Under the pieces are notes generated by a model that did not search any database, had not been told where the DNA came from, and worked only from the letters and a program-made list of their open reading frames with translations. The position numbers were made by a program, and so were the translations under genes. Shown here one piece after another: positions 1 through 64,000 of a stretch of DNA of 64,000 nucleotides. Position 1 is the stretch's first letter. The number at the start of each line of letters is the position of its first letter. Source of the stretch: a virus; IMG/VR virus record IMGVR_UViG_3300045988_154892. The stretch is one strand, 5' to 3'.

Positions 1-67
1 TTTATTTAGCCATAAGAAACGATGATTTCAGAAACGAAAACGGAAAGAGAAAAGAGAGGAAACAATT

Positions 68-292
68 ATGGAAGATAATGTTGTCTGCGTGATTGCAACA
101 GAAAAGCATACTGGATTTATAAAAACATGTACAAGCTGTGATAGAGAGAATGCAAATCATTATACCAAATATTATAGAAGTATAGGTTATAATTCTCGAA
201 CTGTAACTTATGAAGAGCTTGAACAGATCCACGAAAAAGAGAAACAAGAAATTGATGATCGGAGGATACAAGAATGGTTGTTGGCGATTTAG
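68..292 (+). CDS. hypothetical small protein
   Basis: ORF with GAGAGG SD-like box ~8 nt before ATG; first member of co-directional array. Confidence 0.5.
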   Translation: MEDNVVCVIATEKHTGFIKTCTSCDRENANHYTKYYRSIGYNSRTVTYEELEQIHEKEKQEIDDRRIQEWLLAI

Positions 293-492
293 TTTATAAT
301 GATGATTTTGATTGTAATTGTAATTATGATATTTATGATTGCTCAGACGGAAAGCAATATGGTGATGGAGCAGAATTGATTTTTTGCACAAAAAGAGACG
401 GTTTTAATAAACCATTGGATCGTATTCTTGATATGAAAATAAAGTCTATCACAACACAAGATTCTACCATTGTAATAGAAGCAGCTAAATGA
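274..492 (+). CDS. hypothetical small protein
   Basis: ATG preceded by GGAGG; overlaps upstream ORF by 19 nt. Confidence 0.5.
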   Translation: MVVGDLVYNDDFDCNCNYDIYDCSDGKQYGDGAELIFCTKRDGFNKPLDRILDMKIKSITTQDSTIVIEAAK

Positions 493-547
493 AATGATTG
501 CAGAGATTTTTAATAAGGAGTAAATGGATATTCCTTCGGAAAGGTAA

Positions 548-745
548 ATGGTGAATAATATGAGAGCTTTTGGAACAGAAGAATATGGAAATAGTGATGG
601 ATTTAAAATTATTTGTAATAAATGTGGGAGAGAAGCACGAATTATTCCAACACATCATTATAAGGAGGTTGGAAAGCTTGAAAAGATAACCCTTGAATTT
701 AGATGTATTTGTGGAAACAAATACGGTGCAACTATTCATGATTAA
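548..745 (+). CDS. small zinc-ribbon-like protein
   Basis: Two Cys pairs (CNKC ... CICG); weak SD GAAAGG. Confidence 0.45.
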   Translation: MVNNMRAFGTEEYGNSDGFKIICNKCGREARIIPTHHYKEVGKLEKITLEFRCICGNKYGATIHD

Positions 746-777
746 AATCGCATTTCAAATATAGAAAGGAAACAAAT

Positions 778-1005
778 ATGACAGAAAAGATATATTATGT
801 GATTCAAGATAAAAAAGGAGAATTCTTTACACCAGATAATTTATCTGGTGGATATCCGTATTTTACTGATGATTTTGAATTTTGTGAGAGATATAATTCT
901 GAAGACTCTGCCAATAACTTTTTAAATAGTAAATACGTGACAGAACAATTTACAAAAGAATTTATTGGAGCTCGAGTAAGAAAAGTAGAAATAAGATTAG
1001 TATGA
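778..1005 (+). CDS. hypothetical protein
   Basis: ORF behind AAAGGA SD-like box. Confidence 0.5.
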   Translation: MTEKIYYVIQDKKGEFFTPDNLSGGYPYFTDDFEFCERYNSEDSANNFLNSKYVTEQFTKEFIGARVRKVEIRLV

Positions 1006-1025
1006 AACGTAGAGAGGAAATAATT

Positions 1026-1298
1026 ATGGGTAGATATAAGAACTGGAAATGTTATTCATACAGATTTACCAATAAGAAAAGAGATTATAGCTATGAAGAA
1101 TTAAAACCATATTTCTATATTGATGGTAGCGAAGTTATTTATTGTAAAAAAGATTTTGGAGAATGTAAAGCTGGGAATTATTATTTAGTTTTCGATGGAA
1201 AGTGGTATGGTGGATGGAAAGAAAAAGAAAGCGGATTTATCGTTAATGATTGGACACCATTCAAGGATTGGTTAGATAAAGAATATATGAAGGAGTAA
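1026..1298 (+). CDS. hypothetical protein
   Basis: Start moved from 1002, whose ATG lies inside an ATGAAACG junction motif, to ATG 1026 behind GAGAGGA. Confidence 0.5.
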   Translation: MGRYKNWKCYSYRFTNKKRDYSYEELKPYFYIDGSEVIYCKKDFGECKAGNYYLVFDGKWYGGWKEKESGFIVNDWTPFKDWLDKEYMKE

Positions 1299-1303
1299 AA
1301 ACA

Positions 1304-1447
1304 ATGTCTAAAGGCAAACCGAGATGGAAAGATCTTCCTTTTTATGAAAGATTTGCAAAACAGTTAAAGCAGCATGGAGTATCAGAAGAAATGTGTGAAC
1401 ACATTAGGGAAAGAGGAAGAGAAAAGGAAAACAAAGACAACAAATGA
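1304..1447 (+). CDS. hypothetical basic 47-aa protein
   Basis: ATG 8 nt after AAGGAG; its TGA stop is the first half of the junction motif. Confidence 0.45.
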   Translation: MSKGKPRWKDLPFYERFAKQLKQHGVSEEMCEHIRERGREKENKDNK

Positions 1448-1460
1448 AACGTAGATTTCA
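1445..1460 (+). repeat. junction motif TGAAA-N6-TTTCA
   Basis: TGAAACGTAGATTTCA; AGGAG 6 nt downstream. Confidence 0.7.
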
Positions 1461-1478
1461 AAATTAGGAGTGATAGAA

Positions 1479-1817
1479 ATGAAATATATAGAAACCGAAA
1501 ATCTCCTTTATGAAATAGATTGGGGAAATGGAAGAAAATTCAAATGCAATTCATATTGGAATGATGATACTTCTTTTGCATTGGACATTGGTGATGGAGA
1601 GTTGATTGATAAAGATGGAAATTCATATTTTATCCACTGTGAATACAATTGTGATAATGGAATATGGTATTATATTTTTGAAATATGGTTTGAAAATGAT
1701 AGTTGTAATATTTATGACATTCCGGAGACTAACAGAAGCGAATATCTTTCGGAAACAGAAATTGAAGATCTACGAGGAATTATTTATAACTTATGCAAGG
1801 ATAAAATAAATCTATGA
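1479..1817 (+). CDS. hypothetical protein
   Basis: ATG 8 nt after AGGAG; leader nearly identical to that of 2076. Confidence 0.55.
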   Translation: MKYIETENLLYEIDWGNGRKFKCNSYWNDDTSFALDIGDGELIDKDGNSYFIHCEYNCDNGIWYYIFEIWFENDSCNIYDIPETNRSEYLSETEIEDLRGIIYNLCKDKINL

Positions 1818-1844
1818 AAACAAATTTATGTGGAGGAAAGCAAT

Positions 1845-2039
1845 ATGAAAGTATTTTATTTAGCACAAGAGAATTTCGGATGTGTTGTCTATGCAGATAA
1901 TGAAAACGATGCATTTGAAAAAATGAAATGTCAAAGAAAAGAATTATTAGAAACTTTAGGATTGCCATTAGATATTACACGATGGGGAATTGAGGAATTT
2001 GCACCGGACTTATATGATGGTGTCTTATGTTTTTATTAG
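1845..2039 (+). CDS. hypothetical protein
   Basis: ATG behind GTGGAGG. Confidence 0.5.
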   Translation: MKVFYLAQENFGCVVYADNENDAFEKMKCQRKELLETLGLPLDITRWGIEEFAPDLYDGVLCFY

Positions 2040-2075
2040 AATGAAATAGAAAATTCAAAATTAGGAGTGATGATA

Positions 2076-2381
2076 ATGAAAAGAGAAACGGCAGAAAAAA
2101 TTGTAAAAAATTTTTTTAATCAGATGAACCCTGAAATGTGGAGCGGAAATGGAAATAGACCAATATCATTTGATGACAGAGCTTGGCAATATCCATTAAC
2201 AAACGAAGTGAATCTTGAGATTACATTTGTTAATAACGAAGAAGATGGATGGTGTCATTATTGTGATTTAGTATACGCATCTGACAATGTTTCGTTCGAT
2301 ATGTTAAGCGGGTATGGAATTGATTCCGTACAGAATATTATTGATACAGTGTTGGATTTATGCAGAGATTATGAGTTGTAA
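2076..2381 (+). CDS. hypothetical protein
   Basis: ATG 8 nt after AGGAG; degenerate junction motif at 2042-2057. Confidence 0.55.
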   Translation: MKRETAEKIVKNFFNQMNPEMWSGNGNRPISFDDRAWQYPLTNEVNLEITFVNNEEDGWCHYCDLVYASDNVSFDMLSGYGIDSVQNIIDTVLDLCRDYEL

Positions 2382-2410
2382 TGAAACGGAAAGTATCAGG
2401 AGGAAAACAT

Positions 2411-2563
2411 TTGAATAAGGAAGAAAGTTTGGCTTTTTTACAAAATTGTATAGAGAAAGCAAAAAGAGCAACAGCACAGGATATTCAATTCTATAAAGAA
2501 GTTTATGACAGAGAATATGCTTATAAAGAGAAAGGTTTTGAGAACAAAGGAGATAAAAAATGA
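2411..2563 (+). CDS. hypothetical protein (start uncertain, 2381 or 2411)
   Basis: TTG 8 nt after CAGGAGG; the ATG at 2381 lies in an ATGAAACG motif upstream of the SD. Confidence 0.4.
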   Translation: MNKEESLAFLQNCIEKAKRATAQDIQFYKEVYDREYAYKEKGFENKGDKK

Positions 2564-2712
2564 GAGGAATTACATGTGCATTAATTAGTTTGACATGTTG
2601 GTATATGGGAAGTCATATGTCAAGAGTTAACTTGACAATTAAAGGAGCTTTAGCGATTACAGCATTTGGTATGTTGCTGTGTGCGATTGTATTTATGGCG
2701 TTTGGAATATAA
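2560..2712 (+). CDS. small hydrophobic (membrane) protein, 50 aa
   Basis: ATGA overlap with upstream stop; AAAGGAGA SD; two hydrophobic stretches. Confidence 0.4.
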   Translation: MRGITCALISLTCWYMGSHMSRVNLTIKGALAITAFGMLLCAIVFMAFGI

Positions 2713-2713
2713 T

Positions 2714-2729
2714 TGAAACGGAAATTTCA
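2714..2729 (+). repeat. junction motif TGAAA-N6-TTTCA (orphan copy)
   Basis: TGAAACGGAAATTTCA followed by AGAGAGAATAAATATT but no start at SD distance. Confidence 0.6.
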
Positions 2730-2806
2730 TTAAAAAAAGAGAGAATAAATATTTAACGGAACGATTTTCTTTATTGATTGTTGACATGAATTGGAGGTTG
2801 ACTACT

Positions 2807-3013
2807 ATGAATGAACTTGATAAATTATTAGTAGAAGTCGATAAAATTGAAGACGATGATAAGTGGTTAGAAGCAGAGCATGATACAGTCCAACAATATT
2901 GTGAAGATAAAAATTATGAAATGACAGAAGACGAAATGGAAACCATTCGATCGAGAGGATTGGAAGAGTCTTTTGAAAGTTGGATAGAATTTAAAGAAAT
3001 GATGGAGGAATGA
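2807..3013 (+). CDS. hypothetical acidic protein
   Basis: ATG behind TTGGAGG. Confidence 0.5.
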   Translation: MNELDKLLVEVDKIEDDDKWLEAEHDTVQQYCEDKNYEMTEDEMETIRSRGLEESFESWIEFKEMMEE

Positions 3014-3015
3014 TT

Positions 3016-3183
3016 ATGAAGAAGTATAGTGTGACATTTACAACATATGAAGAATATGAAGTAGAGGCAGAAAATGAAACTGAAGCACTTAGAATAGCGG
3101 AAGAAAAATTGGAATCTGATAGATGTATTCCAATAGCAGATACTCATTATGATGAAAGTGATGTTGAAGAAATTGAGGAGTAA
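3016..3183 (+). CDS. hypothetical acidic 55-aa protein
   Basis: ATG behind GGAGGAATGATT; below the ORF-track size cutoff. Confidence 0.4.
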   Translation: MKKYSVTFTTYEEYEVEAENETEALRIAEEKLESDRCIPIADTHYDESDVEEIEE

Positions 3184-3186
3184 AAT

Positions 3187-3348
3187 ATGGAAGGATATAT
3201 CTTAGATGAATGCAGAAAACATATTCTAAAATTTCATAATATGTCTGATACAGAGATTTATAATTGGATGTGTGATAATTATAAAGGATGTAGAGATTAT
3301 GAAATGATACGGAGATGCAGTTTCGTAATATTTAAGGAAAGCAGGTGA
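3187..3348 (+). CDS. hypothetical 53-aa protein
   Basis: ORF directly after the upstream stop; followed by a terminator. Confidence 0.4.
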   Translation: MEGYILDECRKHILKFHNMSDTEIYNWMCDNYKGCRDYEMIRRCSFVIFKESR

Positions 3349-3370
3349 CGAAAAAGTTATCTGCTTTTTT
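3339..3370 (+). terminator. rho-independent terminator candidate
   Basis: AAGCAG / CTGCTT stem, 16-nt loop, T6 tail. Confidence 0.5.
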
Positions 3371-3441
3371 AGTACAACAAGACAGAGAATAATAAGATAG
3401 GGTTTGATAAACTAATCAATTAAAAGATTGGAGGAATTGAA

Positions 3442-3645
3442 ATGTTTACAGAAGAATATTTTTCAAAATGGTTTGATATTATTTCAGAACATGATGCAAG
3501 AACATTATGGAATGATAGAGATAGAAGTTTTCTCGTATTGAACATAGAAGATGGCACAGATAGATATGCAGATTGCTTTGAAAATTTTGAAGAAATAAAG
3601 AGAAGTTTTCCTGATGCTTTATTTGGATTGGACAAAGCAAAATAG
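3442..3645 (+). CDS. hypothetical protein
   Basis: ATG behind TTGGAGG. Confidence 0.5.
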   Translation: MFTEEYFSKWFDIISEHDARTLWNDRDRSFLVLNIEDGTDRYADCFENFEEIKRSFPDALFGLDKAK

Positions 3646-3683
3646 CAATGGAAATTTCATATTTAGAATTGGAGGATGATTTT

Positions 3684-4151
3684 ATGATTAAATTTATAGA
3701 AAAAGAAAGATATTATGATGATAGTCCATATACAGGAAGTTGCTATTATTACCCTACATATATGGTAAAAGATGGAGAAGAATTCTTTGTATTCAATCGA
3801 AGAGAGCCTGACGATGAATGGAAGATAAAAGAGGACAAAATAAGAAAGAATCAGTTGATAGAAAACGAAGGGAAATATTTTAAGTTTAACGGATTTTATA
3901 ATAATCCACTAGAAATGTTGAAGGAGATTATTGAAAGAAAACATCATTTTACAACACCAAAGGACATGTACTATGGTAATTTAGATATACATAGATATAT
4001 AGATTTCCATGGTAATAGAAATGAAGTTAGTGCAGCTTTCCATTATAGAATTTATGATATAGAGTTAGCATGTATAATTCAAAAAGTTGTCAAGCTAATC
4101 AATAGTGAAGATTGGAACATGGCAAAAGCAATATTGAATAAAAAACAATGA
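3684..4151 (+). CDS. hypothetical protein
   Basis: ATG behind TTGGAGG; start moved from 3648. Confidence 0.55.
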   Translation: MIKFIEKERYYDDSPYTGSCYYYPTYMVKDGEEFFVFNRREPDDEWKIKEDKIRKNQLIENEGKYFKFNGFYNNPLEMLKEIIERKHHFTTPKDMYYGNLDIHRYIDFHGNRNEVSAAFHYRIYDIELACIIQKVVKLINSEDWNMAKAILNKKQ

Positions 4152-4164
4152 AAAGCACATTTCA
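4149..4164 (+). repeat. junction motif TGAAA-N6-TTTCA (orphan copy)
   Basis: TGAAAAGCACATTTCA plus AAGGAGG 4164-4170; nearest ATG is 14 nt further on. Confidence 0.6.
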
Positions 4165-4185
4165 AGGAGGTTCTATTTTATCCAA

Positions 4186-4227
4186 TGCGTCGTAAAACCC
4201 CTTGCTTCAGCTATGGGGAGTGTCAAC
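4186..4227 (+). repeat. IS200/IS605-end-like hairpin remnant
   Basis: Inverted repeat around GCTTCAG followed by AGTG; aligns with 40611-40650, just upstream of tnpB at 40706. Confidence 0.45.
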
Positions 4228-4289
4228 CGATTGAGTATGATGAGAATGATGAACCTACTAATTTATAAAATATTGCAAGAATAAAATCA

Positions 4290-4318
4290 TTGACAAATGG
4301 ATATACTTTGTATATACT
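4290..4318 (+). promoter_or_regulatory. sigma-70-type promoter of mazEF with GTATATAC operators
   Basis: TTGACA, 17 nt, TATACT; palindrome GTATATAC at 4310-4317 and 4339-4346. Confidence 0.6.
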
Positions 4319-4366
4319 ATTATTAAGGTATATCCGTTGTATATACTTGACAAGGAGGTTGAGGGA

Positions 4367-4666
4367 ATGGCAATCGCAAACAGAAAGGAAAGCATATTCA
4401 TTTCACAAACAGCCATAAAAAAATGGGGGAATAGCCAAGGTATTCGCTTATCAAAAGAAATTATTAGTAGTGCGGGATTAAAAGAAAACGATAGTGTAGA
4501 AATTAGCGTAAACAATGGCGTTATTACCATCAAAAAGGTAAAACCCAAATATTTAACTTTGAAAGAAAGGCTTGAAGCATTTTACAACAAACCGATTGAT
4601 GATATTTATGTAGAAAGCAGTCAAGAGGTTGATGTAGGTACTCATGTAGGGGACGAGGTTTGGTAA
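4367..4666 (+). CDS. mazE: MazE-type antitoxin (AbrB/SpoVT fold)
   Basis: KKWGNSQGIRLSKEI motif; C-terminus ends EVW as in E. coli MazE (from memory); overlaps the toxin gene. Confidence 0.85.
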   Translation: MAIANRKESIFISQTAIKKWGNSQGIRLSKEIISSAGLKENDSVEISVNNGVITIKKVKPKYLTLKERLEAFYNKPIDDIYVESSQEVDVGTHVGDEVW

Positions 4667-4986
4667 ATTATACTCAAGGTGATATTATTACAATGGATTT
4701 CAATCCGCAGCAAGGACATGAACAGTCAGGAAGAAGACCAGCGCTTGTAATAAGCAATGATATTTTAAATTATCATAGTTCCATGGCAATGGTGTGTCCA
4801 ATCACAAATACAAATAAACATCATCCGTTTCATATCGAGCTGGACGACAGAACGCAGACAACGGGCGTGATATTATGCGACCAGGCAAAAATGCTTGATA
4901 TTGGAGCACGTAATGGAAAATTCAAAGAAAAATGCCCAGAAGACATATGGAAAGAAGCCAGAGATTTAGTAACAAGCTTTATGTAA
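4660..4986 (+). CDS. mazF: MazF/PemK-family endoribonuclease toxin
   Basis: GDIITMDFNPQQGHEQSGRRPALVIS matches the MazF N-terminal signature; TTG start overlaps the mazE stop. Confidence 0.85.
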   Translation: MVNYTQGDIITMDFNPQQGHEQSGRRPALVISNDILNYHSSMAMVCPITNTNKHHPFHIELDDRTQTTGVILCDQAKMLDIGARNGKFKEKCPEDIWKEARDLVTSFM

Positions 4987-5010
4987 AAATGTAAATGAAT
5001 ATGCGAAACG

Positions 5011-5046
5011 AAGGAATCATACAGAATAGTGTATGGTTCCTTTTTT
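5011..5046 (+). terminator. rho-independent terminator
   Basis: 12-bp stem AAGGAATCATAC / GTATGGTTCCTT (one G-U pair), 8-nt loop, T6. Confidence 0.8.
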
Positions 5047-5065
5047 GTTGGATAATAATAAAAAA

Positions 5066-5081
5066 TGAAACAGAGATTTCA
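5066..5081 (+). repeat. junction motif TGAAA-N6-TTTCA
   Basis: TGAAACAGAGATTTCA; GGGAG 4 nt downstream. Confidence 0.7.
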
Positions 5082-5098
5082 GAAGGGAGAATCAAAAT

Positions 5099-5386
5099 AT
5101 GAAAACAAATGAAAGAAAATATCTGGAGATCAGCACAGCACATTTAAAACAGAAAACACTTGAAGGACTCAATGCCATGGAACCACCATATACTTATGAA
5201 TATGAAGAAGGTATTTTTATGAGTGTACCAGCTCAAAAAGAAACTAATATCAGTGATATGCCAAAAGATTTACGGATCTTACTTCAGTATGCATGGATAA
5301 ATGGAATTGACTTGATCCGAATGGATAGAGACGCAGATGTTATTGATGACATTCCGGTGTATGACTGGGAAAAAAGAAGCGAATGA
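5099..5386 (+). CDS. hypothetical protein (coding signal may continue in +1 frame to about 5670)
   Basis: ATG behind GGGAGA; see frame-break finding. Confidence 0.5.
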   Translation: MKTNERKYLEISTAHLKQKTLEGLNAMEPPYTYEYEEGIFMSVPAQKETNISDMPKDLRILLQYAWINGIDLIRMDRDADVIDDIPVYDWEKRSE

Positions 5387-5647
5387 CGAAAAATTAGCAG
5401 GGAGAATTTATTCATGTTTATCAAATGAATATGATGATGAAGAATATAAAGATAAAACACTTCAAGGTCTTATATGTGCGTTTGAATATAATGATATGAA
5501 AAATTGAAATTGATATTGAACTTACTATGTGGACGGATCGAAGATATGGAGAACGTATATATAAAACAAAGACAATACATAAAAACGGAGATTTAAATAG
5601 TATTATAACACAGATAAAACCAAATATGAAAAAGTGGAGGTTATTAT

Positions 5648-6043
5648 ATGCTATATACAAAAAGCGAAATTAAAGAGCAAGTATACGAGGATTATATACA
5701 AGGAACATTAGAACTAGATGCATATTATTTTGATTTTGATGTTTGTGGTAAGAAAGGCATGTTACTTAAAGCATATGCCGATATTCAAAATACAATTAAC
5801 AGTGATGAAGTTGTATTGTTACATAATGTGTCTTACAAAGAGAAAGGCGGTTATGTTGAGGTAACTGGAGATGTGGATAATCATGATTTTGATGAAATTT
5901 ATAATGAGATGTATGAAGGTAATTATAAAGATTTTCTAGAAAGCTACAATGGAAAAGAAAAAGAAACAGGATTATATAGATTACTTGATTCATCATATAA
6001 AAATGGAAAAATTACTGGAACAAAATTGCACTTTATATTATAG
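5648..6043 (+). CDS. hypothetical protein
   Basis: ATG behind GTGGAGG. Confidence 0.55.
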   Translation: MLYTKSEIKEQVYEDYIQGTLELDAYYFDFDVCGKKGMLLKAYADIQNTINSDEVVLLHNVSYKEKGGYVEVTGDVDNHDFDEIYNEMYEGNYKDFLESYNGKEKETGLYRLLDSSYKNGKITGTKLHFIL

Positions 6044-6072
6044 AATTATTTTTATAACGGAGGACTAAATGT

Positions 6073-6306
6073 ATGTATACATATCAATTTTGTTATGATG
6101 AAAATGTAGATGGCTATGGGTCGATTCAGTTTTGTGCAACAAGTGAAAATGAAGCACGAAAACTATTCACAGAATGGAAACATGATAATAAATATAACAT
6201 TCCAAAATGTGATGTAAGCATTATCTACAATAAAGAAGATCAAGAAGAATATGGCGATGATTATATTGACCCAAGAAACGGAGATAAAAAATTATGGCAA
6301 ATTTAA
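6073..6306 (+). CDS. hypothetical protein
   Basis: ATG behind ACGGAGG. Confidence 0.5.
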   Translation: MYTYQFCYDENVDGYGSIQFCATSENEARKLFTEWKHDNKYNIPKCDVSIIYNKEDQEEYGDDYIDPRNGDKKLWQI

Positions 6307-6506
6307 CACATTTATTCAAGGTAAAACAAAAAGTTAAGTATCATGATCCAGACACAGGTAAATGGCATAATGGAGAAATAAAAGAAACACACTCAGATCA
6401 TGTAATTGTAGATATTCCGGATATTTCAGATCATTGCTGGTTCGAGGAAGATTTGAATTTGAATATCTTTATCCAGAATATAATTTTGATGTGTAGAAAC
6501 AGATAA
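6294..6506 (+). CDS. hypothetical protein
   Basis: ATG behind CGGAGA; overlaps the upstream gene; followed by a terminator. Confidence 0.45.
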   Translation: MANLTHLFKVKQKVKYHDPDTGKWHNGEIKETHSDHVIVDIPDISDHCWFEEDLNLNIFIQNIILMCRNR

Positions 6507-6526
6507 CTATATGTTGTCTGTTTTTT
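6498..6526 (+). terminator. rho-independent terminator candidate
   Basis: AACAGA / TCTGTT stem, T6 tail. Confidence 0.5.
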
Positions 6527-6550
6527 AATTGCAGAAAAGGAGAATAGATT

Positions 6551-6769
6551 ATGAGACAGTCAGATTATACAAAACATAGAGCGTTATCACGACATGAAAG
6601 TTATGTAAAACAAAAAGTAAAGTGGAGAGATAAAGCAATTGAATGGCAAGCAGATATGTACAATCAGAATTATTCGCTCGAAGAATTATCTAATTGGAAC
6701 GATTTCTTTGAAAAGAAAGGACGGATGTATGGGTTACTTGTAGAATTTAGAGAAAACGGAATTTGTTAA
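6551..6769 (+). CDS. hypothetical protein
   Basis: ATG behind AAAGGAGAATA. Confidence 0.5.
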   Translation: MRQSDYTKHRALSRHESYVKQKVKWRDKAIEWQADMYNQNYSLEELSNWNDFFEKKGRMYGLLVEFRENGIC

Positions 6770-6815
6770 ACATAAATTATATTCTTATCAAAGAACGTGA
6801 AAGGATGAAGATAAA

Positions 6816-7244
6816 ATGACATTTGAAGAAGCAAAACAGAGAAATGATTACAAATACATATTGAACGGAATTGAAAATTGTATTGAAAAGATAAGAAATA
6901 ATTGGATGGATAATATGTATGAAAATGGAGATCCACAGAGAGGTATTGCCGTACTGATAATTGGATATGTTGATGTTGAAGTGAATTTATTCACAGAGGA
7001 ACAGATTTCCCGTTACGATGATCAAATAGGAAATAAGACACCAGTTATTGATTATTTCGTTTGTATAAAATACGGAGAGAACGATGATGAATGGGAATCG
7101 GATAATTACTTAGACTATCAATTACAAGTAAACTGGAATGCAGATAATTGGACAGAACAACTTGAAAAAGATATGTTTACTGCGCTTGATGAGTATGTAA
7201 ACAAAAAGGGATATAGTTATGATCGCGTAAATGTGATCAAATAA
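6816..7244 (+). CDS. hypothetical protein
   Basis: ATG behind GAAAGGA. Confidence 0.55.
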   Translation: MTFEEAKQRNDYKYILNGIENCIEKIRNNWMDNMYENGDPQRGIAVLIIGYVDVEVNLFTEEQISRYDDQIGNKTPVIDYFVCIKYGENDDEWESDNYLDYQLQVNWNADNWTEQLEKDMFTALDEYVNKKGYSYDRVNVIK

Positions 7245-7270
7245 AAGTCGAATTTGATTGGAGGTGTCAA

Positions 7271-7840
7271 ATGTCATACATATTATGTAACGGAAATAAT
7301 TATTTTGCACAAACGCATGAAAAGGGAATGTATATTGCACATTCGGTTGATGAAGCATTAAAATGGAGAGATATAGGCAAAGCAAATAATACTCTTAAAA
7401 CTTTGCCGAAACAGTTTCATAAGTATCATTTGGAAGCGAAATTTGTCTACAAGAATGATAATGTATTAGAAAAGATGAACGATAATACGAATTATGATTT
7501 CTACGAGAATCTGACAAATATATTAGATTTTATTAAAAGACTTGAAGAACGGAAACAGTATCTTATCGAAGAAATTAAAAAAGTCGAATTAGAAATCGTT
7601 GATATTGAACATGCAGCGGAATTTTATAACTTAAATGCTTCACAGGGATATAAAATTTATAAGATGCTTCATGAAACCAGAAATAAACGGCGGATATTAA
7701 AAGATGAAGAAATGAGAATTAATATGACCCTTGGAACGAAATTAAGAAAAGACAGTCTTGATGATTTACTGAGTCGTATCAACGGAATGGATAACAGAAA
7801 ATATTCGCCTAGAGTAAATGCAGAACTATTTAATGTATAA
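7271..7840 (+). CDS. hypothetical protein, apparent paralog of 20828-21511
   Basis: ATG behind TTGGAGG; both proteins share an N-terminal x-I-x-NG segment and a C-terminal D-I-x-H-A ... basic helix region. Confidence 0.55.
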   Translation: MSYILCNGNNYFAQTHEKGMYIAHSVDEALKWRDIGKANNTLKTLPKQFHKYHLEAKFVYKNDNVLEKMNDNTNYDFYENLTNILDFIKRLEERKQYLIEEIKKVELEIVDIEHAAEFYNLNASQGYKIYKMLHETRNKRRILKDEEMRINMTLGTKLRKDSLDDLLSRINGMDNRKYSPRVNAELFNV

Positions 7841-7856
7841 AATGGAGGAACTATAA

Positions 7857-8159
7857 ATGGATGAAAAACAAAAGATATTAAAATACATTTTAACGCATTT
7901 AGGTGATAATTTTTGCGGATCTGGTATTGATTCTTATGGACGAGCATATGCATTCACAGATAGTGAAATTGCAGCCAATAGTTTAGAAGAAACTTTATAT
8001 AATATGGGGTATGAAACCAGCAAATCATCAAAAGAAAATTTAGAATCTGATTATGTAATCCAAGAAGGCATTCAAAATGGAGGATGGTGTAAAAGGTTTG
8101 TCCAACGATGTGCCGAAAAATATTCATCAAATGGAGGTAAAAAATATGAGAACAGATAA
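7857..8159 (+). CDS. hypothetical protein
   Basis: ATG behind ATGGAGG. Confidence 0.5.
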   Translation: MDEKQKILKYILTHLGDNFCGSGIDSYGRAYAFTDSEIAANSLEETLYNMGYETSKSSKENLESDYVIQEGIQNGGWCKRFVQRCAEKYSSNGGKKYENR

Positions 8160-8625
8160 AAAGTACATGATGATTGTAACAGAAGAAGATGATAGATACG
8201 ATGCAGAAGATGGTTATGATTGTGATTTTTATGCAGATCATCCATGGGAAGGGAATTTAATTGATATTGTATATGGCAACAACATTGATGAGTTGCGGGG
8301 CAATGGCGAAAATGAAGGAATGTTTTATATGTTATATTTAGCTGAAAACGGAGAGAGAATTGGTTATGGATGTGTTGATTTTGACACTATTGAAGAAACG
8401 ATTTCGAGATATGAACTAGAAAAATGTAAAGATATGAACACTACATGGACAAAAGATGATATTATAAATGCATTGGTCGAAGATGGTATAGAACCAACCA
8501 ATGCAAATATTGTAAAAGTTATTACAGCGGAGTTTGTTCAAAATTTCAAGGATAGAATTATTGAGCTTGGAAATGAGATGATTTCGTGGCAGGTCAGTGA
8601 TGTTTTTAAAAAGAAGGGAGAATAA
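8146..8625 (+). CDS. hypothetical acidic protein
   Basis: ATG behind ATGGAGG; start moved from 8077. Confidence 0.55.
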   Translation: MRTDKKYMMIVTEEDDRYDAEDGYDCDFYADHPWEGNLIDIVYGNNIDELRGNGENEGMFYMLYLAENGERIGYGCVDFDTIEETISRYELEKCKDMNTTWTKDDIINALVEDGIEPTNANIVKVITAEFVQNFKDRIIELGNEMISWQVSDVFKKKGE

Positions 8626-8627
8626 TT

Positions 8628-8891
8628 ATGGTAAACAAATATGATAACATACAGGACACAACAGATAAAATCTATGAATTTTGCAAAGACTACATTTTTG
8701 AGCATGGTTATGCTCCGTCTTATGACGAGATTGGAAAAGGTGTTGGAATTAAAAGCAAAGGCACTATCCATTGTAATATGCATAAATTATTGAAAGAAGG
8801 TAGAATTGCAACAGATTTAAAAGAACTTGCGTCCAGAGGGTTCCGTATTTCTGGTTATATTATCATGCCGATAGGTGTAGATAAAAGATGA
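8628..8891 (+). CDS. LexA N-terminal DNA-binding-domain-like protein without a peptidase domain
   Basis: HGYAPSYDEIGKGVGIKSKGTIHCNMHKLLKEGRI parallels the B. subtilis LexA wHTH GYPPSVREIGEAVGL..STVHGHLARLETKGLI (from memory); only 87 aa. Confidence 0.65.
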   Translation: MVNKYDNIQDTTDKIYEFCKDYIFEHGYAPSYDEIGKGVGIKSKGTIHCNMHKLLKEGRIATDLKELASRGFRISGYIIMPIGVDKR

Positions 8892-9073
8892 GTAAGACAA
8901 GAGAAACACCATGCTTATATTATATTTGTGCAGGACAATGTAGTAAAGGGAGAGAAGCAGATCACAATCATTATTGTCAACATTGTGATAAATATAGGCC
9001 ACGAGCAAAAGTACGACACATCAATCAAAAGAAAGAAAAATTGAATAAAATCAGAAAGGAGGAACGTTATTAA
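8888..9073 (+). CDS. small Cys/His-rich basic protein
   Basis: ATGA overlap with upstream gene; several Cys/His, Lys/Arg-rich tail; followed by a terminator. Confidence 0.45.
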   Translation: MSKTRETPCLYYICAGQCSKGREADHNHYCQHCDKYRPRAKVRHINQKKEKLNKIRKEERY

Positions 9074-9099
9074 CCGGTACAGAAATGTGCCGGTTTTTT
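9072..9099 (+). terminator. rho-independent terminator
   Basis: 9-bp stem AACCGGTAC / GTGCCGGTT, 6-nt loop, T6. Confidence 0.8.
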
Positions 9100-9120
9100 G
9101 TTGCAAAGAAAGGAGAATAT

Positions 9121-9423
9121 ATGAAAAGAAAAACGTTCAAAGAATATTGTCAAACAGATGTGCGTAAGTTCGAGAATTTAGAAAAGAAATGGAACCTAAC
9201 ACAAACAAGTATAAGAAAAAAGTTGATTAGGTATGTAGAACTATATGGATATGATTTGTCGGAATCAGATATGGAGTTCACCAGGGAGTGGGTGATTGAA
9301 AGTGCTTATAATGTTTTGAAATTAAATCATCAGTTCGATGAAGAATTTAAAAGCCAAAACAAAAATATGGAAATTTCAGAAGAGGAGTTAGAGCTGATGC
9401 TTCCGTCATACATTTTTGAATAG
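9121..9423 (+). CDS. hypothetical protein
   Basis: ATG behind AAAGGAGAATA; start moved from 9085, which lies inside the terminator. Confidence 0.5.
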   Translation: MKRKTFKEYCQTDVRKFENLEKKWNLTQTSIRKKLIRYVELYGYDLSESDMEFTREWVIESAYNVLKLNHQFDEEFKSQNKNMEISEEELELMLPSYIFE

Positions 9424-9446
9424 TTTAATTTTAGGAGGAAGATATT

Positions 9447-9539
9447 ATGTCACTTGAATATGCCGTTGGATACTATGGAACCTTTGTCGCAATTGGGGTC
9501 ATTATTATTATAATTATTGCTGCGATTGCCGATTTATGA
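9447..9539 (+). CDS. 30-aa hydrophobic peptide
   Basis: ATG behind TAGGAGG; Ile/Val/Ala-rich core. Confidence 0.35.
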   Translation: MSLEYAVGYYGTFVAIGVIIIIIIAAIADL

Positions 9540-9552
9540 TTGGAGGAATAAA

Positions 9553-10557
9553 ATGAATGAAAGAGTACAGACAGGCTTAGAGGAAGAAAAACTTAAATAT
9601 AAACGAAAAATCGAAAACATTATGAAAGGGAAGTCTAAGAATCTACAAGACTTCCTTTTATATATGCATGATTTATCAGAAAAGACAAAATATGTTTACA
9701 TGTGTGATGTATTAAAATTTCTAAAGTTCACAGGAAAAGAAAAAGAAGAAGATCTTGAACTGAGAGATTTTGTATCCTATATGGCAAAAATACAAGATAA
9801 AGACAATGGATTAGAAACAGTTTCTTCTTATCAAATTGCAGTTTATTCTGCACTAAAACTTTTTTCAAAATGTATGTTTGCATATAAAATTTTTTCGAAA
9901 AATTATATGGAAGAAATTGCGAAGCCAAAAAAGAGAGAGCAACAGAGAACAATAGAAAGAAGAGAAAAGAGTTATTTGACTCCAGAAGAAACACAAACGT
10001 ATCTTTATAATGTAGACCATAAGCTAACAGGGAAAACAAGGAAACCATCAGCTATTTGGTCACAAAGAGATATTGCAGTTATAAAACTTTTTCTTTCTAC
10101 AGGCGTGCGTTGTGCAGCGTTATCTAATATGGATATAGAAAACTTAAATATGGATAAAGGAACTTTGATTGTAACAGACAAGGGGAAAAAAGTTCATACA
10201 TTCATTTTAATTCCGAAAGTTTTAGATGAATTGCAGAAATGGTTAGCATACAGAGATCAACTTGTAACAGTACGCGATACACCAGCTCTATTTCTTGGGA
10301 AAACCGGAAAGAGATTGTCAACAAGTGCAATTTCGGATATTACAAAAAAATATGCTTGTAATATAAAAGGAAAAACAATTAGTCCACATAAACTAAGGGC
10401 AACATATGGTACTACATTGTACAACGCAACGGGTGATATTGTGCTTGTACAGAAAAATTTACATCATGCATCAATTAATACAACGCTGTTATATGTAAGA
10501 GGAATGGAAGAAAAAGCACAAAAAGAATCTGTAGAAATCATGAAAAATATTATCTAA
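9553..10557 (+). CDS. tyrosine recombinase / phage integrase family
   Basis: C-terminal catalytic region HKLRATYGTTLY ... LHHASINTTLLYV (R..H-x-x-R..H..Y pattern); ATG behind TTGGAGG. Confidence 0.85.
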   Translation: MNERVQTGLEEEKLKYKRKIENIMKGKSKNLQDFLLYMHDLSEKTKYVYMCDVLKFLKFTGKEKEEDLELRDFVSYMAKIQDKDNGLETVSSYQIAVYSALKLFSKCMFAYKIFSKNYMEEIAKPKKREQQRTIERREKSYLTPEETQTYLYNVDHKLTGKTRKPSAIWSQRDIAVIKLFLSTGVRCAALSNMDIENLNMDKGTLIVTDKGKKVHTFILIPKVLDELQKWLAYRDQLVTVRDTPALFLGKTGKRLSTSAISDITKKYACNIKGKTISPHKLRATYGTTLYNATGDIVLVQKNLHHASINTTLLYVRGMEEKAQKESVEIMKNII

Positions 10558-10566
10558 ACATCAACG

Positions 10567-10596
10567 AGGCGGTAGACTTTCTGTTTACCGCCTTAT
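10567..10596 (+). terminator. terminator candidate
   Basis: 8-bp stem AGGCGGTA / TACCGCCT, weak T tail. Confidence 0.5.
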
Positions 10597-10613
10597 CAAG
10601 AAAGGAAATTATT

Positions 10614-11579
10614 ATGGTACAAATTTTAGAATTATTCGGTGGAATTGGAAGTCCACGGTGCGCATTACGGAATATCGGTATTCCTGTTAAATCAATTGAT
10701 TATGTTGAAATTGACGAAGCAGCAGTTAGATCATATAATGCAATGTTCAAAAGTGAACTGCCGTATAAAACGCAAACAGTGGTCGGATATAACCTACGCC
10801 CAGATATTCTAATACATGGTTCTCCCTGCCAGGACATGTCTGTTGCTGGACATCAAGGAACAGCCACCGGAAATGGAAGGACAAATCATGGAGCTGGCGC
10901 AGAAGAAGGGTCTGGAACAAGATCGAGTCTTATGTGGGAAACAATTAATATTATTAAACAGATGGGAGAATGGAAACCAAAATATGTGATTTGGGAAAAT
11001 GTTAAAAATGTCAGAAGTAAATATATGGTACATAATCACGACAGATATATGGAAGAATTAAGTAAACTTGGATATACAAGTACATATGAACTATTAGACG
11101 CAAGAGAGTTTGGTATTCCACAAGCAAGAGAACGTTATTTCACTGTAAGCTGTTTAAAAGGAAAGGAATTTGATTTTTCTGATTTGATTAGAACGCCAAT
11201 GAAAAACATTCATGAATTTTTGGAACAGAAAGTTGATCCAGTATATGAGGTAACACAACCGAGCATTCTGGAATGTATTGGCGCATCCGGAATCAGAAGA
11301 GCAACCGTAATTGACCAATATGCTTATACAATCACGACGCGACAGGATCGGACACCTGCACAGGTAATTGACTTACATAATGGAAAATACAGATATCTTA
11401 CAGAAAGAGAATGCTGGCGACTTATGGGATATACGGATCAGGATTATGAAGCAGCTGCATCTGTCCAACAGAAACGAGGAAGATATAAAATGGCATTATA
11501 TAAACAAGCTGGCAATAGTATTTGTGTTCCAATTTTTGAAAGCCTGTTTAGAAAAATTTTGTTGGGTGAAACCGCATAG
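10614..11579 (+). CDS. dcm: DNA (cytosine-5)-methyltransferase
   Basis: Motif I ELFGGIGS, motif IV GSPCQDMS, ENVKNV, QAGNSICVP. Confidence 0.9.
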   Translation: MVQILELFGGIGSPRCALRNIGIPVKSIDYVEIDEAAVRSYNAMFKSELPYKTQTVVGYNLRPDILIHGSPCQDMSVAGHQGTATGNGRTNHGAGAEEGSGTRSSLMWETINIIKQMGEWKPKYVIWENVKNVRSKYMVHNHDRYMEELSKLGYTSTYELLDAREFGIPQARERYFTVSCLKGKEFDFSDLIRTPMKNIHEFLEQKVDPVYEVTQPSILECIGASGIRRATVIDQYAYTITTRQDRTPAQVIDLHNGKYRYLTERECWRLMGYTDQDYEAAASVQQKRGRYKMALYKQAGNSICVPIFESLFRKILLGETA

Positions 11580-11648
11580 AAAAACTATGTTATTGCTAAG
11601 GAATATGATATAATATAAATAATTATATAAAAATTGGAGGAAAATAGA

Positions 11649-11957
11649 ATGGGAGAATATTATAATACAATTATTTTACGACATGCTGAAGGATCTTATA
11701 CGAAAAAACAGTTCAAAAATTACTCTGAAGGAGATTGTATTTATGGACCAAATACTGATCCAGAAGAATTAAAACGATGGACATACGATCAGCTCAATGA
11801 AGCAAAAGCAGAATTGGCAAAATATAAATGTACATATGACGAGCATTCTGATTGCGTTGATGTAGAAGAATATGCACTTGAATATTGTGACACAAATACA
11901 GATGGAGAATTTGTGAATGGTTCAGATTACGATTTAGCGGAAAGAGAGGAAGTGTAA
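11649..11957 (+). CDS. hypothetical protein
   Basis: ATG behind TTGGAGG. Confidence 0.5.
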   Translation: MGEYYNTIILRHAEGSYTKKQFKNYSEGDCIYGPNTDPEELKRWTYDQLNEAKAELAKYKCTYDEHSDCVDVEEYALEYCDTNTDGEFVNGSDYDLAEREEV

Positions 11958-12005
11958 TATGTCAAAACCTATGAGTTATTGTTCTGAATTGTGGAGGTGA
12001 TTAAA

Positions 12006-12596
12006 ATGGACATAAAAGAAATAGTAGAGTTCATAAAACTGATTCCATCAGTCGTAAAAATGATTAAAAAGGGTAGAGAATATAATTACAACATGTATAT
12101 ACAAAAAGTATATAACGAGACAAGAGATATCGTAAATAATTATTTTAAAATATTAAATGATACAAAACATTTCTTGGAAGATCGTCAGAAAACTTTAGAC
12201 GAAATAATAATATTCTTAGAAAACAAAAGAGTTGATTTTCGGACAATTAGATGCGAAGTTAGAACAATTGTTAGTATGGATAATTTTTATTTAAAGAATG
12301 AAGATTATTCTAATTTTATGAGAGGAGTATTAGGAGTACTACAGGGTGGTTTAGAAAGTAATATATTAACAGATAGAGGAGTTGAGAATGTATACCATAA
12401 TCATACTATAAATGATATTATTGAAGAATGTAAAAGAAAAAAAGAATACGAAAATGATTCAAATTTGATTAAATTAAATTTGGAATTAAATGATGCCATA
12501 GAGGAACAAGAAATAGAACTTCAAAAATCTTGGAATTTGGTATGCGAAAGTTATATCAAAATTAGTCGAAAATTACCAAATAGATTAAATAATTAA
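12006..12596 (+). CDS. hypothetical protein
   Basis: ATG behind GTGGAGGTG. Confidence 0.5.
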   Translation: MDIKEIVEFIKLIPSVVKMIKKGREYNYNMYIQKVYNETRDIVNNYFKILNDTKHFLEDRQKTLDEIIIFLENKRVDFRTIRCEVRTIVSMDNFYLKNEDYSNFMRGVLGVLQGGLESNILTDRGVENVYHNHTINDIIEECKRKKEYENDSNLIKLNLELNDAIEEQEIELQKSWNLVCESYIKISRKLPNRLNN

Positions 12597-12612
12597 AAGT
12601 TAAGAGAATTTA

Positions 12613-12659
12613 ATATGTAGAAACTAATACAATAATGTGTACAGTTTCTACATATTTTT
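12613..12659 (+). terminator. rho-independent terminator
   Basis: 13-bp perfect stem ATATGTAGAAACT / AGTTTCTACATAT, T5 tail. Confidence 0.8.
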
Positions 12660-12675
12660 GATTAGAGGTGATACA

Positions 12676-13281
12676 ATGTTAGATGCAATAGAGTTTAAAG
12701 CCGATAGGTTTAAAAAAAGAAGATAATTATAATCTGATTGAATTTACCGAAAACACAGTTATTTTGTGTAGTGATTACAAACTTATGGATACACTAACGA
12801 AAGAAATAATCAATACAGTGAATGGTAAAGCAGAATATAACGATTATTACTGTGATGATGAAGACGAGGAGGAAAGCAAAATTAGATTTATGTTTTGGTT
12901 TACAGCGAATAATTGATATAAATGGACAGAAGATTACAATTGGTCTGGAGCCAGCAATCATTTACAAAGCAAATAAACCAGAAGACATATGGCTTTTTTA
13001 CTTAGCAAGGATGTGATGAGATTGAATCATTTCCTAAATATGAAGAATATATTTACCCTATGTTGATATTTAAAGGTAGTAAAAGTACATGGAACGATGG
13101 CAAGGATGCTGTGTACCAAACTATATGTAATGGAAGATATGGTTGTTATAATGGAAAATGGATTGATTTTGCCGAAAAATTATTTTACGAAGAAACAGCG
13201 AAAAGATTTTTCGATCAGATGAATATAAATTCTAATGAAACCAAGTTTTCATGTGGAGTGGAAAGGAGAATATATAAATGA
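12676..13281 (+). pseudogene. frame-interrupted ORF chain (up to three +1 breaks) or several start-less short ORFs
   Basis: ATG 12676 behind AGAGGTG stops at 12724; protein-like coding continues in +1 frame to 12914, again +1 to 13014, again +1 to 13281. Confidence 0.4.
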
Positions 13282-13484
13282 GAATTATTAATGCATATGG
13301 ATATGATGTGACAGGCTCAGAAGATATTTTAAATGAAATAGAGACTGATTTAAAAAATAAACAAGTGACGATTAATTGGAGCAATTTTAAGAATGGAGAT
13401 GTTCTTTGGAATCATAATGGAAATACAAAATTCTTTGTTGCAATAGATCATGAAAATAAAATGGTTGTATTGGATGAGAAGTAG
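13278..13484 (+). CDS. hypothetical protein
   Basis: ATG behind AAAGGAGAATA; ATGA overlap. Confidence 0.5.
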   Translation: MRIINAYGYDVTGSEDILNEIETDLKNKQVTINWSNFKNGDVLWNHNGNTKFFVAIDHENKMVVLDEK

Positions 13485-13523
13485 CATAAGAAATCTAAGT
13501 TTCATGAAGATGGAGAATATTAT

Positions 13524-13715
13524 ATGGAGAAAAGAGTATATATTCCATTATGGTTAGCCTTAAAACAGGCGCGTGAAGCCTATGGCTATCCGAAAGACTA
13601 CGGCATCTGTGCTTGCTATGATGTAGAAAACATGGGTTGGTGCAAAGACGAAGTAACACGTTGGTATCACTTTACTGCTGTAGACGGTACGCCAGCCTAC
13701 ACATTAAAACGATGA
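13524..13715 (+). CDS. hypothetical protein
   Basis: ATG behind ATGGAGAATA. Confidence 0.5.
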   Translation: MEKRVYIPLWLALKQAREAYGYPKDYGICACYDVENMGWCKDEVTRWYHFTAVDGTPAYTLKR

Positions 13716-13752
13716 ATTAAGAACTTCAATAATAAAAAGAAAGGAAAACAAT

Positions 13753-13932
13753 ATGAATGTGATTTGGTGTGGAAGATGTGGGGCAGCAATTGGAGATTAC
13801 TATTCGCCAGATTGGATTAAAAAACTGAAAGCGATGTCAAAAGATTGGACGCATGATGATAATTATAGAGTATTATATCCGCAATGCAGAAAAGAATTAA
13901 AAAAAGAAATCAAGTTTTCAGGATGTATTTAA
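13753..13932 (+). CDS. small zinc-ribbon-like protein, 59 aa
   Basis: CGRCG near the N-terminus and a late Cys; AAAGGA SD. Confidence 0.4.
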   Translation: MNVIWCGRCGAAIGDYYSPDWIKKLKAMSKDWTHDDNYRVLYPQCRKELKKEIKFSGCI

Positions 13933-14147
13933 TGGATAAATGTAAATGGTGCAATACAGAACTATACAAAGAAGAATATTATGGAGACGCCGCCTTTGAT
14001 ATGGAACAACAAATAGAAGAAGATGATTATACACGTTTGTCCATGTTGTGGAATTCTAAAACAAATAAATTTGGGTTATACGCAGGTGGAGAAAGTGAAG
14101 CAGTTGCAAATATTAAATACTGCCCTAAGTGCGGAAGAAAGTTATGA
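13932..14147 (+). CDS. small zinc-ribbon protein
   Basis: CKWC ... CPKCG; TAATG overlap with upstream gene; start moved from 13884. Confidence 0.5.
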   Translation: MDKCKWCNTELYKEEYYGDAAFDMEQQIEEDDYTRLSMLWNSKTNKFGLYAGGESEAVANIKYCPKCGRKL

Positions 14148-14164
14148 AAGATCGAGGTGATGTT

Positions 14165-14377
14165 ATGGAATATGCAATCGCATATAATGATAAATCTGGA
14201 AATGGGTTCACCAAAACAGAGCCATGGGTTTTAGATGATTTTGATAACCGAAAGGAATGTATAAAGAAAGCGAATGAGTTGATCAGATCTGGTTATAAGA
14301 ATGTAACTGTTTTTGGCTATGATGAATCGGTTCCAGAGTGTATTGATTGGGATTATGTAAAACAGCATCAAATTTAA
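14165..14377 (+). CDS. hypothetical protein
   Basis: ATG behind CGAGGTG. Confidence 0.5.
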   Translation: MEYAIAYNDKSGNGFTKTEPWVLDDFDNRKECIKKANELIRSGYKNVTVFGYDESVPECIDWDYVKQHQI

Positions 14378-14462
14378 GAGTTATCTGCTTTATGAAAAAA
14401 TAATAAATCAAATGGAGAATATAACAATGTAATAATTGTTATATTTGAAAGGAGATTTTTAT

Positions 14463-15236
14463 TTGATTAATAAAGAATGTTATGTCGGAGAAGTAAAGTA
14501 TAATAACAATGGAACACAAATGGTAATTATTAGTGTGAAAAGTAAAAGCGATATAAATGTGCAATTTCTTGATTACCATAAATACATAAAAAGACACGTT
14601 TTGTATCGAAATTTTATATTAGGACAAGTAAAAAATCCATATGACATAACGGTATATACTGCTGGTTATTTAGGAGTTGGAGAGCACAAAGTATCTATTC
14701 ATCAGGTAATTACAGATGTATATAAATCGTGGTCTTCAATGTTGAGGCGATGTTATTCAGAAAATAGTGCTCATATGAATCGAACATATTTTAACAAAGT
14801 AAAAGTATGTGACGAATGGCATAATTTTCAAAATTTTGGCGATTGGTATGAAGAAAATAAATATGAGTGTAAAGGTAGATTACATGTAGATAAGGATATT
14901 CTTTTCCCAGGCAATAAAATTTACAGCCCAAATACTTGTATCTTGGTGCCTCAAAATATCAACGCGTTATTTATTAACAGCCCTAATAAAAATGGTTTAC
15001 CAAATGGAGTAAGAAAGATAGCAAAAGGTAAATATGAAGCAATTTTTAATTCTAATGTTTATGGTAAATATGATACAGTAGAAGAAGCTTATAAAATACA
15101 TGCAAAAGAAAAGAAAAAATACATATTAAATATTGTGTACAATTCAAAAGAAAAATTGCCGGAAAAATTAATCACGGCAATAGAAAAATTTGAATTTAAA
15201 ATAGAAAATGATGTTAATTATAGGGAGGTGACATAA
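14463..15236 (+). CDS. homing-endonuclease-like protein with AP2-type DNA-binding segment
   Basis: VDKDILFPGNKIYSPNTCILVPQNIN resembles phage HNH_3-type endonucleases; GVRKIAKGKYEAIF..YGKYDTVEEAYKIH resembles an AP2 domain; TTG behind AAAGGAG. Confidence 0.5.
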   Translation: MINKECYVGEVKYNNNGTQMVIISVKSKSDINVQFLDYHKYIKRHVLYRNFILGQVKNPYDITVYTAGYLGVGEHKVSIHQVITDVYKSWSSMLRRCYSENSAHMNRTYFNKVKVCDEWHNFQNFGDWYEENKYECKGRLHVDKDILFPGNKIYSPNTCILVPQNINALFINSPNKNGLPNGVRKIAKGKYEAIFNSNVYGKYDTVEEAYKIHAKEKKKYILNIVYNSKEKLPEKLITAIEKFEFKIENDVNYREVT

Positions 15237-15434
15237 ATGCATACATTTGGAGGAAAAGCAGTAAGAATACACCATAATGGAGATTACAGTGGTAATTGCT
15301 TCATTTATGATAAAGAAAAAGATATAGAAATAGAAATTCCATGTGATGATCTGCTGAATTTTGCTGCAGAATATGTCAGAAAAAAGAGACTTTGTGAAAT
15401 AGAAAACATGGATTTAGAAGATCTGCTAAAATGA
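15237..15434 (+). CDS. hypothetical protein
   Basis: ATG behind AGGGAGGTG. Confidence 0.45.
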   Translation: MHTFGGKAVRIHHNGDYSGNCFIYDKEKDIEIEIPCDDLLNFAAEYVRKKRLCEIENMDLEDLLK

Positions 15435-15467
15435 CGATTTCTTGGTAAATAGAATGGAGATGATTAA

Positions 15468-16268
15468 ATGGCGAGAAAGAAAGTAAATAAAGAATTAACC
15501 ATAGAAGAACAGTTACAGAAAGAAAGAGAAAATGGATTAAGCTTTATTAAAGATGAAGTACCACATTTGAATGAGCCAACTTATAGATTTGAAGTTGGAG
15601 ATAAGGTAAAATATGGTGCATTAAAGGATTGTACAGTAAAAGAAGTGTTATATGATGGAAGGGTGTATGGTTTACATTGTATTGCTACTGAAGAAAATTA
15701 TGGAAATCCTTATGATAGAGAAGTATATAGAGTTGCTGGATGGACTAGCGTTAGACCGTTTACTAATGGGGATTCAAAATTTAGCAAGAATCAGGATGTA
15801 AAAATTAATTTTAATAATTCAATGATCGAATCTCTTATTCACAAGTATTATGCTTTTGGCGTAGATATGAATCCTGAATATCAGAGAGGGTATGTTTGGG
15901 AATTAGAAGATAAACAGTTACTTATAGATAGTATTTTTAATAATATTGATATAGGTAAATTTGCTTTTATTCATTTGGATGATAAGAAATGGGCTGAGAC
16001 AGGTAATGGATATGAAATACTTGATGGTAAGCAGAGATTAAGCACAATTATTGATTTTTATGAGAATAGATTTCCATATAACGGAGTTTATTACAATGAC
16101 TTATCGGCTAAAGATAAAAATGTTTTCTTAAACCATCATATTGTGCAAGGAGAAGTAAGAGAAGCAGATAGAAAGGTAGTATTAAAATATTTCCTAATGC
16201 TTAATAAAACTGGAAAGTCAATGGATCAGTCGCAGCTTGATAAAGTTGAGAAAATGTTAGAAGAATAA
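15468..16268 (+). CDS. DUF262 (ParB/GmrSD N-terminal-like) domain protein
   Basis: PEYQRGYVW ... ILDGKQRLSTI (DGQQR-type motif). Confidence 0.75.
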   Translation: MARKKVNKELTIEEQLQKERENGLSFIKDEVPHLNEPTYRFEVGDKVKYGALKDCTVKEVLYDGRVYGLHCIATEENYGNPYDREVYRVAGWTSVRPFTNGDSKFSKNQDVKINFNNSMIESLIHKYYAFGVDMNPEYQRGYVWELEDKQLLIDSIFNNIDIGKFAFIHLDDKKWAETGNGYEILDGKQRLSTIIDFYENRFPYNGVYYNDLSAKDKNVFLNHHIVQGEVREADRKVVLKYFLMLNKTGKSMDQSQLDKVEKMLEE

Positions 16269-16273
16269 CCCAA

Positions 16274-16289
16274 TGAAAAATTGCTTTCA
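16274..16289 (+). repeat. junction motif TGAAA-N6-TTTCA
   Basis: TGAAAAATTGCTTTCA; AAAGGA SD downstream. Confidence 0.65.
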
Positions 16290-16309
16290 ATGTAAAGGAT
16301 GCGAATAAT

Positions 16310-16537
16310 ATGACATATGAAGAAACACAAAAAATCAAACATTTACGAGAAGTGACTTCTGTTATGGTTGAGGAATCATCAAATGGAATTGAATGTACTA
16401 AAAATAGATTTGGAAACAGAACTATGGATGGCTGTAAAAATGTAACTTTTGAAAAGATTGAGTTATCAAAAATTGACAATGATATTCCTCAGATAAGAAG
16501 AGAATATTATGGGAAAAATCTATGGGTAATGTTATGA
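16310..16537 (+). CDS. hypothetical protein
   Basis: ATG behind AAAGGATG. Confidence 0.45.
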   Translation: MTYEETQKIKHLREVTSVMVEESSNGIECTKNRFGNRTMDGCKNVTFEKIELSKIDNDIPQIRREYYGKNLWVML

Positions 16538-16574
16538 GATTAAGTTGTTTTTAATATAGAATGGAGATGATTAT

Positions 16575-16838
16575 ATGAAAAGAATTAAAATGAAAAATAA
16601 TACAACAAAATTTGTGTGGGATGGAGATAACTGCGTAGATAAGTACACAGAGCTTATAGAACAGTATTATTACGACTCAAAAGAAGAAAGAATGGAGCAT
16701 AAAAAAGAAATGGAATCAAATGGATGGAATGATTCTGGTCAGGTTATGGAAATGGTAAGTGGTTCTTTAATGCCAGGGGCGAAAAATCCTCCTGTACATG
16801 TCTGGTTTGGAAGTTATTATAAAACAATTAGAGAGTAG
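16575..16838 (+). CDS. hypothetical protein
   Basis: ATG behind ATGGAGATGATTA, the same leader as 15468. Confidence 0.5.
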   Translation: MKRIKMKNNTTKFVWDGDNCVDKYTELIEQYYYDSKEERMEHKKEMESNGWNDSGQVMEMVSGSLMPGAKNPPVHVWFGSYYKTIRE

Positions 16839-16868
16839 ATGAAAGATTTCACTAAGGAGGTGTAGATT

Positions 16869-17045
16869 ATGAGAGAATCAGAAGTGAAAAATATTATAGC
16901 TGTTGAGATTTTAGATAGAATGAATGACCAAGGAGGAGCTTCTGTATTAAGAGAAATTTTATTTAATCCAGAAAATAAAATTGATTGGGAAAATATTGGA
17001 AGTAACGCTATTCAAAAGCATATGCCAGAATTAAAAATGTTTTAG
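16869..17045 (+). CDS. hypothetical 58-aa protein
   Basis: ATG behind TAAGGAGGTG; short-spacer motif TGAAAGATTTCA at 16840-16851. Confidence 0.4.
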   Translation: MRESEVKNIIAVEILDRMNDQGGASVLREILFNPENKIDWENIGSNAIQKHMPELKMF

Positions 17046-17078
17046 TATGAGAAATTGCTTTTATTAAGAGGTAATATA

Positions 17079-17354
17079 ATGTGGAAAAGGAATTTAGATA
17101 TATTTCCTGGTGAATGGTTTGGAACAGAACACGAGGAAGAATTAAAAAAAGAATTGGAAATTGGAGATTATGCAAAAGTAATTGTTGATTCACAATTCTA
17201 CGATAAATGTTTAGATGGCAATAAATGCCAAAGACTTTTTGGCATGGTTGGAAAAGTAATTGAAATTGACACATCAGATGAATGGTCATATCAATTATGT
17301 TTTGAAAATGGAATGACTAACTGGTTTAAACGATATATTTTAGAAAAACGATGA
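17079..17354 (+). CDS. hypothetical protein
   Basis: ATG behind AAGAGGT; start moved from 17055. Confidence 0.5.
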   Translation: MWKRNLDIFPGEWFGTEHEEELKKELEIGDYAKVIVDSQFYDKCLDGNKCQRLFGMVGKVIEIDTSDEWSYQLCFENGMTNWFKRYILEKR

Positions 17355-17367
17355 AAGATTGTTTTCA
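17352..17367 (+). repeat. junction motif TGAAA-N6-TTTCA
   Basis: TGAAAGATTGTTTTCA; its TGA is the upstream stop codon. Confidence 0.7.
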
Positions 17368-17385
17368 AAAGGCAGGTGAAATGTT

Positions 17386-17637
17386 GTGACTGAAGCAGAT
17401 ATTAACAAATATGTTGTCGAAGAAATGGGATATGCAGAAGAGCAAGAAGATAAAATTTCCATTAGGCTTGATTTATCAAATGGAGAATCTGTAGAAATCT
17501 GGTTTGACGAATATAATGATTGTTATACCTGGAGCAATGCCTCCTATGGATACGAAGATACTTATGCAGTAGTACAAGATATTTGCGAATGGATGGAAGA
17601 TAATTTATTAGAAGTAATAAATATAGAAACCGTATAA
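17386..17637 (+). CDS. hypothetical acidic protein
   Basis: GTG behind GGCAGGTG. Confidence 0.5.
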   Translation: MTEADINKYVVEEMGYAEEQEDKISIRLDLSNGESVEIWFDEYNDCYTWSNASYGYEDTYAVVQDICEWMEDNLLEVINIETV

Positions 17638-17672
17638 TAATTAATATAGACAACAAAAGGAAGAAACAAAAT

Positions 17673-17927
17673 ATGGATAATATAATTTATATGTTTGACA
17701 TTCCGTTATTTACATATGATGGATATGCAGATGTGATGGAAGATGGAACTCAGTATCAAGCACTTGAATGGAAACTGATTGACATGGAAAAATATAACGG
17801 AAAATATGTTGTGGTTGGTTTTGATGGATCGTTGAGAATTTATGAAGCTGAAGGCGAAAAATTGTTTGAAGGTTCATTACTTGATTCAAAAGATTTTGTT
17901 TGGCATCTGAAAAATAAAATTAAATAA
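17673..17927 (+). CDS. hypothetical protein
   Basis: ATG behind AAAGGAAG. Confidence 0.5.
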
Positions 17928-17941
17928 AAGGAAGTAAAAGC

Positions 17942-18475
17942 ATGAAATTAGAAAATATTAGTAAATACATGTGTTTAATTCTCAGACATAAACCAGAAGC
18001 AATTGGCATTACTTTGGATGAACATGGGTGGGCTAATGTCGTCGAACTGATTGACGGGATTAGGAAAGACAATCCTGGATTCGATCTGGATCATCTGTAC
18101 GAGATAGTAAAAACAGATTCGAAGGGAAGATACTCTTTTAATGAAGATAAAACACTGATCAGATGCAACCAGGGACATTCGATTCCTGTAGATGTAGAGT
18201 TGGAAGAGAAACAGCCACCAGAATTTTTATATCATGGGACTGGCGAAAAATACGTAGTGTCAATCGATCAGATTGGGTTAATTCCAAAAAGCCGGTTATA
18301 TGTTCATCTTTCGAATGACGTTGATACTGCAGAAAAAGTCGGATAAAGACACGGAAAAGAAGTTGTATATCAGGTGGCATCTGGCCAGATGCATAGAGAT
18401 GGATATAAATTTTATTTGTCTGTGAATAATGTTTGGTTAACCAAAGAAGTGCCAATAAAATATTTAGAAAGGTAA
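17942..18475 (+). pseudogene. kptA: RNA 2'-phosphotransferase Tpt1/KptA interrupted by an in-frame TAA at 18344-18346
   Basis: [35 protein letters not shown]-stop-RHGKEVV...NNVWLTKEVP; the stop replaces the residue between VG and RHG; same frame reopens and runs to 18475. Confidence 0.8.
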
Positions 18476-18565
18476 AGTGATCGATATGAAAAATGTAAAA
18501 GTAATTACAATGAGCTTTGGAGAATTTAAAGACTATGTTGGAATGGTTGCAAACGGAGGGATAAG

Positions 18566-18742
18566 ATGAACAATAAGGCTATTTGTAGAAAAACCGATGA
18601 ACATTTTACAGAAGGTAAAGAATATGAATGTACAGCAGCTTATTCAAGATATGAAAGTGCTGCTGTAGATATTCTTGACAACAACAAAGAACTCATTACA
18701 TGTGAAATAAACGATAAAGATTTTCAATTTGTTTTCAATTAA
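18566..18742 (+). CDS. hypothetical 58-aa protein
   Basis: ATG behind ACGGAGGG; ATGA overlap with a 27-codon ORF at 18486. Confidence 0.4.
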   Translation: MNNKAICRKTDEHFTEGKEYECTAAYSRYESAAVDILDNNKELITCEINDKDFQFVFN

Positions 18743-18758
18743 TGAAACAGACATTTCA
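18743..18758 (+). repeat. junction motif TGAAA-N6-TTTCA
   Basis: TGAAACAGACATTTCA; AAGGAGAG 3 nt downstream. Confidence 0.7.
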
Positions 18759-18771
18759 AAAGGAGAGAACA

Positions 18772-18936
18772 ATGGAAAACTATATGAATGCTCCTATTCA
18801 GTTAGAGTGGACAGATAAAGATGTATTAGAAGATTTCGAGAAATATCATGATAAGAAAGCAGTTTCTAGAAGATTTTGCATTCCCGTATCTCAAGTAACA
18901 GAAATATTAAAACGAAACGGTGTTAAAGAAAAATGA
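18772..18936 (+). CDS. small protein with possible HTH
   Basis: ATG behind AAGGAGAG; start moved from 18742 (motif ATG); RRFCIPVSQVTEILKRNG looks HTH-like. Confidence 0.5.
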   Translation: MENYMNAPIQLEWTDKDVLEDFEKYHDKKAVSRRFCIPVSQVTEILKRNGVKEK

Positions 18937-19127
18937 TTCCAAAATATTTGGACTATACAGTAACACCTGCAGATTTGAGAAATATGTCAGAAGAGAATGT
19001 CATAGAATTAATGATTTTCACGGATCGAGATCGAAAAGATAATGAGGATGCAGAAAGACTGTATTGGTGGTGTATACAAGAAATCAATTTTCGAATGGAT
19101 TTGAGCGGATCTGAATATGAGCAGTAA
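18933..19127 (+). CDS. hypothetical protein
   Basis: ATGA overlap with the upstream gene. Confidence 0.45.
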   Translation: MIPKYLDYTVTPADLRNMSEENVIELMIFTDRDRKDNEDAERLYWWCIQEINFRMDLSGSEYEQ

Positions 19128-19163
19128 GAAAGCGATGGCTGGTTTAGTCATCGCTTTCTTTAT
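19128..19163. terminator. bidirectional terminator between convergent genes
   Basis: 10-bp stem GAAAGCGATG / CATCGCTTTC; overlaps the stop of the minus-strand gene. Confidence 0.7.
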
Positions 19164-19473
19164 GATATGCTGCAGCTCTATAACGGAAATTCGCATCCTG
19201 GATTTCTTGTGAGATATGTTCCATTCGATCGATATATTCTGTAACATGTGATGGAATTTTTGTATCCCATTCGTTTTTATCGGAAGTAAGTAGATCGTTC
19301 GGGGTGCATTCTAATGCTTCACAAATTTTTTCAAGAGTTTCAAAGCGAATGCTTGCCATATTACCAGAACAAATTTTTGACACTGATGGTAAAGAGAGAT
19401 CAGTAGCTTCTGCAAATGCAGCTTGACTTTTATATTTAGTCAATATTAAATGTTGAATATCTAATTTAATCAT
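19144..19473 (-). CDS. XRE-family helix-turn-helix regulator (only minus-strand gene)
   Basis: SQAAFAEATDLSLPSVSKICSGN...FETLEKICEALECTPNDLL; ATG behind CGGAGGTG; start trimmed from 19491. Confidence 0.8.
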   Translation of the reverse strand: MIKLDIQHLILTKYKSQAAFAEATDLSLPSVSKICSGNMASIRFETLEKICEALECTPNDLLTSDKNEWDTKIPSHVTEYIDRMEHISQEIQDANFRYRAAAYHKESDD

Positions 19474-19522
19474 ATTGCACCTCCGTGTCAATGATTATAA
19501 CATAATTAAATAAGAAAATCTA

Positions 19523-19624
19523 TAAAGACATATTTATATAAATAAAGATAAATTGTGATATAATAGCAAAAATAATAAAGATATATTTATATTAAGCATT
19601 GACATATTAAAGATATGTTGATAT
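19523..19624. repeat. four TAAAGA-type direct repeats (operator candidates)
   Basis: TAAAGACATATTTATAT 19523, TAAAGATAAATTGTGATAT 19543, TAAAGATATATTTATAT 19576, TAAAGATATGTTGATAT 19608. Confidence 0.6.
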
Positions 19625-19627
19625 AAT
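19599..19627 (+). promoter_or_regulatory. consensus sigma-70 promoter facing the mazF-like gene
   Basis: TTGACA, 17 nt, TATAAT with TG extension; a second TGaTATAAT at 19556-19564. Confidence 0.7.
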
Positions 19628-19670
19628 GAGTTCAACGTAAGAAAAACAAGAGAGAAAGGAGGAACCGGGT

Positions 19671-20042
19671 ATGGATGTACATTGTGGCGAAATTAAACGT
19701 GGTGAAATCTATTGGGTAGATTTCGGGAAAACGAAAGGATCTGAACAGGGCGGAAAACGCCCAGCACTTGTTGTTCAAAATAACATTGGGAATAAACATT
19801 CTTCAACAACCATAGTCGTGACAATCACATCAAAAAGGAAGCCCAATCTTCCTACTCATGTCATTTTGGAAAAAGATGCGTTGAATGGATTAAGTTCCGA
19901 TTCGTTAGTAACATGTGAACAAATTAAAACAATAGATAAAGCTAGATTGTTGGATAAAATCGGAGAGATTAGTCCCAAAAAGCAAAAAGAAGTGAACAGA
20001 GCAATGCAGATTAGTTTGCAGACATTATTAATGGAGGGATGA
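19671..20042 (+). CDS. mazF: MazF/EndoA (PemK) family toxin without an upstream MazE
   Basis: GEIYWVDFGKTKGSEQGGKRPALVVQNNIGNKHSSTTIVVTITS...LPTHV and C-terminal AMQISL closely parallel B. subtilis EndoA (from memory). Confidence 0.85.
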   Translation: MDVHCGEIKRGEIYWVDFGKTKGSEQGGKRPALVVQNNIGNKHSSTTIVVTITSKRKPNLPTHVILEKDALNGLSSDSLVTCEQIKTIDKARLLDKIGEISPKKQKEVNRAMQISLQTLLMEG

Positions 20043-20046
20043 CAAG

Positions 20047-20349
20047 ATGATAGAAGCATATGAATACTCTGATTACAACCAAGCGATGCAGAAAATGAAA
20101 GAACTTGAAAAAAAGAACAAGAAGTACAAAATTCTTATTTATACAATTGATTATGATCAAAATGAAGAAAGTAAAAAAATAACTACACCTGCAGAAGGGT
20201 GTAAATTAATTAAAAAAGCAAAAACTATTTTCCTTAACAGAGATGAAATAATCGAACATATGCAATTATATTCTACGATACAAGATATCGAACACATCAA
20301 TCGAGAAGGTATTATGCATGACATTATTCTACCACATCTAAGAGAATGA
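20047..20349 (+). CDS. hypothetical protein 4 nt downstream of the toxin (antitoxin candidate)
   Basis: ATG behind GGAGGG; no recognisable domain. Confidence 0.5.
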   Translation: MIEAYEYSDYNQAMQKMKELEKKNKKYKILIYTIDYDQNEESKKITTPAEGCKLIKKAKTIFLNRDEIIEHMQLYSTIQDIEHINREGIMHDIILPHLRE

Positions 20350-20436
20350 AATGGAAATATTTACCTCTGTAATATACATGTCAAGAGGTATAAAATGGAA
20401 ATATAAGGAAAAACAAAATTATAGTAGCGCAAACAA

Positions 20437-20497
20437 ATGTTCGAAAACATATTGACAAGAACATTAGTTCGATGTATTATAATTTTGTCGAACAAAA
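20437..20497 (+). promoter_or_regulatory. consensus promoter embedded in three palindromic operators, the middle one a Gram-positive SOS (Cheo) box
   Basis: TTGACA 20452-20457, 17 nt, TATTAT 20475-20480. Palindromes: ATGTTCGAAAACAT 20437-20450; AGAACATTAGTTCG 20458-20471 (GAAC-N4-GTTC); TTTTGTCGAACAAAA 20483-20497. Confidence 0.6.
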
Positions 20498-20503
20498 TAA
20501 AAG

Positions 20504-20610
20504 AAGGGAATCATACCTGCGTTGGAGCGCATACGGTATGAATCCCTTCCTATACATAACAAGCAAAACAAGCAATATTCATATGTTTAAGGTGTTGGAG
20601 CAGCTTAAAC
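20504..20610 (+). ncRNA. structured leader or sRNA candidate with two UUGGAG-loop hairpins
   Basis: Hairpin 20504-20548 (13 of 14 outer bp plus 4 inner bp) and hairpin 20585-20610 (7 plus 2 bp), both capped by G-UUGGAG-C. Confidence 0.35.
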
Positions 20611-20827
20611 GAATAATGGCAATGTCCTGCTTAAGTATCATTATACATATTAATTTGCAATTCTGCAAGTCTATCTTGAGTAGTTCGCTATTATTTCACA
20701 ATTTCATTAAAAGAGAATAGGAGAATAACAAATACGAAAAGGTACTTATTATTTCAAATGAAAATAAGAACCTGTATTAAAGTTACCTATTTTTAAAAAA
20801 CTAAATAAAAAAAGGAGTGATTAGAAA

Positions 20828-21511
20828 ATGCAGTACACTATCACAAATGGAAAATGTTGGGTAATTGAAAATCCAATGCGTCCAGGCGAGTATATGGCAT
20901 CAACTATGTCGTCTAGAGCAAAATACTTCACGTTCAAACAGGCAAAGAATCTGTTAAACTCACGGAACAAAAAGATGAGTTGGATTCGTCATGGATACTC
21001 AATGGTTGGAGACGATGGTAAAGCACCATCTGTTTCTCCGAAAGCAAAAGGTAACGGTGGTACTTTTTTAGCAGAGAATGATATCTTCGTTGATCTTACA
21101 TTGCTTGATCGGATTGAGGATGAAACAGAAAAATATTTAAGTCTAGCTGGTTGGAATGAATCCGAACTGAGTAATATATCAGAATCGCTTAATACATATT
21201 TGTCAAAACTTGACTCTGAAGAGAGTGATATTAAACATGCTTTGGTTATTTACGCACATAATCACAATGGAAAAATGCCACAGGCTCACAAAATTGCAAA
21301 AGTTGGTTATATGTTTTTACATATTTTAATTGATCGAGCGCACGTCAAGGCATGTATGAGAAAAGTAACTACTATGAAGAATGCTCTTACATGCTCATAC
21401 TCCATTGGAAAATTACAGCATGAATTAAGCAAAAGTGAGAATGGAGAATATAGCGAATATAAACCAAGAACTGCAAAGTTTGAAGAAACTATGAAAATAT
21501 TAGAAGGGTAG
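20828..21511 (+). CDS. hypothetical protein, apparent paralog of 7271-7840
   Basis: ATG behind AAAGGAGTG. Confidence 0.55.
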   Translation: MQYTITNGKCWVIENPMRPGEYMASTMSSRAKYFTFKQAKNLLNSRNKKMSWIRHGYSMVGDDGKAPSVSPKAKGNGGTFLAENDIFVDLTLLDRIEDETEKYLSLAGWNESELSNISESLNTYLSKLDSEESDIKHALVIYAHNHNGKMPQAHKIAKVGYMFLHILIDRAHVKACMRKVTTMKNALTCSYSIGKLQHELSKSENGEYSEYKPRTAKFEETMKILEG

Positions 21512-21521
21512 GGTGGAAATT

Positions 21522-22232
21522 ATGAGATACAAGTATTTAACAGAGACTCAAATAGAGAAATTAGAATCTCTTACGCCAGAAGAAGCAGAAAAAATTCAGC
21601 AAACGTATTTAGATGATGATATGCGTGAGCTTAAAAAAATCTGCAAAACTTTGATTTACAAAAAGAAAAAATCATCGCAGGATTTACCGACACTTCATGA
21701 TGCAGAACTTGAAAGCCTAGCAGTAGAAGTTTTTCTGTCAAGTTTACTCAAATATAATTCGGATGTCAAATGCACTTTTAAAACGTATTTATATGGAAAT
21801 ATTTGGAGAAAATATTGGACATATACAAGAGATATCGAACGTAAAAAACGCTGTGTTTTTGTTCCAGATATTGATGAAGAAACTGGCAAGCAAAAAGTTG
21901 ACAAAGAAGGAAATCCTAAAGAGAAGCCTGTATTTGATATCTCCATATATTCTCAAATCGATGAAAATGGAATGCAACTCTGGGAAACATTTGTATCTGG
22001 AAAAACCGTGGAAGATGTCGTCTTTCAAAATGATCAAGAAATGTCATCTGCGATGAGAGAATATACTAATAAGTTATCAAGAGTACAGAGTGTAATTTTA
22101 CATATGCTTGCAGATGGATTTAATGAAGAAGAAATTCTTCAGAATTTACATATTTCTAAGTCACTCTATAACGATAGCTTAAAAGCTATCCGGAACAACT
22201 CAAATACAAGAATACTTAGGAGGGATTATTAA
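21522..22232 (+). CDS. sigma-70-family (ECF-like) sigma factor candidate
   Basis: Region-2-like FKTYLYGNIWRKYWTYTRD and region-4 HTH LSRVQSVILHMLADGFNEEEILQNLHISKSLYNDSLKAIRN. Confidence 0.6.
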   Translation: MRYKYLTETQIEKLESLTPEEAEKIQQTYLDDDMRELKKICKTLIYKKKKSSQDLPTLHDAELESLAVEVFLSSLLKYNSDVKCTFKTYLYGNIWRKYWTYTRDIERKKRCVFVPDIDEETGKQKVDKEGNPKEKPVFDISIYSQIDENGMQLWETFVSGKTVEDVVFQNDQEMSSAMREYTNKLSRVQSVILHMLADGFNEEEILQNLHISKSLYNDSLKAIRNNSNTRILRRDY

Positions 22233-23734
22233 TGTTAGATGAATACAGAATCGAACAGATGGGCGTAGGAGCTTATGTTGATAGTATTGATGAGGAAGTT
22301 ATTACTGTTGATCAGGCAGTCCAGAGAGCGTTTTGTTGGTCAAATGAAATGATCAATAATTTGATTTATAGTACTGTATCTCCAAAACGGATTTACATTC
22401 CAAACATTATTCTTGCAGAAGAAAAAAGAGAAGATGGGCTTACTACTACATACGTAGTGGACGGTGGTCAGAGAACCGAAGCGCTCAGACGTTTTGTATT
22501 TGATGGGCATAAGATCTCTAAATCAATCCGGAATAGATATGTGACTTATCAAGGAAACAAACTGGATAAAAATGGAAAACCTATGAGAGATGAAAATGGA
22601 AAACTGATCAAAGAAATCAAAACATTTGATCTGGTTAATAAAACTTATAATGATTTTCCACCAGAACTGAAAAAGAGAATGAGATCATGTCAGTTGTCTG
22701 CTGCAATTTATCAGGAATGTACTCCAGAAGATACCTGCGATCTTGTCATGTTATATAACTCTACTATTCCAATGAATGTAAGCCAGAAGGCGTTTACTTA
22801 CATTGGTACATTTGCGGATAAAATTAAACGGATTAAAGATAATAATCGTTTTCTTAAAGATTGTACGATGCTGAATGAGTTAGACAAGAAAAAAGGCATC
22901 TGGGAAAGAGTGATCATCGAATGCGTTATGGCGATGTTTCATTTAGAAGAATGGAAAAAGGCGCCAAGGGATATCTGCAAGTATCTTAATGAGAACGGAA
23001 CAGAAGAAGAATTTGATACACTGAACAAATACTTTAATATGTTAATTCCTTACGCAGATAAACTCGATCATACAGAAGTAGCTGAATTATTTGTGTCAAA
23101 AGATTTTATGGCATGGATGACTCTTATGAAAAGAGTCTTAGATGAAGGAGTTTCACCAGAAAATTTTGGAAAATTCCTGATTGCATTTAATGACATGAAA
23201 GAAATCAAAGTCAATGATACTGATTGGATTGAAATAGAACAGGATAAACACACAAAGGACAAGAAAGTAATTCAGCAGAAAATTGATTATTTACATACTT
23301 TATTAGTGGATTTTTTACATATTAAAGAGAATAAACATAATGAAGATGCAGAGAGCGAAAGTATCAAAGACTCATCAAAAAATTCAGAGGGTGAAGAATC
23401 TGCAATCATTGGTGTTGATGATCGTATTGATCAGAATGATATTGATTTTGTACATACTCATGTAAATGAGAAAGTAGATCCAGACGACATCGAATTTTAC
23501 AACGAGTGTCTGCAGGATACAAAAGTGTCTGCAAATGTTTATCAGCAGTGTAAAACAGCGTTAATTGCATTGATGGTTTATGCAGCGCAGAATAATCAGG
23601 ATCAGGAATTTGAACAGTGGATTGGAGAATATCAGAATGCAGATGATGAATATAGTTCCAATCAGGGTATTAATTTCAGATTCATGAAACGAGATTTCGA
23701 AAATTTTCTTATTAGAAAAGGAAACGCAGCGTAA
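22232..23734 (+). CDS. DUF262 domain protein with long C-terminal extension
   Basis: AVQRAFCWS ... VVDGGQRTEALRRF; no His-Me/DUF1524 nuclease motif seen. Confidence 0.75.
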   Translation: MLDEYRIEQMGVGAYVDSIDEEVITVDQAVQRAFCWSNEMINNLIYSTVSPKRIYIPNIILAEEKREDGLTTTYVVDGGQRTEALRRFVFDGHKISKSIRNRYVTYQGNKLDKNGKPMRDENGKLIKEIKTFDLVNKTYNDFPPELKKRMRSCQLSAAIYQECTPEDTCDLVMLYNSTIPMNVSQKAFTYIGTFADKIKRIKDNNRFLKDCTMLNELDKKKGIWERVIIECVMAMFHLEEWKKAPRDICKYLNENGTEEEFDTLNKYFNMLIPYADKLDHTEVAELFVSKDFMAWMTLMKRVLDEGVSPENFGKFLIAFNDMKEIKVNDTDWIEIEQDKHTKDKKVIQQKIDYLHTLLVDFLHIKENKHNEDAESESIKDSSKNSEGEESAIIGVDDRIDQNDIDFVHTHVNEKVDPDDIEFYNECLQDTKVSANVYQQCKTALIALMVYAAQNNQDQEFEQWIGEYQNADDEYSSNQGINFRFMKRDFENFLIRKGNAA

Positions 23735-23752
23735 AGAAAGGAGAATAAAATA

Positions 23753-24229
23753 ATGCAGATGAATATTGATGACATCAAAATTTCAGATCAGTTTCTTAAA
23801 TCACATCCATCAACAGAAAAAATGGAGAGATTCGAAAAGTATTGGCTTTTGACCAATCATCAGGATAAACCAATCGTTGTAGATAAATGTGGTTATCTCG
23901 TAGATGGATATATCCGATATCTTATTATGAAAAGAAATGGTGCAAAAACAATTCGGACAGTATATAAAGGTCAGCCAGGTGCGCTGATCAAAGGTGTTCA
24001 TATCAATTACAATGGTATTGGTATGAAAGAATACATTTGGCGAGTGCCAAGAGTTAAAGGATGGAGAAAATTCATCAATAATCTGCAGATTGGTGACGCA
24101 GTATTATGTGTTACGAAAAAAGGTGTAAAACCAGTCAAAGTTACAGAAATTCAAACAGAGAATATTATTGACGGGAGAGAATACAGTAAGGTGCTGATTA
24201 ACAAAAAGATCGAAGTCAAAACAAAATAA
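23753..24229 (+). CDS. ParB N-terminal (Srx)-like domain protein
   Basis: KPIVVDKCGYLVDGYIRYLIMKRNG resembles the ParB-N core with the GxxR box altered. Confidence 0.55.
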   Translation: MQMNIDDIKISDQFLKSHPSTEKMERFEKYWLLTNHQDKPIVVDKCGYLVDGYIRYLIMKRNGAKTIRTVYKGQPGALIKGVHINYNGIGMKEYIWRVPRVKGWRKFINNLQIGDAVLCVTKKGVKPVKVTEIQTENIIDGREYSKVLINKKIEVKTK

Positions 24230-24249
24230 GAAAGAGGTGAAACAAAAAT

Positions 24250-24405
24250 ATGCTACTTACAATTTTAAGAATCATTCTAATTATCTTCGCCTGGTTAAAT
24301 CTAATTGAAGAGAAGCAAGAACGAAAAAGTGAAAAAGTTTTATGGATCACTATTATTGTAACTACTGTAGTTGAGCTAGTATATAGCTTTTTCGGAATAT
24401 ACTAA
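24250..24405 (+). CDS. 51-aa membrane protein
   Basis: ATG behind AGAGGTG; two hydrophobic segments. Confidence 0.4.
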   Translation: MLLTILRIILIIFAWLNLIEEKQERKSEKVLWITIIVTTVVELVYSFFGIY

Positions 24406-24417
24406 CGGAGAATAGTA

Positions 24418-24539
24418 GGTCATGCGATTTAACATGCCTAAAAATGAGGTCGGAAATGGTTCCCGACGCACTCTGTAAAGAGTACCTGAGATGATGGTTA
24501 CGCCGCCCATCCATTTTTGGCATTTCAAATCGCATGACT
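24418..24539 (+). ncRNA. tRNA-like cloverleaf RNA closed by a long helix (Y-RNA-like?)
   Basis: P1 24419-24430/24527-24538; P2 24434-24446/24512-24523; three 5-bp hairpins 24449-24467, 24470-24483 (GUAA loop), 24493-24511; locally GC-richer, no plausible ORF. Confidence 0.55.
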
Positions 24540-24555
24540 GAAATATAAAATGCGA

Positions 24556-24571
24556 TGAAAGGCACATTTCA
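24556..24571 (+). repeat. junction motif TGAAA-N6-TTTCA
   Basis: TGAAAGGCACATTTCA upstream of the clpP SD. Confidence 0.65.
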
Positions 24572-24595
24572 GAAAAATAACAAAGAGGAGTAGTT

Positions 24596-25150
24596 ATGAG
24601 TTCAAGAGACAATACATACACAAACACAAGAACATTTTTTCTGTCAGATGATGTTGACAATGAATCGGTTGGGAAACTGATTTGGGGGATGCTTTATCAG
24701 ATCAATGAAGACAATGAAAAAGATGAAAAAGAAAAGGATTACAAGCGCGATCCAATTAAACTGTACATTAATTCCTGCGGTGGAACTATTTATGATATGT
24801 GGGCGCTGATTGATGTTATTCAGAATAGCAAAACGCCGATTCACACATATTGTATGGGATATGCCATGAGTGCAGCATTTGATATCTTCTTAGCAGGTCA
24901 TAAAAGGTATTGTTACAAGCATTCTACTTTCATGTATCATCAGATACATTGTAAGAGAAGTGGAAAGTATCAAGATCTGGTTGAAGATAGAATTGAAATG
25001 GACAATCTCAATAAGCAGATTGAGGAATATGTTTTGGAAAGAACAAAGCTGACGAAAGAAGATATTACTGACATTCGTGAAAAGAAGAAGGACTTCTATA
25101 TTCATTCGGATAAGGCGATTGAGTACGGTATCGTGGATGAAGTACTGTAA
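24596..25150 (+). CDS. clpP: ClpP-family (S14) serine protease
   Basis: INSCGGTIYDMWALIDVI, GYAMSAAF (Ser), FMYHQIH (His). Confidence 0.8.
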   Translation: MSSRDNTYTNTRTFFLSDDVDNESVGKLIWGMLYQINEDNEKDEKEKDYKRDPIKLYINSCGGTIYDMWALIDVIQNSKTPIHTYCMGYAMSAAFDIFLAGHKRYCYKHSTFMYHQIHCKRSGKYQDLVEDRIEMDNLNKQIEEYVLERTKLTKEDITDIREKKKDFYIHSDKAIEYGIVDEVL

Positions 25151-25197
25151 AGAACTTATACTGCGGAGAATATACCAATAGAAAAGGAGCTTCTTAT

Positions 25198-25377
25198 ATG
25201 AATAAATGTAATTTTTGTGCATATTCAATACCTACTGATCAGATGGGTGTATGGATATGTGAATATAAAGAATTTGACAAAAGAGAATTGTTTTGCGAAC
25301 AAGCAATAGAAACAATGATGAAATACAACGAAATAAGAGCTAATAACAATATAAACAAAATGAAAATGGAGGAGTGA
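25198..25377 (+). CDS. hypothetical Cys-containing 59-aa protein
   Basis: ATG behind AAAGGAG. Confidence 0.45.
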   Translation: MNKCNFCAYSIPTDQMGVWICEYKEFDKRELFCEQAIETMMKYNEIRANNNINKMKMEE

Positions 25378-25381
25378 ATAT

Positions 25382-26584
25382 ATTAAAATACAAAGATGTG
25401 AACAAATAATAATAAGAAAAACTCATCCTAAATTTAAAGTGATTGACCAGCAATGTTTTCATTCAAAGAATCTATACAATGAAGCTAATTATACAATTCG
25501 ACAAGAGTTTATAAAAAATAAAAGTTATATTAGTTATTATGATATGAATCGAGATTTTAAAACTCATGAAAATTATAAACTTACATTTAGCCAACCAGCG
25601 AATTGTATTTTGAGGTTGCTTGATAAGAATTGGAAATCTTATTTTAATGCAATAAAAGATTGGAAGCAGCATCCTGAGAAATATTTTGGGATGCCAAAAC
25701 TTCCAAAATATCTTAAAAAGGATGGAAGATACTTATGGATAATCCCTAACAATCAATGCCATTATGACTATGAAAAAAGTGCTGTGCATTTAAGCAATAG
25801 ACTGGTAAATGATTATGAATGGAAATGTAGATGTTTGGGGCGATTAATTCAAGTCAGATTTATTCCAAGAGGATCGTGTTATGTGATGGAAATTGTATAT
25901 GAAATAGAAGTTCCTAATACGAACAGAAAATCAAAGAATATAGTAGCTATTGATTTAGGTGTAGCTAATCTTGTAACTATGACAAATAATATCGGATTAA
26001 ATCCAATTATTATTAACGGCAAGGGACTCAAAAGTATAAATCAATATTATAATAAAAGACTTGCAAAAGAAAAATCGTCACTAAAGATCAGAAATGGTAA
26101 AGATTGGTCAAGGAAACTTAATATTATAACTTTTAAAAGATTTCAGAGAATAAAGAATTATATGCATAATACGAGTCGTTATATTGTCAATTGGTGTATC
26201 AAAAATAACATTGACACATTGGTTGTTGGTAAGAACGATGAGTGGAAACAAGGAAAGAAACGTATGCAGAATTTTACATTTATTCCATACGAAATATTAT
26301 TACAACAACTTAAATACAAATGTGAAAACGCTGGGATTAATTACATTGAGACTAATGAAAGTTATACATCTGGAACAAGTTTTTTAGATGAAGAAGAACC
26401 GACTAAACAAAACTATAATAAAGACAGACGAATTCAAAGAGGATTATTTAGAAGTAATTCTGGATTGCTTATTAATAGTGATGTAAATGGTTCGTTACAG
26501 ATTATGAAAAAAGTATTCCCAAAGGCGATTAGTCGATATGGGATAGAGGCTGTTCTAACGCCTATAGTTATAAATGCAGTGTAA
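25382..26584 (+). CDS. tnpB: TnpB (IS200/IS605 OrfB) RNA-guided nuclease family; non-canonical start
   Basis: IDLGVANLVT (RuvC-I), ETNESYTS, NGSLQI. Frame is open from 25364. First canonical start (GTG 25439) would cut off the N-terminal IKIQRCEQIIIRK. ATT 25382 lies 9 nt after GGAGG. Confidence 0.75.
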   Translation: MKIQRCEQIIIRKTHPKFKVIDQQCFHSKNLYNEANYTIRQEFIKNKSYISYYDMNRDFKTHENYKLTFSQPANCILRLLDKNWKSYFNAIKDWKQHPEKYFGMPKLPKYLKKDGRYLWIIPNNQCHYDYEKSAVHLSNRLVNDYEWKCRCLGRLIQVRFIPRGSCYVMEIVYEIEVPNTNRKSKNIVAIDLGVANLVTMTNNIGLNPIIINGKGLKSINQYYNKRLAKEKSSLKIRNGKDWSRKLNIITFKRFQRIKNYMHNTSRYIVNWCIKNNIDTLVVGKNDEWKQGKKRMQNFTFIPYEILLQQLKYKCENAGINYIETNESYTSGTSFLDEEEPTKQNYNKDRRIQRGLFRSNSGLLINSDVNGSLQIMKKVFPKAISRYGIEAVLTPIVINAV

Positions 26585-26639
26585 ATTGCATGATTTACTA
26601 TAAACGGATTTTATAATCCGATAGAGCATGGGTTTCAAC
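26540..26639 (+). ncRNA. omega/reRNA scaffold 3' part of tnpB element 1 (approximate)
   Basis: GGGATAG box 26540, as in element 2 at 41839; hairpin CGGATT/AATCCG 26605-26620; terminal GGGTTTCAAC 26630-26639. Confidence 0.35.
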
Positions 26640-26681
26640 GTAAAAATAATAGAAGAAAAACGTAAAGAAGGAGAAAAAATC

Positions 26682-28745
26682 ATGTTAGATCAGTTCGTAA
26701 TTTTCAAAGAAAAACTTCAGAAACATTTTGTGGAGATGACCAAGGACGCAGATAAGTTATTCGAAGTGGACGTAGACAAGGAGCTGCTGTGGGATACATA
26801 TCTCGATAGCTTTGCGCCAGGAACGAACAATATTTTTAGAGAGAGAAGAGAACATGACTGTACCTGCTGCCGCCAGTTCATTCGTACAATCGGCGCTGTG
26901 GTTGTAATCAAGGATAATAAAATGGAAAGTATTTGGGATGTAGATATGTCTGGAACTATTTATGAGCCGGTAGTCAAGGCACTTTCAAAACTTATCCATA
27001 ACGAAGAGGTAGTCGATGTTTTTGTAAGTCAGCTTAAAAATATTGGCACAGATAAGAACTTTGAAATGATCAACGGAAAATCGCATCAGTGGGATCATTT
27101 CTATATGGAACTTCCTACGAAATTTGTTTTTGATTCTTATAGATCTGTTGGAGAGATTCAAGGTGAATATAGGGATATCCGGAATGTGTTCAAACGTTCT
27201 CTTGACGAGATTACTATTGACTCTGTAGAGACAGTTTTAGAGTTGATCAATTCTAATACCCTGTATCGTGGAACAGAATGGAAAGTTCCACTTGTAGAAT
27301 TCAAGAAGTATAAAACAGAATATGATAAACTTCCAGAAGAAGAAAAAGATTTGTATGTTTGGGAGAAATCTCTGAAAGCAGGAGCTGTTATTGGCAAAAT
27401 CAGAAACCATTCTATTGGAACACTACTTGTAAATGTAAGTGAAGGAATGGATCTTGATACTGCAGTTAAAAAATATGAGCAGATCGTAGCACCCAGCAAC
27501 TATAAAAGAAGTAAACCAATTTATACTCAGAGAATGCTGGACGATGCAAAGAAAACTCTGACAGAACTTGGGTATATGGATTCTCTGAAGCGTCGCTTTG
27601 CAAATCTGGATGATATCACAGTAAATAATATTCTATTTTCTAATAAAGATGCAGCGAAGAGAATTTCTGGTAGAGGAGACATTTTTACAGAGATGTCAAA
27701 ATCTGTAGCAGTTAATCCAAAGAAATTTTCTAGAGTAGAAGAAGTGACAGCACAGGATTTCGTAGAAAAGGTTCTTCCGACCGCGAAAGAGGTTGAAGTA
27801 TTTGTAGAGAATAAACATGAGAAAAACTTTGTTTCTTTAATTGCCCCAGAAAATTCGAATGCCAACACAATGTTCAAATGGAACAATGGTCTGAGCTGGG
27901 CATATACAGGAAACATTACCGATTCTGATATCAAACAGAATGTAAAGAATGCTGGTGGAAATGTAGATGGAGTGCTTAGATTCTCTATTATGTGGAACGA
28001 GGATCAGAATGACAACAGTGATCTTGATGCTCACTGTATTGAACCAAATGGTCATGAAATCTATTTTGGTAGTGATAGAAAACCATCTATGTCGAAACTT
28101 GGTGGTCAGCTTGATATTGATGTGATTGAGCCATATAGCAGTATGCCAGGGAAGCCAGCAGTGGAAAATATTACATGGCAGGACAAATCGAGAATGATTC
28201 CTGGCGCATACAGATTCTTTGTAAATCAGTATACCAACCGAGGAAGTAAAGGATTTAAAGCAGAAATTGAATTCGATGGCGAGATCTATTCGTTTGAATA
28301 CAATAACCCAGTGCGTGGAGACGTAGACGTCGCAGAAGTAATTATGGATAAGAACGGAAACTTTACCATCAAAGAAAAACTTTTTGGTCACTCGGTTACT
28401 TCTAGTAGAGAAGTATGGGGAGTAAAGACAAATCAGTTTACACCTGTATCTGTAATCAGTTACAGCCCGAACTATTTTGATGAGCAGAATGGGATCGGGA
28501 ATAAACATCTTTTCTTCTTCCTGAATGGATGCGTAAATCCAGAACAGCCGAATGGTTTCTTTGTGGAATATCTTAAGAATGAATTAGTTCCACATCGTAA
28601 AGTATTTGAAGCACTTGGCGCAAAGTGTAGTGTAACAGACGTCGATGATCAGCTCTCTGGTGTTGGTTTTAGTCTGACGCAGCGCAATGAGCTTATCGTT
28701 AAAGTAAAAGGTGCAACAGAAAGAATCATTAAAATTAAATTTTAA
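26682..28745 (+). CDS. large conserved hypothetical protein (687 aa), C-terminal DUF2135-like segment
   Basis: ATG behind AAGGAGAAAA; HDCTCCRQF near the N-terminus; LRFSIMWNEDQNDNSDLDAHCIEPNGHEIYF...GGQLDIDV...VENITW resembles DUF2135 as I recall it. Confidence 0.6.
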   Translation: MLDQFVIFKEKLQKHFVEMTKDADKLFEVDVDKELLWDTYLDSFAPGTNNIFRERREHDCTCCRQFIRTIGAVVVIKDNKMESIWDVDMSGTIYEPVVKALSKLIHNEEVVDVFVSQLKNIGTDKNFEMINGKSHQWDHFYMELPTKFVFDSYRSVGEIQGEYRDIRNVFKRSLDEITIDSVETVLELINSNTLYRGTEWKVPLVEFKKYKTEYDKLPEEEKDLYVWEKSLKAGAVIGKIRNHSIGTLLVNVSEGMDLDTAVKKYEQIVAPSNYKRSKPIYTQRMLDDAKKTLTELGYMDSLKRRFANLDDITVNNILFSNKDAAKRISGRGDIFTEMSKSVAVNPKKFSRVEEVTAQDFVEKVLPTAKEVEVFVENKHEKNFVSLIAPENSNANTMFKWNNGLSWAYTGNITDSDIKQNVKNAGGNVDGVLRFSIMWNEDQNDNSDLDAHCIEPNGHEIYFGSDRKPSMSKLGGQLDIDVIEPYSSMPGKPAVENITWQDKSRMIPGAYRFFVNQYTNRGSKGFKAEIEFDGEIYSFEYNNPVRGDVDVAEVIMDKNGNFTIKEKLFGHSVTSSREVWGVKTNQFTPVSVISYSPNYFDEQNGIGNKHLFFFLNGCVNPEQPNGFFVEYLKNELVPHRKVFEALGAKCSVTDVDDQLSGVGFSLTQRNELIVKVKGATERIIKIKF

Positions 28746-28763
28746 TAAAGGAGAATATGAATT

Positions 28764-29144
28764 ATGAGTAATATGTTTGAAAAAGCAGTAAAAGGTAAAT
28801 ATCGGTTCCCGTATAAGGGACAGATTGCAGTAGAAGATTTATATGATCTTCCGCTTGGATCGCTGGATACAGTGTTTAAGACGCTGAATGCAGAAGTAAA
28901 GAAGACGGATGAAGAAAGTCTGCTTCAGACTAAATCCGAGGAAGATGATATTCTTGCGACTAAGATTGAGATTGTAAAATATATCTTTAATGAGAAACTG
29001 GAAGAGAAAAAGAATCGGCAGGAAGCTGCAGAACGTAAAGAGAAGAAACAGAAGATTATGCAGATTATTGCTACAAAACAGGATGAAGCACTTCGAAATG
29101 CGTCCGTTGAAGATCTGCAGAAAATGCTTGATGAATTAGACTAA
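28764..29144 (+). CDS. hypothetical coiled-coil protein
   Basis: ATG behind AAAGGAGAATA; Glu/Lys-rich helix. Confidence 0.55.
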   Translation: MSNMFEKAVKGKYRFPYKGQIAVEDLYDLPLGSLDTVFKTLNAEVKKTDEESLLQTKSEEDDILATKIEIVKYIFNEKLEEKKNRQEAAERKEKKQKIMQIIATKQDEALRNASVEDLQKMLDELD

Positions 29145-29197
29145 AAAAATGGCTGGCTGGTATAAAACTGGTCAGCCAAACTTATAAGGTGATTATT

Positions 29198-29362
29198 ATG
29201 ACGCAAGAAGAACACGATCGAAAAATTCTTATTGAACGAGCAGCTGTAGAAGAACTTTTACTGAAAGAACATATTAGTGTTCCTGCAGCATACGAACGTG
29301 TCAGAGAATATGTAGACAGATTCGAAAAAGAATCGAAATTAGAAATTAGTAACGATTACTAA
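29198..29362 (+). CDS. hypothetical 54-aa protein
   Basis: ATG behind AAGGTGA. Confidence 0.4.
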   Translation: MTQEEHDRKILIERAAVEELLLKEHISVPAAYERVREYVDRFEKESKLEISNDY

Positions 29363-29387
29363 AATTTTGGAAAGTGAGGAAAAAATA

Positions 29388-29525
29388 ATGGAAAACACGA
29401 TGTCTGAATTAAAGGAATATCTTGATAGATTAGGAATTTCAACGGATGGCAAAACCGTAGAAGAAGTGATGTCAGAAATTGCAAGTGTCTGGAATAAACT
29501 TGCAGAAGATAAAGAGGAAATTTAA
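29388..29525 (+). CDS. hypothetical 45-aa protein
   Basis: ATG behind GTGAGGA. Confidence 0.4.
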   Translation: MENTMSELKEYLDRLGISTDGKTVEEVMSEIASVWNKLAEDKEEI

Positions 29526-29731
29526 TGTTTGGATTAGTCTTAAAAAGCGAATACAATCACATGAAAGATTTTGCTCAGTCAATTATTCATAATTTAAGAG
29601 ATGACTTGGAATACGAGAGAAAGGAAACTCTATATTGGATGTGTAAATACGATGGCACAGTGGGAGACGATGTGTCATTTGAGGACTGGGTAAAGAGATT
29701 TGACGAAGTAAGAGAGGAGAATAAACAATGA
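29525..29731 (+). CDS. hypothetical protein
   Basis: TAATG overlap; AAGAGGA SD. Confidence 0.45.
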   Translation: MFGLVLKSEYNHMKDFAQSIIHNLRDDLEYERKETLYWMCKYDGTVGDDVSFEDWVKRFDEVREENKQ

Positions 29732-30240
29732 GAACTTTAATTGTAGTAGATGTGCAGAATGATTTCGTAAATGGTAGCCTTGGATCGGAAGAAGCACAGG
29801 CGATTATTCCGAATGTGAAAAAGAAAATTGAAGAGTATTATAATCGTGGAGATCAAATTATCTTTACAAGAGATACGCATTATGACGATTACTTAAATAC
29901 TCCGGAGGGAAGAAAACTTCCAGTAAAACATTGTATTTTTGGAACAAATGGATGGAAGGTTGTGAGCGACCTTGAGGTTCCTAACTGCAGATATGTAAAC
30001 AAAAGTACTTTTGGAATTTTGCAGTGGAGAAATATGACATGGATTGGAGATGGTGATATCGATCTGGTCGGTTTGTGTACGGATATATGTGTAATTTCAA
30101 ATGCATTAGTCCTTAAAGCTATGTTTCCAAATACGGAAATTACAGTAGACGCAGGCTGTTGCGCGGGATCTACACCAGAGAGACATAAGGCAGCACTCGA
30201 AGTTATGAAAAGTTGCCAGATTAATGTGATTGGAGAATAG
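29728..30240 (+). CDS. pncA: nicotinamidase / isochorismatase-family hydrolase
   Basis: LIVVDVQNDF ... FTRDTH ... LVGLCTDICV (catalytic Cys). Confidence 0.8.
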   Translation: MRTLIVVDVQNDFVNGSLGSEEAQAIIPNVKKKIEEYYNRGDQIIFTRDTHYDDYLNTPEGRKLPVKHCIFGTNGWKVVSDLEVPNCRYVNKSTFGILQWRNMTWIGDGDIDLVGLCTDICVISNALVLKAMFPNTEITVDAGCCAGSTPERHKAALEVMKSCQINVIGE

Positions 30241-30244
30241 AGAT

Positions 30245-31060
30245 ATGATTACTTTAAATAGTAAAGAAGTAAAAGTAGAACACTTTCCAGATGGAACACA
30301 GAGAATCGTACTAGATGATTGTTTTTATCAGAAATATAACAACATTACATGGAAGTATGAAAAAGAAGAAGAACTTTCAACGCTGATTTATATTACAAAA
30401 CATTTAAAAAATTTTCCATATATTAAATCAATTGATCTTACAATGTTTTATCTTCCGAATGCCAGAATGGACAGAATCCATGATCAGGGCGAGGTTTTTA
30501 CATTAAAATGGTTCGCTGATGTTATTAATTGGCTCGAATTTGATAGAGTAGAGGTACTTGATGTTCATAGTAATGTTGGAGCAGCGCTTTTGAATAGAGT
30601 ATATGTCTTTAATCCAAGAGAATATATTGATGAAGTAATTGAGCAGATTAGTAAAGAAAATCTTATTCTTTATTTTCCGGATGCCGGTAGTTCGAAAAGA
30701 TATTCTGGATTGTTTTCTGACATTCCGTATTGCTATGGTGAGAAAAATCGAGATTGGAATACAGGAAAAATTCTTGGACTCAAAATCAGAGATAACGGTA
30801 TTGATCTTAAAGGTAAAAAAGTTTTGATGATTGATGACATCATTTCATATGGCGGTTCTTTATATTATAGTGCAAAAGCGTTGAAAGAACGTTGTGTAGA
30901 TAGAATTTATGCTTATGCATCACATACCGAAAATTCAGTTCTTGATAGAGAAAAAGGAACATTAATCAAATCACTTGAAGATGGAACAGTTGAAAGATTA
31001 TTTACAACAGACAGTCTTTTCACAGGAAAACACGATAAAATCACAGTTATGGAGGTCTAA
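30245..31060 (+). CDS. prs: ribose-phosphate pyrophosphokinase-like enzyme (Prs family; Adps candidate)
   Basis: FPDGTQRI, LDVHSN, KKVLMIDDIISYGGSL PRPP-type loop; shorter than a housekeeping Prs. Confidence 0.75.
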   Translation: MITLNSKEVKVEHFPDGTQRIVLDDCFYQKYNNITWKYEKEEELSTLIYITKHLKNFPYIKSIDLTMFYLPNARMDRIHDQGEVFTLKWFADVINWLEFDRVEVLDVHSNVGAALLNRVYVFNPREYIDEVIEQISKENLILYFPDAGSSKRYSGLFSDIPYCYGEKNRDWNTGKILGLKIRDNGIDLKGKKVLMIDDIISYGGSLYYSAKALKERCVDRIYAYASHTENSVLDREKGTLIKSLEDGTVERLFTTDSLFTGKHDKITVMEV

Positions 31061-31061
31061 T

Positions 31062-32534
31062 ATGAGAAACATTTCTTTTATGCTGATGGCAGACACATAT
31101 AAAAATACAAATCCAGATGCTCTTCCGGCAGGTCTTACAAAATTAACTTCCTATATTACTCCAAGAAAGTCAATGTTTAAAAATCTGAATGAAGTAGTGT
31201 TCTTTGGATTACAGTGCTTTATTAAGGAATATATGATTGAATTAGCAAACGAAACGTTCTTCAAAAGACCAAAAGAAGAGGTTGTTGCAGAATATAAAGA
31301 ATATCTGGATAATCAGATCGGTTCTCAGAGTTATGATCTTGGACGTATCGAAAAATTATGGGATCTGCAGTATTTACCTGTAGAGATCAAAGCTCTTCCA
31401 GAAGGATCTGTTGTAACAATGGGAGTCCCGTGTATCGAGATGAGTAACGCACATCCGGATTTCGCATGGACGGTACAATGGCTGGAATGCATTATGCAGT
31501 CTTTTATTTTTGGGACATGCAACTGGGCAACTGTAGGTCATAAATATAGAACACTCGCAAACGAGTTTTATGAAAAAACAACCGATAATAAAAATCCAGC
31601 AATGGCAATGGCAGATTTTGGATTCAGAGGGCTTGGCATCGAGAACGGTATCCACGCCAGCTCTTCATGGCTTCTGTCATTTGACAAAACCTCTACAATT
31701 CCAGCAACCCAGTATATTGATAAGATGTACAATGCAGATTGCGTCAAAAATCATATTGGAATCGGAGCAGTTAGCCTGGAACATGCAACAGTATGCAGTA
31801 ATTTGGCAGTATGTGAAACCGAGGAGAATTTATTAAAAAGACTGTTGACAGATACGTACAAGAATACTTCTTTCAGCTATGTCTCTGACACTTTCGATTA
31901 TTGGAAACTTATTGAAGAAGCGCTTCCAAAACTCAAGAAAGAAATTGAGGAGCATAATGGTAAATTCCTTGTACGCCCTGATAGTGGAGATATTGTTGAA
32001 ATTTCAGTAAAAACAGTTCAGAAACTGTACGAGATTTTTGGCGGAAGTGTAAATTCCAAAGGGTATAAAGAGCTGAATCCAAAGATTGGTATTATTTATG
32101 GAGATGGCTGTCAGTACAGTAAAATCAAAGAAATTTGGACACAGCTTGAAAAACTTGGATTTGCTGCAGATACGATCCTTTTTGGAGTAGGTGCATTCTC
32201 ATTTTCAGCAATGTGTACTCCGGAAGATGGAATGGTTTGCCTAACTAGAGACACATTTGGATTTGCTATGAAAAGTACCTATTGTGTAATTGATGGAAAA
32301 GAATATACCATTCAGAAAAATCCAAAAACGGATAGAAATAATTTAAAGAAATCACATAAAGGTCTTTGCCGTGTTGTGAAAGAAGGTAATAATTTTGTAT
32401 GCCATGATGGATATACAGAAGATACGATTCCAGAAGAAAATGAATTAAAACTTATCTTTAAAAATGGAGAATTAGTAAAAGAGCAGACCTTTGGAGAAAT
32501 CAGAGAAAGACTGAATGGAGAAAATCATGATTGA
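31062..32534 (+). CDS. nadV: nicotinamide phosphoribosyltransferase-like enzyme (NadV/Nampt family; Namat candidate)
   Basis: ADTYK, DFGFRGLG, LVRPDSGD, IIYGDG. Confidence 0.8.
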   Translation: MRNISFMLMADTYKNTNPDALPAGLTKLTSYITPRKSMFKNLNEVVFFGLQCFIKEYMIELANETFFKRPKEEVVAEYKEYLDNQIGSQSYDLGRIEKLWDLQYLPVEIKALPEGSVVTMGVPCIEMSNAHPDFAWTVQWLECIMQSFIFGTCNWATVGHKYRTLANEFYEKTTDNKNPAMAMADFGFRGLGIENGIHASSSWLLSFDKTSTIPATQYIDKMYNADCVKNHIGIGAVSLEHATVCSNLAVCETEENLLKRLLTDTYKNTSFSYVSDTFDYWKLIEEALPKLKKEIEEHNGKFLVRPDSGDIVEISVKTVQKLYEIFGGSVNSKGYKELNPKIGIIYGDGCQYSKIKEIWTQLEKLGFAADTILFGVGAFSFSAMCTPEDGMVCLTRDTFGFAMKSTYCVIDGKEYTIQKNPKTDRNNLKKSHKGLCRVVKEGNNFVCHDGYTEDTIPEENELKLIFKNGELVKEQTFGEIRERLNGENHD

Positions 32535-33033
32535 AATTATCGAAGGAAATTTATTTGATACGGATGCAAAATTTATTTGTCATCAGGTAAATTGTATGGG
32601 AAAGATGGGATCTGGCGTGGCTTTGCAGGTCAGACAGCGATTTCCACATGTATACGAAGAATATAAAAAGGTAGCATCATCGGATATGCTGGGGAAAGTA
32701 CAAATTGTACCAGTCAAGCCAAAATATATTGGATACGACTGTGGATCGATTGCGATTCCAAGTAATGAACAGTGGATTTGTAATTTCTTTGCACAAGATA
32801 ACTATGGATATGACGGAAAACAATATACTTCTCTGGAAGCATTAGAAAAGTGTTTTAGAACTATGTGTCGGAAAGCACATGAAAGGAACAATAATTTTAG
32901 TGCAACAATTGCTATGCCATATAAGATCGGCTGTGATCGTGGTGGAGCAGATTGGGACGAAGTATATTCAATGATGCAGAAGATTTTTAATGAACTTGAT
33001 ACTCATGTTGAACTGTGGAAATTAAATCAGTAA
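32527..33033 (+). CDS. macro domain protein (ADP-ribose binding/hydrolase)
   Basis: IIEGNLFDTDAKFICHQVNCMGKMGSGVALQV. Confidence 0.75.
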   Translation: MIEIIEGNLFDTDAKFICHQVNCMGKMGSGVALQVRQRFPHVYEEYKKVASSDMLGKVQIVPVKPKYIGYDCGSIAIPSNEQWICNFFAQDNYGYDGKQYTSLEALEKCFRTMCRKAHERNNNFSATIAMPYKIGCDRGGADWDEVYSMMQKIFNELDTHVELWKLNQ

Positions 33034-33050
33034 AGGAGAGGAGAATAGAT

Positions 33051-33809
33051 ATGTATACTTTTGATGCAAAAGAAACAAAAAATAAGATTGTCGAGTGGAT
33101 TAAAATGTTCTTTGAGCAGAATGGGAAAGATTGTATTGCCACAGTAGGTCTTTCAGGGGGTAAAGATTCAAGCATTGTTGCGGCTCTCTGTGTGGAAGCT
33201 CTTGGAAAGAATAGAGTTTTAGGTGTGCTCATGCCAGACGGAGAACAGGCAGATATTGAAGATGCCTATGAAGTTGCTAAACATTTAGGTATTGAATACT
33301 GTACTGTAAATATTCATCCAGCAATTCTTGCGCTAAAGCACGAAATCAGACCACAAATTGGTGATCATTGGTCAAAACAGACATCAATTAATCTGCCTCC
33401 TCGAATCAGAATGACAACACTTTATGCAATTTCACAGAGTATGAATGGACGAGTTGCTAATACATGCAATCTTTCGGAAACACTCTTATCTTGGGAAACT
33501 CGCTGGGGCGATGCAGTAGGAGACTTTGCACCATTAAAGGATTTCACAGTACAGGAAGTAAAAGCTATTGGATATGAGACGATTCTACTGAAAAAGATGG
33601 TTGACAAAACGCCGTCAGACGGATTATGTGGATCTTCTGATGAAAGCGCTCTTGGATTTAAATATTCTGTATTCGATCGGTATGCAAGAACAGGTGAAAT
33701 TGATGATGCTGCAGTAAAAGCTATTATCGATGCAAGGGTTGAAAAATACAGATTCAAGAGAAGACCAATTCCATATTTTGAAAGTGGTCTGAAATCATAT
33801 TTAGACTGA
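33051..33809 (+). CDS. nadE: NH3-dependent NAD+ synthetase
   Basis: PP-loop GLSGGKDSS; TPSDGL. Confidence 0.85.
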   Translation: MYTFDAKETKNKIVEWIKMFFEQNGKDCIATVGLSGGKDSSIVAALCVEALGKNRVLGVLMPDGEQADIEDAYEVAKHLGIEYCTVNIHPAILALKHEIRPQIGDHWSKQTSINLPPRIRMTTLYAISQSMNGRVANTCNLSETLLSWETRWGDAVGDFAPLKDFTVQEVKAIGYETILLKKMVDKTPSDGLCGSSDESALGFKYSVFDRYARTGEIDDAAVKAIIDARVEKYRFKRRPIPYFESGLKSYLD

Positions 33810-33847
33810 TTTGCATTCTAAAATAACCTTAATAATTTGATATCATG

Positions 33848-33902
33848 AGCGTTCTACAATCAATTCTAATTCACTAGGTATATAAATTGTAGAACGCTTT
33901 TT
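33848..33902 (+). terminator. rho-independent terminator closing the NAD cluster
   Basis: 13-bp perfect stem AGCGTTCTACAAT / ATTGTAGAACGCT, T5 tail. Confidence 0.75.
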
Positions 33903-33974
33903 GAAAATGGATTCTAAGAGAATAATCTTACATAGAATGATATAACTATTTACATAAAGAGAGGACAAAAATCA

Positions 33975-34253
33975 GTGACTATTAAAGATGTATTAGATGA
34001 TATTGACTGCATGATCAACACACTTTGCCTTGCAAAACGGGAACTAGGCTATGCAGTAGTATATGAAAGTGAAAGAAACATTCTAAACGAAGATCAGTGG
34101 ATCGGATTTATCAAAGATCATCAGCAGCCAAGCGGAACAATTATCAGAGAGGGATTAAAACAGGTTAGCCGTGTTTCTCGCAAACTGGCTGATGAAGTTG
34201 TGTACGGCAAAGAAGATTCTAATAAAATTTGTAGAGGAGATATGGATGAATAA
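33975..34253 (+). CDS. hypothetical protein
   Basis: GTG behind AGAGAGG. Confidence 0.45.
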   Translation: MTIKDVLDDIDCMINTLCLAKRELGYAVVYESERNILNEDQWIGFIKDHQQPSGTIIREGLKQVSRVSRKLADEVVYGKEDSNKICRGDMDE

Positions 34254-34503
34254 GATCATCGAGGAAGATTTCGAATGTCTTGATAAGCATATAACAAAAG
34301 CATTGACATTCGATAAAGACAATTTATATAAAATTTCGGACTTTATCGAACTACTACAGAAAGCGATGGAGAAATATGGTGATAAAGAAATTGCTACACA
34401 TGATATGAATTTTGACGTTATTTCAGGGATTACATGGCCCTATATTTATTTTGATGAGACTGCAGGTGTCGATAATAATGGTATGATTTGTATTTTTGAA
34501 TAG
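34246..34503 (+). CDS. hypothetical protein
   Basis: ATG behind AGAGGAG; start moved from 34171. Confidence 0.45.
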   Translation: MNKIIEEDFECLDKHITKALTFDKDNLYKISDFIELLQKAMEKYGDKEIATHDMNFDVISGITWPYIYFDETAGVDNNGMICIFE

Positions 34504-34516
34504 GAGAAAAGGAAAT

Positions 34517-35242
34517 ATGAAAACTCAAATTAGAATGGGTGTGTTTGAGACAAATTCATCAAGTATGCATTCGCTTTGCGTGATGAAAAATGAAGGTAAA
34601 TATACTCCACAAGAAATTACTCATGATATGTGGTTATGGGATGATTCAAAAACAGGAGAGAAAAATTGTATTTGGAGACCATATGAGGAAGATTTATATT
34701 TTGGAAGATCTCCATTTAGGGCATTAGCAAGTTTTTCTGATAAATGGCTATATGCTTGTGCTTCGTTGGTTGAAGAATATAATGATGATACATATAAAGA
34801 ATTATTACGAATTGTTAAGAAATATGTGCCGACATTAAAGAAAATTGAACTTCCAGAAAAATGTAAATATATTCCGAATAAAGATAACGAAGAATATAAT
34901 GCAGACAATTATTACCAGGAAGGAATGACGGAAGAAGAGTTAAACAAGTTTCTTTCTGACAAAGAAGAACAATATGGAATTGAAATTAATTATTGGACTG
35001 ATTCAGAAAATGAATCCTGGAGATTCAATATTCCAGATACTGGTTCTGTGGATGAAGATATCCTTAGTGGATTTTTAAAAAAAGAGAATATCACATTAGA
35101 AGAGTTTATTTCTAACAAAAAATATGTAGTAATTCAGGATGGAGATGAAACATGCTATTTTTCTGGAATGAAAGAAGTAGGTTTAATCAATATGGATGCA
35201 ATTGATCATGAATATCCAGAAGGGGAATGGTGGGAAAGATGA
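34517..35242 (+). CDS. FETNSSS-motif protein, paralog A
   Basis: N-terminus MKTQIRMGVFETNSSSMHSL shared with the next gene. Confidence 0.55.
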   Translation: MKTQIRMGVFETNSSSMHSLCVMKNEGKYTPQEITHDMWLWDDSKTGEKNCIWRPYEEDLYFGRSPFRALASFSDKWLYACASLVEEYNDDTYKELLRIVKKYVPTLKKIELPEKCKYIPNKDNEEYNADNYYQEGMTEEELNKFLSDKEEQYGIEINYWTDSENESWRFNIPDTGSVDEDILSGFLKKENITLEEFISNKKYVVIQDGDETCYFSGMKEVGLINMDAIDHEYPEGEWWER

Positions 35243-35640
35243 AAACACAAATTAGAAAAGGAACATTTGAAACAAATAGTAGCTCAGTTCACTCGCTCGT
35301 AATGTGTAATAAAAGCGATTATGATAAATGGGAGCAAGGAAAAGTATTTCTATTTAGAGGAAGTGGCTATGCCTATCCAGATGGCAACAAACCTCAAGTA
35401 AATCATTTTTATACAAAAGAAGAAGCAATCACCTTTGAAAAATCTAGCAAGTATCATCCAAATTTTACATACGACACAGAAGGAGATCTTTTGGATTTTC
35501 TTCATGAAAATGAATGGTATGATTATGACTATTTTTGGAATGAATGGTGCGATAATTATTGGGAAACTTTTGAAGAATTATTCACAACAGAGAATGGGGA
35601 CACTGTTATTGCGTTCGGCTATGATGGATATGACGGCTGA
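35239..35640 (+). CDS. FETNSSS-motif protein, paralog B
   Basis: N-terminus MKTQIRKGTFETNSSSVHSL; ATGA overlap. Confidence 0.55.
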   Translation: MKTQIRKGTFETNSSSVHSLVMCNKSDYDKWEQGKVFLFRGSGYAYPDGNKPQVNHFYTKEEAITFEKSSKYHPNFTYDTEGDLLDFLHENEWYDYDYFWNEWCDNYWETFEELFTTENGDTVIAFGYDGYDG

Positions 35641-35663
35641 TAAAATTTAGGAGGATTATAGGA

Positions 35664-36560
35664 ATGGAATTATTAGGAGCTTATAAAAATGGCAATTATC
35701 GTACTCTTATATTGAGTGATGGGACAAAGATCAGAAAAACAAATGATGATGAGTTTATTCCGGATTTTGCAGAAAATATGGATATCAAAATAACAAATTG
35801 TTGCGATCGAAATTGTCTTATGTGTCATGAAGATAGTATTCCTGATGGGAAACATGGAGATATTATGAACGAAAAGTTTATTGATACTTTACATCCATAT
35901 CAGGAGGTAGCAATCGGTGGCGGTGATATCACTACACATCCTGATTTAATTCCATTCCTACAAAAACTTAAAGAACGAAAAGTAATTGCGAATATTACTG
36001 TAAATCAGATTCATTTTGAACAAAAACAGGATCTGATAAAAAGATTAGTTAATGAAAAACTGATCTACGGTCTTGGTGTATCACTTGTCAATCCAACGGA
36101 AAAATTTATTTCTCTAATTAAGCAATATCCAAATGCAGTAATTCATGTCATTAATGGTATCTTAAAACCATCTGATATCGAAGCATTAGGGAATAATAAT
36201 CTGAAGATGCTGATCCTTGGCTATAAGCAGCTTCGTAGAGGGACTGATTGGTATACAGAAGATCATGAAAATATTGTAGTAAGACAGATGTGGTTGAAAG
36301 AGAACATCTGTAACATTTACGACAAATTCAAAGTTGTGTCATTTGACAATCTAGCCATCGAACAGCTTAATATGCGACGTTTCTTTACGGACAAAGAATG
36401 GGAAGAATTTTACATGGGCGATGACGGAAAATTTACTTATTATATTGACATGGTAGAAAGAAAATTTGCAAAAAGTTCAACAGCGCCAATGGATAAAAGA
36501 TATGATCTGATAGATTCTACAGATGAGATGTTTAGGCGAATTGTGACAGAGAATAAATAA
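35664..36560 (+). CDS. radical SAM enzyme
   Basis: CDRNCLMC (CxxxCxxC) and GGGD motif. Confidence 0.7.
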   Translation: MELLGAYKNGNYRTLILSDGTKIRKTNDDEFIPDFAENMDIKITNCCDRNCLMCHEDSIPDGKHGDIMNEKFIDTLHPYQEVAIGGGDITTHPDLIPFLQKLKERKVIANITVNQIHFEQKQDLIKRLVNEKLIYGLGVSLVNPTEKFISLIKQYPNAVIHVINGILKPSDIEALGNNNLKMLILGYKQLRRGTDWYTEDHENIVVRQMWLKENICNIYDKFKVVSFDNLAIEQLNMRRFFTDKEWEEFYMGDDGKFTYYIDMVERKFAKSSTAPMDKRYDLIDSTDEMFRRIVTENK

Positions 36561-36561
36561 A

Positions 36562-36577
36562 TGAAATCGAAATTTCA
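36562..36577 (+). repeat. junction motif TGAAA-N6-TTTCA
   Basis: TGAAATCGAAATTTCA; GAGGAG downstream. Confidence 0.7.
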
Positions 36578-36591
36578 GAGGAGTGAGGAAT

Positions 36592-36873
36592 ATGCAAAAA
36601 GAATTTAAAAACTTATTTTGCGATTTTACAGATAGCGAATTAGAGAAATGTTATTGGAGTCGAATTAGAATTTTAAATAAAACCAATGAGGATTATGAGC
36701 CTTATAAAGATATGGTAAAAAAATGTCAAAAACTTATTGGATATGAATATAATCCCAAAATGGCAGATGCAATTTGCGAGGGACATATGTTTAACGAAAT
36801 TGCTAAACGATTTTTTAAAATTGTAAACATGAGTGATGATTTATGTGAAGTGTACGGGATTAAAAAGAGATAG
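36592..36873 (+). CDS. hypothetical protein
   Basis: ATG behind GTGAGGA. Confidence 0.5.
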   Translation: MQKEFKNLFCDFTDSELEKCYWSRIRILNKTNEDYEPYKDMVKKCQKLIGYEYNPKMADAICEGHMFNEIAKRFFKIVNMSDDLCEVYGIKKR

Positions 36874-36900
36874 GATCGTTCTTGCAAAGGAGTAATTTTT

Positions 36901-37248
36901 ATGGGTAAATTAAAAGATGAATGTTTAAGATCATATTTAGCAGAAAAGAAGATTAATATAGATTACTTCATGAAAATGGCTGGTGTTATTGAATATAAAA
37001 AAGCAATTGATAAATTTATGGAAAAATTTGATAGCTTATATTCTGAAGAATTGTGTTTGCATTTAACTGAAAGAGAGAATAATTGGGGCAATAACTATTA
37101 CAAAAAACATAAGTTCGATAAAAATTGCGAATGTAATAAATGTAAATACTTTTGCAGATGTATGAAAACGGTAGAAAATCCTGTAAGATCTTCAGACGGC
37201 AGATGCAAACAAAAGTACATCTTTGATAGTAAGGAAAAGGGAAAATAA
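36901..37248 (+). CDS. hypothetical Cys-rich protein
   Basis: ATG behind AAAGGAG; CECNKCKYFCRC. Confidence 0.5.
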   Translation: MGKLKDECLRSYLAEKKINIDYFMKMAGVIEYKKAIDKFMEKFDSLYSEELCLHLTERENNWGNNYYKKHKFDKNCECNKCKYFCRCMKTVENPVRSSDGRCKQKYIFDSKEKGK

Positions 37249-37333
37249 ACTTTGAATGTATATTTAGTAAGTATTAAGCGAAAAAGTTGGTGTCAGGATT
37301 ACGCTATGGTTGTTATAGCAGAAGATAAAATTC

Positions 37334-37591
37334 TTGAAAAATATGGCATTTTCCCGTTTTTGTGGAGAAAAAGAAAGGTTTGGTTGTGATAATAGCCATA
37401 GTTCTAAAGGTGTCTGGGATTGGGAGACTACTTGGTATGGAAAACATGATAAAAATAACAATAAATTTTCGTGGTTGAGATTTTGGGAGAAAAATACAAT
37501 TTGGAAGTATAAAAAATTTGAATGTCATACATGCGGTGCTAAATGGGAATCTCCACCATATCCTAAAAATATTGGTGGATATGAGTCATGA
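37334..37591 (+). CDS. Trp-rich zinc-ribbon-like protein (N-terminus uncertain)
   Basis: No SD at ATG 37334. Frame is +1 relative to a 45-codon ORF (TTG 37252 to TGA 37387) that is paralogous to 38906. Confidence 0.4.
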   Translation: MKNMAFSRFCGEKERFGCDNSHSSKGVWDWETTWYGKHDKNNNKFSWLRFWEKNTIWKYKKFECHTCGAKWESPPYPKNIGGYES

Positions 37592-37803
37592 ATTTCACAA
37601 AAGATGATATTACAGAAGAATTCGAAAATAATTTGCTTGAATTATTTTTAGATAAATTATCTGAGACACCTTCAAAGATTTTAAATGATGAAGGAGACTT
37701 AATGTATACGAATTATGAAGCTTTAGAAGTTCTACAGAAAGTTTTTGAAATCATTATGCAAGAGGACGATTTTAAAATTATATCGAAAACATTAGGAGAA
37801 TAA
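37588..37803 (+). CDS. hypothetical acidic protein
   Basis: ATGA overlap. Confidence 0.5.
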   Translation: MNFTKDDITEEFENNLLELFLDKLSETPSKILNDEGDLMYTNYEALEVLQKVFEIIMQEDDFKIISKTLGE

Positions 37804-37807
37804 TAAA

Positions 37808-37987
37808 ATGCGACGGTTAATCAATTATATTCGATCCTGTTTTTGTAAGCATGAATGGGAATTAATATTCGATACCAATATTTATGGTTATGATTTTTGG
37901 GGAAGGCTAGAATCAATGCCAAGATATCATGAAAAAACATACCGTTGTAAGAAATGTGGTATGGAGAAAAAATATCAATCAAATTAA
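37808..37987 (+). CDS. small zinc-ribbon-like protein, 59 aa
   Basis: CFC ... CKKCG. Confidence 0.4.
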   Translation: MRRLINYIRSCFCKHEWELIFDTNIYGYDFWGRLESMPRYHEKTYRCKKCGMEKKYQSN

Positions 37988-38001
37988 AGGAGAACAAGAT
38001 T

Positions 38002-38286
38002 ATGGCAGTATTAACAAATTTTGAAGAAGATGAACTGGTTGTAAATTGCAGTTGTGGTTGTGATGAAGGAGTTCATATTAAATTAGATCATGATACTGAA
38101 ACTGATGACTATGCTTTTATGGTATTTACCAATGGTAATTTTTACAAAGAACAAGGTCATACCTTTTCGACAAAGCTGAGAAAAATTTGGGCTGTTATCC
38201 GTAATAAAGATTTTTATTATGCAGATATCTGTATGAGTAAAGAGGATTTCCGAAGATTCAAAGAATGGGTCAACAAAGTAGCATAA
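38002..38286 (+). CDS. hypothetical protein
   Basis: ATG behind AAAGGAGAA. Confidence 0.5.
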   Translation: MAVLTNFEEDELVVNCSCGCDEGVHIKLDHDTETDDYAFMVFTNGNFYKEQGHTFSTKLRKIWAVIRNKDFYYADICMSKEDFRRFKEWVNKVA

Positions 38287-38301
38287 AAAAGGAGAGCAGT
38301 C

Positions 38302-38694
38302 GTGCGTATGGTAAATAATAGTTTTGAAATTGGAGAAAAATGCTGGACAGTGTGTAAAAAGAGAATACAGCACAAGTGTCCTGTATGTGATGGCAATGGG
38401 TATTTTACTTACAATGGGTATGAAATTCAGTGCAGAAATTGCGGTTCAACTGGTAAAGTAACTGATGCGGCACAATCGGTACTGAGTTCATGTAAAGTTG
38501 TTATTGATAGAATTGATGTAACCTTTTATAGCGATGGATCGGATAAGATTAAGTATAGAGTACATGCTTTAGAAGAAAACAGATATAAAATTCCAGTTCG
38601 AAACCGTTCAGAAAAGAATCTCTTCAAAACACGAGAAGAAGCCGAAGCATATTGTTTTAAAGAAAATACAAAAGAAATAAATATGCCAACTTAA
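38302..38694 (+). CDS. protein with DnaJ-type zinc finger
   Basis: CPVCDGNG ... CRNCGSTG (CxxCxGxG twice). Confidence 0.5.
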   Translation: MRMVNNSFEIGEKCWTVCKKRIQHKCPVCDGNGYFTYNGYEIQCRNCGSTGKVTDAAQSVLSSCKVVIDRIDVTFYSDGSDKIKYRVHALEENRYKIPVRNRSEKNLFKTREEAEAYCFKENTKEINMPT

Positions 38695-38695
38695 T

Positions 38696-38905
38696 ATGAA
38701 AGAAGGGCTAATGTATATGACAGTAGAAGAATTACAGCTGGAAGCATTTCGACAGATCAGGAGAAAAGTATCTGATATTACGGATGAATCATCAAATGAT
38801 GAGATTGCTGGTTATGTCAAAGGTATTGTAAATCTGGAAAGAGAACTGTATAAAAGGATTGAAGAAGACAATAAACCAATGAATAGTGAGGACATAGTAA
38901 GATAA
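38696..38905 (+). CDS. hypothetical protein (start uncertain)
   Basis: ORF in array; alternative ATGs at 38711 and 38717. Confidence 0.4.
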   Translation: MKEGLMYMTVEELQLEAFRQIRRKVSDITDESSNDEIAGYVKGIVNLERELYKRIEEDNKPMNSEDIVR

Positions 38906-39109
38906 ATGATGAATGTGTATTTGGTGAAAATTAAACCAACTGAATGGTGTCAAGATTATGCCATGGTAGTTATAGCAGAAGACGAAAAACATGCAGAAAG
39001 AAAAGCAAGGTGGAGTTCTGATGATTTTCGAAAAGCTACGGACGTTGTGGTGCAGAAAATAAATTTAGATCAAGAACAGGTCGTATTGATTGCAAATACA
39101 GGAGCATAA
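38906..39109 (+). CDS. hypothetical protein, paralog of the ORF at 37252
   Basis: NVYLVKIKPTEWCQDYAMVVIAED versus NVYLVSIKRKSWCQDYAMVVIAED. Confidence 0.5.
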   Translation: MMNVYLVKIKPTEWCQDYAMVVIAEDEKHAERKARWSSDDFRKATDVVVQKINLDQEQVVLIANTGA

Positions 39110-39123
39110 GGAAGAGGTAAGGT

Positions 39124-39372
39124 ATGAGAAATTTAGATGAAAATGATTTAAAGGTATTATTTGAATCGCTTGGACAAATCTTACATAATCAGGATAAAAT
39201 TAATAAACATTTTGGTATTAACAAACATGATTGTGATTGGGGATATGAAGATACAAAAACAGAAGATTTGAGTCAAGAATGTTTTGTTATTACTCAGGAT
39301 TATAAGGATTATATTGATGAGCAGGAAGAAGAGCAAAAGAAAATCCCGATAGATCCAATGGCAATATTTTAA
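39124..39372 (+). CDS. hypothetical acidic protein
   Basis: ATG behind AGAGGTAAGG. Confidence 0.5.
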   Translation: MRNLDENDLKVLFESLGQILHNQDKINKHFGINKHDCDWGYEDTKTEDLSQECFVITQDYKDYIDEQEEEQKKIPIDPMAIF

Positions 39373-39384
39373 TGAGTAACTCGA

Positions 39385-39400
39385 TGAAATGTTGTTTTCA
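39385..39400 (+). repeat. junction motif TGAAA-N6-TTTCA
   Basis: TGAAATGTTGTTTTCA; CAGGAGG 3 nt downstream. Confidence 0.7.
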
Positions 39401-39413
39401 ACAGGAGGAAGAG

Positions 39414-40055
39414 ATGGATAAATATTTGAGTGTGATTACAAACTTTGGCTGCCACTATGCGTGTCCATATTGTATTGTCAAGAATAATAATATGCAGATT
39501 CCTAAAAGTACATTGGAAGGGATTGATTCCTTAGCAGATGAGATTAAGAGGAATAATTGCAATTGGGTTTCTTTGTCGGGTGGCGGAGATCCAATTTGGG
39601 ATTATGAAAATCATAAAGATTGGTATAACAAATTTTTTGATATTGTTAACGCACTAAGGGTAAAAATCGAATTACATACAAGTATTCCTAATCTAAGTAA
39701 TGTTCCATATAACCGCTTCAACAGAGTAGTGTATCATCTGCATAGTCTTAAACAGCTCCGTTCCATCAAAAGAATTGGCAATGAAATTATTAGAGTTGTC
39801 TTTGTGGTAACAAAAGATTTTACGGAAGATCTAATCAATAAAATTGCTGTTTACTGTTATAATTCAGATAATATTGACGAGTTAAGTTTTCGCCAGATGG
39901 TAGATAATCATTATCAGGAGACAGATTACTGCAGAGATTATCTAAGGTCGGGACATCAGAAATTATGGTGGTATATTGAGCAGAGCGACTACAATCTTTA
40001 TTATTGTGAAAATAAAGTATATACGGAATATAGAAAAATTGGAGAAAATATATGA
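39414..40055 (+). CDS. radical SAM enzyme (small)
   Basis: CHYACPYC (CxxxCxxC) and SLSGGGDP; start moved from 39372 to the ATG behind the SD. Confidence 0.65.
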   Translation: MDKYLSVITNFGCHYACPYCIVKNNNMQIPKSTLEGIDSLADEIKRNNCNWVSLSGGGDPIWDYENHKDWYNKFFDIVNALRVKIELHTSIPNLSNVPYNRFNRVVYHLHSLKQLRSIKRIGNEIIRVVFVVTKDFTEDLINKIAVYCYNSDNIDELSFRQMVDNHYQETDYCRDYLRSGHQKLWWYIEQSDYNLYYCENKVYTEYRKIGENI

Positions 40056-40558
40056 GAGTAGCATTAACAGGACATAGAGCTGAAAGACTTGGACTCCCAG
40101 AAAACGAAGCGGATGATGCTTGGAAAAAGATTGAAGAATGGATTGTAAAACAGCTCTTTCAAATGATTGAAGTTTGTTATTTGGAGAGAGAGAATTTAGA
40201 TATCTATTGTGGTATGGCTTCAGGAAGCGATTTTGCATTTGGAACAGTAGCTATGTTAGTGAAGGTGTACGAAATCATTCCGTTGCGATTGCATTGTGTT
40301 CTACCATGTAAAGATTATAATTCGTCACATGCATTATATGATTACATGAAAAAATATGCAGACGAATGGATTGAATTATCTGATGAATTTTACAAAGGTT
40401 GCGACAATGCAAGAGATCAATATATGGTTGACCACTGTGATGTATTGTTGGCAATTTGGGATGGTAAAAAATCTGGTGGTGTATGGTCTACGATTCGCAA
40501 AGCGCAAAAGGCGGGTAAACAGATTGTGTATTGTCCTAAAGAAGTATTAGAGGGTTAA
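40052..40558 (+). CDS. YpsA-like SLOG-superfamily (DUF1273) protein
   Basis: VALTGHRAERLG ... CGMASGSDFAFG ... LLAIWDGKKSGGVW, Rossmann-like LOG/DprA pattern. Confidence 0.6.
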   Translation: MRVALTGHRAERLGLPENEADDAWKKIEEWIVKQLFQMIEVCYLERENLDIYCGMASGSDFAFGTVAMLVKVYEIIPLRLHCVLPCKDYNSSHALYDYMKKYADEWIELSDEFYKGCDNARDQYMVDHCDVLLAIWDGKKSGGVWSTIRKAQKAGKQIVYCPKEVLEG

Positions 40559-40705
40559 TTATATGTTAAAAACGGTCGAAAACAAAGAAGAATTAGAAAA
40601 TTTGATGAGACTGCGAACGCACACTCGTGGCTTCAGTCATGAGTAAGTGAGCGCAAAACAACAAAAATCAAACAGAGGATCTTATATCAGAAAGATGGTG
40701 ATATT

Positions 40706-41812
40706 GTGTCAGAAAAAGCTTATAAGTATAGAATCTATCCAAATAAAAAACAGCAAGAATTAATCCAGAAAACATTCGGATGCTGCAGATTTGTATATAA
40801 CTATTTCTTAGATAAAAGAAAATCAGAATATGAGAAAGATAAAACATCTTTATCTTACAACGATACAAGTAAACTGCTTACGAAATTAAAGCAAGAATTA
40901 AGCTGGTTAAAAGAGCCAGACAAAGATTCTCTACAGAAAACGCTAAAAGATTTAGATATGGCTTACCAAAAGTTTTTCAAAGAGTATGCTGGTTATCCAA
41001 AGTTCAAGAGTAAAAAGAACAGATACAAGTCATATAGAACCAGTTGTACAAACAACAACATTTCTTTTCAGAACAAACATATTAAGTTGCCAAAGCTTGG
41101 TTTGATTAAAATCCGAGATAGACAAATTACGCAAGGAAGAATCTTAAACGCCACTATCTCACAGGAACCAAATGGACACTACTATTGTTCTTTATGTTGT
41201 ACTGATGTAGATTTTCCACAATATCAGAAAACCAATCAGAATATTGGGATTGACTTAGGTTTAGTAGATTTTGCAATTACGTCTGATGGAATAAAAATTG
41301 AAAATCCTCAGTTTTATGAAAAATCAGAACAGAAACTTGCTAGATTACAGAGAGAACTTTCGAGAAAAACAATCGGTGGTTCCAACTGGAATAAAGTACG
41401 AATCAAAGTTGCGAATCTACAGAAACACGTAGCTAATCAACGCAAGGATTTCTTACAAAAGCTTACTACTCGGATTATAAAACAGAATGACATTATTTGT
41501 ATTGAGGATTTAGATGTGAAATCTATGAAAGAAACAGATACTTCCATTCGTAATAAACGGGTAGGAGATGTATCTTGGTCAGAATTTCGTAGAATGCTTA
41601 CATATAAATCTCAGTGGTATGGAAAAACATTATCTGTTGTAGACAGATATTTCTCATCATCTCAGATTTGTCATTGTTGCGGTTATAGAGACGGTAAGAA
41701 AACAGAAGATATTCGTGAGTGGACATGTTCTGAATGTGGAACTATTCATGACAGAGATATAAACGCTGCGATTAATATTCTTAATGAAGGATTAAGGCTT
41801 TTAAATGTCTAA
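40706..41812 (+). CDS. tnpB: TnpB (IS605 OrfB) RNA-guided nuclease
   Basis: KAYKYRIYPNKKQ, IGIDLGL, CIEDL, zinc finger CHCCG...CSECG, DRDINAAINI. Confidence 0.9.
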   Translation: MSEKAYKYRIYPNKKQQELIQKTFGCCRFVYNYFLDKRKSEYEKDKTSLSYNDTSKLLTKLKQELSWLKEPDKDSLQKTLKDLDMAYQKFFKEYAGYPKFKSKKNRYKSYRTSCTNNNISFQNKHIKLPKLGLIKIRDRQITQGRILNATISQEPNGHYYCSLCCTDVDFPQYQKTNQNIGIDLGLVDFAITSDGIKIENPQFYEKSEQKLARLQRELSRKTIGGSNWNKVRIKVANLQKHVANQRKDFLQKLTTRIIKQNDIICIEDLDVKSMKETDTSIRNKRVGDVSWSEFRRMLTYKSQWYGKTLSVVDRYFSSSQICHCCGYRDGKKTEDIREWTCSECGTIHDRDINAAINILNEGLRLLNV

Positions 41813-41910
41813 ATAATATAAGAACCGTAGGAACTACGGGGATAGCTCGGTGATACTTAACTCAATGGAGTTATTGACCGAGAACCCTGCGACTTTAGTC
41901 GTGGGAGGTT
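41760..41910 (+). ncRNA. omega/reRNA scaffold of tnpB element 2 (approximate)
   Basis: Hairpins CCGTAG/CTACGG 41825-41839, CTCGGT/ACCGAG 41846-41882, CCCTGCGAC/GTCGTGGG 41885-41905. Confidence 0.5.
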
Positions 41911-42172
41911 CAGAATTAAAGATATAGATAAAATTGTATTATACACAACTACAAAAGACGTTAAAACAGGTGAAGAAAGTGAAATACAAATTGATATTAC
42001 AAATTGTCATGATGCAGCAATTACTATAGATAAATGGGAAGAATTGAATATCAAAAAAATGAGGAATGAAATGAAAAAGAAAATATCTATTGAATGTTTA
42101 AATTATAATATGGAATTTAAAAAAGATGATAATAAGAATAATTTTCTTACATATATGTGGGAAAATAAGTAA

Positions 42173-42502
42173 ATGGGTATAAAGATGTCAGTAGGATTTA
42201 ATTGGTTCAAATCGTACAAAATACATATCCATAAAGGAACCACGATGTTTGACTATGATGATTCAGACATCGAATATATTGGCGGAGGCAGCACATCACA
42301 TTCTGGATATAATATTGGCTTGGTACAAGATTTGATCGAAAAATATAGTGGAAAGAGAATGCCTATTATACAAGGAGAATGGTTTGATTCAGAAGATCAA
42401 GATTTACATCTGATTGATCCAGCAGAGATGACTGAGATTTGCCAGAGAATTTTAGACGGAAGCGAGGTAGATAAGGTTAATATGAGATCTCGCATTGAAT
42501 GA
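42173..42502 (+). CDS. hypothetical protein
   Basis: ORF in array; weak SD. Confidence 0.5.
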   Translation: MGIKMSVGFNWFKSYKIHIHKGTTMFDYDDSDIEYIGGGSTSHSGYNIGLVQDLIEKYSGKRMPIIQGEWFDSEDQDLHLIDPAEMTEICQRILDGSEVDKVNMRSRIE

Positions 42503-42570
42503 TTTAAAAAATTGTCTGATCAAGGATACTATTTATCTTATGACTATGCGTAATTGAGGAAGGATGCAGC

Positions 42571-42846
42571 GTGGAAATTAAAGAAGAAAAAGTTACTCAA
42601 ACAGTCAAGACTTATACTTTTACAGAAGACGAATATCACGAACTAATTTATAACCAGAGAAAATATGGGTACAACAAAGCATTAGAATATATTGGATTCT
42701 GTGTAGGAAACTATAAATACAAGGTTAGTACTCTTGGAGGAATAGCACAATTCATTGAAGATTTATTGGATTATCTCAAGAATGGATACAGGATGAATAA
42801 TATGTATGATTTAAGTTTTAACGAATGGATTAAAAAGAATAGATAA
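42571..42846 (+). CDS. hypothetical protein
   Basis: GTG behind GAGGAAGGA. Confidence 0.5.
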   Translation: MEIKEEKVTQTVKTYTFTEDEYHELIYNQRKYGYNKALEYIGFCVGNYKYKVSTLGGIAQFIEDLLDYLKNGYRMNNMYDLSFNEWIKKNR

Positions 42847-42864
42847 TATTTCAGGAGAGAATAT

Positions 42865-42905
42865 ATTTTTAGAACGAAAGAGAGACTGGAGAGACGAAAC
42901 AAATG
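42865..42905 (+). repeat. repeated leader GAGAGACTGGAGAGAC, copy 1
   Basis: 16-mer at 42880-42895, 7 nt before ATG 42903. Confidence 0.6.
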
Positions 42906-43109
42906 TATATATGTAGAAAAATGAGACTTTGCACATTTTTGTTGGAAAAAGGATTTAAATATAAAAAAGAAGTTCCAGATAGATATAACCCAAATTATAA
43001 ATGTTGGCTGTTTGATAACACACCAGAATTAAGAAACGAAATAGAAAATTATTATTCTCAAATTAAAAAGAAAAATACATATTTGAACAGACGCTCTAAC
43101 TTTAGTTAG
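42903..43109 (+). CDS. DUF5659-like small protein
   Basis: MRLCTFLLEKGFKY...CWLFDNTPELRNEIENYY resembles the family as I recall it. Confidence 0.45.
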   Translation: MYICRKMRLCTFLLEKGFKYKKEVPDRYNPNYKCWLFDNTPELRNEIENYYSQIKKKNTYLNRRSNFS

Positions 43110-43250
43110 AGTGATATATATTATCTTTACTTATATTATTATCTATAATTATTCTCTCGGCGCAACCACAGAAATGTGTGGTACTTTTCGAGAGAGACTC
43201 GATACAACAACATCAAAATGTGTTGCTATCAACTATGGAAAATAAGAAAG

Positions 43251-43290
43251 AAATTTTTAGGAGAGACTGGAGAGACAGAGAGACGGAGTG
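43251..43290 (+). repeat. repeated leader GAGAGACTGGAGAGAC, copy 2
   Basis: 16-mer at 43262-43277, 10 nt before GTG 43288. Confidence 0.6.
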
Positions 43291-44214
43291 AAAAATTTAT
43301 TCATTATCAAAAGGATTTTAGAAGATATGAATTTATCAGACGAAGCGTTTACCGTATGGTGTGGATTACGAAATATTTTACAAAAAGATAGAGAAAAATA
43401 TTTTGTATCTTACAGTTCTATTGGCTTTGAAATATTTGACCGTCAAGTTAATAGATACGAGACAAATGCAATTAAAAAAGGATTTAATGAACTTACAAAA
43501 AGAGAATATATCAATGTAATTACATCGTGCAATACAACAGATTTTATAATTGACTTATCTGCATTGTTTTATAATGGGAACGAATTTTTCTCGGATATTA
43601 CAAGAGAAGAAATGCATAAGATTATGAATATTGATAGCAAATGCGATAAATATAAATTATTAAGGTATTTTGCATGTCAAGTAGGGACATTTAACCGTAG
43701 TGATGATATGAGAAGATATAAAGGAAAAATTGGAGGAATAAGTATAGATTATTTCGAAAAATTAATTCCGATTAATAAATCTACGGTCATTTCTTTCAAT
43801 CGCATCTTAGAGCAAAATGAATTGCTTTTCGTAATTAGGCATAAAGACTTTTATCAAAGTAAATTTCAAAATGGTTCCAGTGAGATCAGGGAAATCCCAA
43901 ATACATATAGTCGTTGGAAAGATAGAAAACTCGCCCAGGAATTTGCAGAAGAGCAACATGGATATAAATATGAAGTAACAGAAAAAGGTTTACGCACTGA
44001 CGCAGCGAATAAAAATCGTTCACTAGGTCAGAAGCTTAACAACTACATTTGCAATCATATTGAATATGATGATGCTACAGTCGAAGAAATGCGAGAATAT
44101 GCAGAAAAGAAAAACACAAGACTGAAGAATAAATATGAAGACGAGATATCTAAAGGTTATCATCCTGAAGAGCCGGTGTATATTGACATGACTGTGTTTA
44201 GAGCAGTCGGATGA
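43288..44214 (+). CDS. hypothetical protein (replication-organiser-like? unproven)
   Basis: 308-aa ORF after an AT-rich repeat/hairpin region; no motif recognised. Confidence 0.45.
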   Translation: MKNLFIIKRILEDMNLSDEAFTVWCGLRNILQKDREKYFVSYSSIGFEIFDRQVNRYETNAIKKGFNELTKREYINVITSCNTTDFIIDLSALFYNGNEFFSDITREEMHKIMNIDSKCDKYKLLRYFACQVGTFNRSDDMRRYKGKIGGISIDYFEKLIPINKSTVISFNRILEQNELLFVIRHKDFYQSKFQNGSSEIREIPNTYSRWKDRKLAQEFAEEQHGYKYEVTEKGLRTDAANKNRSLGQKLNNYICNHIEYDDATVEEMREYAEKKNTRLKNKYEDEISKGYHPEEPVYIDMTVFRAVG

Positions 44215-44227
44215 AATATGTCTTTCA
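44212..44227 (+). repeat. junction motif TGAAA-N6-TTTCA
   Basis: TGAAATATGTCTTTCA; its TGA is the upstream stop codon. Confidence 0.7.
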
Positions 44228-44260
44228 GAGGAGAGAATAAATATTCGAGGAGGTGATAAT

Positions 44261-44431
44261 GTGAATCCAATTTTGATCTTTGGAGCAGTATTAGTTACAG
44301 TAATTTTATGGTTTCTGTTGACTTTTCTGTTCCAGCCATTAGGAAAATTCCTACTTCGTATCATAGACGATACGATAGAAACAATGGAAGACGATGAAAA
44401 ACATAAAGAAAAGGAGAAGAAAGAAAAATGA
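44261..44431 (+). CDS. 56-aa membrane protein
   Basis: GTG behind CGAGGAGGTG; one TM segment then an acidic/basic tail; ATGA overlap with the SPFH gene. Confidence 0.4.
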   Translation: MNPILIFGAVLVTVILWFLLTFLFQPLGKFLLRIIDDTIETMEDDEKHKEKEKKEK

Positions 44432-45354
44432 AAAATGGTAAATTAGGTGGAATTGTTTTAGGAGTAGTTCTTGCAGCAGGTTTGATCGTTGGTATCAAAT
44501 GTATGGAAAGAGTTCCAGCAGGATATGTAGGAGTTGTGTATAACTTCTCAAGCGGAATTTCCGATCAGGTGCTAACACAGGGATGGCATTTTGTATCTCC
44601 TACGAAAAAAGTAACTACATATTCGGTTGGTATTGAGCAGTCATACCTTACATCCGAAGATAAGGGTGATTCTCCAAAAGATGAGAGTTTTTCTACACCA
44701 ACATCTGACGGAAAATCTCTTACTGTAGATCTGGAGTTTTCATACAAATTTGATCCAGATAGAATCACAAAGACATTTACGATGTTTAAAGGTCAGTCTG
44801 GAGAGACTGTAAAAAATACGTTTATCAAGCCAAAGATGAGAGCTTGGACACAGGAAGTTACAGCAAAATTCCCTGTTACTGATGTATTTGGGGACAAACG
44901 TCAGGAATTAAATGAAGCTCTTGATGTATATCTGAAACAAAAATTTGAGCCATATGGTATTGTTATTGACACTGTTAATTTTACCAATATTGTAACGGAT
45001 TCGGAGACGTCTGCAGCGATCCAGAGAAAAGTAACTGCACAGCAGGAACTTGAGCTGGCAAATATCGAAGCAAAGACAGCTAAGGTACAGGCCGATAAAG
45101 ATAAAGAAGTGGCTCTTATTGCTGCAGAACAGGAAAAAGAAAAGGCTACAATCGAAGCAGAGCAGAAGAAGATCCAGGCTGAAGGTGAAGCGGAAGCTAC
45201 AAGAATCAAAGCAGAGGCGGAAGCTGAAGCGAATAAAAAGATTGCAGAATCTCTTACTCCAGAGCTGATTGAAAAGCAGAAGATTGAAAAGTGGAGCGGC
45301 GAGGTTCCGCAGGTACAGGGAAGTAATACTCCTATCGTAAGTATTGGAGAATAA
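44428..45354 (+). CDS. SPFH/band-7 (prohibitin/HflC-like) membrane protein
   Basis: N-terminal TM, RVPAGYVGVVYNF...QGWHFVSP core, Ala/Glu/Lys coiled-coil tail. Confidence 0.85.
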   Translation: MKNGKLGGIVLGVVLAAGLIVGIKCMERVPAGYVGVVYNFSSGISDQVLTQGWHFVSPTKKVTTYSVGIEQSYLTSEDKGDSPKDESFSTPTSDGKSLTVDLEFSYKFDPDRITKTFTMFKGQSGETVKNTFIKPKMRAWTQEVTAKFPVTDVFGDKRQELNEALDVYLKQKFEPYGIVIDTVNFTNIVTDSETSAAIQRKVTAQQELELANIEAKTAKVQADKDKEVALIAAEQEKEKATIEAEQKKIQAEGEAEATRIKAEAEAEANKKIAESLTPELIEKQKIEKWSGEVPQVQGSNTPIVSIGE

Positions 45355-45359
45355 TATTT

Positions 45360-45396
45360 TGTCATCCGTGGTGTCATAGCTACGGATGACATTTAT
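45360..45396 (+). terminator. rho-independent terminator
   Basis: 10-bp stem TGTCATCCGT / ACGGATGACA, then TTTAT. Confidence 0.7.
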
Positions 45397-45420
45397 AAAA
45401 ATATAAAGGAGAAAATACAT

Positions 45421-46050
45421 ATGAAGAAAAAATTAGTGGCAGGAATTCTAATGGCAGCACTTGCGGTATCATGTCTTACTGGATGTGAAGGGTTGAATAG
45501 CGAAGTAAACGATCTAAATGGGTCTATTACGGGTAATACATATAATGCTTCATTTTATACGAATGAAGGTGAAAAGTTCATGGATATGAGCGGACAGAAA
45601 ATTGACCTGGATTCCAATATTGTAGAAGAAGAAACGTATTCAGATGGCAGTTGGGGTTATACGAAAAAATTGTCCAGCGTAGTTACAGTCACAATTGATG
45701 GTAAAGAAGTGGAGAACTGCGGTACTACAATGATCTTTGCGGAAAAAGGACTAAATCCTGATGTGGATTTTCAAAGTCCAGAAGTAATTAATAGTAAAAC
45801 TGATGGCAGTCTTGGAGAGAATGTTATCATTGCAAGCGTTGTCAATAGATTTAAGAATTATTTTGGAAAGGCTCGTGTAGTAGTTATCCAGTCTCAGCTT
45901 GGTGATCCGATTTATGCTTATTCTGGCGATAGTGTGTATTATGAGGTATGCGAAGATTTACCGAAAACGACAAAATTAATGATTGATGGAAAGGCGCTGT
46001 ATATTCACAGAGCTAATTTCCAGATTATCGACAAAGAACTATTGAATTGA
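45421..46050 (+). CDS. lipoprotein
   Basis: Signal peptide with lipobox LTGC (MKKKLVAGILMAALAVSCLTGC). Confidence 0.75.
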   Translation: MKKKLVAGILMAALAVSCLTGCEGLNSEVNDLNGSITGNTYNASFYTNEGEKFMDMSGQKIDLDSNIVEEETYSDGSWGYTKKLSSVVTVTIDGKEVENCGTTMIFAEKGLNPDVDFQSPEVINSKTDGSLGENVIIASVVNRFKNYFGKARVVVIQSQLGDPIYAYSGDSVYYEVCEDLPKTTKLMIDGKALYIHRANFQIIDKELLN

Positions 46051-46063
46051 GGGAGAACATAAT

Positions 46064-46357
46064 ATGGATAAATCAGTATTAGTCATGGATACGCCTAAAA
46101 CATGTTTAGACTGTATGTTTTGTTTCGAATTAGATGAAGGAATTGAAGCTTGCTGTTCTGTGGCAGCAGACGAGGAAGATAAAAGTTTATGCAAAGAAAT
46201 TATCTGTGAAAATGGTTATTGTAACAATAAACCAGATTGGTGTCCGTTAAAGGAACTACCAAAAGAAGAAAACGGATATGCAGATCTATGTAGTTTCGAT
46301 CGTGGTTGGACAGCAGGTTTTAATACATGTCTGCAAAGAATTAATGGAGAAAAGTAA
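46064..46357 (+). CDS. Cys-rich hypothetical protein
   Basis: ATG behind GAGGGAG; 11 Cys in 97 aa. Confidence 0.5.
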   Translation: MDKSVLVMDTPKTCLDCMFCFELDEGIEACCSVAADEEDKSLCKEIICENGYCNNKPDWCPLKELPKEENGYADLCSFDRGWTAGFNTCLQRINGEK

Positions 46358-46983
46358 TGTATAGATATATTGCAGATTTACATATAGGATGTACGAATTC
46401 TTTTGAACATCGTACATTGGAGCATGATGAAATTCTTGTGAAGAATTGGAATTCTGTTGTCAATAATAATGACGTGACGTTCATTCTAGGCGATATTGGA
46501 AGATGTGGAACTAACAAAGACAATGAATATTTGTGTTCTGTTATATCAAGACTTAAATCTAAAAAAATTTTAGTGGTCGGAAATCATGACGAGTCAGGAT
46601 TGAAAGATTATAGGGTAAAACAGTTATTTGAAACTGTGGTTGATTATTTTGAACTTACTGATAATTACAATGATATCAATCAAAAACTTGTGCTTTCTCA
46701 TTATCCTATCTTCTCGTGGAATGGTTGTTATAAAGATACAGTTCTTCTTTATGGTCATACACATGGTAATTTCGATGACACTATCTATCAGGATTCTCTG
46801 GAAAAACTCAGATATAAAGTAAGACAATTAAATATAGAGAATAAAGAAGTGAAGAAATTCAAAAACCTTCCTTATGCTTATAACGTTGGTGCAATGATGG
46901 GTTGGATCAATTATTGCCCTAGAACATGGGAAGAAATTAAGGATCAAATATTTATAAGAAAGGTTGAAGGGCGAAATGAATAA
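46357..46983 (+). CDS. calcineurin-like metallophosphoesterase
   Basis: IADLHIG, ILGDIG, VVGNHD, GHTHG. Confidence 0.8.
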   Translation: MYRYIADLHIGCTNSFEHRTLEHDEILVKNWNSVVNNNDVTFILGDIGRCGTNKDNEYLCSVISRLKSKKILVVGNHDESGLKDYRVKQLFETVVDYFELTDNYNDINQKLVLSHYPIFSWNGCYKDTVLLYGHTHGNFDDTIYQDSLEKLRYKVRQLNIENKEVKKFKNLPYAYNVGAMMGWINYCPRTWEEIKDQIFIRKVEGRNE

Positions 46984-47389
46984 AGTATATATTGTTACAT
47001 CTGGAACGTATTCAGATTACGCAATTGAAGAAGTGTTTGACAATCGTGAAGATGCAGAAAAATATATTTGTTTACACGACAATGACAGTTATTTGGATAT
47101 GCGTGTAGAAGAATATGATATTTACAAAAATGCAGAATTAAAAAATGTAAAAGTTCATTACGGTATTTATTTTATTATGCGTGAAAATGGAATCAACTTT
47201 TTTGATATTGTATACGACAACAAACCTATTGAAACAAATATTAATAGATCTAAACATAACTATTCAAAAAGTTACGATGGTACATTGCCGTTATCCAATA
47301 GAAATATTTTTAAAGATAAAGATGTTGTAAAGAAAATCGTATATGATGCGGTCGCAAAATTTAAAGCTGAAGAAGCTGGAATCTGTTAG
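46976..47389 (+). CDS. hypothetical protein
   Basis: ORF in array; start moved to the ATG after GAAGGG. Confidence 0.45.
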   Translation: MNKVYIVTSGTYSDYAIEEVFDNREDAEKYICLHDNDSYLDMRVEEYDIYKNAELKNVKVHYGIYFIMRENGINFFDIVYDNKPIETNINRSKHNYSKSYDGTLPLSNRNIFKDKDVVKKIVYDAVAKFKAEEAGIC

Positions 47390-47396
47390 GAGAATT

Positions 47397-47630
47397 ATGC
47401 TTGAGAGATTAAATAAGATTATAGAATCAAAACCATTTAAGAATGCAGCTAGAAAAACGGGCAATGTGGTCAAAGTAACATTATCAGTATATTTTATTCC
47501 TATTATTATATCTGTTGCGCTGATTCCAGTGATACATGAATGGTTCTTTATCTTAGCAATTGTTATGTTGTTTTCAACGTATCCATTTTCTAAATGGTTA
47601 ATTAAGTTACTAGAAGAGGGGAGATTGTAA
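47397..47630 (+). CDS. small membrane protein
   Basis: ATG behind TAGGAGAA; two hydrophobic helices. Confidence 0.5.
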   Translation: MLERLNKIIESKPFKNAARKTGNVVKVTLSVYFIPIIISVALIPVIHEWFFILAIVMLFSTYPFSKWLIKLLEEGRL

Positions 47631-47671
47631 TGTTCTATTCAGTTAATGTTTATTTTGATGGAGAATAAAAT

Positions 47672-48064
47672 ATGGTAGTTAGTTTTAGCAGAAACATCTT
47701 TTTGAAGTTGTATTGCAGAATTGAAAATAAAATCATAAACATAGACGGTAAAAGATGAAGAAATGGCAGACATAAATGTAGATGTCATGTATGTGGCAAG
47801 GTTTTGTATTCTAAGAAAGATAAGTATAGTCCAAAAGAATGCGGTTGGATGAGATTAAAAGACAAGAAAATTTACGATCCATGGATTTGTCATTCATGTT
47901 TGGAACATTATAAACATGGTAAATGGAATGTTTTAGATAATTGTAGTAATACAGGTGTGTGTTGTTCTGAATGCGGAAAGAAGGTGTACAGGTCTGGTTA
48001 TGCGAATCAGAAAGTAAAATCAAACTTCTGTCCGAACTGTGGAGCGAAAATGGATGTGAATTGA
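47672..48064 (+). pseudogene. four-CxxC zinc-ribbon protein interrupted by an in-frame TGA (47756-47758); alternatively TTG start at 47804
   Basis: Strong SD (ATGGAGAATA) serves only ATG 47672. After the TGA the same frame continues KCRCHVCGK with no canonical start before TTG 47804, which would drop the first CxxC. Confidence 0.4.
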
Positions 48065-48078
48065 TTGGAGGAATAACG

Positions 48079-48471
48079 ATGGAGAACAAGACATTGACGG
48101 ATATCTATCTGATTTGTAAGGGTTGGTATAACAAGAGTCTACATAAAAACGAACTAGAAGCAATGAATTCATATTATCATAAACACTATGGATGCGATGA
48201 TATTACAGTTGACGTACCGTTTGTACTTCATTTGTTTCTTTATCCTTTAACATTGGAAATTATAAAAAGAGATCCTGATAAAGCAAAATTTCTTTTTATG
48301 GACGTGCAATTCGGAGAAAATAATCAATTATTTGTTAATGTCATGTATAGGCGAATTATACATATGATTATTCAATGTACCATTGGAACATTCAATCTGT
48401 CAGAATACGAAGAAATGTTTGACGCAGCAAAAGAGTGTAATTATGAAGATGAAACACTTGGGATTATATAA
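48079..48471 (+). CDS. hypothetical protein
   Basis: ATG behind TTGGAGG. Confidence 0.5.
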   Translation: MENKTLTDIYLICKGWYNKSLHKNELEAMNSYYHKHYGCDDITVDVPFVLHLFLYPLTLEIIKRDPDKAKFLFMDVQFGENNQLFVNVMYRRIIHMIIQCTIGTFNLSEYEEMFDAAKECNYEDETLGII

Positions 48472-48487
48472 TGAAAGCGATATTTCG
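48472..48487 (+). repeat. junction motif TGAAA-N6-TTTCG (one mismatch)
   Basis: TGAAAGCGATATTTCG; TAGGAGAATA downstream. Confidence 0.55.
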
Positions 48488-48597
48488 TTAGGAGAATAAA
48501 TATTGTGTATGGTCAGGGAAATCGTATGAAAGAATATTATAAAAATATACCAAAAGCAAAATTGATGAGAAAATTATGGATGGAAGTGTGAAAGAAT

Positions 48598-48903
48598 ATG
48601 AAGGAATCTAATTATATCAAATACAGTAAGCCATATCCTACCATTGGAGAATTAATCAAGGACAATGATTATGATTATGTGTCTTATAGAATCGATTATC
48701 CAGGCTGTGATGAAGAACATGGGACGTTTGCAGGTTGTTTCGCTGCTGTAGATGGAAGAATTGTTCCGCTGGATGGAGATAGCTATAGTCTCGAAGAAGA
48801 GGTTATAGAATCTTATGAGTGGAATGATCCAGACGAAGGAATTGAGAATGGATTTCTGGTAGTGGTTATTGGAGATGTAATGAGGATGAATTATAAGAGG
48901 TAG
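48598..48903 (+). CDS. hypothetical protein
   Basis: ORF in array, weak SD. Confidence 0.45.
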   Translation: MKESNYIKYSKPYPTIGELIKDNDYDYVSYRIDYPGCDEEHGTFAGCFAAVDGRIVPLDGDSYSLEEEVIESYEWNDPDEGIENGFLVVVIGDVMRMNYKR

Positions 48904-48909
48904 AAAAAG

Positions 48910-49326
48910 ATGTTAAATAAAGAAAAATATAGAGAAAAAATTTTTGAGATTGCTGTTAATCATGATACATGTGGAGTCAAAAATGGAGAAGTGCGTTCAT
49001 GTGGAGAATTAAGTTGTTATGATTGTGATTTTTATAGTTCAGATCATTGCGATATGGATTTTCAAAAATGGGCAAATTCTGGATATAAGGAACCAGAAAT
49101 TGACTGGTCAAAAGTTCCAGTGGATACGCCCGTGTTGGTAGGAAATGACAAAAATGATCTATGGATGCGAAGATACTTTTGTAAATATTGTAATTTAGCT
49201 AATGATTATAAATTCGAAGTTTTTTCTGAAGGTAGAACATCTTGGTCTTCTAAAGGAGACAGTTATTGTTATCCATATTGTAAATTTGCGAGAGAAGAAG
49301 ACATTGAAAAATACAGAAAGGTATAA
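48910..49326 (+). CDS. hypothetical Cys-rich protein
   Basis: ATG behind AAGAGGT. Confidence 0.5.
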   Translation: MLNKEKYREKIFEIAVNHDTCGVKNGEVRSCGELSCYDCDFYSSDHCDMDFQKWANSGYKEPEIDWSKVPVDTPVLVGNDKNDLWMRRYFCKYCNLANDYKFEVFSEGRTSWSSKGDSYCYPYCKFAREEDIEKYRKV

Positions 49327-49386
49327 ATATGAATCAAAAAAATATGAATACGTTATAGTGTTTAATAATTGATAGGAGTGATAAAC

Positions 49387-49608
49387 ATGATTAATATCAA
49401 AGAAAAAGAATTAAAACCATGCCCGTTCTGCGGGTGGACTAAATTAAGAATTGGTCAAAAGACAAGATATTCGAAAGTTGCATATTTTGTGATTTGCAAT
49501 AAGTGTCATGCTAGAGGCGGAACGTGTAGTGTAGATACTTATAGAAAAGAAGAGGAACACGATAAAACAAAATGCGAAGCAATTCGAAAATGGAATGAGA
49601 GAATATAA
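49387..49608 (+). CDS. lar: Lar-family restriction-alleviation-like protein
   Basis: LKPCPFCG ... VICNKCHARG ... AIRKWNER matches the Lar pattern as I recall it. Confidence 0.6.
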   Translation: MINIKEKELKPCPFCGWTKLRIGQKTRYSKVAYFVICNKCHARGGTCSVDTYRKEEEHDKTKCEAIRKWNERI

Positions 49609-49610
49609 TT

Positions 49611-50054
49611 ATGAATCAATTGGAAGAGGCATTGAGAGAGCAAATTGATTATTGTGTAAAGATGGAACATTTCCATAGTGCAGTTTTCTGTTCTACACAG
49701 GAGAAAAAAATAATTGTAGAAAAATCATTAGATAAGATTTTAGAAAACATTCCAAAAGAATCACATTTATTTCTTTCTCGGCGTGATAACACATCTGTTT
49801 TATTCTTTTCAAATTCAAGTGTCTTGAGAGTTTTCAATTTGTCGGATTTAAAAACTAATCGAGGTTATAAGTGCAATGGATGCATCATCGACAAAGAAAT
49901 GCCACAGGAATTAAAAGAAATTTTGGTGTATGCTCGAATAATTCCTAGGACATTTACTATGAACGGAGAATATGACTACGAAACATGGGACGCTGTTAAA
50001 GAGAGGGTTAAAGAAGTATGGTGGCCAGATACGATAGATGAATTAAGTTGTTAG
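49611..50054 (+). CDS. hypothetical protein
   Basis: ORF in array. Confidence 0.5.
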   Translation: MNQLEEALREQIDYCVKMEHFHSAVFCSTQEKKIIVEKSLDKILENIPKESHLFLSRRDNTSVLFFSNSSVLRVFNLSDLKTNRGYKCNGCIIDKEMPQELKEILVYARIIPRTFTMNGEYDYETWDAVKERVKEVWWPDTIDELSC

Positions 50055-50104
50055 AAGAAAACGGATATGTTATTTTGTCGTATATCCAAATAAATGGGGT
50101 AGAT

Positions 50105-50404
50105 ATGGAATTTGAAAGACATTATCATAAGAGTGAGAAACTTTATATTGAATATTTAAATGTATATGGAACCGTGCATTTTGATTGTAATGAGTGTTTC
50201 TGTGGTAGATCATGGGTTCTTCTGACGGCAAGTAAAGGCGATGATTGGCATAAGCCATATACCATTACTGTGACTATTTGTGATCAGGATGACTATGATA
50301 TTGGACAAATTTATTATTGTAGTGAAGAAAATTTTATACAGGTTCTAAGGAAATTGATCAACTGGATGAATGATTTGGAACACGGAATGTGTTTTTTACG
50401 ATGA
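50105..50404 (+). CDS. hypothetical protein (start uncertain)
   Basis: ATG behind ATGGGGT; ORF is open from 50048. Confidence 0.4.
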   Translation: MEFERHYHKSEKLYIEYLNVYGTVHFDCNECFCGRSWVLLTASKGDDWHKPYTITVTICDQDDYDIGQIYYCSEENFIQVLRKLINWMNDLEHGMCFLR

Positions 50405-50467
50405 ATTAATTGTAGATGTAGAAAACTTCTTTCCAGATTGTGGTTGTAGAAAAGAGTGGAGGTAATT

Positions 50468-50782
50468 ATGGAACATATAGTTCAGTTTGGGATCAGTATT
50501 GATGATGATCAAATTAAGAAAACGATAGAGAACAATGTTAGATCTCAAGTTGTAGCGGAAATTAAAAAAGATTGTATGAAACAATTAATTGGAAATGACA
50601 ATGCAAGTGCTTATCAATATTCTCAGAAAATTAAAGACATGGTAAATGATAACATCAAGTCATTTTTAGAAGAAAATAAGGAAACTATTATTAAAGAAGC
50701 AGTGAATCAGTTAGCAGAAAAATTATCAAGAACGAAAGCTGCGAAGGAAGCTTTAAGTAAGACGATTGGAGACATGTTTTAA
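50468..50782 (+). CDS. hypothetical protein
   Basis: ATG behind GTGGAGG. Confidence 0.5.
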   Translation: MEHIVQFGISIDDDQIKKTIENNVRSQVVAEIKKDCMKQLIGNDNASAYQYSQKIKDMVNDNIKSFLEENKETIIKEAVNQLAEKLSRTKAAKEALSKTIGDMF

Positions 50783-50784
50783 CA

Positions 50785-51045
50785 ATGAAAACCAATATAC
50801 ATAAAGTAAATTACGATGGAACTCCAAACACGAATGGGAATTGGTGGGTATGGAGAGAAACATGTGATAGGTGTCAAAAATTGATATATGATGAGACAAC
50901 GCAGCATTCGGATTTTGAGGAAGCAGATGTGGATTTTTGTGCTGAATGTATCAGATATTTTATGAAAAAACATATTTCTTATAAAGAAGCTGAAATGAAA
51001 TACACAAAGAAGAATTTGAATTTCAATTCAGATGAAAAATTTTAA
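50785..51045 (+). CDS. hypothetical zinc-ribbon-like protein
   Basis: CDRC ... CAEC. Confidence 0.45.
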   Translation: MKTNIHKVNYDGTPNTNGNWWVWRETCDRCQKLIYDETTQHSDFEEADVDFCAECIRYFMKKHISYKEAEMKYTKKNLNFNSDEKF

Positions 51046-51075
51046 CTAAGAAATTGCACTTTCATAGGAGAAAAT

Positions 51076-51297
51076 ATGGTCAAAGAATATTGTGATATTT
51101 GTGGTAAAAAAGCGAAAACCACGAAGTACGTACTACCTTTTCGGTACAAAGAAAAAGCGAATGATAAATTTAACAATACAATCTTGTGTTTTGATGTGGT
51201 AAAACCAACGGAAGTAGATTTATGTACAAATTGTGCTTGGGATATAAATTCGTTAATATGTTATGATATTAAACAGGTCTTAGATAGAAATAAATAA
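51076..51297 (+). CDS. hypothetical zinc-ribbon-like protein
   Basis: ATG behind TAGGAGAA; CDIC ... CTNC. Confidence 0.5.
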   Translation: MVKEYCDICGKKAKTTKYVLPFRYKEKANDKFNNTILCFDVVKPTEVDLCTNCAWDINSLICYDIKQVLDRNK

Positions 51298-51344
51298 TTT
51301 ATGAGTGTTCGCTCAAATAATTTCACAGAATAGGAAAATTAAAT

Positions 51345-52211
51345 ATGGGAATTACAGCAAAGAGTTATTTTAGTGGAGCTGGTGGCATGGATCTTGGGAT
51401 TAAAGAAGCCGGTATCAACATTTTAGAGTCATTTGAAATTGACAAGAAATGTTGTGATACTTTGCGAAAAAATTTTAATCATAAGGTTAACGAATGTGAT
51501 ATTGCCAAAATAACAGTATTAGATCAGCAGGATGCGGACGTTTACATTGGGACATTTCCGTGTACTAAATATTCAACTGCTGCAGACATTAATGGAACAC
51601 GAACAGGCGATGATTTGTTTTTACATTTCTTTCGACATATTGTATTAGCAAAACCAGAAATGTATGTTGTTGAGAATGTGCCTGGAATGCTTAAGTTTAG
51701 AGTTGTTATGGAAGCACTGACAAAACTTCCGGATTATTACGTTCGAATTGAATGTCCAGTTAATGCGAATATGTGGTCGCCACAGGAAAGAAAGCGACTG
51801 ATTCTAATTGGCAGTAAAAAGCCTTTTAGTCGTTTTGAATATCCAGAAAGAAAACCATTGAGATTGAAAGATATTCTGGAAAAAGATAGTGAAGTAGATA
51901 TTCCGCAATATGTTTTGAATCGTATTAATGGAAAATACAGGGACAACCCAATTGTATCTGATCCAGAAAATGATGATCTTGCACCAACATGTGTTGCTCA
52001 CTATGCAAAGGATAAAGGGACAAGATTAATTAAGGATGGAAAGAGAATAAGACCATATACGGTTAGAGAATATGCGAGACTACAAGGATTTCCTGATTGG
52101 TTTCAGTTTTGCGGAACTGATAATGATGCTTATCGTCAAATTGGTAATGCAGTGGCGGTACCTATGGGTAGATGGATTGGAGAACAGATTGTAAGATATT
52201 TCGAACAATAG
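51345..52211 (+). CDS. dcm: DNA (cytosine-5)-methyltransferase, second copy
   Basis: YFSGAGGMDLG, TFPCTKYS, VVENVPGM, QIGNAVAVP. Confidence 0.9.
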   Translation: MGITAKSYFSGAGGMDLGIKEAGINILESFEIDKKCCDTLRKNFNHKVNECDIAKITVLDQQDADVYIGTFPCTKYSTAADINGTRTGDDLFLHFFRHIVLAKPEMYVVENVPGMLKFRVVMEALTKLPDYYVRIECPVNANMWSPQERKRLILIGSKKPFSRFEYPERKPLRLKDILEKDSEVDIPQYVLNRINGKYRDNPIVSDPENDDLAPTCVAHYAKDKGTRLIKDGKRIRPYTVREYARLQGFPDWFQFCGTDNDAYRQIGNAVAVPMGRWIGEQIVRYFEQ

Positions 52212-52262
52212 GAGATAGGTATGGAAGAAGTTTTGTTTCATTTGGAGGGTAAAAAATAAATA

Positions 52263-52424
52263 ATGACTACAAAAGAAAAAGAACTTAAAGAGGAATACGA
52301 AAAATTCATACTAACAAAAGAAGGTAAGGAATGGATAAATCATTGGCAGAAGATAATTGGTTCTGATACTGGCGGAGACTTTGGAGATTATTTATATGAT
52401 TTCTATCCTGAAATGATTTCTTAG
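52263..52424 (+). CDS. hypothetical 53-aa protein
   Basis: ATG behind TTGGAGGG. Confidence 0.4.
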   Translation: MTTKEKELKEEYEKFILTKEGKEWINHWQKIIGSDTGGDFGDYLYDFYPEMIS

Positions 52425-52437
52425 GAAGGAGAATATT

Positions 52438-52945
52438 ATGAAGAAAACGAAAATTATTAGTGCATTTCCTGCTTGTGGCAAGACATATGCTTTTAAAAAA
52501 ATTAAATGAAAAAGGTTATAAGATTCTCGATAGCGATAGCAGTCGGTTCAGTTGGTGTTATGATTATGATCCAACCATTTCAGATCAAATTGAAGAGTAT
52601 CGTAATCCAGAATTTCCAAGTAATTATATTCAGCACATTAAAGAGAATATTGAGAAAGCTGATTATATTTTCGTAAGCAGCCACAAAGAAGTAAGAGATG
52701 CTTTAATTGAAAATGGAATCTATTTTACATTGGTTTATCCAGATAGAAGCATGAAAGCTGAATGGGTTGGCAGATGTTTCTTGCGTGGAAGTGGCGAAAA
52801 GTTCTGTCAGCTCATTGCAGACAATTGGGATAAATGGATTAATGAAATGGAAGAAGTTGAGTGCGACAAATGGATTCTTGGAGATAAGGAATCAATTGAC
52901 AGATATTATTATCTTGATGAATTAGTAGAGAACAAATTGATTTAA
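52438..52945 (+). pseudogene. P-loop NTPase/kinase-like gene broken by a +1 frame change at T4A7 (52491-52501)
   Basis: ATG behind AAGGAGAATA gives MKKTKIISAFPACGKTYAFKKIK-stop (Walker A). The body LNEKGYKILDSDSS... continues in the +1 frame with no start of its own. Confidence 0.7.
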
Positions 52946-52960
52946 CATGAGGTGAAAATT

Positions 52961-53308
52961 ATGTATCAAAATTGCTGTAGAAAGTGTGGAAGTACATCTT
53001 TGCATACGAAAGAAAAGGGTAACAACACAGGGTTATATTGTGATGATTGCGGTGCTTGGATAAAATGGCTTGGAAAAGATGAATTGAGAGCATTTGAGCA
53101 TTCACAGAAATCGCAATTACCAAAAACAAGTTGCGACATTCCGATGTCTGAAGTTGTAACAGCTTGCTCACCAAAAACAATTGCAAGAATCAAACTGTGT
53201 GGAGTGATGGTTTTTTATGTTACAGATATGATGCCATGGAAGAAACCGACAGAAGAACAGATTAAGAACCTTCATGATATGTTATGTATCGATGTTGAAA
53301 TTTTTTGA
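52961..53308 (+). CDS. zinc-ribbon protein
   Basis: ATG behind GAGGTGA; CRKCG ... CDDCG. Confidence 0.5.
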   Translation: MYQNCCRKCGSTSLHTKEKGNNTGLYCDDCGAWIKWLGKDELRAFEHSQKSQLPKTSCDIPMSEVVTACSPKTIARIKLCGVMVFYVTDMMPWKKPTEEQIKNLHDMLCIDVEIF

Positions 53309-53352
53309 AGATGGAGAATAAGTATTATGCATGGAAAGATGGTGAAGAATAA

Positions 53353-53775
53353 ATGGAAGTATTAGTAAATACGGAGTATCAAGATGTTTATAGAATTGTA
53401 GATGGTGTGCTGCTTATTGTAAATAAATTCTTATACAAAGATTATTCTAAGAAAACAAATCGTATTGTGGAAGTCAATAATACAGGAAGAGACAATTGTA
53501 AAACATACAATAAAGGATGTCAGTCTTGTCTGAAAGAGTTAAAAAGAGATTATCTTAACACATATGCAACAGTAACAATTCCTAAAGGTACAGTTCTGTA
53601 TCATGGCTATCCAGTAGAATATACAATTAAACCAGAGAATTATATTTACGAGATCAAAACCACAGGTAATGCCTTTGGTGGTGATTATGGTGAAGTGATG
53701 GATATGATTAAGAATATCCGTGAAGTCATGGATGGTAATAATTTTGCTAACGATTCATGTTTAAAAGGAGAATAA
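53353..53775 (+). CDS. hypothetical protein
   Basis: ORF in array; preceded by a 12-codon mini-ORF that owns the strong SD. Confidence 0.45.
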   Translation: MEVLVNTEYQDVYRIVDGVLLIVNKFLYKDYSKKTNRIVEVNNTGRDNCKTYNKGCQSCLKELKRDYLNTYATVTIPKGTVLYHGYPVEYTIKPENYIYEIKTTGNAFGGDYGEVMDMIKNIREVMDGNNFANDSCLKGE

Positions 53776-53779
53776 TATA

Positions 53780-54328
53780 ATGTCTGATTTATATGTATAT
53801 CTAATTCGTTCAAGAAATAAAGACAACAAAGATGTTCCTAATTTCAAGGAACGTGCAAAGACTATCTTGGAATACAAAGAAAATGAAGATAGAGTAATCA
53901 AAGAATTTCATAGATTTGCAGCAGATGGAGTTCCTGGCGAACAGACAAGATTGTATCGGTCTGTAAATTCAAGAAATGAAGAAAAGATAATGAAAGAACT
54001 TATTATTAGATTGCTTAGAGATAAACCAAGTGTGACAAAGCTGAATCGTACATTAGCTTCTGTTGCGCAGCAAGTAGAGAATCGGGATGAGAGTAAATGG
54101 TTGTTTGATTTCGATGTGGACGATGAAGAAAAAGTAAATGATTTTATCGATGATATTTACTTTTATTCTGAACTAGAAAATCATGAATTATATAAAACTC
54201 CACATGGTTATGCGATTGTGGTTCCTCATAAATTTGATATAAGAGAATTAATGGAGAAGTGGAAAGATTATGATATCACATTAAAAAAAGATAGATTGTT
54301 GTTCTTGGATATGATTACAAAGGAGTGA
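53780..54328 (+). CDS. hypothetical protein
   Basis: ATG behind AAAGGAGAATA. Confidence 0.5.
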   Translation: MSDLYVYLIRSRNKDNKDVPNFKERAKTILEYKENEDRVIKEFHRFAADGVPGEQTRLYRSVNSRNEEKIMKELIIRLLRDKPSVTKLNRTLASVAQQVENRDESKWLFDFDVDDEEKVNDFIDDIYFYSELENHELYKTPHGYAIVVPHKFDIRELMEKWKDYDITLKKDRLLFLDMITKE

Positions 54329-54334
54329 AGCGAA

Positions 54335-54718
54335 TTGACGTTTGAAGAAAGAATACGTGAATATTGTCTACGATCAGACATAGTGTATGAAAGAATCCTT
54401 TCATCTCCATGTGAAAAAGACTTGTATGTTTTGTATCCATCAGAATTAGCAAATGAACAGATCCTCCAAGACAATATTCCAAAGATGTTAAAGGTTATAA
54501 AGGAATATATCAGTGAGTTGGAATTATGTGCATATTGTATGCGTAAAGTTGATAATCTTTATTTTGATTCTCAAAAAACAGTTATAATAAATGAAGCACA
54601 TAACCGTCAAGAAAAAGCAGATGAGCTGGCAGAAATTATGAATGAAGGAATTAGTCCTTATGCTTGGTATTATTATGATACTGCGGAAGGATATGTTGTG
54701 TATTTAGACAATATTTAA
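54335..54718 (+). CDS. hypothetical protein
   Basis: TTG behind AAGGAGTG. Confidence 0.5.
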   Translation: MTFEERIREYCLRSDIVYERILSSPCEKDLYVLYPSELANEQILQDNIPKMLKVIKEYISELELCAYCMRKVDNLYFDSQKTVIINEAHNRQEKADELAEIMNEGISPYAWYYYDTAEGYVVYLDNI

Positions 54719-54732
54719 GGAGGGAACTAACA

Positions 54733-54889
54733 ATGGCAGAAGCAACAAGATTATGTCCTGTTTGTAGGACAATCATGAAATCAGCAGCTTACAAAGTTGG
54801 AAAATAATATTTTTACACCTGATGGTGTTGGTATTATTGGAAAACTTTTAGTATGTCCGAAATGTGGGAATTTAGCAGTGGTGAAATAA
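54733..54889 (+). pseudogene. small zinc-ribbon gene whose two CxxC halves lie in different frames (+1 break near 54802-54807)
   Basis: ATG behind AAGGAGGG gives MAEATRLCPVCRT...KVGK-TAA. The +1 frame continues NIFTPDGVGIIGKLLVCPKCGNLAVVK. Confidence 0.45.
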
Positions 54890-54892
54890 ATT

Positions 54893-55309
54893 ATGGAGAA
54901 AGTAATTAGATATATATGCGATTACTGCGGTGAATTGTTTAGTTTAGAAGAATGGTGTTTGGAACATGAAGAGTCGCACAGAAAATCAGAAAAAGCTAAT
55001 GAGATGCTTAGTGGCGGTAAAACATTAAAAGAGATTAATAACGAATGTCATCTTTGGTCTGAAGTTCCAGATTATTTAAAGAATGTGACAAAAGATAATT
55101 GCTTTGTCGTTAGTTACTGGCAATGTTGTGACAAGCCAGCTTATAGAATTGTTTCTATTACTCATAAAGGACGATTAGAACTTTGGGGTTGTGGTTCTTG
55201 GAATGGTTATTACGGTGGTGAGTTTAAGATTGGCAATGATAATCTTAAAGATCCAAGACCTAAAGAAGAATTGTTTATTGATCCGAGATATGAAGAATTA
55301 TATTGGTAG
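54893..55309 (+). CDS. hypothetical protein with C2H2-like N-terminus
   Basis: CDYCG...LEHEESH. Confidence 0.5.
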   Translation: MEKVIRYICDYCGELFSLEEWCLEHEESHRKSEKANEMLSGGKTLKEINNECHLWSEVPDYLKNVTKDNCFVVSYWQCCDKPAYRIVSITHKGRLELWGCGSWNGYYGGEFKIGNDNLKDPRPKEELFIDPRYEELYW

Positions 55310-55349
55310 GGTAACTTTGTAATAGAGAATAATTAAAGGAGGAAAACGA

Positions 55350-56474
55350 TTGAGAAGTAGTATTTTTATTCCTAAAACAATTAATGTTGGTTATCAGAAT
55401 CGTTCAGGAACATATACAGGAAAGCTTGCTTATGTAATTTACTATGACGAAAAGGGTAAGTTGCGAAAAGAGACTTCATGGAATGGTTGGCGAGATAAGG
55501 ATATTCCAAATAACGAATATGATAATATTCCAACCGAAGGATTTGTGCTTAATAAAAAAGCAGGTGATTATTCTACGGATTGGGATCATAGACATGCATA
55601 TTGTAGAGTATACGATCCACGAGGATTTGAATTTGAGATTACCATTGAGAATTTATTATACATTCTTGAAAATGCAAATTGCATCAGAGGTAAAGGACTT
55701 GAAGGAGAATTTGTATATGGATGGGATGGAAAAGATTTAGTTCTTATGCCAGTAGAATCACCTGATTATAAAGAGATTGGTGAGTTTAATAAGATTATCC
55801 ATAATAATGAATGTGTTAAGGCAAAAGACCTTATTATAGGTGCTACATATTTAACTAAAGATAATGAAAATTGGATTTATATGGGTAAATTTGATGTCTA
55901 TGATAGATATAAAAATTGGAAAAATAAAGGTAAACATTTTTGGTTTTGGAAAGATAGTTATTTTGAGCATTATAGGTCGATGCCAAAGAATAAATTTATC
56001 AAATGTATTGATGATAAGTGCAATGAAAAGTATGCAGACATTTTTGATAAATTGGAAGGAGAATCTGAGTATTCTCCATATGATAGTAGCAAAGACGAAT
56101 ATAAATACTTTACACTTGATGAATTTAAAAAAGACGCTTACTGGGAAAGAATTCGTTTTATAAGCGAATATTATAGTGGGAATAAATATGTATTTGAGAC
56201 TTATAAACGGGATGATAATTTATATATTATCTATAAAATACAAATGGAATATATGCATTACGGTCCATATGAAGAACGTGTTAAAGTAACTGACATATTT
56301 CCTACCACATCTAAAATGGTTAAGTCAAACCGATATCCATATAATGATAAAGAAGAAAAACATATGAATCCTGTTACTATTGAACAGATTTTTGAAACAA
56401 TGAAGCCAATGTATATTCAGAAACATTTAGCAAACGGCAGAGAATATGAAAGGAGTACGAAATCAAATGAGTAA
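55350..56474 (+). CDS. conserved hypothetical protein
   Basis: TTG behind AAAGGAGGAAAA; 374 aa. Confidence 0.55.
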   Translation: MRSSIFIPKTINVGYQNRSGTYTGKLAYVIYYDEKGKLRKETSWNGWRDKDIPNNEYDNIPTEGFVLNKKAGDYSTDWDHRHAYCRVYDPRGFEFEITIENLLYILENANCIRGKGLEGEFVYGWDGKDLVLMPVESPDYKEIGEFNKIIHNNECVKAKDLIIGATYLTKDNENWIYMGKFDVYDRYKNWKNKGKHFWFWKDSYFEHYRSMPKNKFIKCIDDKCNEKYADIFDKLEGESEYSPYDSSKDEYKYFTLDEFKKDAYWERIRFISEYYSGNKYVFETYKRDDNLYIIYKIQMEYMHYGPYEERVKVTDIFPTTSKMVKSNRYPYNDKEEKHMNPVTIEQIFETMKPMYIQKHLANGREYERSTKSNE

Positions 56475-56874
56475 GAATGATGATAGAATTTTAGAATTAA
56501 AGAAACAGATTGAGGATAAGAGAAAAGCTATCTCTGAGAAGAAGATTAGATTTGTTCCTGAGACAAATTGTGTTCTCAATATGGATGGAATAACTATCAA
56601 CCTTAATGTATGTTCAGATGATGCATTAGTGTTGTTACTTATTAGACTTAATTCATATCTTATGTCAGCAGTTGACCTTGGAATGCCTGATTTTGAGATT
56701 TCGGGCTACAGTGTAACGGATTGGATTAAGGACATTAAGAGTAAATTAGAAGTGTCTAGTCTAAAGAAAGAGGAAACAGATTTGAAGAAGATGGAGAGTA
56801 AACTGGACAAACTGCTATCTAATGACAAGAAAACTGAGATTGAAATTGATGAGATTGCAAGTCTATTGAGGTAG
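56467..56874 (+). CDS. hypothetical protein
   Basis: ATG behind AAAGGAGTA. Confidence 0.5.
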   Translation: MSKNDDRILELKKQIEDKRKAISEKKIRFVPETNCVLNMDGITINLNVCSDDALVLLLIRLNSYLMSAVDLGMPDFEISGYSVTDWIKDIKSKLEVSSLKKEETDLKKMESKLDKLLSNDKKTEIEIDEIASLLR

Positions 56875-56891
56875 TATTGGAGAATAAATCA

Positions 56892-57056
56892 ATGGAAGAA
56901 TATATTAAGAGAATTGAACAAATTGCAGCAAGATGCACAGAAAGTCAGTCAGATGGATATTCACAGATTATGAGAATCTGTGATGCCATGAGAGAAGAAC
57001 AGAGATATTGCTTAGGATATGTTTCTGAAAAATGGGATCAAATCCCCACAATTTGA
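56892..57056 (+). CDS. hypothetical 54-aa protein
   Basis: ATG behind TTGGAGAATA. Confidence 0.4.
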   Translation: MEEYIKRIEQIAARCTESQSDGYSQIMRICDAMREEQRYCLGYVSEKWDQIPTI

Positions 57057-57063
57057 TTAGTAA

Positions 57064-57079
57064 TGAAATTTTTCTTTCA
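57064..57079 (+). repeat. junction motif TGAAA-N6-TTTCA
   Basis: TGAAATTTTTCTTTCA; AAGGAGAG downstream. Confidence 0.65.
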
Positions 57080-57101
57080 ATAGAAGGAGAGAATAAACAT
57101 T

Positions 57102-57296
57102 ATGACAATTAAATTTATTAAAGATGTTGTCTTCAAAGATCAAAAAGAAGACAGTGTAAAGATTAAAAAAGGGAAGATTCTTACAGCAAGAATTGTAACA
57201 AATGAAGATGGGAAAGAAGAATACGAAATAAAACAGAAGAAGAATGTATTTACAATCCCATCAACAATGAAAGATGTAGTGTTTGTAGTTCTGTAG
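57102..57296 (+). CDS. hypothetical protein
   Basis: ATG behind AAGGAGAGAATA. Confidence 0.45.
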   Translation: MTIKFIKDVVFKDQKEDSVKIKKGKILTARIVTNEDGKEEYEIKQKKNVFTIPSTMKDVVFVVL

Positions 57297-57356
57297 TTTG
57301 GTTGAAAGAAGAAGAGAATATATAGGTGATAATAAAAATTTGAAGGAGATGTTGCT

Positions 57357-58043
57357 ATGTTTAAAGCACAACGAGGATTAAAAATTTGTTACAAAGTAGA
57401 AGATAAAATATTATCTCAACACTTTAAAACAATTGAAGATTTTTTACAAACAGAATTTCCAAAGAGTAATAATCCATTGTCACCTACTCTTGATACAGAG
57501 ATTACAGGAATTAAATGGAACGGCAGTACTATTTCTATTCCCAATAAAATTCACACAGTAAGAGATTTGTCTGACTTATTAAGCAAAGAAAATGTAGAAA
57601 ATATTTTTATTTCAAATAGAGATGTTAGGCTGCATAAGATTAAACCAAAATATGATGATCTTATCAGAAAGTCCACATATTCCATAGAATATGTGGACAG
57701 TAAGGTTAAAGATGTTTTGTTTGAAAAAGACAAGCGAAATGCAAAAGTTGATTTTGATGGAGATTTGATTAAAGGCAATAGTCAACGATATCAGACATTT
57801 TTTACAAAAGGCTGTAAATGCTCAGTTTGTGGAATTGAAGGACAATATTTTGCGAAAGAAAGACATTTGCAGGATAAAAGTTATCATCTGAATTTGTATG
57901 CAGTTGATGATAATGGTGATGAAATATTAATGACAAAAGATCATATTTTACCACGTTCAAAAGGTGGGATTGATGATATTAGTAACTATCAAACAATGTG
58001 TAAGCCTTGTAATGAAGCAAAAGGTAACAAATTAGAAGATTAA
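57357..58043 (+). CDS. HNH endonuclease
   Basis: C-terminal TKDHILPRSKGGIDDISNYQTMCKPCNEAKGN. Confidence 0.8.
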   Translation: MFKAQRGLKICYKVEDKILSQHFKTIEDFLQTEFPKSNNPLSPTLDTEITGIKWNGSTISIPNKIHTVRDLSDLLSKENVENIFISNRDVRLHKIKPKYDDLIRKSTYSIEYVDSKVKDVLFEKDKRNAKVDFDGDLIKGNSQRYQTFFTKGCKCSVCGIEGQYFAKERHLQDKSYHLNLYAVDDNGDEILMTKDHILPRSKGGIDDISNYQTMCKPCNEAKGNKLED

Positions 58044-58113
58044 ATAAGAAAGGACAAAATAGAAAAGTTCCTATAGGATAAAGTGCGCACTACTTACTAA
58101 TGGTAAGAGGGAC

Positions 58114-59283
58114 TTGGAGAATAAGGAAAGAGCATTAGCCCATATTGAAAAAATTGAATGGGTAAAACCAATTGAAGGAGCAAATAATATTGAACTCATT
58201 GGAGTGTTAGGATGGGTTTGTGTAGCAAAGAAAGGTGAGTTTCAGACTGGTGATTTAGCAGTTTATATTGAAATTGATAGCAAGTGTCCTGAAAATGATG
58301 AACGTTTCGAGTTTCTGGCAAACAAGAAATACAAAGTCAAGACGATGAAACTTGGAAAGTTTAAAGTAATTAGTCAAGGATTAGCACTTCCATTATCTCT
58401 ATTTCCAGAACTAGATGGAAAAAATATTGGTGATGATGTCAGCAAAGATCTCAAAATTACATATTCTTCTGAAGAAGATGTCAAACGAAAAAGCAATTCT
58501 ATTGATCCCAATGCAAAATTCAAATCTATGGCAGCTCGCCATAAAAATCTCGCAAAGAAAAAATGGTTCAGATGGTTAATGAAACGTGAGTGGGGGAAGA
58601 AATTATTATTCTTCTTTCTTGGAAAGAAACGTGATAATCCAAAGGAGTTTCCAAAATGGATTGTTAAAACCGACGAAACGAGAATTGAAAATGCTCCTTT
58701 TTACTTGCAGAATAAAAACCCATGGATTAAGACAGAAAAATTAGATGGTACTTCCTGTACATTCGCTATAGACCGGCAGAAGAAAGGTAAGGATAAATTC
58801 GAATTTATTGTTTGTAGCAGAAATGTCAGACAAGCAGATAAAAATCAGGAATGCTATCATGACTCTAATATTTATTGGGAACTTGCTGATAAATACGGTA
58901 TTGAAAGCGTATTAACAAAATTGGCAATTGAGAATAATTATGATCGAGTTGTGCTACAGGGTGAAGGAGTTGGATACGTACAGGGTAATCCATATAAATT
59001 TAAAGAGAATAGATTGTATGTATTTAATCTTATTATTGAAGGTAATCGTGTAGGGACGAAAGAGATGGCAGATTTTTGTGATGGTAATAATCTGTTACAT
59101 GTGCCGATTATTTCTACAGAATATTATTTACCTAAAACAATGGAAGAAATGAAACTCGAAGCTGATGGATATAGTGAGATTAATCCAAAAGTTCGAAGAG
59201 AAGGATACGTCTATAGATCTCAGGATGGACAGCAGAGTTTTAAAAATGTCAGTCGAGAATATTTATTAAAACATAATGGATAG
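58114..59283 (+). CDS. ATP-dependent RNA ligase (DRB0094-like family)
   Basis: Nucleotidyltransferase motif I EKLDGTS; N-terminal IEKIEWVKPIEGANNIE OB-like module typical of this ligase family. Confidence 0.7.
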   Translation: MENKERALAHIEKIEWVKPIEGANNIELIGVLGWVCVAKKGEFQTGDLAVYIEIDSKCPENDERFEFLANKKYKVKTMKLGKFKVISQGLALPLSLFPELDGKNIGDDVSKDLKITYSSEEDVKRKSNSIDPNAKFKSMAARHKNLAKKKWFRWLMKREWGKKLLFFFLGKKRDNPKEFPKWIVKTDETRIENAPFYLQNKNPWIKTEKLDGTSCTFAIDRQKKGKDKFEFIVCSRNVRQADKNQECYHDSNIYWELADKYGIESVLTKLAIENNYDRVVLQGEGVGYVQGNPYKFKENRLYVFNLIIEGNRVGTKEMADFCDGNNLLHVPIISTEYYLPKTMEEMKLEADGYSEINPKVRREGYVYRSQDGQQSFKNVSREYLLKHNG

Positions 59284-59292
59284 GAGAATTGG

Positions 59293-60183
59293 ATGAATAG
59301 ACCTACGCTTTGGGTTATGTGCGGGCTGAGTGGAAGCGGAAAATCTACCATTGCCAAGCAATTAGCACAGGAACATGAAAATACAGTTATCGTATCGTCA
59401 GATTCGGTCAGAGAAGAATTAACTGGCGATTATGAAAATCAGGATCATAATGAAGAAGTATTTAAAATATTTCATAAAAAAATTCGTGAGAACTTAGAGA
59501 ATAATAAAAATGTGATTGCTGATGCAACCAATATTACTATGAAATCAAGACGTGCAATTCTTGAGAATGTAAAAGGAATTGATTGCCATAAGGTTGCTTA
59601 TTTGATTCCAAAACCATTTAGGCAATGTAAGATTGATAACCTAGACAGACAACATCCTGTGCCTGAAGAAGTGTTGGATAAGCAGATTAGAAAATTCCAG
59701 ATTCCGTTCATAAAAGAGGGGTTTGACGAGGGGATTATTCATTACATACATAATAAAAATAGATTAGATTCGTTAAAAATGTTTGATAATATGGAAGGCT
59801 TCAATCAGCAAAATCCACATCATACTTCGACACTTGCAGACCATTGTAAGAATACACATGAATTATTCTCAAGATATGGTTATCCGTCAAAATATAATCT
59901 GGCAGCGTTATTGCATGATTATGGGAAATTGTACTGTAAAGAATTAGATAATGATGGAGTTGCGCATTATTACGGGCATGATTCAATTGGTTCATATATG
60001 ATTTTAGAAAATTTTGCAGAAATATTTTATAAAGACGTTGCAGATATGTGTTTTCTAATTAATTATCATATGATGCCATTTGCCTGGAATACAGAAAAAA
60101 TTAAACGACGATGGAAAGAACGTTTTGGAGAATATAAATATCAGATGTTATTAGACTTCCATGAATGTGACATTGCTCGATAG
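59293..60183 (+). CDS. polynucleotide kinase (P-loop) fused to HD phosphohydrolase
   Basis: GLSGSGKST Walker A; C-terminal H...LHDYGK HD motif. Confidence 0.75.
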   Translation: MNRPTLWVMCGLSGSGKSTIAKQLAQEHENTVIVSSDSVREELTGDYENQDHNEEVFKIFHKKIRENLENNKNVIADATNITMKSRRAILENVKGIDCHKVAYLIPKPFRQCKIDNLDRQHPVPEEVLDKQIRKFQIPFIKEGFDEGIIHYIHNKNRLDSLKMFDNMEGFNQQNPHHTSTLADHCKNTHELFSRYGYPSKYNLAALLHDYGKLYCKELDNDGVAHYYGHDSIGSYMILENFAEIFYKDVADMCFLINYHMMPFAWNTEKIKRRWKERFGEYKYQMLLDFHECDIAR

Positions 60184-60276
60184 AGAATAAAAATTAAGAT
60201 GACTGAGATGGTCATTATTATTTTTGGACTATCTTTGTTATAGATATTCTAAAACAAATAGAAAAGGAGTGTAAAA

Positions 60277-62904
60277 TTGAAAGGACTAACAAACGAACAA
60301 GTAAAAATGAGTCGGGAAAAATATGGCTCAAACAAACTACCAGAACCAAAGCTTAAGAAATGGTATGAATTTGCGATTGAAAATATCTTTGGTGATAAAA
60401 CGCTGATGCTGTTATTAGCATTATCTGCATATGAGATTTTCGCTGCAGTATTTGGATTGGCATCATTTTCAGAACCAATCATGGTGATTTTAGTTATTTC
60501 ATTATGTACATATATTGGTGTAAAAATGGCGCTTGGTATTCAAAAATCAACACAAGAACTAAGAGCAAAGACATCAACTAGGTATTGTGATGTTATCAGA
60601 GATGGGCAAGTTCAGACAATCAACAAAGATAATTTAGTTGTTGGTGATGTGGTTTGTATTGGAACTGGACAGGAAATTTACGCGGATGGATATATTATTG
60701 AGGGTAAAATTTCTGTAAGCAATGCTGCTATCAACGGAGAAAGTAAAGAATGTCAGAAAATTCCAATTAATGGTTATGTATACAAAAAATCAACATCCAC
60801 CGATGATTTTACGAATCAAAATAGCTTATTTGCTGGAACAACGATTCTGTCTGGCGAAGGAAAGATGATCGTAGGCGAAGTTGGCGTAAACACCATAAAT
60901 GGTGACACACTTGTAAAAATGCAGACACTTGAGCCACCTAAAACAGCACTTCAGATTGCGATCGATAAACTTTGTGATACAATTTCGAGATATGGAACTA
61001 TTGCTGCAGTCGTCACGTTTATTGCACTTATGGTAACGGATATTGCGTATATTGGATTCAGAGAATATATCAATGGTGGTGTGCTAGAAGTTATCCAAAA
61101 GATTGCACAGAACATTTCGGTTGCTCTAACAATCATTGTAGCTGCTGTTCCAGAAGGACTTCCATTAATTATCAAGCTTGTTACAAAACAGAATGTTAAG
61201 ACAATGGAACAGTTCAACATTCTTGCTAAAAATCCTAATAAGATTCCTGAGTTAGCATACGTTGATCTTATTTGTACTGATAAAACAGGGACTCTTACGA
61301 CTGGTGTTATGACGCCTGTAACTATTATTGATGGACAAGGTAATGAAGTAGATCATGGTTCTGATCTTTGGAAAAATATTGTAAATAATATTTGCTTAAA
61401 CAACAGTGCTACATATGATTCAGAGAATAATATCACAGGTGGAAATTCCATTGACAGAGCGGTTTTAAGTCTTGTTAATCCAAAAGAATGTGAAGATATT
61501 TTTGGAAAGTATCCATTAGTTCAGAAGCAAACTTTTAGTAGTGAAAATAAGTATTCTGCTTTTGAGAGCAAATATAACTGGGGCGAATCGTTTACATATT
61601 ATAAAGGAGCACCTGAAAAACTGATCGAGCATTGTACGCATTGGCTAGATTTAGAAGCCATTCCATTTGGTGGGGATGACAAGAAAAAGCTGTATGACAA
61701 AATTAAGGCTTTAACTGAAAAGTCTATGCGTTGTATCGCTCTTACATTTTCTAATTCACCGCTGGTGGAGAATACATTACCAGACAACATGGTACTTCTC
61801 GGAATCATCGGTGTCATTGACCCAGTAAGAAAAGAGGTTCCAAAGGCTGTGCAGGTCGCTCATGAAGCTGGCATTCAGGTTATCGAGATTACCGGTGATT
61901 GTCATGAAACTGCAGTAGCCGTTGCTACGGAAGCTGGCATTTATAAAGAAGGTGATCTTGCCCTTACAAATGCACAGTTTGAAGCGATGTCTGACGATGA
62001 AGTCAAGAAAATTATTCCTGTACTTCGAGTAATTTCCAGATGCTCACCTAATACAAAACTGAGACTTGTAACATTAGCACAGGAGCTTGGTAGATCAGTA
62101 GCTATGACAGGTGACGGGGTTAATGATAGTCCAGCATTAAAACGAGCTGATGTAGGTTTCGGTATGAATGCTGGATCTGATGTAGCAAAAGAAGCATCCG
62201 ATATTATTCTAACAGACAATAACTTCGCAAGTATTATTAGAGGTGTGGAACTTGGCAGAACATTTATGCACGATATCATGATGTTTTTGGAGTTTCAGTT
62301 GCCAATTAACTTTTCACTTCTTATTTTAAGTATTCTATTTCCTATTTTATCTGGCGGAGTATTACTAGCTTCCGTTCAAATTCTGATTATCAATATTATC
62401 ATGGACTCACTTAATTCCTTATCATTTGGCGGTGAACCTCCGAAAGCTGAATATATGACAGAGAATCCAATTAAGAAGGGTTCTGGATTGTTTATTCGAG
62501 GTGCAAAGAAACGAATTGCTATTAGCACAGTAACATTTATTGTACTATATGGAATTCTTATGTTTTCACCAGTATCAAAATTATTTACAACAGATGTCGA
62601 AGCTATGACTGCAAGATTTGCAATGCTTTGCATCATGTCTGTATGCAATGGATTTGGTATTCGTACAGAACATATTAATTTGCTCAATGGACTGAAAAAC
62701 AATAAAACATTTGTATATATTGCAGCAGGTATTGTACTTGGAACTATTGCCTTATGTAATGTACTCGGTGGACTTATCCAGGTAACAGCAATGAATATGA
62801 GTCAGTGGATCGCAATCATTGGACTATCACTCACGGTAATCGTGGTTGATGTTATTCGAAAATTATTTATCAAAGGAGAGAATAAAAATCATGGGACTAT
62901 TTGA
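60277..62904 (+). CDS. P-type cation-transporting ATPase (Ca2+/Mg2+-type)
   Basis: DKTGTLT phosphorylation site, TGDGVNDSPALKRADVG hinge, about 10 TM segments; TTG behind AAAGGAGTG. Confidence 0.9.
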   Translation: MKGLTNEQVKMSREKYGSNKLPEPKLKKWYEFAIENIFGDKTLMLLLALSAYEIFAAVFGLASFSEPIMVILVISLCTYIGVKMALGIQKSTQELRAKTSTRYCDVIRDGQVQTINKDNLVVGDVVCIGTGQEIYADGYIIEGKISVSNAAINGESKECQKIPINGYVYKKSTSTDDFTNQNSLFAGTTILSGEGKMIVGEVGVNTINGDTLVKMQTLEPPKTALQIAIDKLCDTISRYGTIAAVVTFIALMVTDIAYIGFREYINGGVLEVIQKIAQNISVALTIIVAAVPEGLPLIIKLVTKQNVKTMEQFNILAKNPNKIPELAYVDLICTDKTGTLTTGVMTPVTIIDGQGNEVDHGSDLWKNIVNNICLNNSATYDSENNITGGNSIDRAVLSLVNPKECEDIFGKYPLVQKQTFSSENKYSAFESKYNWGESFTYYKGAPEKLIEHCTHWLDLEAIPFGGDDKKKLYDKIKALTEKSMRCIALTFSNSPLVENTLPDNMVLLGIIGVIDPVRKEVPKAVQVAHEAGIQVIEITGDCHETAVAVATEAGIYKEGDLALTNAQFEAMSDDEVKKIIPVLRVISRCSPNTKLRLVTLAQELGRSVAMTGDGVNDSPALKRADVGFGMNAGSDVAKEASDIILTDNNFASIIRGVELGRTFMHDIMMFLEFQLPINFSLLILSILFPILSGGVLLASVQILIINIIMDSLNSLSFGGEPPKAEYMTENPIKKGSGLFIRGAKKRIAISTVTFIVLYGILMFSPVSKLFTTDVEAMTARFAMLCIMSVCNGFGIRTEHINLLNGLKNNKTFVYIAAGIVLGTIALCNVLGGLIQVTAMNMSQWIAIIGLSLTVIVVDVIRKLFIKGENKNHGTI

Positions 62905-63664
62905 CAAACTTTTTGGAAAAAAGACTTCAACAACAAATACTATGGCGGATAATACATCCGCTGTGGTACATGAAGAAAATGCAGCGCAGCCAGTTGTAAT
63001 TGACATGTCTAAGTCAGCAGAAAATCTAAATAATGTGCTAATTAATATGTCGAAATCAAGCAAGATTGATATGACCAAGCATCAAGCAAGGGTTGCGCTC
63101 GCTATGGACTATTCTGGAAGTATGGGTAATCTTTTTGGAAACGGATCTGTACAAGATGTAATTACAAGACTTTTGCCAATCGCTCTTAAATTTGATGATG
63201 ATGGTAAGTTAGAATCTTGGCTATTTTCAAATGATTTTGATTTTCTGAAACCAGTGACAATTGATAATTATAAGAACTATGTTCGAAAAATTATGATGAA
63301 TTCTCGTATGAGCATGGGTGGAACTAATTACGCTCCAGTCTTGAAAGATATTGTTTCCTATTATAAGGACATTGAGCCAAGTACAATTCCAGCATTTATC
63401 ATTTTTATTACAGATGGTGAAAATTGGGATACAGACGAAACAAATAAAATTGTGAGAGAGCTTTCTAATTACAATATGTTTGTACAGTTTGTTGGCATTG
63501 GAAATGAGAATTTTAGTTATCTGAGATCTCTGGATGATATGAAGGGTAGAAAATGTGACAACACTGGATTTATCGCAGTCAAAAACATGAATAGAATGAT
63601 TGACGAAGAACTATATACAGAGCTTTTGAGACCATACAAAGATTGGCTAAATAACAAACAGTAA
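62891..63664 (+). CDS. vWA domain protein of the TerF-C/TerY type
   Basis: MIDAS-like DYSGSM, ITDGE; overlaps the ATPase gene by 14 nt. Confidence 0.7.
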   Translation: MGLFDKLFGKKTSTTNTMADNTSAVVHEENAAQPVVIDMSKSAENLNNVLINMSKSSKIDMTKHQARVALAMDYSGSMGNLFGNGSVQDVITRLLPIALKFDDDGKLESWLFSNDFDFLKPVTIDNYKNYVRKIMMNSRMSMGGTNYAPVLKDIVSYYKDIEPSTIPAFIIFITDGENWDTDETNKIVRELSNYNMFVQFVGIGNENFSYLRSLDDMKGRKCDNTGFIAVKNMNRMIDEELYTELLRPYKDWLNNKQ

Positions 63665-63683
63665 AAAAGGAGAATATAAAACT

Positions 63684-64000
63684 ATGGCAAACGTAATTAA
63701 TATGAGTAAAAACCAGAAAATCAGCATGACAAAAGAAGATGGAACTGCAATTAAAAACTTTTTCATCGGTGTAAATTGGGATCAGAACCGTTATGCTGGC
63801 GAAGCAGATATTGATTTTGATATTAACGGATTTCTTACAAACGCTGACCGAAAGGTAACTTATCCAAAAGATATCGTAAACTATAATACATATGGTGATG
63901 GTAGCGGATATCCGTGGGTAGAATATTCTGGAGACAATCTTACGGGCGATGATTCTCAAGGGATTACTTTTGACGGACATCATTATGATGAATATTTTAT
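63684..64000 (+). CDS. terD: TerD-family stress protein (3' end outside the window)
   Basis: MSKNQKISMTK...GVNWD...DIDFDINGFL typical TerD N-terminus. Confidence 0.8.
   Translation, partial: MANVINMSKNQKISMTKEDGTAIKNFFIGVNWDQNRYAGEADIDFDINGFLTNADRKVTYPKDIVNYNTYGDGSGYPWVEYSGDNLTGDDSQGITFDGHHYDEYF

Follow-up and report, generated by a model that had tools for sequence, protein, structure and literature searches.

In the Cluster K mycobacteriophages, certain genes carry dispersed inverted repeats just in front of their ribosome-binding sites. These extended start-associated sequences (ESAS) are confined to the non-structural arm and have a consensus that varies by subcluster; departures in their arms do not support RNA pairing, and a DNA-binding protein is favoured by the authors (PMC3203893; PMC11373665). 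They are modules of ~46-50 bp, with imperfect repeats of 15-17 bp around a variable spacer; a SigA-like promoter lies within them, and they are linked to a 13-bp SAS which includes the Shine-Dalgarno (SD) sequence (PMC3203893; PMC11373665). The motif described here, TGAAA-N6-TTTCA, was found in a 64,000-nt stretch of a large gut phage (the window). It is like the ESAS in its placement before ribosome-binding sites, its near restriction to one arm, its clade-specific consensus and its arm departures that argue against RNA pairing. It differs in being 16-18 bp long with a fixed 6-bp spacer, in having neither promoter hexamers nor a conserved SAS, and in belonging to another host phylum and another phage lineage.

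The ‘stoperators’ of L5 and Cluster A lie by the tens in narrow intergenic gaps along operons; they are short and sharply conserved, and repressor bound to them blocks transcription in a temperate phage. Each is an asymmetric 13-bp site recognised by a monomer, and they are oriented with transcription and present on both genome arms (PMC9283540; PMC6550527). The present motif shares with them the many short, sharp sites in intergenic gaps of a temperate phage, but it is palindromic and lies largely on one arm. Closer in lineage is SPBRE, an asymmetric site of ~24 bp, aCAAAtAcAAAAAATATGTATAT, to which the SPbeta master repressor MrpR/YopR/SroF, a monomer with a recombinase fold, binds as its operator at about ten promoters (PMC10516654; bioRxiv 10.1101/2025.11.27.690993). 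It too is repeated in early-arm intergenic regions, and in places, such as yopM and yopV, it lies directly beside the SD. The motif is distinct from SPBRE; SPbeta carries SPBRE in addition to at least 32 copies of TAAAA-N6-TTTTA at different places.

Palindromes for dimeric phage regulators include the conserved inverted repeats (CIR) bound by the phiC31 repressor, ~18 copies of which lie in early-region intergenic gaps, and the 434-type operators, ACAA-N6-TTGT, which have the same arm-N6-arm layout. Both differ from the present motif in sequence and host and are promoter-associated. The PeSL (promoter-early stem-loop) cassettes of T4-type phages, which combine a sigma-70 promoter with a stable stem-loop, are likewise short repeated intergenic motifs flanking small early genes at modular shuffling junctions, but the present motif has neither the promoter nor the stable stem-loop. 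No description of the motif itself was found in the searchable literature. Within that literature, the view of an earlier note on this DNA that no described element matches holds, and close functional analogues exist.

Results

The window contains 14 exact matches (Table 1) against 0.73 expected, a count that no dinucleotide shuffle out of 100 attained. When the spacer is varied from 0 to 12 nt, N6 alone is enriched, and other 5-mer inverted repeats with N6 have at most three copies each in the window. The motif is sharp, since copies with one mismatch are, taken together, about as numerous as chance predicts (14 against 11.5 expected). Thirteen of the 14 exact copies are intergenic, between a stop codon and the following SD box, and 13 have A at position -1; in a set of 58 copies, 76% have A at -1 and 47% have T at +1. 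The spacers of the pooled window and MT835469 copies are 45% GC, compared with 32% for the window overall. From -50 to +40 around the motif there is no further conserved position, and hence no promoter hexamers.

Table 1. Copies and derivatives of the motif in the window
Coordinates	Form	Upstream	Downstream	Remarks
742..757	one mismatch, TTAAA..TTTCA		gene 778-1005
1445..1460	exact, TGAAACGTAGATTTCA	TGA = stop of ORF 1304-1447	SD 5 nt downstream; start codon 1479
2042..2057	one mismatch, TGAAA..ATTCA		gene 2076-2381
2714..2729	exact	1 nt past stop of ORF 2560-2712	no adjoining SD
4149..4164	exact	TGA = stop of ORF 3684-4151	AGGAGG directly
5066..5081	exact	terminator-like hairpin 5010-5043, 22 nt before	SD of gene 5099-5386, 2 nt on
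13236..13251	exact	intergenic	SD; gene 13278-13484	absent from earlier note
13489..13504	one mismatch, AGAAA..TTTCA		gene 13524-13715
16274..16289	exact		two-gene cassette, 91% identical to MT835469	5' edge of cassette
16840..16851	deletion derivative, TGAAAGATTTCA			4 nt deleted from full copy TGAAAGATTGTTTTCA at orthologous place in MT835469; 3' edge of cassette shared with MT835469
17352..17367	exact	TGA = stop of ORF 17079-17354
18743..18758	exact	directly after stop codon	13 nt to start of 54-aa HTH-like ORF 18772-18936
24556..24571	exact	skipping-rope RNA, 36 nt before	SD of ClpP-like gene, 12 nt on
36562..36577	exact	stop codon 36560	SD of gene 36592-36873	conserved in close relatives
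39385..39400	exact		gene 39414-40055	left arm degenerate (TAGAA or CTAAA) in close relatives
44212..44227	exact	TGA = stop of ORF 43327-44214
48472..48487	variant (TTTCG), TGAAAGCGATATTTCG		SD	TTTCA here in L010
51049..51064	one mismatch, AGAAA..TTTCA		gene 51076-51297
54388..54403	exact	within ORF 54335-54718	no SD	absent from earlier note; conserved as coding sequence in relatives
57064..57079	exact		gene 57102-57296

Twelve of the 13 starts listed in the earlier note are exact and the other, 48472, is the variant that it described. Its degenerate copies at 742, 2042 and 51049 have one mismatch and the right context, whereas that at 16840 proved to be a deletion derivative and that at 3644 is weak, with two mismatches. 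The four cases in which the TGA of the motif is the upstream stop codon were found again. An intergenic position and a distance of 1-12 nt to a GGAG box had been claimed for all copies; the first fails at 54388, and the second is true of most copies but not of 54388 or of 2714, from which the next start (2807) is 77 nt off, with a sigma-70-like promoter (2781) between. At 4149 no start codon stands at normal spacing from the box. Chance or coding constraint probably accounts for the copy at 54388, alone among the exact copies. A misleading ATG arises from the motif at 18742, but the ORFs at 1002 and 2381 are unrelated to it and the ATG at 39372 is not part of it.

The motif is kept across the phage lineage, partly as variants. 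MT835469 (176 kb), most of whose shared proteins are only 25-50% identical in amino acid sequence to those of the window, carries the exact motif 25 times, always between 11 and 103 kb, a stretch that comprises the plus-strand arm and one copy 10 kb beyond it. The form TAAAA-N6-TTTTA is found in 21 copies in Clostridioides phage pCD1602_4, 17 of them in the plus-strand arm, and in the model phage SPbeta of Bacillus, where 5, 14 and 13 copies were counted against 0.6, 0.7 and 0.4 expected and there are no G/C variants. A clade of ~150-kb phages has AGAAA-N6-TTTCN, in which the outermost position is asymmetric, AGAAA being paired with TTTC and then A, T or C. Differences in the arms between clades keep positions 2 and 15 complementary. 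There is no enrichment in SPP1, BCP78 or TR-TP1. The site is real, under selection and specific to a lineage.

Discussion

The best explanation of the motif is a double-stranded DNA site for a homodimer that acts on transcription, a tentative reading, at a little under even confidence. Invariant arms, a strict spacer length and a free spacer sequence point to two half-sites and a homodimer on double-stranded DNA. The consensus (a)T[G/A]AAA-N6-TTT[C/T]A(t) would provide half-sites of 5-6 bp with centres 11 bp apart, about one helical turn, to be read by a sequence-specific homodimer that is most likely phage-encoded. At cistron boundaries in the early/accessory arm of SPbeta-like large temperate phages, the bound dimer would most likely form an operator or a roadblock for RNA polymerase entering the downstream cassette, and the early genes bearing the motif may thereby be silenced or timed together. 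Such control of early-arm gene cassettes is the best guess, and would resemble that by the dispersed operators or stoperators of other temperate phages. As a side effect, the shared motif marks the places at which related phages have exchanged gene cassettes. An operator for a dimeric regulator had also been suggested in the earlier note, and the arms, the spacer and the half-sites, which degenerate independently of each other, fit this suggestion.

Dimer binding and the effect on transcription are inferred, because no binding protein was found. The window encodes only a winged-helix protein of the LexA type (8628-8888), without an orthologue in MT835469, MazE and the weakly HTH-like 54-aa ORF, which has no homologue in SPbeta or pCD1602_4. 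Further features count against an operator. In the window and MT835469 the SD mostly lies 0-5 nt from the copy, including where a long gap precedes it; the outermost position in the ~150-kb clade is asymmetric; and the SPbeta copies at aimR and yorE lie between terminator and promoter, which is an odd place for a roadblock. The adjacency to the SD, together with the flank asymmetry (A at -1 more often than T at +1), would also suit a role at the RNA level. In SPbeta the intergenic surroundings of the copies vary: a copy may precede an SD or a terminator, overlap a stop codon, or lie between terminator and promoter, and a DNA site fits these positions better than an RNA element at the ribosome site. 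SPbeta offers a system in which the function of the motif can be tested.

As RNA, the motif could be a small hairpin or a bipartite single-stranded site beside the SD, bound by a phage RNA-binding protein or nuclease, with downstream translation repressed or activated or the polycistronic mRNA cut at cistron junctions. The intergenic window copies are all transcribed, co-oriented and either intercistronic or in a 5' UTR; the SPbeta yosX copy also lies in a 5' UTR. At one orthologous site the distal arm decays while the SD-proximal arm is kept, and enzymes that act on RNA are encoded in the window, namely two MazF proteins, an RNA ligase and Tpt1. Yet the motif does not behave like paired RNA. 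Its 5-bp stem contributes only -0.5 to -0.9 kcal/mol and consists of A-U pairs alone in SPbeta and pCD1602_4, and local RNA folds are no better than those of shuffles (z-scores -0.5 to +0.4). In 43 MT835469 copies the second pair is GC in 25, GU in 6, AU in 4 and A.C in 8, so that the mismatch is as common as G.U and commoner than A-U, and the two positions change independently of one another; covariation in these copies is not above that in shuffles, 139 of 500 of which reach it. The pooled non-redundant set is similar (G-C 76, A-C 11, G-T 9, A-T 2). An invariant stem with a free loop is the reverse of known hairpin operators, and some copies, before terminators or upstream of promoters, have no downstream SD. 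An RNA role is therefore unlikely, and the hairpin offered as one option in the earlier note is disfavoured by its weak stem, shuffle-level folds, lack of covariation and A/T-only arms.

The inverted arms around a 6-bp spacer are also laid out as in the core site of a tyrosine recombinase, and the palindrome could be such a site, or a nuclease target, that promotes cassette exchange between co-infecting relatives. Among copies with the same motif and spacer, 245 pairs have unrelated flanks upstream and 111 pairs have them downstream, and the copy at 18743 is abutted in relatives by five unrelated upstream contexts. The sole megablast match between the window and MT835469 has both ends at motif copies, and among close relatives breakpoints fall at 10 of 12 motif junctions compared with 35 of 74 others (p = 0.028). 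A tyrosine-recombinase-family gene with intact catalytic residues is present in the window (9553-10557), and such genes are found in SPbeta (yomM and yopP), MT835469 and pCD1602_4. However, motifs are present at only 13 of 92 distinct breakpoints, mosaic junctions without the motif being common; the conserved arm of 5-6 bp is short for a recombinase; spacers are not alike between copies; and the window recombinase has no detectable orthologue in MT835469, though the motif is identical in both. Junctions at motif edges are expected in any case, because selection keeps only those within the few free intergenic bases. A recombination site is thus improbable.

Recognition of an A-tract/T-tract palindrome by a host nucleoid-associated protein or transcription factor, or a boundary element acting through intrinsic curvature, would accord with the AAA-N6-TTT core common to all clades, in which only the flanking bases differ, and with the TAAAA form shared by phages of the distant hosts Bacillus and Clostridioides, but is very unlikely given that SPP1, likewise a B. 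subtilis phage, has no copy, that the motif is sharp, with G or A fixed at position 2 in each lineage, that its spacer length is strict and that its copies are largely confined to one genome arm.

Occurrence and placement of the motif

The dinucleotide-shuffled control proposed in the earlier note bears out its reading of the TGAAA-N6-TTTCA palindrome as non-random: the window holds 14 copies, whereas dinucleotide-preserving shuffles give a mean of 0.73 and never more than 3, ruling out chance or base composition as the source. The enrichment is confined to the 6-nt spacer (other spacers of 0-12 nt give 0 or 1 copy), the reversed layout TTTCA-Nx-TGAAA shows no enrichment in the window, and no other 5-mer inverted repeat with an N6 spacer has more than three copies there. 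Copies with one arm mismatch number 14 in the window against 11.5 expected; being near expectation, this class shows the motif to be sharp. The motif is real and under strong selection.

The window has about 32% G+C and a strongly positive GC skew, nearly all of its genes lie on the + strand, and the motif is found at about 15-19 of its roughly 130 gene junctions. In four copies, as the earlier note had said, the TGA of the motif doubles as the upstream gene's stop codon. In most of the remainder, the upstream stop is 0-13 nt away and the downstream Shine-Dalgarno (SD) sequence 0-5 nt away, so that the motif occupies an otherwise minimal intergenic gap. An A is found at position -1 in 13 of the 14 exact copies. 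The inventory in that note needed some amendment. Twelve of its 13 listed copies are exact, and 48472 is the TTTCG variant it was stated to be, but exact copies at 13236 (intergenic) and 54388 (within an ORF) had been missed. SD adjacency holds for most copies but not for 2714 or 54388, and the AGGAGG box that does follow 4149 has no start codon at normal spacing. Copy 54388 has no SD after it and is kept in relatives as coding sequence; a single coding copy of this kind is the number that chance predicts.

Several other features lie among the copies (Table). The recurrence of GAGAGAATAAATATT suggests that some junctions form a subfamily that arose by duplication or exchange. The window also has a strong terminator-like hairpin and three sigma-70-type promoters close to consensus, the second and third of which open a 5.8-kb stretch that lacks motif copies.

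Table. Coordinates of features mentioned in the text (in the window unless a locus is named)
Feature	Coordinates	Remark
GAGAGAATAAATATT (SD plus spacer)	2739-2753	1-9 nt 3' of a motif copy
GAGAGAATAAATATT	44231-44245	as above
GAGAGAATAAATATT	48492-48504	as above
GAGAGAATAAATATT	57087-57101	as above
Sigma-70-type promoter	4290-4318	near-consensus
Sigma-70-type promoter	19599-19627	near-consensus
Sigma-70-type promoter	20452-20480	near-consensus
Terminator-like hairpin	5010-5043	strong
LexA-type winged-helix protein	8628-8888
Tyrosine recombinase	9553-10557	Xer-like
Two-gene cassette	16274-16848	sole megablast match to MT835469
Decayed site	16840-16851	TGAAAGATTTCA, derived by a 4-nt deletion from a full copy; the orthologous site in MT835469 (24321) has that full copy, TGAAAGATTGTTTTCA
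54-aa ORF	18772-18936	HTH-like C-terminus (KKAVSRRFCIPVSQVTEILKRNG)
Skipping-rope RNA	24439-24519 (+)	Rfam RF02924, 72 bits, full length; 36 nt upstream of copy 24556
ClpP-like gene	24596-25150	downstream of copy 24556
TnpB / IS605 OrfB-type gene	25439-26584	Cas12f-like TNB domain; accessory arm
TnpB / IS605 OrfB-type gene	40706-41812	Cas12f-like TNB domain; accessory arm
ORF holding copy 54388	54335-54718
Accessory/anti-defence-type genes	19671-20042, 30975-32534, 58114-59283, 60277-62904	and others
Paired AT-rich palindromes ACTATATATRGT	L015 about 3360-3430	pair ~30 nt apart, just 5' of AGAAA-N6-TTTCN; similar places in L013, L016, L017, L020, L021

Distribution among related phages

Conservation in relatives, which the earlier note had raised as a test of the motif, was found: the same palindrome is present in MT835469, and arm variants of it occur in a clade of ~150-kb contigs, in the Clostridioides phage pCD1602_4 and in the Bacillus phage SPbeta. 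MT835469 (176 kb, unannotated, from human faeces) is the one genome of the phage collection that is related to the window at the DNA level, and the proteins it has in common with the window are mostly only 25-50% identical; its terminase is ~34% identical to that of SPbeta-like phages. It carries 25 exact copies, all within 11-103 kb. They lie in the arm whose GC skew is positive, apart from a single copy 10 kb past it, and the rest of the other arm has none. A mixed form, TAAAA..TTTCA, is present there in 8 copies against 0.68 expected, most of them directly before an SD. Dozens of 100-216 kb IMG/VR contigs from the window's own clade contain many more copies, and in the more distant ~150-kb clade AGAAA-N6-TTTCN takes the place of the window's motif. 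The paired ACTATATATRGT palindromes of that clade may be an operator/promoter module.

In pCD1602_4 (132 kb, 26% G+C), zero TGAAA copies and 21 copies of TAAAA-N6-TTTTA were found, 17 of the 21 in the plus-strand arm; the 6-nt spacer is again the sole enriched length, and many copies adjoin an SD. SPbeta (NC_001884) has at least 32 copies of the same form, almost all intergenic, in the three regions scanned: 5 in 1-50 kb (0.63 expected), 14 in 62-100 kb (0.74 expected) and 13 in 100-134 kb (0.44 expected). The TAA of the motif is the upstream stop codon in nine of these (yorT, mtbP, yorZ, yosC, yosF, yosR, yoqG, yoqS and yoqY), and copies precede the SD of yoqD, yoqE, yoqU and yoqY. Other placements are also seen: the yoqS copy precedes a terminator, the aimR and yorE copies lie between a terminator and a module of promoter and SPBRE (the known operator of the SPbeta master repressor), and the yosX copy is within the 5' UTR. 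Some SPbeta copies are annotated in the record merely as generic stem-loops. No enrichment was found in SPP1, Bacillus phage BCP78 or Thomasclavelia phage TR-TP1, which indicates that the motif belongs to a phage lineage and does not come with the host.

Recognition as DNA or as RNA

The arms of the motif are invariant and the spacer is strict in length but free in sequence (45% G+C, the first base avoiding A and the last avoiding T). The half-site centres are 11 bp apart, and the symmetry continues in part beyond the arms: 76% of copies have A at -1 and 47% have T at +1. These properties fit a homodimer bound on one face of the helix. The layout is that of a dimeric HTH operator of the 434/Cro type: identical half-sites about one turn apart, a fixed spacer of free sequence, and half-sites that degenerate independently.

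The earlier note had also offered an RNA hairpin, which the data disfavour. The putative stem would contribute only -0.5 to -0.9 kcal/mol, and in SPbeta and pCD1602_4 it would consist exclusively of A-U pairs. RNA folds of five motif contexts were no better than those of shuffles (z-scores -0.5 to +0.4), and three of the five minimum-energy folds did not contain the hairpin. Covariation, the deciding test, was assessed from the natural variation among 43 copies inside MT835469, by comparing the second arm position (G/A) with its partner (C/T). All four combinations are present in proper context (G-C 25, G.U 6, A-U 4, A.C 8), and stem covariation in this set is not above that of shuffles, 139 of 500 of which reach the observed value. 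When copies from the window, MT835469 and the IMG/VR loci are pooled without redundancy, the counts (G-C 76, A-C 11, G-T 9, A-T 2) have the distribution that independent variation of the two positions would be expected to give. Tolerance of an A.C mismatch in mid-stem to the same degree as a wobble pair is unlike a functional hairpin, and is like half-sites that are read separately on duplex DNA.

A role at the RNA level is kept live, at a low probability, by four features. In both the window and MT835469 the motif stays close to the SD even when the upstream gap is long (copy 5066 comes after a terminator yet adjoins its SD, and copy 24556 follows the skipping-rope RNA); its flanks are incompletely symmetric; in the ~150-kb clade the right arm can end in any base; and at one orthologous site the distal arm decays whilst the SD-proximal arm is kept.

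Other signals were also set aside. Between -50 and +40 no position is conserved beyond the 16-18 bp of the motif and -10-like hexamers are scattered, so the motif is not part of a promoter. The conserved hexamers of a sigma-70-type promoter are lacking, and the SD is too near for a transcription start site. A sigma-54-like -24/-12 layout matches at 7 of 10 bases, but it lacks the key GG and GC bases and would put the start 3' of the SD. The arms are A/T-rich with no T-run afterwards, unlike an intrinsic terminator, and Rfam has no family for the motif. To our knowledge, the cre/CcpA, CodY, ComK, parS, TnrA, PlcR and TyrR boxes each have the wrong spacing or the wrong arm orientation. The motif is best read as a predicted DNA-binding site at boundaries between early-arm cassettes in SPbeta-like phages; its function and its binder are inferred.

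Exchange at motif junctions

Gene cassettes have also been swapped between related phages at the motif. The two-gene cassette matching MT835469 runs from one motif copy into another, and five unrelated upstream sequences abut the same motif copy 5' of the 54-aa ORF in different relatives. Across all loci, the same motif and spacer occur with differing upstream flanks in 245 pairs (spacer identical in 213) and with differing downstream flanks in 111 pairs (spacer identical in 106). Close relatives have breakpoints at 10 of 12 motif junctions versus 35 of 74 others (Fisher p = 0.028), and only 13 of 92 distinct breakpoints are at motifs. Motif junctions are thus favoured places of exchange, yet exchange is independent of the motif. 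The enrichment is too modest for the breakpoints to prove a recombination role, and we read exchange here as a by-product of shared short homology and selection for intact cassettes.

An active part in recombination is kept as a rival of low probability. The inverted arms around the spacer do have the core layout of a tyrosine recombinase site, where the spacer is 6-8 bp, but the arms of such a site should be conserved over ~9-13 bp rather than the 5-6 bp per arm seen here, and the tyrosine recombinase of the window is without an orthologue in MT835469.

Candidates for the putative binding factor

Pfam and PHROGs scans of all window ORFs gave three regulator candidates, a LexA-type winged-helix protein, MazE and the 54-aa ORF, and no further regulator. 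The LexA-type protein was rejected as the binder since it has no orthologue in MT835469. The 54-aa ORF is 89-100% identical in 22 IMG/VR contigs, with a variable upstream neighbour (five unrelated sequences). It was rejected because it has a single weak Pfam match (CENP-B_N, E = 0.04) and no homologue in SPbeta or pCD1602_4. The tyrosine recombinase has its catalytic residues, and its PDB matches are all Xer-type recombinases; it has no sequence match to YopR, the SPbeta master repressor. With catalytic residues kept, no likeness to YopR and no MT835469 orthologue, it was discarded as an MrpR-like repressor. MT835469 and pCD1602_4 have 18 proteins in common by BLAST, none an evident regulator, and a small one guessed to be HU-like turned out to be a tape-measure fragment. 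Since about one third of the genome is in the window, the binding factor may well be encoded elsewhere.

Comparison with known dispersed elements

SPbeta already has one known dispersed operator, SPBRE, to which the master repressor MrpR/YopR/SroF binds (PMC10516654); SPBRE is ~24 bp, asymmetric and read by a monomer (bioRxiv 10.1101/2025.11.27.690993). The SPBRE that we derived from seven SPbeta promoter regions, aCAAAtAcAAAAAATATGTATAT, is unrelated to the palindrome, and the two coexist upstream of aimR, yorE and yosX.

The closest functional counterparts are the ESAS/SAS elements of Cluster K mycobacteriophages. ESAS are inverted repeats just 5' of ribosome-binding sites in the non-structural arm only, with arms that show no covariation and a binder that is not known (PMC3203893); they were later seen to hold SigA-like promoters (PMC11373665). 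The motif resembles them in lying just upstream of ribosome-binding sites, in its non-covarying arms and in its placement in the non-structural arm. However, ESAS repeats are 15-17 bp with a variable spacer, a SigA-like promoter and a linked 13-bp SAS, whereas the motif has a fixed 6-bp spacer, no promoter and no SAS. The stoperators of L5-type phages are near counterparts as well: at tens of intergenic sites, the repressor blocks transcription elongation (PMC9283540). The motif is like these Cluster A sites in comprising many sharply conserved copies in short intergenic gaps, but a stoperator is an asymmetric site that follows the direction of transcription and is recognised by a repressor monomer, whilst the motif is palindromic. 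The motif is unlike all of these elements: it is a perfect, promoterless palindrome of 16-18 bp, its 6-bp spacer is fixed, and its phage lineage and host phylum are different ones. Nothing relevant to the motif strings was found in the literature searched, which agrees with the earlier note's remark that no described element matches. The motif would be a kind of dispersed phage operator, and itself appears undescribed.

Implications

Large temperate phages have hundreds of genes of unknown function, and dispersed intergenic repeats offer one of the few ways into how these genes are coordinated. The present repeat is sharp (10-12 fixed bases), abundant (about one copy per 2.5-4.5 kb of early arm) and conserved across Bacillus, Clostridioides and human-gut Firmicutes phages that otherwise share few BLAST-detectable proteins. 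Should the motif be an operator, the early and anti-defence cassettes that carry it make up a new regulon; should it be a recombination site, it would account for the way these phages are mosaic cassette by cassette. SPbeta has been a model phage for 50 years. A bolder proposal, which we hold to be rather unlikely, is that SPbeta-like phages including SPbeta itself have, in addition to SPBRE, another genome-wide DNA signal that is undescribed: a cassette-boundary palindrome read by a putative dimeric factor, which would insulate or co-regulate the early-arm cassettes or drive their site-directed, integron-like or dif-like exchange between co-infecting phages. The presence of at least 32 copies in SPbeta should make the binder and function findable by standard B. 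subtilis genetics, ChIP or pull-down.

The window also has a dense load of accessory and anti-defence-type genes. These include two MazF and a MazE, NAMPT, NAD synthase, a macro domain, an RNA ligase, Tpt1 and a PNK-like kinase, together with two GmrSD-like proteins, two C5 methyltransferases, Lar, vWA-TerF and a P-type ATPase.

What the first reader, a model, noticed from the sequence alone, without database searches (positions are those of the whole stretch)
20348..20827. 480-bp ORF-poor region: SOS-box promoter with three related palindromes, then a leader with twin UUGGAG-loop hairpins
A TTGACA-17-TATTAT promoter (20452-20480) is overlapped by AGAACATTAGTTCG (a GAAC-N4-GTTC Cheo-type box) in its spacer. 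It is flanked by ATGTTCGAAAACAT (20437) and TTTTGTCGAACAAAA (20483). That makes three operators sharing a TTCGAA/GTTCG core, reminiscent of a tripartite switch. About 330 nt follow before the next SD. They contain a long hairpin (20504-20548) and a second one (20585-20610) whose apical loops are the same hexamer, UUGGAG, closed by G-C. GGA-in-loop hairpins are the known binding format of CsrA-type regulators, and GGAG is the known target of T4 RegB, so a sponge, decoy or processing role is conceivable. A 12-nt direct repeat AAATGGAAATAT (20348, 20393) flanks another hairpin (20363-20389). The 82-codon ORF called here has no SD and a hydrophobic low-complexity product.
Basis: partly seen in the sequence, partly recalled or inferred. 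Interest (0 to 1): 0.68.

Follow-up and report, generated by a model that had tools for sequence, protein, structure and literature searches.

The report
SOS-controlled phage promoter facing an antisense RNA
In a large gut-bacterial (Lachnospiraceae) phage, a DNA-damage-controlled promoter for a sigma-factor operon runs head-on into a small antisense RNA gene, and the two "UUGGAG" hairpins belong to that antisense RNA rather than to a protein-binding leader.

Summary
Comparison with more than 80 related phage and prophage loci changes what those features mean.

1. **SOS promoter.** The TTGACA-17-TATTAT promoter (20452-20480) has two LexA (Cheo-type) boxes, not three palindromes. They are CAAACAAATGTTCG (20430-20443) and AGAACATTAGTTCG (20458-20471). 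These are the only near-consensus boxes in the 64 kb window. They sit at the same positions in 32 and 36 of 37 promoter variants.

2. **Antisense small RNA.** The twin hairpins lie in a roughly 140-nt RNA gene on the minus strand.
   - It has its own sigma-A promoter (-35 at 20668-20663, -10 at 20645-20640).
   - Hairpin 2 is the tip of its 5' stem-loop.
   - Hairpin 1 plus UUUUAUUUU is its intrinsic terminator.
   - The promoter, the terminator and stronger folding of the minus strand are conserved across lineages.

3. **Loops.** The loops are 6-7 nt and of the UUGGCG/CGCCAA type known from the plasmid antisense RNAs Inc RNA and CopA. Close relatives carry the loop flipped into its reverse complement. 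That rules out CsrA or RegB recognition and fits sense-antisense kissing.

The operon under control encodes a 227-aa protein of unknown function and a divergent sigma factor. The module is a new member of known kinds of system. Expression and LexA binding remain untested.

The parts
20430..20443 (.). LexA (Cheo-type) box 1, CAAACAAATGTTCG. It ends 8 nt upstream of the -35 and is centred near -50.
   Evidence: One mismatch to CGAACN4GTTCG. Invariant in close relatives. A box with at most 2 mismatches lies 7-11 nt upstream of the -35 in 32 of 37 promoter variants, against about 1% in background. Its reverse complement fits the C. difficile lexA/recA operator pattern GAAC-N4-GTTT (PMC4234289).
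20452..20480 (+). Sense sigma-A promoter TTGACA-17-TATTAT. The inferred start is near 20487.
   Evidence: Matches 11 of 12 positions. A TTGAC[AT]-N16-18-TAnnnT promoter containing a box is found in most relatives. It is 100% identical where flanking genes are 68% identical. No other strong conserved + strand promoter lies before the ORF.
20458..20471 (.). LexA (Cheo-type) box 2, AGAACATTAGTTCG, filling the -35/-10 spacer.
   Evidence: The only exact GAAC-N4-GTTC in the window. A box with at most 2 mismatches is in the spacer or over the -10 in 36 of 37 promoter variants. G10, T11, T12, A3 and A4 are invariant.
20487..20827 (+). Long 5' leader of the SOS-driven operon. Its first ~145 nt are fully complementary to the antisense RNA.
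   Evidence: Read from the sequence. It is non-coding, since indels break the 82-codon ORF. In relatives this interval also carries 1-2 tRNA genes.
20640..20668 (-). Antisense sigma-A promoter: -35 TTGCAG (20668-20663), 17-nt spacer, -10 TATAAT (20645-20640) preceded by TG.
   Evidence: TATGTATAAT at 20649-20640 on the minus strand. The equivalent TTGACT-17-TAAAAT/TATAAT is found at the same place in 20 of 22 lineages. Its footprints TACATA and AGTCAAG are the most conserved k-mers of the leaders, in 19 of 20 and 12 of 20, with fixed 15-nt spacing. Invariant in close relatives.
20494..20633 (-). Predicted ~140-nt cis-antisense small RNA. The ends are inferred, not mapped.
   Evidence: Lies between the promoter and the terminator. 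MFE -51 kcal/mol, z = -6.9. The minus strand is more stable than the plus strand in 21 of 22 lineages, by a mean of 8.8 kcal/mol. In 299 random window segments the plus strand is favoured by a mean of 4.7 kcal/mol. The region is 91-99.5% identical where neighbouring ORFs are 68-96% identical. No Rfam family matches.
20560..20633 (-). 5' long stem-loop of the antisense RNA. The loop is CUCCAA on the minus strand, TTGGAG on the + strand (20595-20600).
   Evidence: Fold. The stem is fully rewritten in the 76-89% clade while the loop is kept: 4 of 9 pairs have double changes, and there are G-U pairs on the minus strand.
20502..20550 (-). It has a bulged upper stem. The loop is CUCCAA on the minus strand, TTGGAG on the + strand (20522-20527).
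   Evidence: A hairpin followed directly by a U-tract on the minus strand is found in 36 of 40 distinct loci, with unrelated stem sequences. All 4 apical pairs show compensatory changes, and 8 of 16 pairs do in a subfamily. On the + strand the hairpin is followed by CUAUACAUAAC, which has no U-tract.
20486..20501 (-). U-tract of the terminator (UUUUAUUUUGUUCGAC on the minus strand).
   Evidence: AAATAAAA and TAAAAAAG are the most conserved 8-mers of the leaders.
20828..21511 (+). First gene of the controlled operon: a 227-aa protein of unknown function.
   Evidence: No match in Pfam, PHROGs, NCBIfam or PDB. The AlphaFold model is poor (pLDDT 56). It lies downstream of the module in more than 80 loci.
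21513..22232 (+). Second gene: a divergent sigma-70-family factor of 239 aa.
   Evidence: The family profile hits solved sigma factors (8x6g_H E = 2.6e-4, SigI6 E = 1.1e-3). Sigma70_r2 is found in 2 of 7 family members, best E = 2.7e-6.
8628..8891 (+). gp8628: an 87-aa protein consisting only of a LexA DNA-binding domain. It is a candidate second reader of the boxes.
   Evidence: Pfam LexA_DNA_bind, E = 3.5e-8, 33.6 bits against a cutoff of 23.7. It is 97-100% conserved in 24 related contigs.

Best explanation
The region is a two-layer control module in front of the phage's sigma-factor operon.

**Layer 1, at the DNA.** A strong sigma-A promoter (20452-20480) carries two Cheo-type LexA boxes. 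One fills the -35/-10 spacer and the other is centred near -50. Host LexA, possibly together with or in competition with the phage's LexA-domain protein gp8628, keeps the promoter shut. DNA damage opens it. The reading of the sites is shown; binding is inferred.

**Layer 2, at the RNA.** About 150 bp downstream, a convergent sigma-A promoter on the minus strand makes a ~140-nt small RNA. This RNA is fully complementary to the first ~145 nt of the operon's leader. It ends at an intrinsic terminator just before the sense start site.

Both present the 6-nt loop CUCCAA. The sense leader presents the complementary UUGGAG, a YUNR/U-turn loop.

Inferred mechanism:
- The complementary loops kiss, as in CopA/CopT, Inc RNA/repZ and SR4/bsrG.
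- Pairing then spreads into a long duplex.
- Leaky leader transcripts are cut (RNase III) or otherwise inactivated.
- The convergent promoters also interfere with each other.

In a lysogen, LexA and the antisense RNA together would silence the operon. After SOS induction, the strong sense promoter would out-titrate and occlude the antisense promoter. The sigma factor and the 227-aa protein would then be made.
For: **LexA boxes**
- The only two near-consensus boxes in the 64 kb window are here.
- Their positions are conserved in 32 and 36 of 37 promoter variants, against ~1% background. The half-sites AAC and GTT are invariant while the spacers vary.
- They match clostridial LexA operators (PMC4234289).
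- The hosts are Lachnospiraceae, Eubacterium and Acetatifactor.
- The promoter with its boxes is 100% identical where neighbouring genes are 68% identical.
- A phage-encoded LexA-domain protein is present. The precedent is GIL01, which has tandem LexA boxes plus the truncated LexA homologue gp6 (PMC6182141).

**Antisense gene**
- A conserved minus-strand TTGACT-17-TAAAAT/TATAAT promoter.
- A hairpin plus U-tract on the minus strand in 36 of 40 distinct loci.
- The minus-strand fold is better in 21 of 22 lineages, against the opposite genome-wide bias.
- Compensatory changes occur in both hairpins, with G-U pairs on the minus strand.
- No strong + strand promoter lies downstream, so the sense transcript must cross the antisense gene.

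**Kissing loops**
- The loops are 6-7 nt on bulged stems. They read UUGGAG, UUGGCG, CUGGAA or UUGGAAG, or the exact reverse complements.
- UUGGCG is the loop motif of the ColIb-P9 Inc RNA target (Asano 1998, cited in PMC3753616). The YUNR U-turn in an initiating loop is described for bsrG/SR4 (PMC4152353).
- Within a genome the two loops change together: UUGGAG twice here, UUGGAAG twice in L017, CGGGAA twice in L286.
- Loop flips recur among close relatives (19 versus 13 loci, at least 2 events). A flip keeps sense-antisense complementarity but would destroy a protein-binding site.

**Operon content**
- A sigma-70-family protein.
Against: - No expression data exist. Both promoters, both RNA ends and LexA binding are predictions.
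- In the window's own clade the antisense -35 is weak (TTGCAG, 3 of 6), although the -10 is perfect.
- Identical twin loops occur only in some lineages. In others the 5' hairpin of the antisense RNA has an unrelated loop, so a two-loop kiss is not universal.
- The antisense RNA does not overlap the SD, which lies ~180 nt further on. No attenuator-type terminator was found, so how pairing lowers expression is not established.
- The boxes could be read by gp8628 alone.
- Some relatives lack the boxes because of insertion-sequence insertions.
- The function of the 227-aa protein is unknown.
Confidence: 0.7

Rival explanations
1. The hairpins act in the sense leader as GGA/GGAG-loop binding sites for a CsrA-type protein or a RegB-like nuclease, serving as a sponge, decoy or processing site.
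For: The two loops in this window are identical and contain GGA and GGAG. They lie in a long 5' leader.
Against: - GGA and GGAG are not conserved. Relatives have UUGGCG or CGGGAA, and many have CGCCAA, CUCCAA, AGCCAA or CUGCAA on the + strand.
- The loop flips between close relatives.
- The structure is better on the minus strand.
- Hairpin 1 is followed by a U-tract only on the minus strand.
- RegB belongs to T4-type coliphages.
Confidence: 0.04
2. The minus-strand transcript exists but acts only through convergent transcription (promoter occlusion or polymerase collision), or is a by-product. Hairpin 1 is merely its terminator, and the loop similarity is inherited rather than selected.
For: Convergent promoters ~190 bp apart are a known interference layout. 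The terminator function of hairpin 1 is the best-supported feature. The loops of the 5' hairpin differ in several lineages.
Against: - Stems have diverged completely between lineages, yet the loop stays in the UUGGNG/CNCCAA class.
- The two loops co-vary within genomes.
- Hairpin 2 was rewritten with the loop intact.
- Conserved bulges near the loop are typical of kissing antisense RNAs (own knowledge of CopA and Inc RNA).
Confidence: 0.15
3. The boxes are operators for the phage's own LexA-domain protein gp8628, acting as activator or repressor, rather than for host LexA. The promoter would then be timed by the phage, not induced by SOS.
For: gp8628 has a LexA DNA-binding domain and no cleavage domain. 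In GIL01 the equivalent gp6 activates a late promoter through LexA-like sites (PMC6182141). Box 1, centred near -50, is placed as an activator site would be.
Against: - The boxes fit the host-type consensus closely, including perfect CGAACN4GTTCG in some relatives.
- gp8628 was found only in the close clades with the search used, whereas the boxes occur in all lineages.
- The two readings are not exclusive.
Confidence: 0.2
4. A DNA-level element such as a cruciform, a recombination or inversion site, or an origin. The palindromes and loop flips would reflect DNA transactions rather than RNA function.
For: Loop inversion between identical stems is a DNA event. IS605/TnpB-type insertions sit next to the hairpin in some relatives.
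Against: - There is strand asymmetry with G-U pairs.
- The hairpins have fixed positions between a promoter and a U-tract.
- A 6-15 nt invertible segment is too short for known invertases. Such flips are better explained as template-switch mutations at hairpins (own knowledge).
Confidence: 0.04

Closest known systems
Phage P22 immI: sar antisense RNA against the ant (antirepressor) leader (own knowledge; Wagner, Altuvia & Romby 2002 review cited in PMC7067206)
   Same: A small RNA is made from a promoter inside the leader of an induction-related gene, convergent with that gene's promoter. The layout combines antisense pairing with promoter interference.
   Different: sar is ~69 nt and covers the ant ribosome-binding site. 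Pant is controlled by Mnt and Arc, not LexA. There are no paired UUGG/CCAA loops. The host is Gram-negative. There is no sequence relationship.
Plasmid countertranscripts CopA/CopT (R1) and Inc RNA/repZ (ColIb-P9, I-complex RNAI)
   Same: 6-nt recognition loops reading 5'-UUGGCG-3' on one RNA and CGCCAA on the other (Asano 1998, cited in PMC3753616). Upper stems are bulged. The antisense RNA ends in its own stem-loop. Some relatives here carry exactly UUGGCG/CGCCAA.
   Different: Those systems control plasmid replication by blocking translation or a pseudoknot. Here the target is the far 5' end of a phage operon leader, ~180 nt from the SD. The loop here is UUGGAG. No homology was detected (Rfam).
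Bacillus phage GIL01 promoters P1/P3 with host LexA, gp7 and the truncated LexA homologue gp6 (PMC6182141)
   Same: Tandem Cheo-type LexA boxes within a lytic promoter of a Firmicute phage. The phage encodes a protein that has only the LexA DNA-binding domain.
   Different: GIL01 is a 15-kb tectivirus. No antisense RNA is described there. No gp7 homologue was looked for here. Binding was not tested here.
LexA-repressed antirepressor genes of prophages (coliphage 186 Tum; Gifsy GfoA/GfhA/GftA; PMC7067206 citing Lemire 2011)
   Same: A prophage with a non-cleavable HTH repressor places a separate induction gene under a host LexA box. That review suggests post-transcriptional control of such transcripts.
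   Different: The operon here starts with an unknown 227-aa protein and a sigma factor. An antirepressor role is not shown.
Bacillus subtilis type I toxin-antitoxin pair bsrG/SR4 (PMC4152353)
   Same: A Firmicute cis-antisense RNA whose terminator loop makes the first loop-loop contact with a YUNR loop in the target. Degradation follows.
   Different: The target there is a small toxin mRNA overlapped at its 3' end. No toxin ORF lies in this leader.

Membership tests
Cheo-type (Firmicute) LexA operator | Palindrome CGAAC-N4-GTTCG (core GAAC-N4-GTTC, or GTTT in clostridia) | tested here: met
   20458-20471 and 20430-20443 each have 1 mismatch. They are the only such sites in the 64 kb window. 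The motif is given in PMC4234289.
Cheo-type (Firmicute) LexA operator | Overlaps or abuts core promoter elements, at a conserved position in related genomes | tested here: met
   Box 2 is in the spacer or over the -10 in 36 of 37 variants. Box 1 is 7-11 nt upstream of the -35 in 32 of 37.
Cheo-type (Firmicute) LexA operator | Bound by LexA and derepressed by DNA damage | not testable with these tools
   Needs EMSA or footprinting and induction with mitomycin C.
cis-encoded antisense small RNA (countertranscript) | Its own promoter on the opposite strand, inside the target's transcribed region | tested here: met
   TTGCAG-17-TATAAT at 20668-20640 on the minus strand. A conserved TTGACT-17-TAAAAT/TATAAT is present in 20 of 22 lineages. 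This is a prediction from sequence only.
cis-encoded antisense small RNA (countertranscript) | Defined 3' end (intrinsic terminator) giving a short transcript | tested here: met
   A hairpin plus U-tract on the minus strand in 36 of 40 distinct loci, 85-160 nt from the promoter.
cis-encoded antisense small RNA (countertranscript) | Secondary structure conserved on the antisense strand | tested here: met
   z = -6.9. The minus strand is more stable in 21 of 22 lineages, against the opposite background bias. Compensatory pairs are present.
cis-encoded antisense small RNA (countertranscript) | The RNA is detectably expressed and lowers target expression | not testable with these tools
   No transcriptome data or genetics are available.
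Kissing-loop antisense systems with a UUGGCG/YUNR loop | 6-7 nt apical loop with 5'-YUNR on one partner, closed by G-C pairs, with a bulged upper stem | tested here: met
   The loop is UUGGAG on the sense RNA and CUCCAA on the antisense RNA, on a 4-bp G-C-rich cap above a 3-nt bulge. About 19 of 20 lineages have YUNR on one strand, by eye.
Kissing-loop antisense systems with a UUGGCG/YUNR loop | Fast loop-loop association that depends on the loop sequence | not testable with these tools
   Needs binding kinetics with loop mutants.
CsrA/RsmA binding RNA | GGA conserved in hairpin loops across homologues | tested here: not met
   Loops in relatives read UUGGCG or CGGGAA, or are reverse-complemented on the + strand to CGCCAA, AGCCAA or CUGCAA.
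T4 RegB target | Conserved GGAG in a T4-type phage that encodes RegB | tested here: not met
   GGAG is not conserved. The phage infects Lachnospiraceae. regB itself was not searched for.
Any Rfam 15 family (including pemK RNA RF02913) | Score at or above the gathering threshold | tested here: not met
   No hit lies in 20348-20827. The best is pemK at 14.5 bits against a threshold of 34.8. Relatives give only tRNAs.

The most novel reading that the evidence does not exclude
The module could be a three-input switch.
- Host LexA and the phage's truncated LexA (gp8628) would compete at the tandem boxes, with repression at the spacer box and activation from the -50 box, as with gp6 in GIL01.
- The antisense RNA would set the threshold for expression.
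- The recurrent flip of the hairpin loop would be a heritable, reversible toggle rather than neutral drift. It would move the U-turn (YUNR) loop from the target RNA to the antisense RNA, retuning pairing kinetics and hence the induction threshold of individual phage lineages. That would be a form of phase variation acting through an RNA loop.
Probability: 0.12. Interest if true: 0.75.

Novelty: new member of a known kind. Interest (0 to 1): 0.5.

Why it matters
- It defines a previously unlisted small RNA family and its promoter logic. There is no Rfam match and no GenBank phage match. The family occurs in a widespread group of 100-210 kb phages and prophages of human-gut Lachnospiraceae, for which no regulatory circuitry is known.
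- It identifies the likely master switch of these phages: an SOS-gated, antisense-guarded operon that encodes a phage sigma factor. It also gives concrete sites to test.
- The natural loop flips are an unusually clean comparative argument. They separate RNA-RNA recognition, which tolerates a flip, from protein recognition, which does not.
- For annotation, it shows that a 'structured leader' can be the mirror image of an antisense gene.

Tried and rejected
- **Similarity searches.** blastn of 19500-22300 against GenBank phages and PLSDB plasmids, and tblastn of the 227-aa protein against phages, gave no match.
- **Twin-loop pattern scans.** They were too unspecific and were not used.
- **Rfam.** Searches at gathering and permissive thresholds found nothing in the region. 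A 12/12 match to the 5' end of the pemK RNA model on the minus strand is below threshold (14.5 bits against 34.8), and most of it falls between the antisense -10 and its start site.
- **MazF idea.** I considered whether the conserved UACAUA could be cleavage sites for the adjacent EndoA-type MazF.
  - The downstream copy is the mirror image of the antisense -10 region (TATGTA).
  - TACAT is not depleted or otherwise special across the window (258 observed, 216 expected).
  - The idea was dropped as an explanation. The copy next to hairpin 1 remains unexplained.
- **Type I toxin.** The only ORF in the leader starts inside the promoter and is frameshifted in relatives.
- **Second + strand promoter.** None is strong or conserved between the antisense gene and the ORF.
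- **Structure of the 227-aa protein.** pLDDT was 56.5, so no fold search was run. The profile search against PDB was not significant.
- **Trans targets of the small RNA.** A duplex-energy scan over start regions gave uninterpretable output and was abandoned.
- **Hairpin at 20363-20389 as a conserved structure.** The stem is broken in relatives.
Full report
**Context.** The window is part of a low-GC (about 32%) phage genome in which nearly all genes are on the + strand.
- IMG/VR holds close relatives on contigs of 100-210 kb.
- More distant relatives are prophages in Lachnospiraceae, Eubacterium and Acetatifactor genomes.
- The finding lies in the gap between two gene groups.
  - Upstream are a MazF/EndoA-type toxin gene (19671-20042) and a 100-aa ORF (20047-20349).
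  - Downstream are a 227-aa protein of unknown function (20828-21511) and a 239-aa protein (21513-22232), followed by GmrSD_N/DUF262 and ParB-like genes.
- The 239-aa family is a divergent sigma-70 factor. Its profile hits solved sigma factors (E = 2.6e-4), and two members hit Sigma70_r2 (E = 2.7e-6).
- An XRE-type HTH gene lies on the minus strand at 19144-19491.
- This gene order is kept even where the 227-aa protein is only 42-45% identical.

**Checking the observation.**
- The promoter matches 11 of 12 consensus positions. Such matches are common in this AT-rich DNA (16 found, 15.5 expected), so on its own it proves little.
- The SOS-box content is not chance.
  - GAAC-N4-GTTC occurs once in 64 kb.
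  - The only two sites within one mismatch of CGAACN4GTTCG are both here: 20430-20443 and 20458-20471 (0.37 expected).
- The 82-codon ORF begins inside the promoter and is frameshifted in relatives by 2-nt and 8-nt indels.
- The non-coding region is more conserved than its neighbours.
  - The promoter with its boxes is 100% identical in relatives whose flanking genes are 68% identical at the DNA level.
  - The hairpin region is 91-99.5% identical in the same relatives.

**The operators.** I compared 37 distinct promoter variants from relatives.
- A Cheo-type box with at most 2 mismatches fills the spacer, or overlaps the -10, in 36 of them.
- A second box ends 7-11 nt upstream of the -35 in 32 of them.
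- About 1% of random 37-nt windows from the same loci reach that match.
- The half-sites (AAC...GTT) are invariant while the central four bases vary. Several relatives carry a perfect CGAACN4GTTCG.
- The pattern matches experimentally bound C. difficile operators, such as lexA AGGAACAAATGTTTGC (PMC4234289).
The overlapping box CAAACAAATGTTCG is.
- The third palindrome loses its CGAAC core in close relatives and is missing from distant ones. Its right arm is simply the A-run described below.
- The architecture is therefore tandem LexA boxes, not a tripartite switch.
- The phage also encodes gp8628, an 87-aa protein made only of a LexA DNA-binding domain. This parallels GIL01, where tandem LexA boxes in a lytic promoter are read by host LexA and by the truncated LexA homologue gp6 (PMC6182141).

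**The hairpins.** Relatives show that both hairpins are conserved as structures.
- Hairpin 2's stem is completely rewritten in the 76-89% clade while the loop is kept (GTTTAAGGTG/CAGCTTAAAC versus ATCTGAACTG/CAGTCCAGAT).
- Hairpin 1's lower stem differs in every lineage. Its 4-bp cap shows compensatory changes at all four pairs.

Three further observations place these hairpins on the other strand.
1. **A minus-strand promoter.** The most conserved k-mers of the leaders are TACATA (19 of 20 lineages) and AGTCAAG (12 of 20), spaced 15 nt apart. Read on the minus strand, these form a textbook sigma-A promoter, TTGACT-17-(TG)TAAAAT/TATAAT. It is present in 20 of 22 lineages, 95-165 nt downstream of the sense -10. 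In the window it is TTGCAG (20668-20663), 17 nt, then TATAAT (20645-20640).
2. **A minus-strand terminator.** Hairpin 1 is always preceded on the + strand by an A-run (AAATAAAA and TAAAAAAG are the top 8-mers). On the minus strand it is therefore a hairpin followed at once by a U-tract. That is an intrinsic terminator, found in 36 of 40 distinct loci. On the + strand no U-tract follows it.
3. **Better minus-strand folding.** The minus-strand RNA folds better than the plus-strand RNA in 21 of 22 lineages, by a mean of 8.8 kcal/mol and with more G-U pairs. In 299 random 120-nt segments of the window the plus strand is favoured by a mean of 4.7 kcal/mol, and only 0.7% reach a difference of -8.8. 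For the window itself, the minus strand gives -51 kcal/mol (z = -6.9) and the plus strand -46.7 kcal/mol (z = -5.5).

The hairpins are therefore the 5' stem-loop and the terminator of a ~140-nt antisense small RNA, running from about 20633 to about 20494. This RNA is complementary to the first ~145 nt of the SOS-driven leader.
- No Rfam family matches it.
- No strong + strand promoter lies between it and the ORF. The SOS transcript must therefore pass through the antisense gene.

**The loops.**
- On the + strand the apical loops read UUGGAG (window), UUGGAAG, UUGGCG, UUGGCAG, CUGGAA, CUGGGAA or CGGGAA. In other lineages they read the exact reverse complements: CGCCAA, CUCCAA, AGCCAA, CGGCAA or CUGCAA.
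- One clade of 32 loci has identical stems. In it, 19 loci carry the 15-nt apical segment in one orientation and 13 in the other. One 'UUGG' genome is nested among 'CCAA' genomes, so at least two inversions occurred.
- A sequence-specific protein site (CsrA GGA, RegB GGAG) would not survive such flips, and GGA is not conserved in any case.
- A sense-antisense pair does survive them. Both RNAs come from the same DNA, so their loops stay complementary. Only the strand that carries the 5'-YUNR (U-turn) loop changes.
[quoted passage not shown] In B. subtilis bsrG/SR4, a YUNR loop contacting the antisense RNA's terminator loop starts pairing (PMC4152353).
- The two loops change together within a genome: UUGGAG twice here, UUGGAAG twice in L017, CGGGAA twice in L286. 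This argues that the loops are selected as a pair, although twin loops are not found in every lineage.

**Mechanism, and how far it is shown.**
- *Shown by sequence and comparison:* tandem LexA-type boxes on a strong promoter; a convergent promoter-hairpin-terminator unit on the minus strand; structure conserved on that strand; UUGGCG-class loops that tolerate inversion; and a sigma-factor gene in the controlled operon.
- *Inferred:*
  - LexA, possibly with gp8628, represses the promoter in the lysogen.
  - The antisense RNA is made constitutively, kisses the nascent leader through the loops and forms a duplex.
  - This leads to RNase III cleavage or decay of leaky transcripts.
  - The convergent promoters interfere with each other.
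  - SOS induction lets the sense promoter win.
- *Not established:* how pairing at the 5' end lowers expression of genes that start ~180 nt beyond the overlap. I found no attenuator there.

**Comparison with known systems.**
- The layout works like P22 Pant/sar: an antisense RNA made from within the leader of an induction gene.
- The recognition loops resemble those of the plasmid countertranscripts CopA and Inc RNA.
- The promoter resembles GIL01 P3 and LexA-repressed antirepressor genes (Tum of coliphage 186, Gifsy phages; PMC7067206).
- It is not homologous to any of these. It is a new RNA family and a new combination of known parts, so I rate it a new member of known kinds.

**Unexplained.**
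- A conserved UAUGUA lies just 5' of the terminator in the antisense RNA.
- Conserved + strand blocks lie downstream of the antisense promoter: GCGATTCTGCAA and ACAATTnAATA(T)GGAGAATAA. A hairpin followed by UUAUUAAAGU sits just before the SD. These could be sites for the phage sigma factor or an attenuator.
- The direct repeat at 20346/20390 is specific to this clade.

Noticed in passing
window 24439-24519 (+): A full-length match to the skipping-rope RNA (RF02924; 72.1 bits against a gathering score of 36.7). It lies between the ParB-like/DUF5839 gene and a ClpP-type prohead protease gene.
   Followed up: no
window 8628-8891 (+): gp8628 is an 87-aa protein consisting only of a LexA DNA-binding domain (Pfam E = 3.5e-8). 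It is 97-100% conserved in 24 related contigs, ~12 kb upstream of the LexA-box promoter. It is analogous to GIL01 gp6.
   Followed up: partly
window 19599-20349 (+): An EndoA/MazF-type toxin gene (E = 8e-27 to B. subtilis EndoA, 4mdx) has no MazE gene upstream. It follows a perfect TTGACA-17-TATAAT promoter with TG (19599-19627). A conserved 100-aa ORF of unknown function follows and could be a reversed-order antitoxin. This pair always precedes the SOS module in relatives.
   Followed up: partly
L283, L288, L290, L292, L297, L342, L017 (leader between antisense promoter and the 227-aa gene): Many relatives carry one or two tRNA genes (for example tRNA-Gln in L017) inside the SOS-driven leader. 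There the transcript is also a tRNA precursor. The window's clade has none.
   Followed up: partly
L281/L340 (-520 to -230) and L284 (-520 to -250) relative to the 227-aa gene; window 25439-26584: TnpB/IS605-type elements occur in this genome (25439-26584). In some relatives they sit directly upstream of the 227-aa gene. In L284 an insertion replaces the LexA-box promoter but keeps hairpin 1 and the antisense promoter.
   Followed up: no
L294-L339 clade, apical 15 nt of hairpin 1: The hairpin tip is exactly inverted between identical stems in close relatives (19 versus 13 loci, at least two events on a neighbour-joining tree). This is a natural 'flip-flop' of an RNA recognition loop.
   Followed up: yes
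window 20669-20827 (+) and equivalent in relatives: Conserved + strand blocks lie downstream of the antisense promoter: GCGATTCTGCAA-like and ACAATTnAATA(T)GGAGAATAA. The GAGAATA unit is duplicated here and is variable by an 8-nt indel. A hairpin followed by UUAUUAAAGU sits just before the SD. Their function is unknown.
   Followed up: partly
window 17942-18346 (+): The Tpt1/KptA RNA 2'-phosphotransferase homologue is 134 aa here but 177 aa in relatives L015 and L019. It may be truncated or frameshifted in this genome.
   Followed up: no
window 20346-20404: The direct repeat ATGAAATGGAAATAT / ATAAAATGGAAATAT (44 nt apart) is real and conserved in the close clade but absent from distant relatives. 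The stem between the copies is broken in relatives. A weak minus-strand promoter-like site (TTGACA-17-AATATT, 20384-20356) lies inside it.
   Followed up: partly

What the first reader, a model, noticed from the sequence alone, without database searches (positions are those of the whole stretch)
24418..24539. tRNA-like cloverleaf RNA closed by a ~25-bp helix (Y-RNA-like candidate)
The region is locally GC-richer and has no sensible ORF. It folds into P1 (24419-24430 with 24527-24538, 12 perfect bp) stacked on P2 (24434-24446 with 24512-24523, 12 bp and one bulge). P2 encloses a four-way junction with three 5-bp hairpins. The first is 24449-24467, with a 9-nt loop AAAUGGUUC. The second is 24470-24483, with a GUAA tetraloop. 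The third is 24493-24511, with a 9-nt loop UUACGCCGC. The connectivity copies tRNA: 2 nt between the closing helix and arm 1, 2 nt between arms 1 and 2, a 9-nt variable-like linker, and arm 3 abutting the closing helix. However, the anticodon loop is replaced by a tetraloop and the acceptor is greatly extended. Bacterial and phage Y RNAs (YrlA-type) are described as a long stem plus a tRNA-like module. This phage also carries RNA-repair enzymes. The RNA lies between a small membrane-protein gene and clpP.
Basis: partly seen in the sequence, partly recalled or inferred. Interest (0 to 1): 0.75.

Follow-up and report, generated by a model that had tools for sequence, protein, structure and literature searches.

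The report
Skipping-rope RNA in gut jumbo phage
The flagged 120-nt fold is a real, conserved structured RNA, but it belongs to the already catalogued "skipping-rope" family of phage RNAs (function unknown), not to Y RNAs. In other phages every sampled gene for a small predicted RNA-cutting enzyme (PBECR3) is followed by this RNA, and this phage window lacks that gene, so the RNA may be that enzyme's partner or antidote.

Summary
Window 24439-24519 (+) is a full-length, high-scoring match to Rfam RF02924, the skipping-rope RNA (72.1 bits, threshold 36.7). In 52 + 36 distinct homologues all four helices covary. A 3-bp loop-loop pairing between hairpins 1 and 3 also covaries, which gives a tRNA-like four-way junction with an "elbow".

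It is not a tRNA or a Y RNA. ARAGORN and Rfam find nothing of that kind, no Ro60/TROVE gene lies nearby, and there is no canonical T-loop.

The ~25-bp closing helix (24418-24539) is a variable feature of the family. Long-stem members, including this one, mostly lack the terminator that short-stem members carry.

New here:
- All 66 PBECR3 (predicted BECR-fold endoRNase) genes with enough downstream sequence are followed 22-81 nt later by a skipping-rope RNA on the same strand.
- Only about 40% of the RNAs have a PBECR3 gene.
- The window copy has no PBECR3 gene in 64 kb, yet its core is 65/66 identical to a PBECR3-linked copy.

My best guess (about 0.3) is that the RNA is the partner or antidote of this RNase, and that the solo copy is an orphan immunity or decoy RNA. 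The family is known, this is a new member, and the function is still untested.

The parts
24439..24519 (+). Skipping-rope RNA core (Rfam RF02924), full model 1-80
   Evidence: cmscan gives 72.1 bits against a gathering score of 36.7, E 1.8e-15. My own model R1 gives 96.1 bits.
24418..24438 (+). 5' strand of the closing-helix extension (13 bp, a 3x3 internal loop, then 5 bp)
   Evidence: It is part of the MFE fold. The sequence is conserved in six related phage contigs. Homologues are too similar to give covariation for the outer 13 bp, and L069 has a C.A mismatch there.
24520..24539 (+). 3' strand of the closing-helix extension
   Evidence: It pairs with 24418-24438 in the MFE fold. No terminator-like site follows on the + strand.
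24439..24446 (+). P1 5' strand of the family-wide 8-bp closing stem, which pairs with 24512-24519
   Evidence: 86-99% of cells are paired at offsets 0-7 across 77 flank pairs. All 8 pairs covary in set A3, including the closing G-C, which changes to A-U in 13 of 36 sequences.
24449..24467 (+). Hairpin 1 (5 bp, 9-nt loop AAAUGGUUC)
   Evidence: 98.8-100% of cells are paired, and 3-4 of the 5 pairs show compensatory changes.
24469..24488 (+). Hairpin 2 (C24469-G24488 closing pair, 4-nt 3' bulge ACCU, 4-5 bp stem, GUAA tetraloop)
   Evidence: Rfam structure line. The stem pairs covary. Loop length and sequence vary and tolerate insertions.
24493..24511 (+). Hairpin 3 (5 bp, 9-nt loop UUACGCCGC)
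   Evidence: 100% of cells are paired, and 4 of the 5 pairs show compensatory changes.
24458..24460 (+). Loop-loop (kissing) pairing: G24458-C24504, G24459-C24503, U24460.G24502
   Evidence: The third pair is UA 32, CG 11, UG 9 with none unpaired in A1, and CG 18, UA 13, UG 4 with none unpaired in the independently collected A3. Fisher's test for U/C against A/G gives p = 2.8e-6, not corrected for phylogeny.
24225..24575 (+). About 350-nt cassette conserved in related jumbo-phage contigs: RBS, the 51-aa ORF (24250-24405), the RNA, and about 35 nt downstream
   Evidence: The block is 94-100% identical while the flanks are unrelated in 5 of the 6 relatives. In L069 the ORF has lost its start codon and gained a stop codon, while the RNA is intact.

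Best explanation
Identity (confidence about 0.97): this is a genuine member of the skipping-rope RNA family. The family is a phage- and prophage-borne structured non-coding RNA of Firmicutes. It is a four-way junction in which hairpin 3 abuts the closing stem, hairpin 1 is 1 nt from hairpin 2, and the loops of hairpins 1 and 3 pair with each other. The result is a tRNA-shaped scaffold whose 'anticodon' arm ends in a tetraloop.

Mechanism (inferred, about 0.3):
1. The RNA is transcribed inside the + strand polycistronic message, because no promoter or terminator flanks it.
2. It is then excised through its ~25-bp closing helix by a double-strand-specific RNase such as RNase III.
3. It acts in trans as the dedicated RNA ligand of PBECR3-type BECR-fold endoribonucleases. 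Most likely it is an inhibitor or immunity factor, working as a non-cleavable tRNA-shaped decoy, comparable in logic to a type III antitoxin.

Every PBECR3 gene sampled carries this RNA in its 3' UTR. This phage carries the RNA alone. Its copy would therefore be an orphan antidote or decoy that protects it against PBECR3-type RNases brought in by co-resident prophages or competing phages.
For: Shown:
- The Rfam match is full length at twice the gathering score.
- The four helices and the loop-loop pairing covary in two differently collected alignments.
- Only the ~70-nt RNA core of a 1.6-kb query is shared, at 83-88% identity, with Enterocloster and Streptococcus suis phages.
- The family sits in phage and prophage contexts.
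- Reciprocal linkage: all 66 PBECR3 loci with at least 130 nt downstream have the RNA 22-81 nt after the gene, on the same strand. Only 41 of 108 RNA loci, or 26 of 66 distinct cores, have a PBECR3 gene. 'Enzyme never without the RNA, RNA often without the enzyme' is the pattern expected of a toxin and its antidote.
- The few other immediate neighbours are also predicted RNases or toxin-antitoxin parts: PemK/MazF-like, Gp49/HigB-like, DUF3800 and SocA/Panacea.
- The window's 66-nt core is 65/66 identical to a PBECR3-linked copy, L089.
- No PBECR3 is found in the six-frame translation of the window (best E 0.21). None of the 78 PBECR3 contigs is one of the four named window-clade contigs.
- The window also carries an RNA ligase and Pnk-like kinase, and NAD-salvage genes. 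These are typical counter-defence cargo.
- Pfam and Iyer et al. [quoted passage not shown]
- There is a precedent for phage escape by an antitoxin-RNA mimic (pseudo-ToxI, PMC5086642).
- Long closing stems go with the absence of a terminator: median stem length is 16 bp without a terminator and 13 bp with one, p = 0.018, and 15 of the 18 members with stems of 20 bp or more lack a terminator.
Against: - No experiment or transcript data exist for this RNA.
- In PBECR3 loci the RNA lies downstream of the gene in the same transcript, at about 1:1 with the mRNA. It is not upstream, repeated and terminator-separated as in type III systems, and that stoichiometry is poor for an antitoxin.
- PBECR3 toxicity, target and RNA binding are all unproven. 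The AlphaFold model of PBECR3 found no significant structural match. The best was the BrnT RNase toxin at E 0.2. There was no PADLOC or PDB sequence hit.
- The linkage could equally mean that the RNA is a cofactor, a substrate, or a 3'-UTR expression element.
- The PBECR3 set was seeded from RNA-linked proteins (34-100% identity), so more distant PBECR3 genes may lack the RNA.
- Many loci are related, so the counts are not independent.
- The outer 13 bp of the window's helix have no covariation support.
- Only 64 kb of a ~212-kb genome were searched for PBECR3.
Confidence: 0.33

Rival explanations
1. The RNA is a cis-acting mRNA element. The structure would define or protect a transcript end, acting as a 3'-UTR stabiliser, a processing site or a terminator substitute, or it would tune expression of the adjacent genes. 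It would have no trans-acting role.
For: - It lies in the 3' UTR of PBECR3 and of other genes such as portal, DUF3800 and lysin-proximal genes.
- It is usually followed directly by a terminator.
- In the window it is embedded between two same-strand genes with no promoter or terminator of its own.
- Long closing stems replace terminators.
Against: - About 22 invariant nucleotides lie in loops and junctions, and a covarying tertiary pairing is present. That is far more than a stabiliser hairpin needs.
- The same core, 65/66 identical, occurs next to unrelated genes.
- A generic stabiliser would not show 66/66 linkage to one protein family.
Confidence: 0.2
2. The RNA is a tRNA mimic aimed at host machinery rather than at PBECR3. 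It would be a decoy or sponge for host tRNA-targeting defence nucleases (anticodon nucleases), or for tRNA-binding enzymes or ribosomal sites.
For: - It has a tRNA-like junction and an elbow-like loop pairing.
- The anticodon loop is replaced by a tetraloop that such nucleases could not cut.
- The phage also carries RNA ligase and Pnk-like tRNA-repair genes.
Against: - No tRNA model or ARAGORN hit is found.
- Arm 3 lacks the T-loop motif, and the acceptor end is closed by a long helix, so there is no CCA end.
- The idea does not explain the obligate PBECR3 linkage.
Confidence: 0.15
3. The RNA is autonomous and has a 'sophisticated biochemical function' of its own, such as an unknown ribozyme or ligand-binding RNA. 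This was left open by Weinberg et al. 2017.
For: - The multi-stem junction is highly conserved and has a pseudoknot-like contact.
- The discoverers placed it among motifs 'suggestive of sophisticated biochemical function' (PMC5737381).
Against: - The discoverers' assays showed no self-cleavage, and the RNA is rarely found in 5' UTRs.
- The tight link to one protein family points to an RNP.
Confidence: 0.12
4. The RNA is a bacterial or phage Y RNA (YrlA-like) that tethers a Ro60 orthologue.
For: - A long stem is formed by the 5' and 3' ends, with a tRNA-like module on top.
- RNA-repair genes are present in the window.
- YrlA-like RNAs are known in phages (PMC4201824).
Against: - No Y-RNA or tRNA model hit reaches E <= 10.
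- No TROVE domain is found within 4 kb or in any larger window protein that was scanned.
- There is no canonical T-loop.
- Family members across 108 loci sit next to PBECR3, portal genes and integrases, never next to Ro60.
Confidence: 0.02
5. The feature acts at the DNA level. The 13-bp inverted repeat and its surroundings would serve as a recombination or transposition target (an att site or an IS200/605 insertion site), not as an RNA.
For: - TnpB and IscB elements end exactly at the left edge of the conserved cassette in relatives.
- In S. suis prophages the RNA lies about 230 nt from the annotated att site.
Against: - Compensatory changes preserve RNA pairing, including G-U pairs, on one strand only.
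- The insertions lie about 190 nt upstream of the inverted repeat, not at it.
Confidence: 0.03

Closest known systems
Skipping-rope RNA motif (Rfam RF02924; Weinberg et al. 2017, PMC5737381)
   Same: It matches the full model and has the same four helices and the same conserved junction and loop nucleotides. It is borne by phages and prophages of Firmicutes, and it lies close to a specific protein gene.
   Different: - The closing stem is extended from 8 bp to about 25 bp.
- No Rho-independent terminator follows.
- It lies inside an operon of a ~212-kb gut phage.
- It has no PBECR3 partner gene nearby.
Type III toxin-antitoxin systems (ToxIN, CptIN, TenpIN; PMC5086642)
   Same: Both pair an endoRNase gene tightly with a structured RNA that contains tertiary (pseudoknot-type) pairing, and both are carried on mobile elements. 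The precedent of phages carrying an antitoxin-RNA mimic parallels the solo copies seen here.
   Different: - The RNA lies downstream of the gene, not upstream.
- It is present as one copy, or two divergent copies, of about 80 nt, not as an array of 34-36-nt repeats.
- No terminator separates the RNA and the gene.
- The protein has a BECR fold, not a ToxN fold.
- Toxicity and inhibition are untested.
tRNA, and tRNA-like modules such as the one in YrlA (PMC4201824)
   Same: It is a four-way junction with the same helix order and linker lengths. The loops of arms 1 and 3 pair, as the D-loop and T-loop do, through a conserved GG.
   Different: - It has no 7-nt anticodon loop, no T-loop motif and no free acceptor or CCA end.
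- tRNA finders and tRNA models do not detect it.
- It has no association with Ro60.
DUF3800-associated RNA motifs (DUF3800-I to -XI) and the drum motif (PMC5737381)
   Same: These are structured RNAs that accompany one small predicted nuclease gene in mobile elements. One skipping-rope locus (L119) has a DUF3800 gene in exactly the position that PBECR3 usually occupies.
   Different: The RNA folds and the protein families are different. Their functions are equally unknown.

Membership tests
Skipping-rope RNA (RF02924) | The covariance-model score is above the curated gathering threshold over the full model. | tested here: met
   72.1 bits against 36.7, model positions 1-80 of 80, E 1.8e-15.
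Skipping-rope RNA (RF02924) | Closing stem plus three hairpins, with the conserved GAGG / GAAA-GG / CNCAC / GAGAUG / CC nucleotides. | tested here: met
   All are present in the window sequence. The 52-sequence alignment has 22 invariant columns.
Skipping-rope RNA (RF02924) | The helices are supported by compensatory changes among homologues that include this sequence. | tested here: met
   In A1, 90% of cells are paired and the covariation score is 0.505 against 0.153 for shuffles (0 of 500 reach it). RNAalifold recovers the same helices. In A3, 98.3% of cells are paired.
Skipping-rope RNA (RF02924) | A Rho-independent terminator follows at the 3' end. The discoverers describe this as typical. 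| tested here: not met
   No + strand terminator-like site lies in 23700-25300. Half of the family members sampled also lack one, and those tend to have long closing stems. The feature is therefore typical, not essential.
Bacterial/phage Y RNA (YrlA type) | It is encoded within about 4 kb of a Ro60 (TROVE) gene, on the same strand (PMC4201824). | tested here: not met
   Pfam finds no TROVE domain in any ORF from 20828 to 28745, nor in the 20 other, mostly largest, window proteins scanned.
Bacterial/phage Y RNA (YrlA type) | It matches a Y-RNA covariance model, or has a tRNA-like domain with a canonical T-loop and D-loop. | tested here: not met
   No Y-RNA or tRNA family reaches E <= 10 on 141 nt. 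The loop of arm 3 is the 9-nt UUACGCCGC. Whether Rfam 15 holds a dedicated YrlA model was not checked.
Bacterial/phage Y RNA (YrlA type) | The terminal stem carries the Ro60-binding motif. | not testable with these tools
   A long stem exists, but no motif definition or binding assay was available.
tRNA / tmRNA | It is detected by tRNA or tmRNA finders, with a 7-nt anticodon loop and a free acceptor end. | tested here: not met
   ARAGORN finds 0 genes in the window. Arm 2 ends in a GUAA tetraloop, and the acceptor-like stem is closed by a further ~17 bp.
tRNA-like fold (works like, not member of) | Cloverleaf connectivity of 2/1/4-5/0 nt, plus a tertiary contact between the loops of arms 1 and 3. 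| tested here: met
   The linkers are AG, G, AGAU and 0 nt. The loop-loop pairs are 100% paired, with CG, UA and UG exchange. The three-dimensional L-shape was not tested.
Type III toxin-antitoxin system | An endoRNase toxin gene is preceded by a terminator and by tandem repeats of a short antitoxin RNA. | tested here: not met
   The RNA lies 22-81 nt downstream of PBECR3, as a single copy or as two divergent ~80-nt copies. The window has no PBECR3 at all.
Type III toxin-antitoxin system | The toxin is toxic and is neutralised by direct binding of the RNA. | not testable with these tools
   This needs co-expression and binding experiments.

The most novel reading that the evidence does not exclude
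Skipping-rope RNA and PBECR3 form a previously unrecognised RNA-protein toxin-immunity pair. A tRNA-shaped RNA that cannot be cleaved would neutralise or license a BECR-fold RNase. Solo copies, such as the one in this gut jumbo phage, would be orphan RNA immunity or anti-defence genes used in conflicts between phages or between phage and prophage.
Probability: 0.25. Interest if true: 0.8.

Novelty: new member of a known kind. Interest (0 to 1): 0.5.

Why it matters
Skipping-rope has been an orphan RNA class since 2017. It is conserved, complex and widespread in gut and streptococcal phages, and it has no assigned function. This analysis gives it a concrete hypothesis that can be tested directly.
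- Within the PBECR3 subfamily sampled (34-100% identical to RNA-linked seed proteins), every gene with enough downstream sequence has the RNA.
- It has a tRNA-like architecture with a covarying elbow contact.
- There is a cultured host for experiments: a Lacrimispora sphenoides prophage carries the pair.

If the RNA is an antidote or decoy, it would be a new kind of RNA-based immunity. The solo copies in large phages would then be a new class of anti-defence gene.

For the window itself the practical result is simpler. The feature should be annotated as RF02924, not as a tRNA-like or Y RNA.

Tried and rejected
1. tRNA, tmRNA or Y RNA: ARAGORN and permissive Rfam scans found nothing but skipping-rope.
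2. Ro60/TROVE, PBECR3 or DUF3800 in the window: Pfam on 29 proteins and an hmmsearch of all six frames with a PBECR3 profile found none.
3. Covariation for the outer 13 bp of the closing helix: the six relatives are nearly identical. The one change, in L069, gives a C.A mismatch, so the test has no power. An alternative hairpin between 24530-24536 and 24549-24555 is compensated in L069 but broken in L018, L054 and L104, so it remains unresolved.
4. Functional link to ClpP, TnpB/IscB or the 51-aa ORF: the neighbours differ among relatives, and the ORF is disrupted in L069.
5. The supplementary text of Weinberg et al. 2017 names the associated protein and may show the pseudoknot, but it is not held. 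I therefore cannot say whether the PBECR3 link and the loop-loop pairing were already reported there.
6. PBECR3 against PDB sequences, PADLOC and Foldseek gave no significant match. RelE/BrnT-like toxins top the list only weakly.
7. Reaching distant PBECR3 relatives with the 5.8-billion-protein search returned only close ones among the 120 listed.
8. A literature search for any functional study of skipping-rope found none in the held library.

Full report
Yes. The + strand of 24418-24539 folds to -46.9 kcal/mol. Dinucleotide shuffles average -27.0 +/- 3.5 (z = -5.6), and 0 of 200 fold as well.

- an outer 13-bp helix (24418-24430 with 24527-24539);
- a 3x3 internal loop;
- 5 bp, a bulged U24439, then 7 bp;
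- three hairpins inside, at 24449-24467, about 24469-24488 (GUAA loop) and 24493-24511.

The core is 47% GC in a window that is 32.7% GC. Only antisense GTG/TTG ORFs overlap it. The reverse strand folds even better (-57.2 kcal/mol), so folding energy cannot assign the strand.

**What is it?**
A gathering-threshold Rfam scan of the whole 64-kb window returns one hit. It is RF02924, the skipping-rope RNA, at 24439-24519 on the + strand, with 72.1 bits against a threshold of 36.7, E 1.8e-15, over the full model. Permissive scans of 401 nt and 141 nt give no tRNA, tmRNA or Y-RNA match at E <= 10. ARAGORN finds no tRNA or tmRNA in the window.

Skipping-rope was described by Weinberg et al. 2017 (PMC5737381). 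They list it as one of four highly conserved motifs 'suggestive of sophisticated biochemical function'. They report that it is usually followed by a Rho-independent terminator, is rarely in 5' UTRs, did not self-cleave, and has a 'compelling association' with a nearby protein gene. The details are in a supplement that I could not read. I found no later functional study in the held library.

**Homologues**
BLASTN of 1.6 kb around the RNA against 50,697 phage records matches only the ~70-nt core (window 24443-24512). It is 83-88% identical in four Enterocloster phages and five Streptococcus suis prophages, and nothing else in the query matches. Two of those hits were retrieved, and Rfam confirms both at 68-70 bits.

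A degenerate pattern scan of viral contigs gave about 86 true copies in 78 dereplicated loci. The same scan of bacterial genomes gave about 26 more. These come from the Streptococcus mitis group, S. suis, Clostridium, Lachnospiraceae, Ruminococcus, Acutalibacteraceae and Carnobacterium.

The window itself matches a 212-kb human-gut metagenome contig, and the ClpP-like protein next to the RNA is indexed in 60 blocks of the collection. It is only distantly related to Bacillus TsarBomba/BCP78-type phages and to Clostridioides phage pCD1602_4.

**Structure**
In 52 distinct cores (alignment A1), 90% of cells are paired. The covariation score is 0.505 against 0.153 for shuffles (0 of 500 reach it), and against 0.12 or less for slid registers. 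RNAalifold independently recovers the same helices.

I also tested a pairing between the loops of hairpins 1 and 3:
- G20-C is present in 52 of 52 sequences.
- G21-C/U is present in 52 of 52.
- The third pair is UA 32, CG 11, UG 9, with none unpaired. Fisher's test gives p = 2.8e-6, uncorrected for phylogeny.

My search pattern fixed the two G residues. I therefore repeated the count on a second set that was collected through the protein neighbour instead of an RNA pattern (A3, 36 distinct sequences):
- 98.3% of cells are paired, and the covariation score is 0.570 against 0.188.
- The third kissing pair is CG 18, UA 13, UG 4, with none unpaired.
- The closing pair of P1 switches from G-C to A-U in 13 sequences.
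- Some members extend the kissing helix to 4-5 bp, for example GGCAC/GUGCC in L040.

With the Rfam structure, the linkers are 2 nt (AG), 1 nt, 4 nt (AGAU) and 0 nt. These are the linker lengths of tRNA (from my own knowledge), and the loop-loop contact sits where the D-loop/T-loop elbow is.

Arm 3 has a 9-nt loop with no T-loop motif, arm 2 ends in a tetraloop, and the 'acceptor' is closed. The RNA resembles tRNA in topology only. This pseudoknot may already be drawn in the 2017 figure, which I could not check.

**The long closing helix**
Family-wide, only the first 8 bp are universal (86-99% paired). Pairing falls to about 57-65% at offsets 8-11 and reaches background by about offset 15.

About 18 of 72 distinct members have closing helices of 20 bp or more, and 15 of those 18 lack a terminator. 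Members with a terminator have a median stem of 13 bp, against 16 bp without (Mann-Whitney p = 0.018, not phylogenetically corrected). The extensions covary among diverse members, for example GCAU/AUGC changing to GCGU/GCGC.

The window belongs to a small clade (L018, L061, L054, L110, L069, L104, from contigs of 146-216 kb where the length is on record) with the longest helix. The outer 13 bp are too conserved for a covariation test, and L069 has a C.A mismatch there. No promoter-like or terminator-like signal above background flanks the window RNA on the + strand. It is therefore probably made as part of the operon transcript. A helix of this length is a plausible RNase III site, but that step is inference only.

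**Genomic context of the window copy**
The gene order around the RNA is as follows:
- upstream: a DUF262/GmrSD_N protein (22232-23734, PADLOC NsnA-like);
- a DUF5839 protein (23753-24229);
- a 51-aa ORF with two hydrophobic segments (24250-24405);
- the RNA;
- downstream: a stand-alone ClpP-family protease (24596-25150);
- a 59-aa ORF;
- TnpB (25439-26584);
- a 705-aa protein matching phrog_1735 (26628-28745).

Among relatives, only a ~350-nt block (24225-24575: RBS, small ORF, RNA and about 35 nt downstream) is conserved. The flanks are unrelated in 5 of the 6 relatives. In L069 the small ORF has lost its start codon and gained a stop codon, while the RNA is intact. The RNA is therefore the constant element.

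This is an accessory, counter-defence-type region. No TROVE/Ro60 domain is present. That fails the YrlA criterion of a Ro60 gene within 4 kb on the same strand (PMC4201824).

**The protein partner**
I clustered neighbouring ORFs over 78 loci. The commonest neighbour is a 122-140-aa protein that is always on the RNA's strand and ends 25-77 nt upstream. It is Pfam PBECR3, with E as low as 4e-23. Iyer et al. [quoted passage not shown]

A profile search of six-frame translations finds PBECR3 at 41 of 108 RNA loci, or 26 of 66 distinct RNA cores with enough upstream sequence.

I then ran the reverse test. Starting from PBECR3 proteins (alignment A2), a viral-contig scan gave 78 loci at 34-100% identity. 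My covariance model R1 finds a skipping-rope RNA 22-81 nt (median 47) downstream on the same strand in all 66 loci that have at least 130 nt of downstream sequence. The 11 loci without a hit are cut off by contig ends, and a twelfth cut locus still shows a partial match.

A chromosomal example exists in an isolate genome. A Lacrimispora sphenoides prophage has PBECR3 followed by one strong and one divergent RNA copy.

Other immediate neighbours are rare. They are PemK/MazF-like (2 loci), Gp49/HigB-like (1), DUF3800 (1, in the PBECR3 position) and SocA/Panacea (5 loci), together with integrases, lysins and portal genes that mark prophage ends and head modules.

The window has no PBECR3 (best E 0.21). 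None of the four named window-clade contigs appears among the 78 PBECR3 contigs. Even so, the window's 66-nt core is 65/66 identical to the PBECR3-linked copy in L089.

**Mechanism**
The asymmetry is the one expected for a harmful enzyme and its antidote. PBECR3 is never found without the RNA, while the RNA is often found without PBECR3. It also recalls orphan immunity genes and the pseudo-ToxI RNAs by which phages escape ToxIN (PMC5086642).

BECR-fold RNases act on tRNA anticodon loops (colicins D and E5), or in the ribosomal A site (RelE). A tRNA-shaped RNA with a tetraloop where the anticodon loop would be is an attractive non-cleavable ligand.

I therefore favour, at about 0.3, the view that skipping-rope is the RNA partner of PBECR3-type RNases, probably as an inhibitor. 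The window's solo copy would then be an orphan antidote or decoy, released from the operon transcript through its long helix.

There are weaknesses:
- The gene order and 1:1 co-transcription differ from type III systems.
- PBECR3 activity is only predicted. An AlphaFold model (pLDDT 80) gave only non-significant matches, led by the RelE-family toxin BrnT at E 0.2. There was no PADLOC or PDB sequence hit.
- The PBECR3 set was seeded from RNA-linked proteins.
- Many loci are related to each other.
- A cofactor, substrate or 3'-UTR role fits the linkage equally well.

**Verdict**
- The tRNA-like topology is upheld.
- The Y-RNA interpretation is rejected.
- The RNA class is already known (RF02924). 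This is a new member with an unusually long closing helix, no terminator and no partner gene.
- The value added here is the obligate PBECR3 linkage and the covarying elbow contact. Together they make the function of a nine-year-old orphan RNA directly testable.

Noticed in passing
window 25439-26584 and 40706-41812; L018/L054/L061 and L069/L110 upstream of the RNA: The window has two TnpB genes. In related phages a homologous TnpB, or an IscB (RRXRR+HNH, 515 aa), ends exactly at the left edge of the conserved small-ORF + RNA cassette, at about window position 24225-24232. Two different OMEGA-type elements therefore use the same insertion point.
   Followed up: partly
window 24530-24536 and 24549-24555: The 3' strand of the outer helix (AUCGCAU) is also complementary to a downstream AUGCGAU. 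In L069 a G-to-A change in the 3' strand is compensated in the downstream copy and not in the 5' strand. This hints at an alternative hairpin, but L018, L054 and L104 break it.
   Followed up: partly
window 24250-24405: A 51-aa ORF with two hydrophobic segments and a strong RBS is co-conserved with the RNA in the clade. Changes are mostly synonymous, but L069 has lost the start codon and gained an internal stop. A weak PADLOC hit to a SAVED_TM model (E 0.0013) is probably due to transmembrane composition.
   Followed up: partly
window 30975-32534 and 33015-33809: Genes for a NAMPT-like phosphoribosyltransferase and an NAD synthase are present. This is a phage NAD-salvage module of the kind linked to countering NAD-depleting defences.
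   Followed up: no
window 58114-60183: An RNA ligase (PHA02142 OB fold plus RNA_ligase domain) is followed directly by an AAA_33 kinase (Pnk-like). The pair looks like a tRNA-repair module similar to the T4 one.
   Followed up: no
window 15468-16268 and 22232-23734: Two DUF262/GmrSD_N-domain proteins are encoded in a phage genome. The second matches the PADLOC NsnA model (E 6.8e-14).
   Followed up: no
window 60277-62904; 44428-45354; 9517-10557: The window carries unusual cargo for a phage. This comprises an 875-aa P-type cation ATPase, an SPFH/Band 7 protein and a tyrosine-integrase-family protein.
   Followed up: no
L325 6555-6634; L277-L283 and L324 2075-2153; L261 2037-2116: Some PBECR3 loci carry a second, divergent skipping-rope copy about 29 nt after the first. 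It is a subtype with hairpin 1 GAUAG/CUAUC and a 4-bp GGCA/UGCC kissing helix. This gives a two-member tandem array of different subtypes.
   Followed up: partly
L030/L058/L083; L009, L039, L066, L080, L155; L124/L149: Several family variants exist. One has a 27-nt insertion in the hairpin-3 loop, and others have insertions of up to about 25 nt in hairpin 2. A Streptococcus/Carnobacterium variant has a hairpin-3 loop without the CC of the kissing pair.
   Followed up: no
L119 1019-1765: A DUF3800 gene ends 34 nt upstream of a skipping-rope RNA on the same strand, in the slot that PBECR3 usually occupies. This fits the 2017 remark that skipping-rope-associated genes may relate to DUF3800 genes.
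   Followed up: partly
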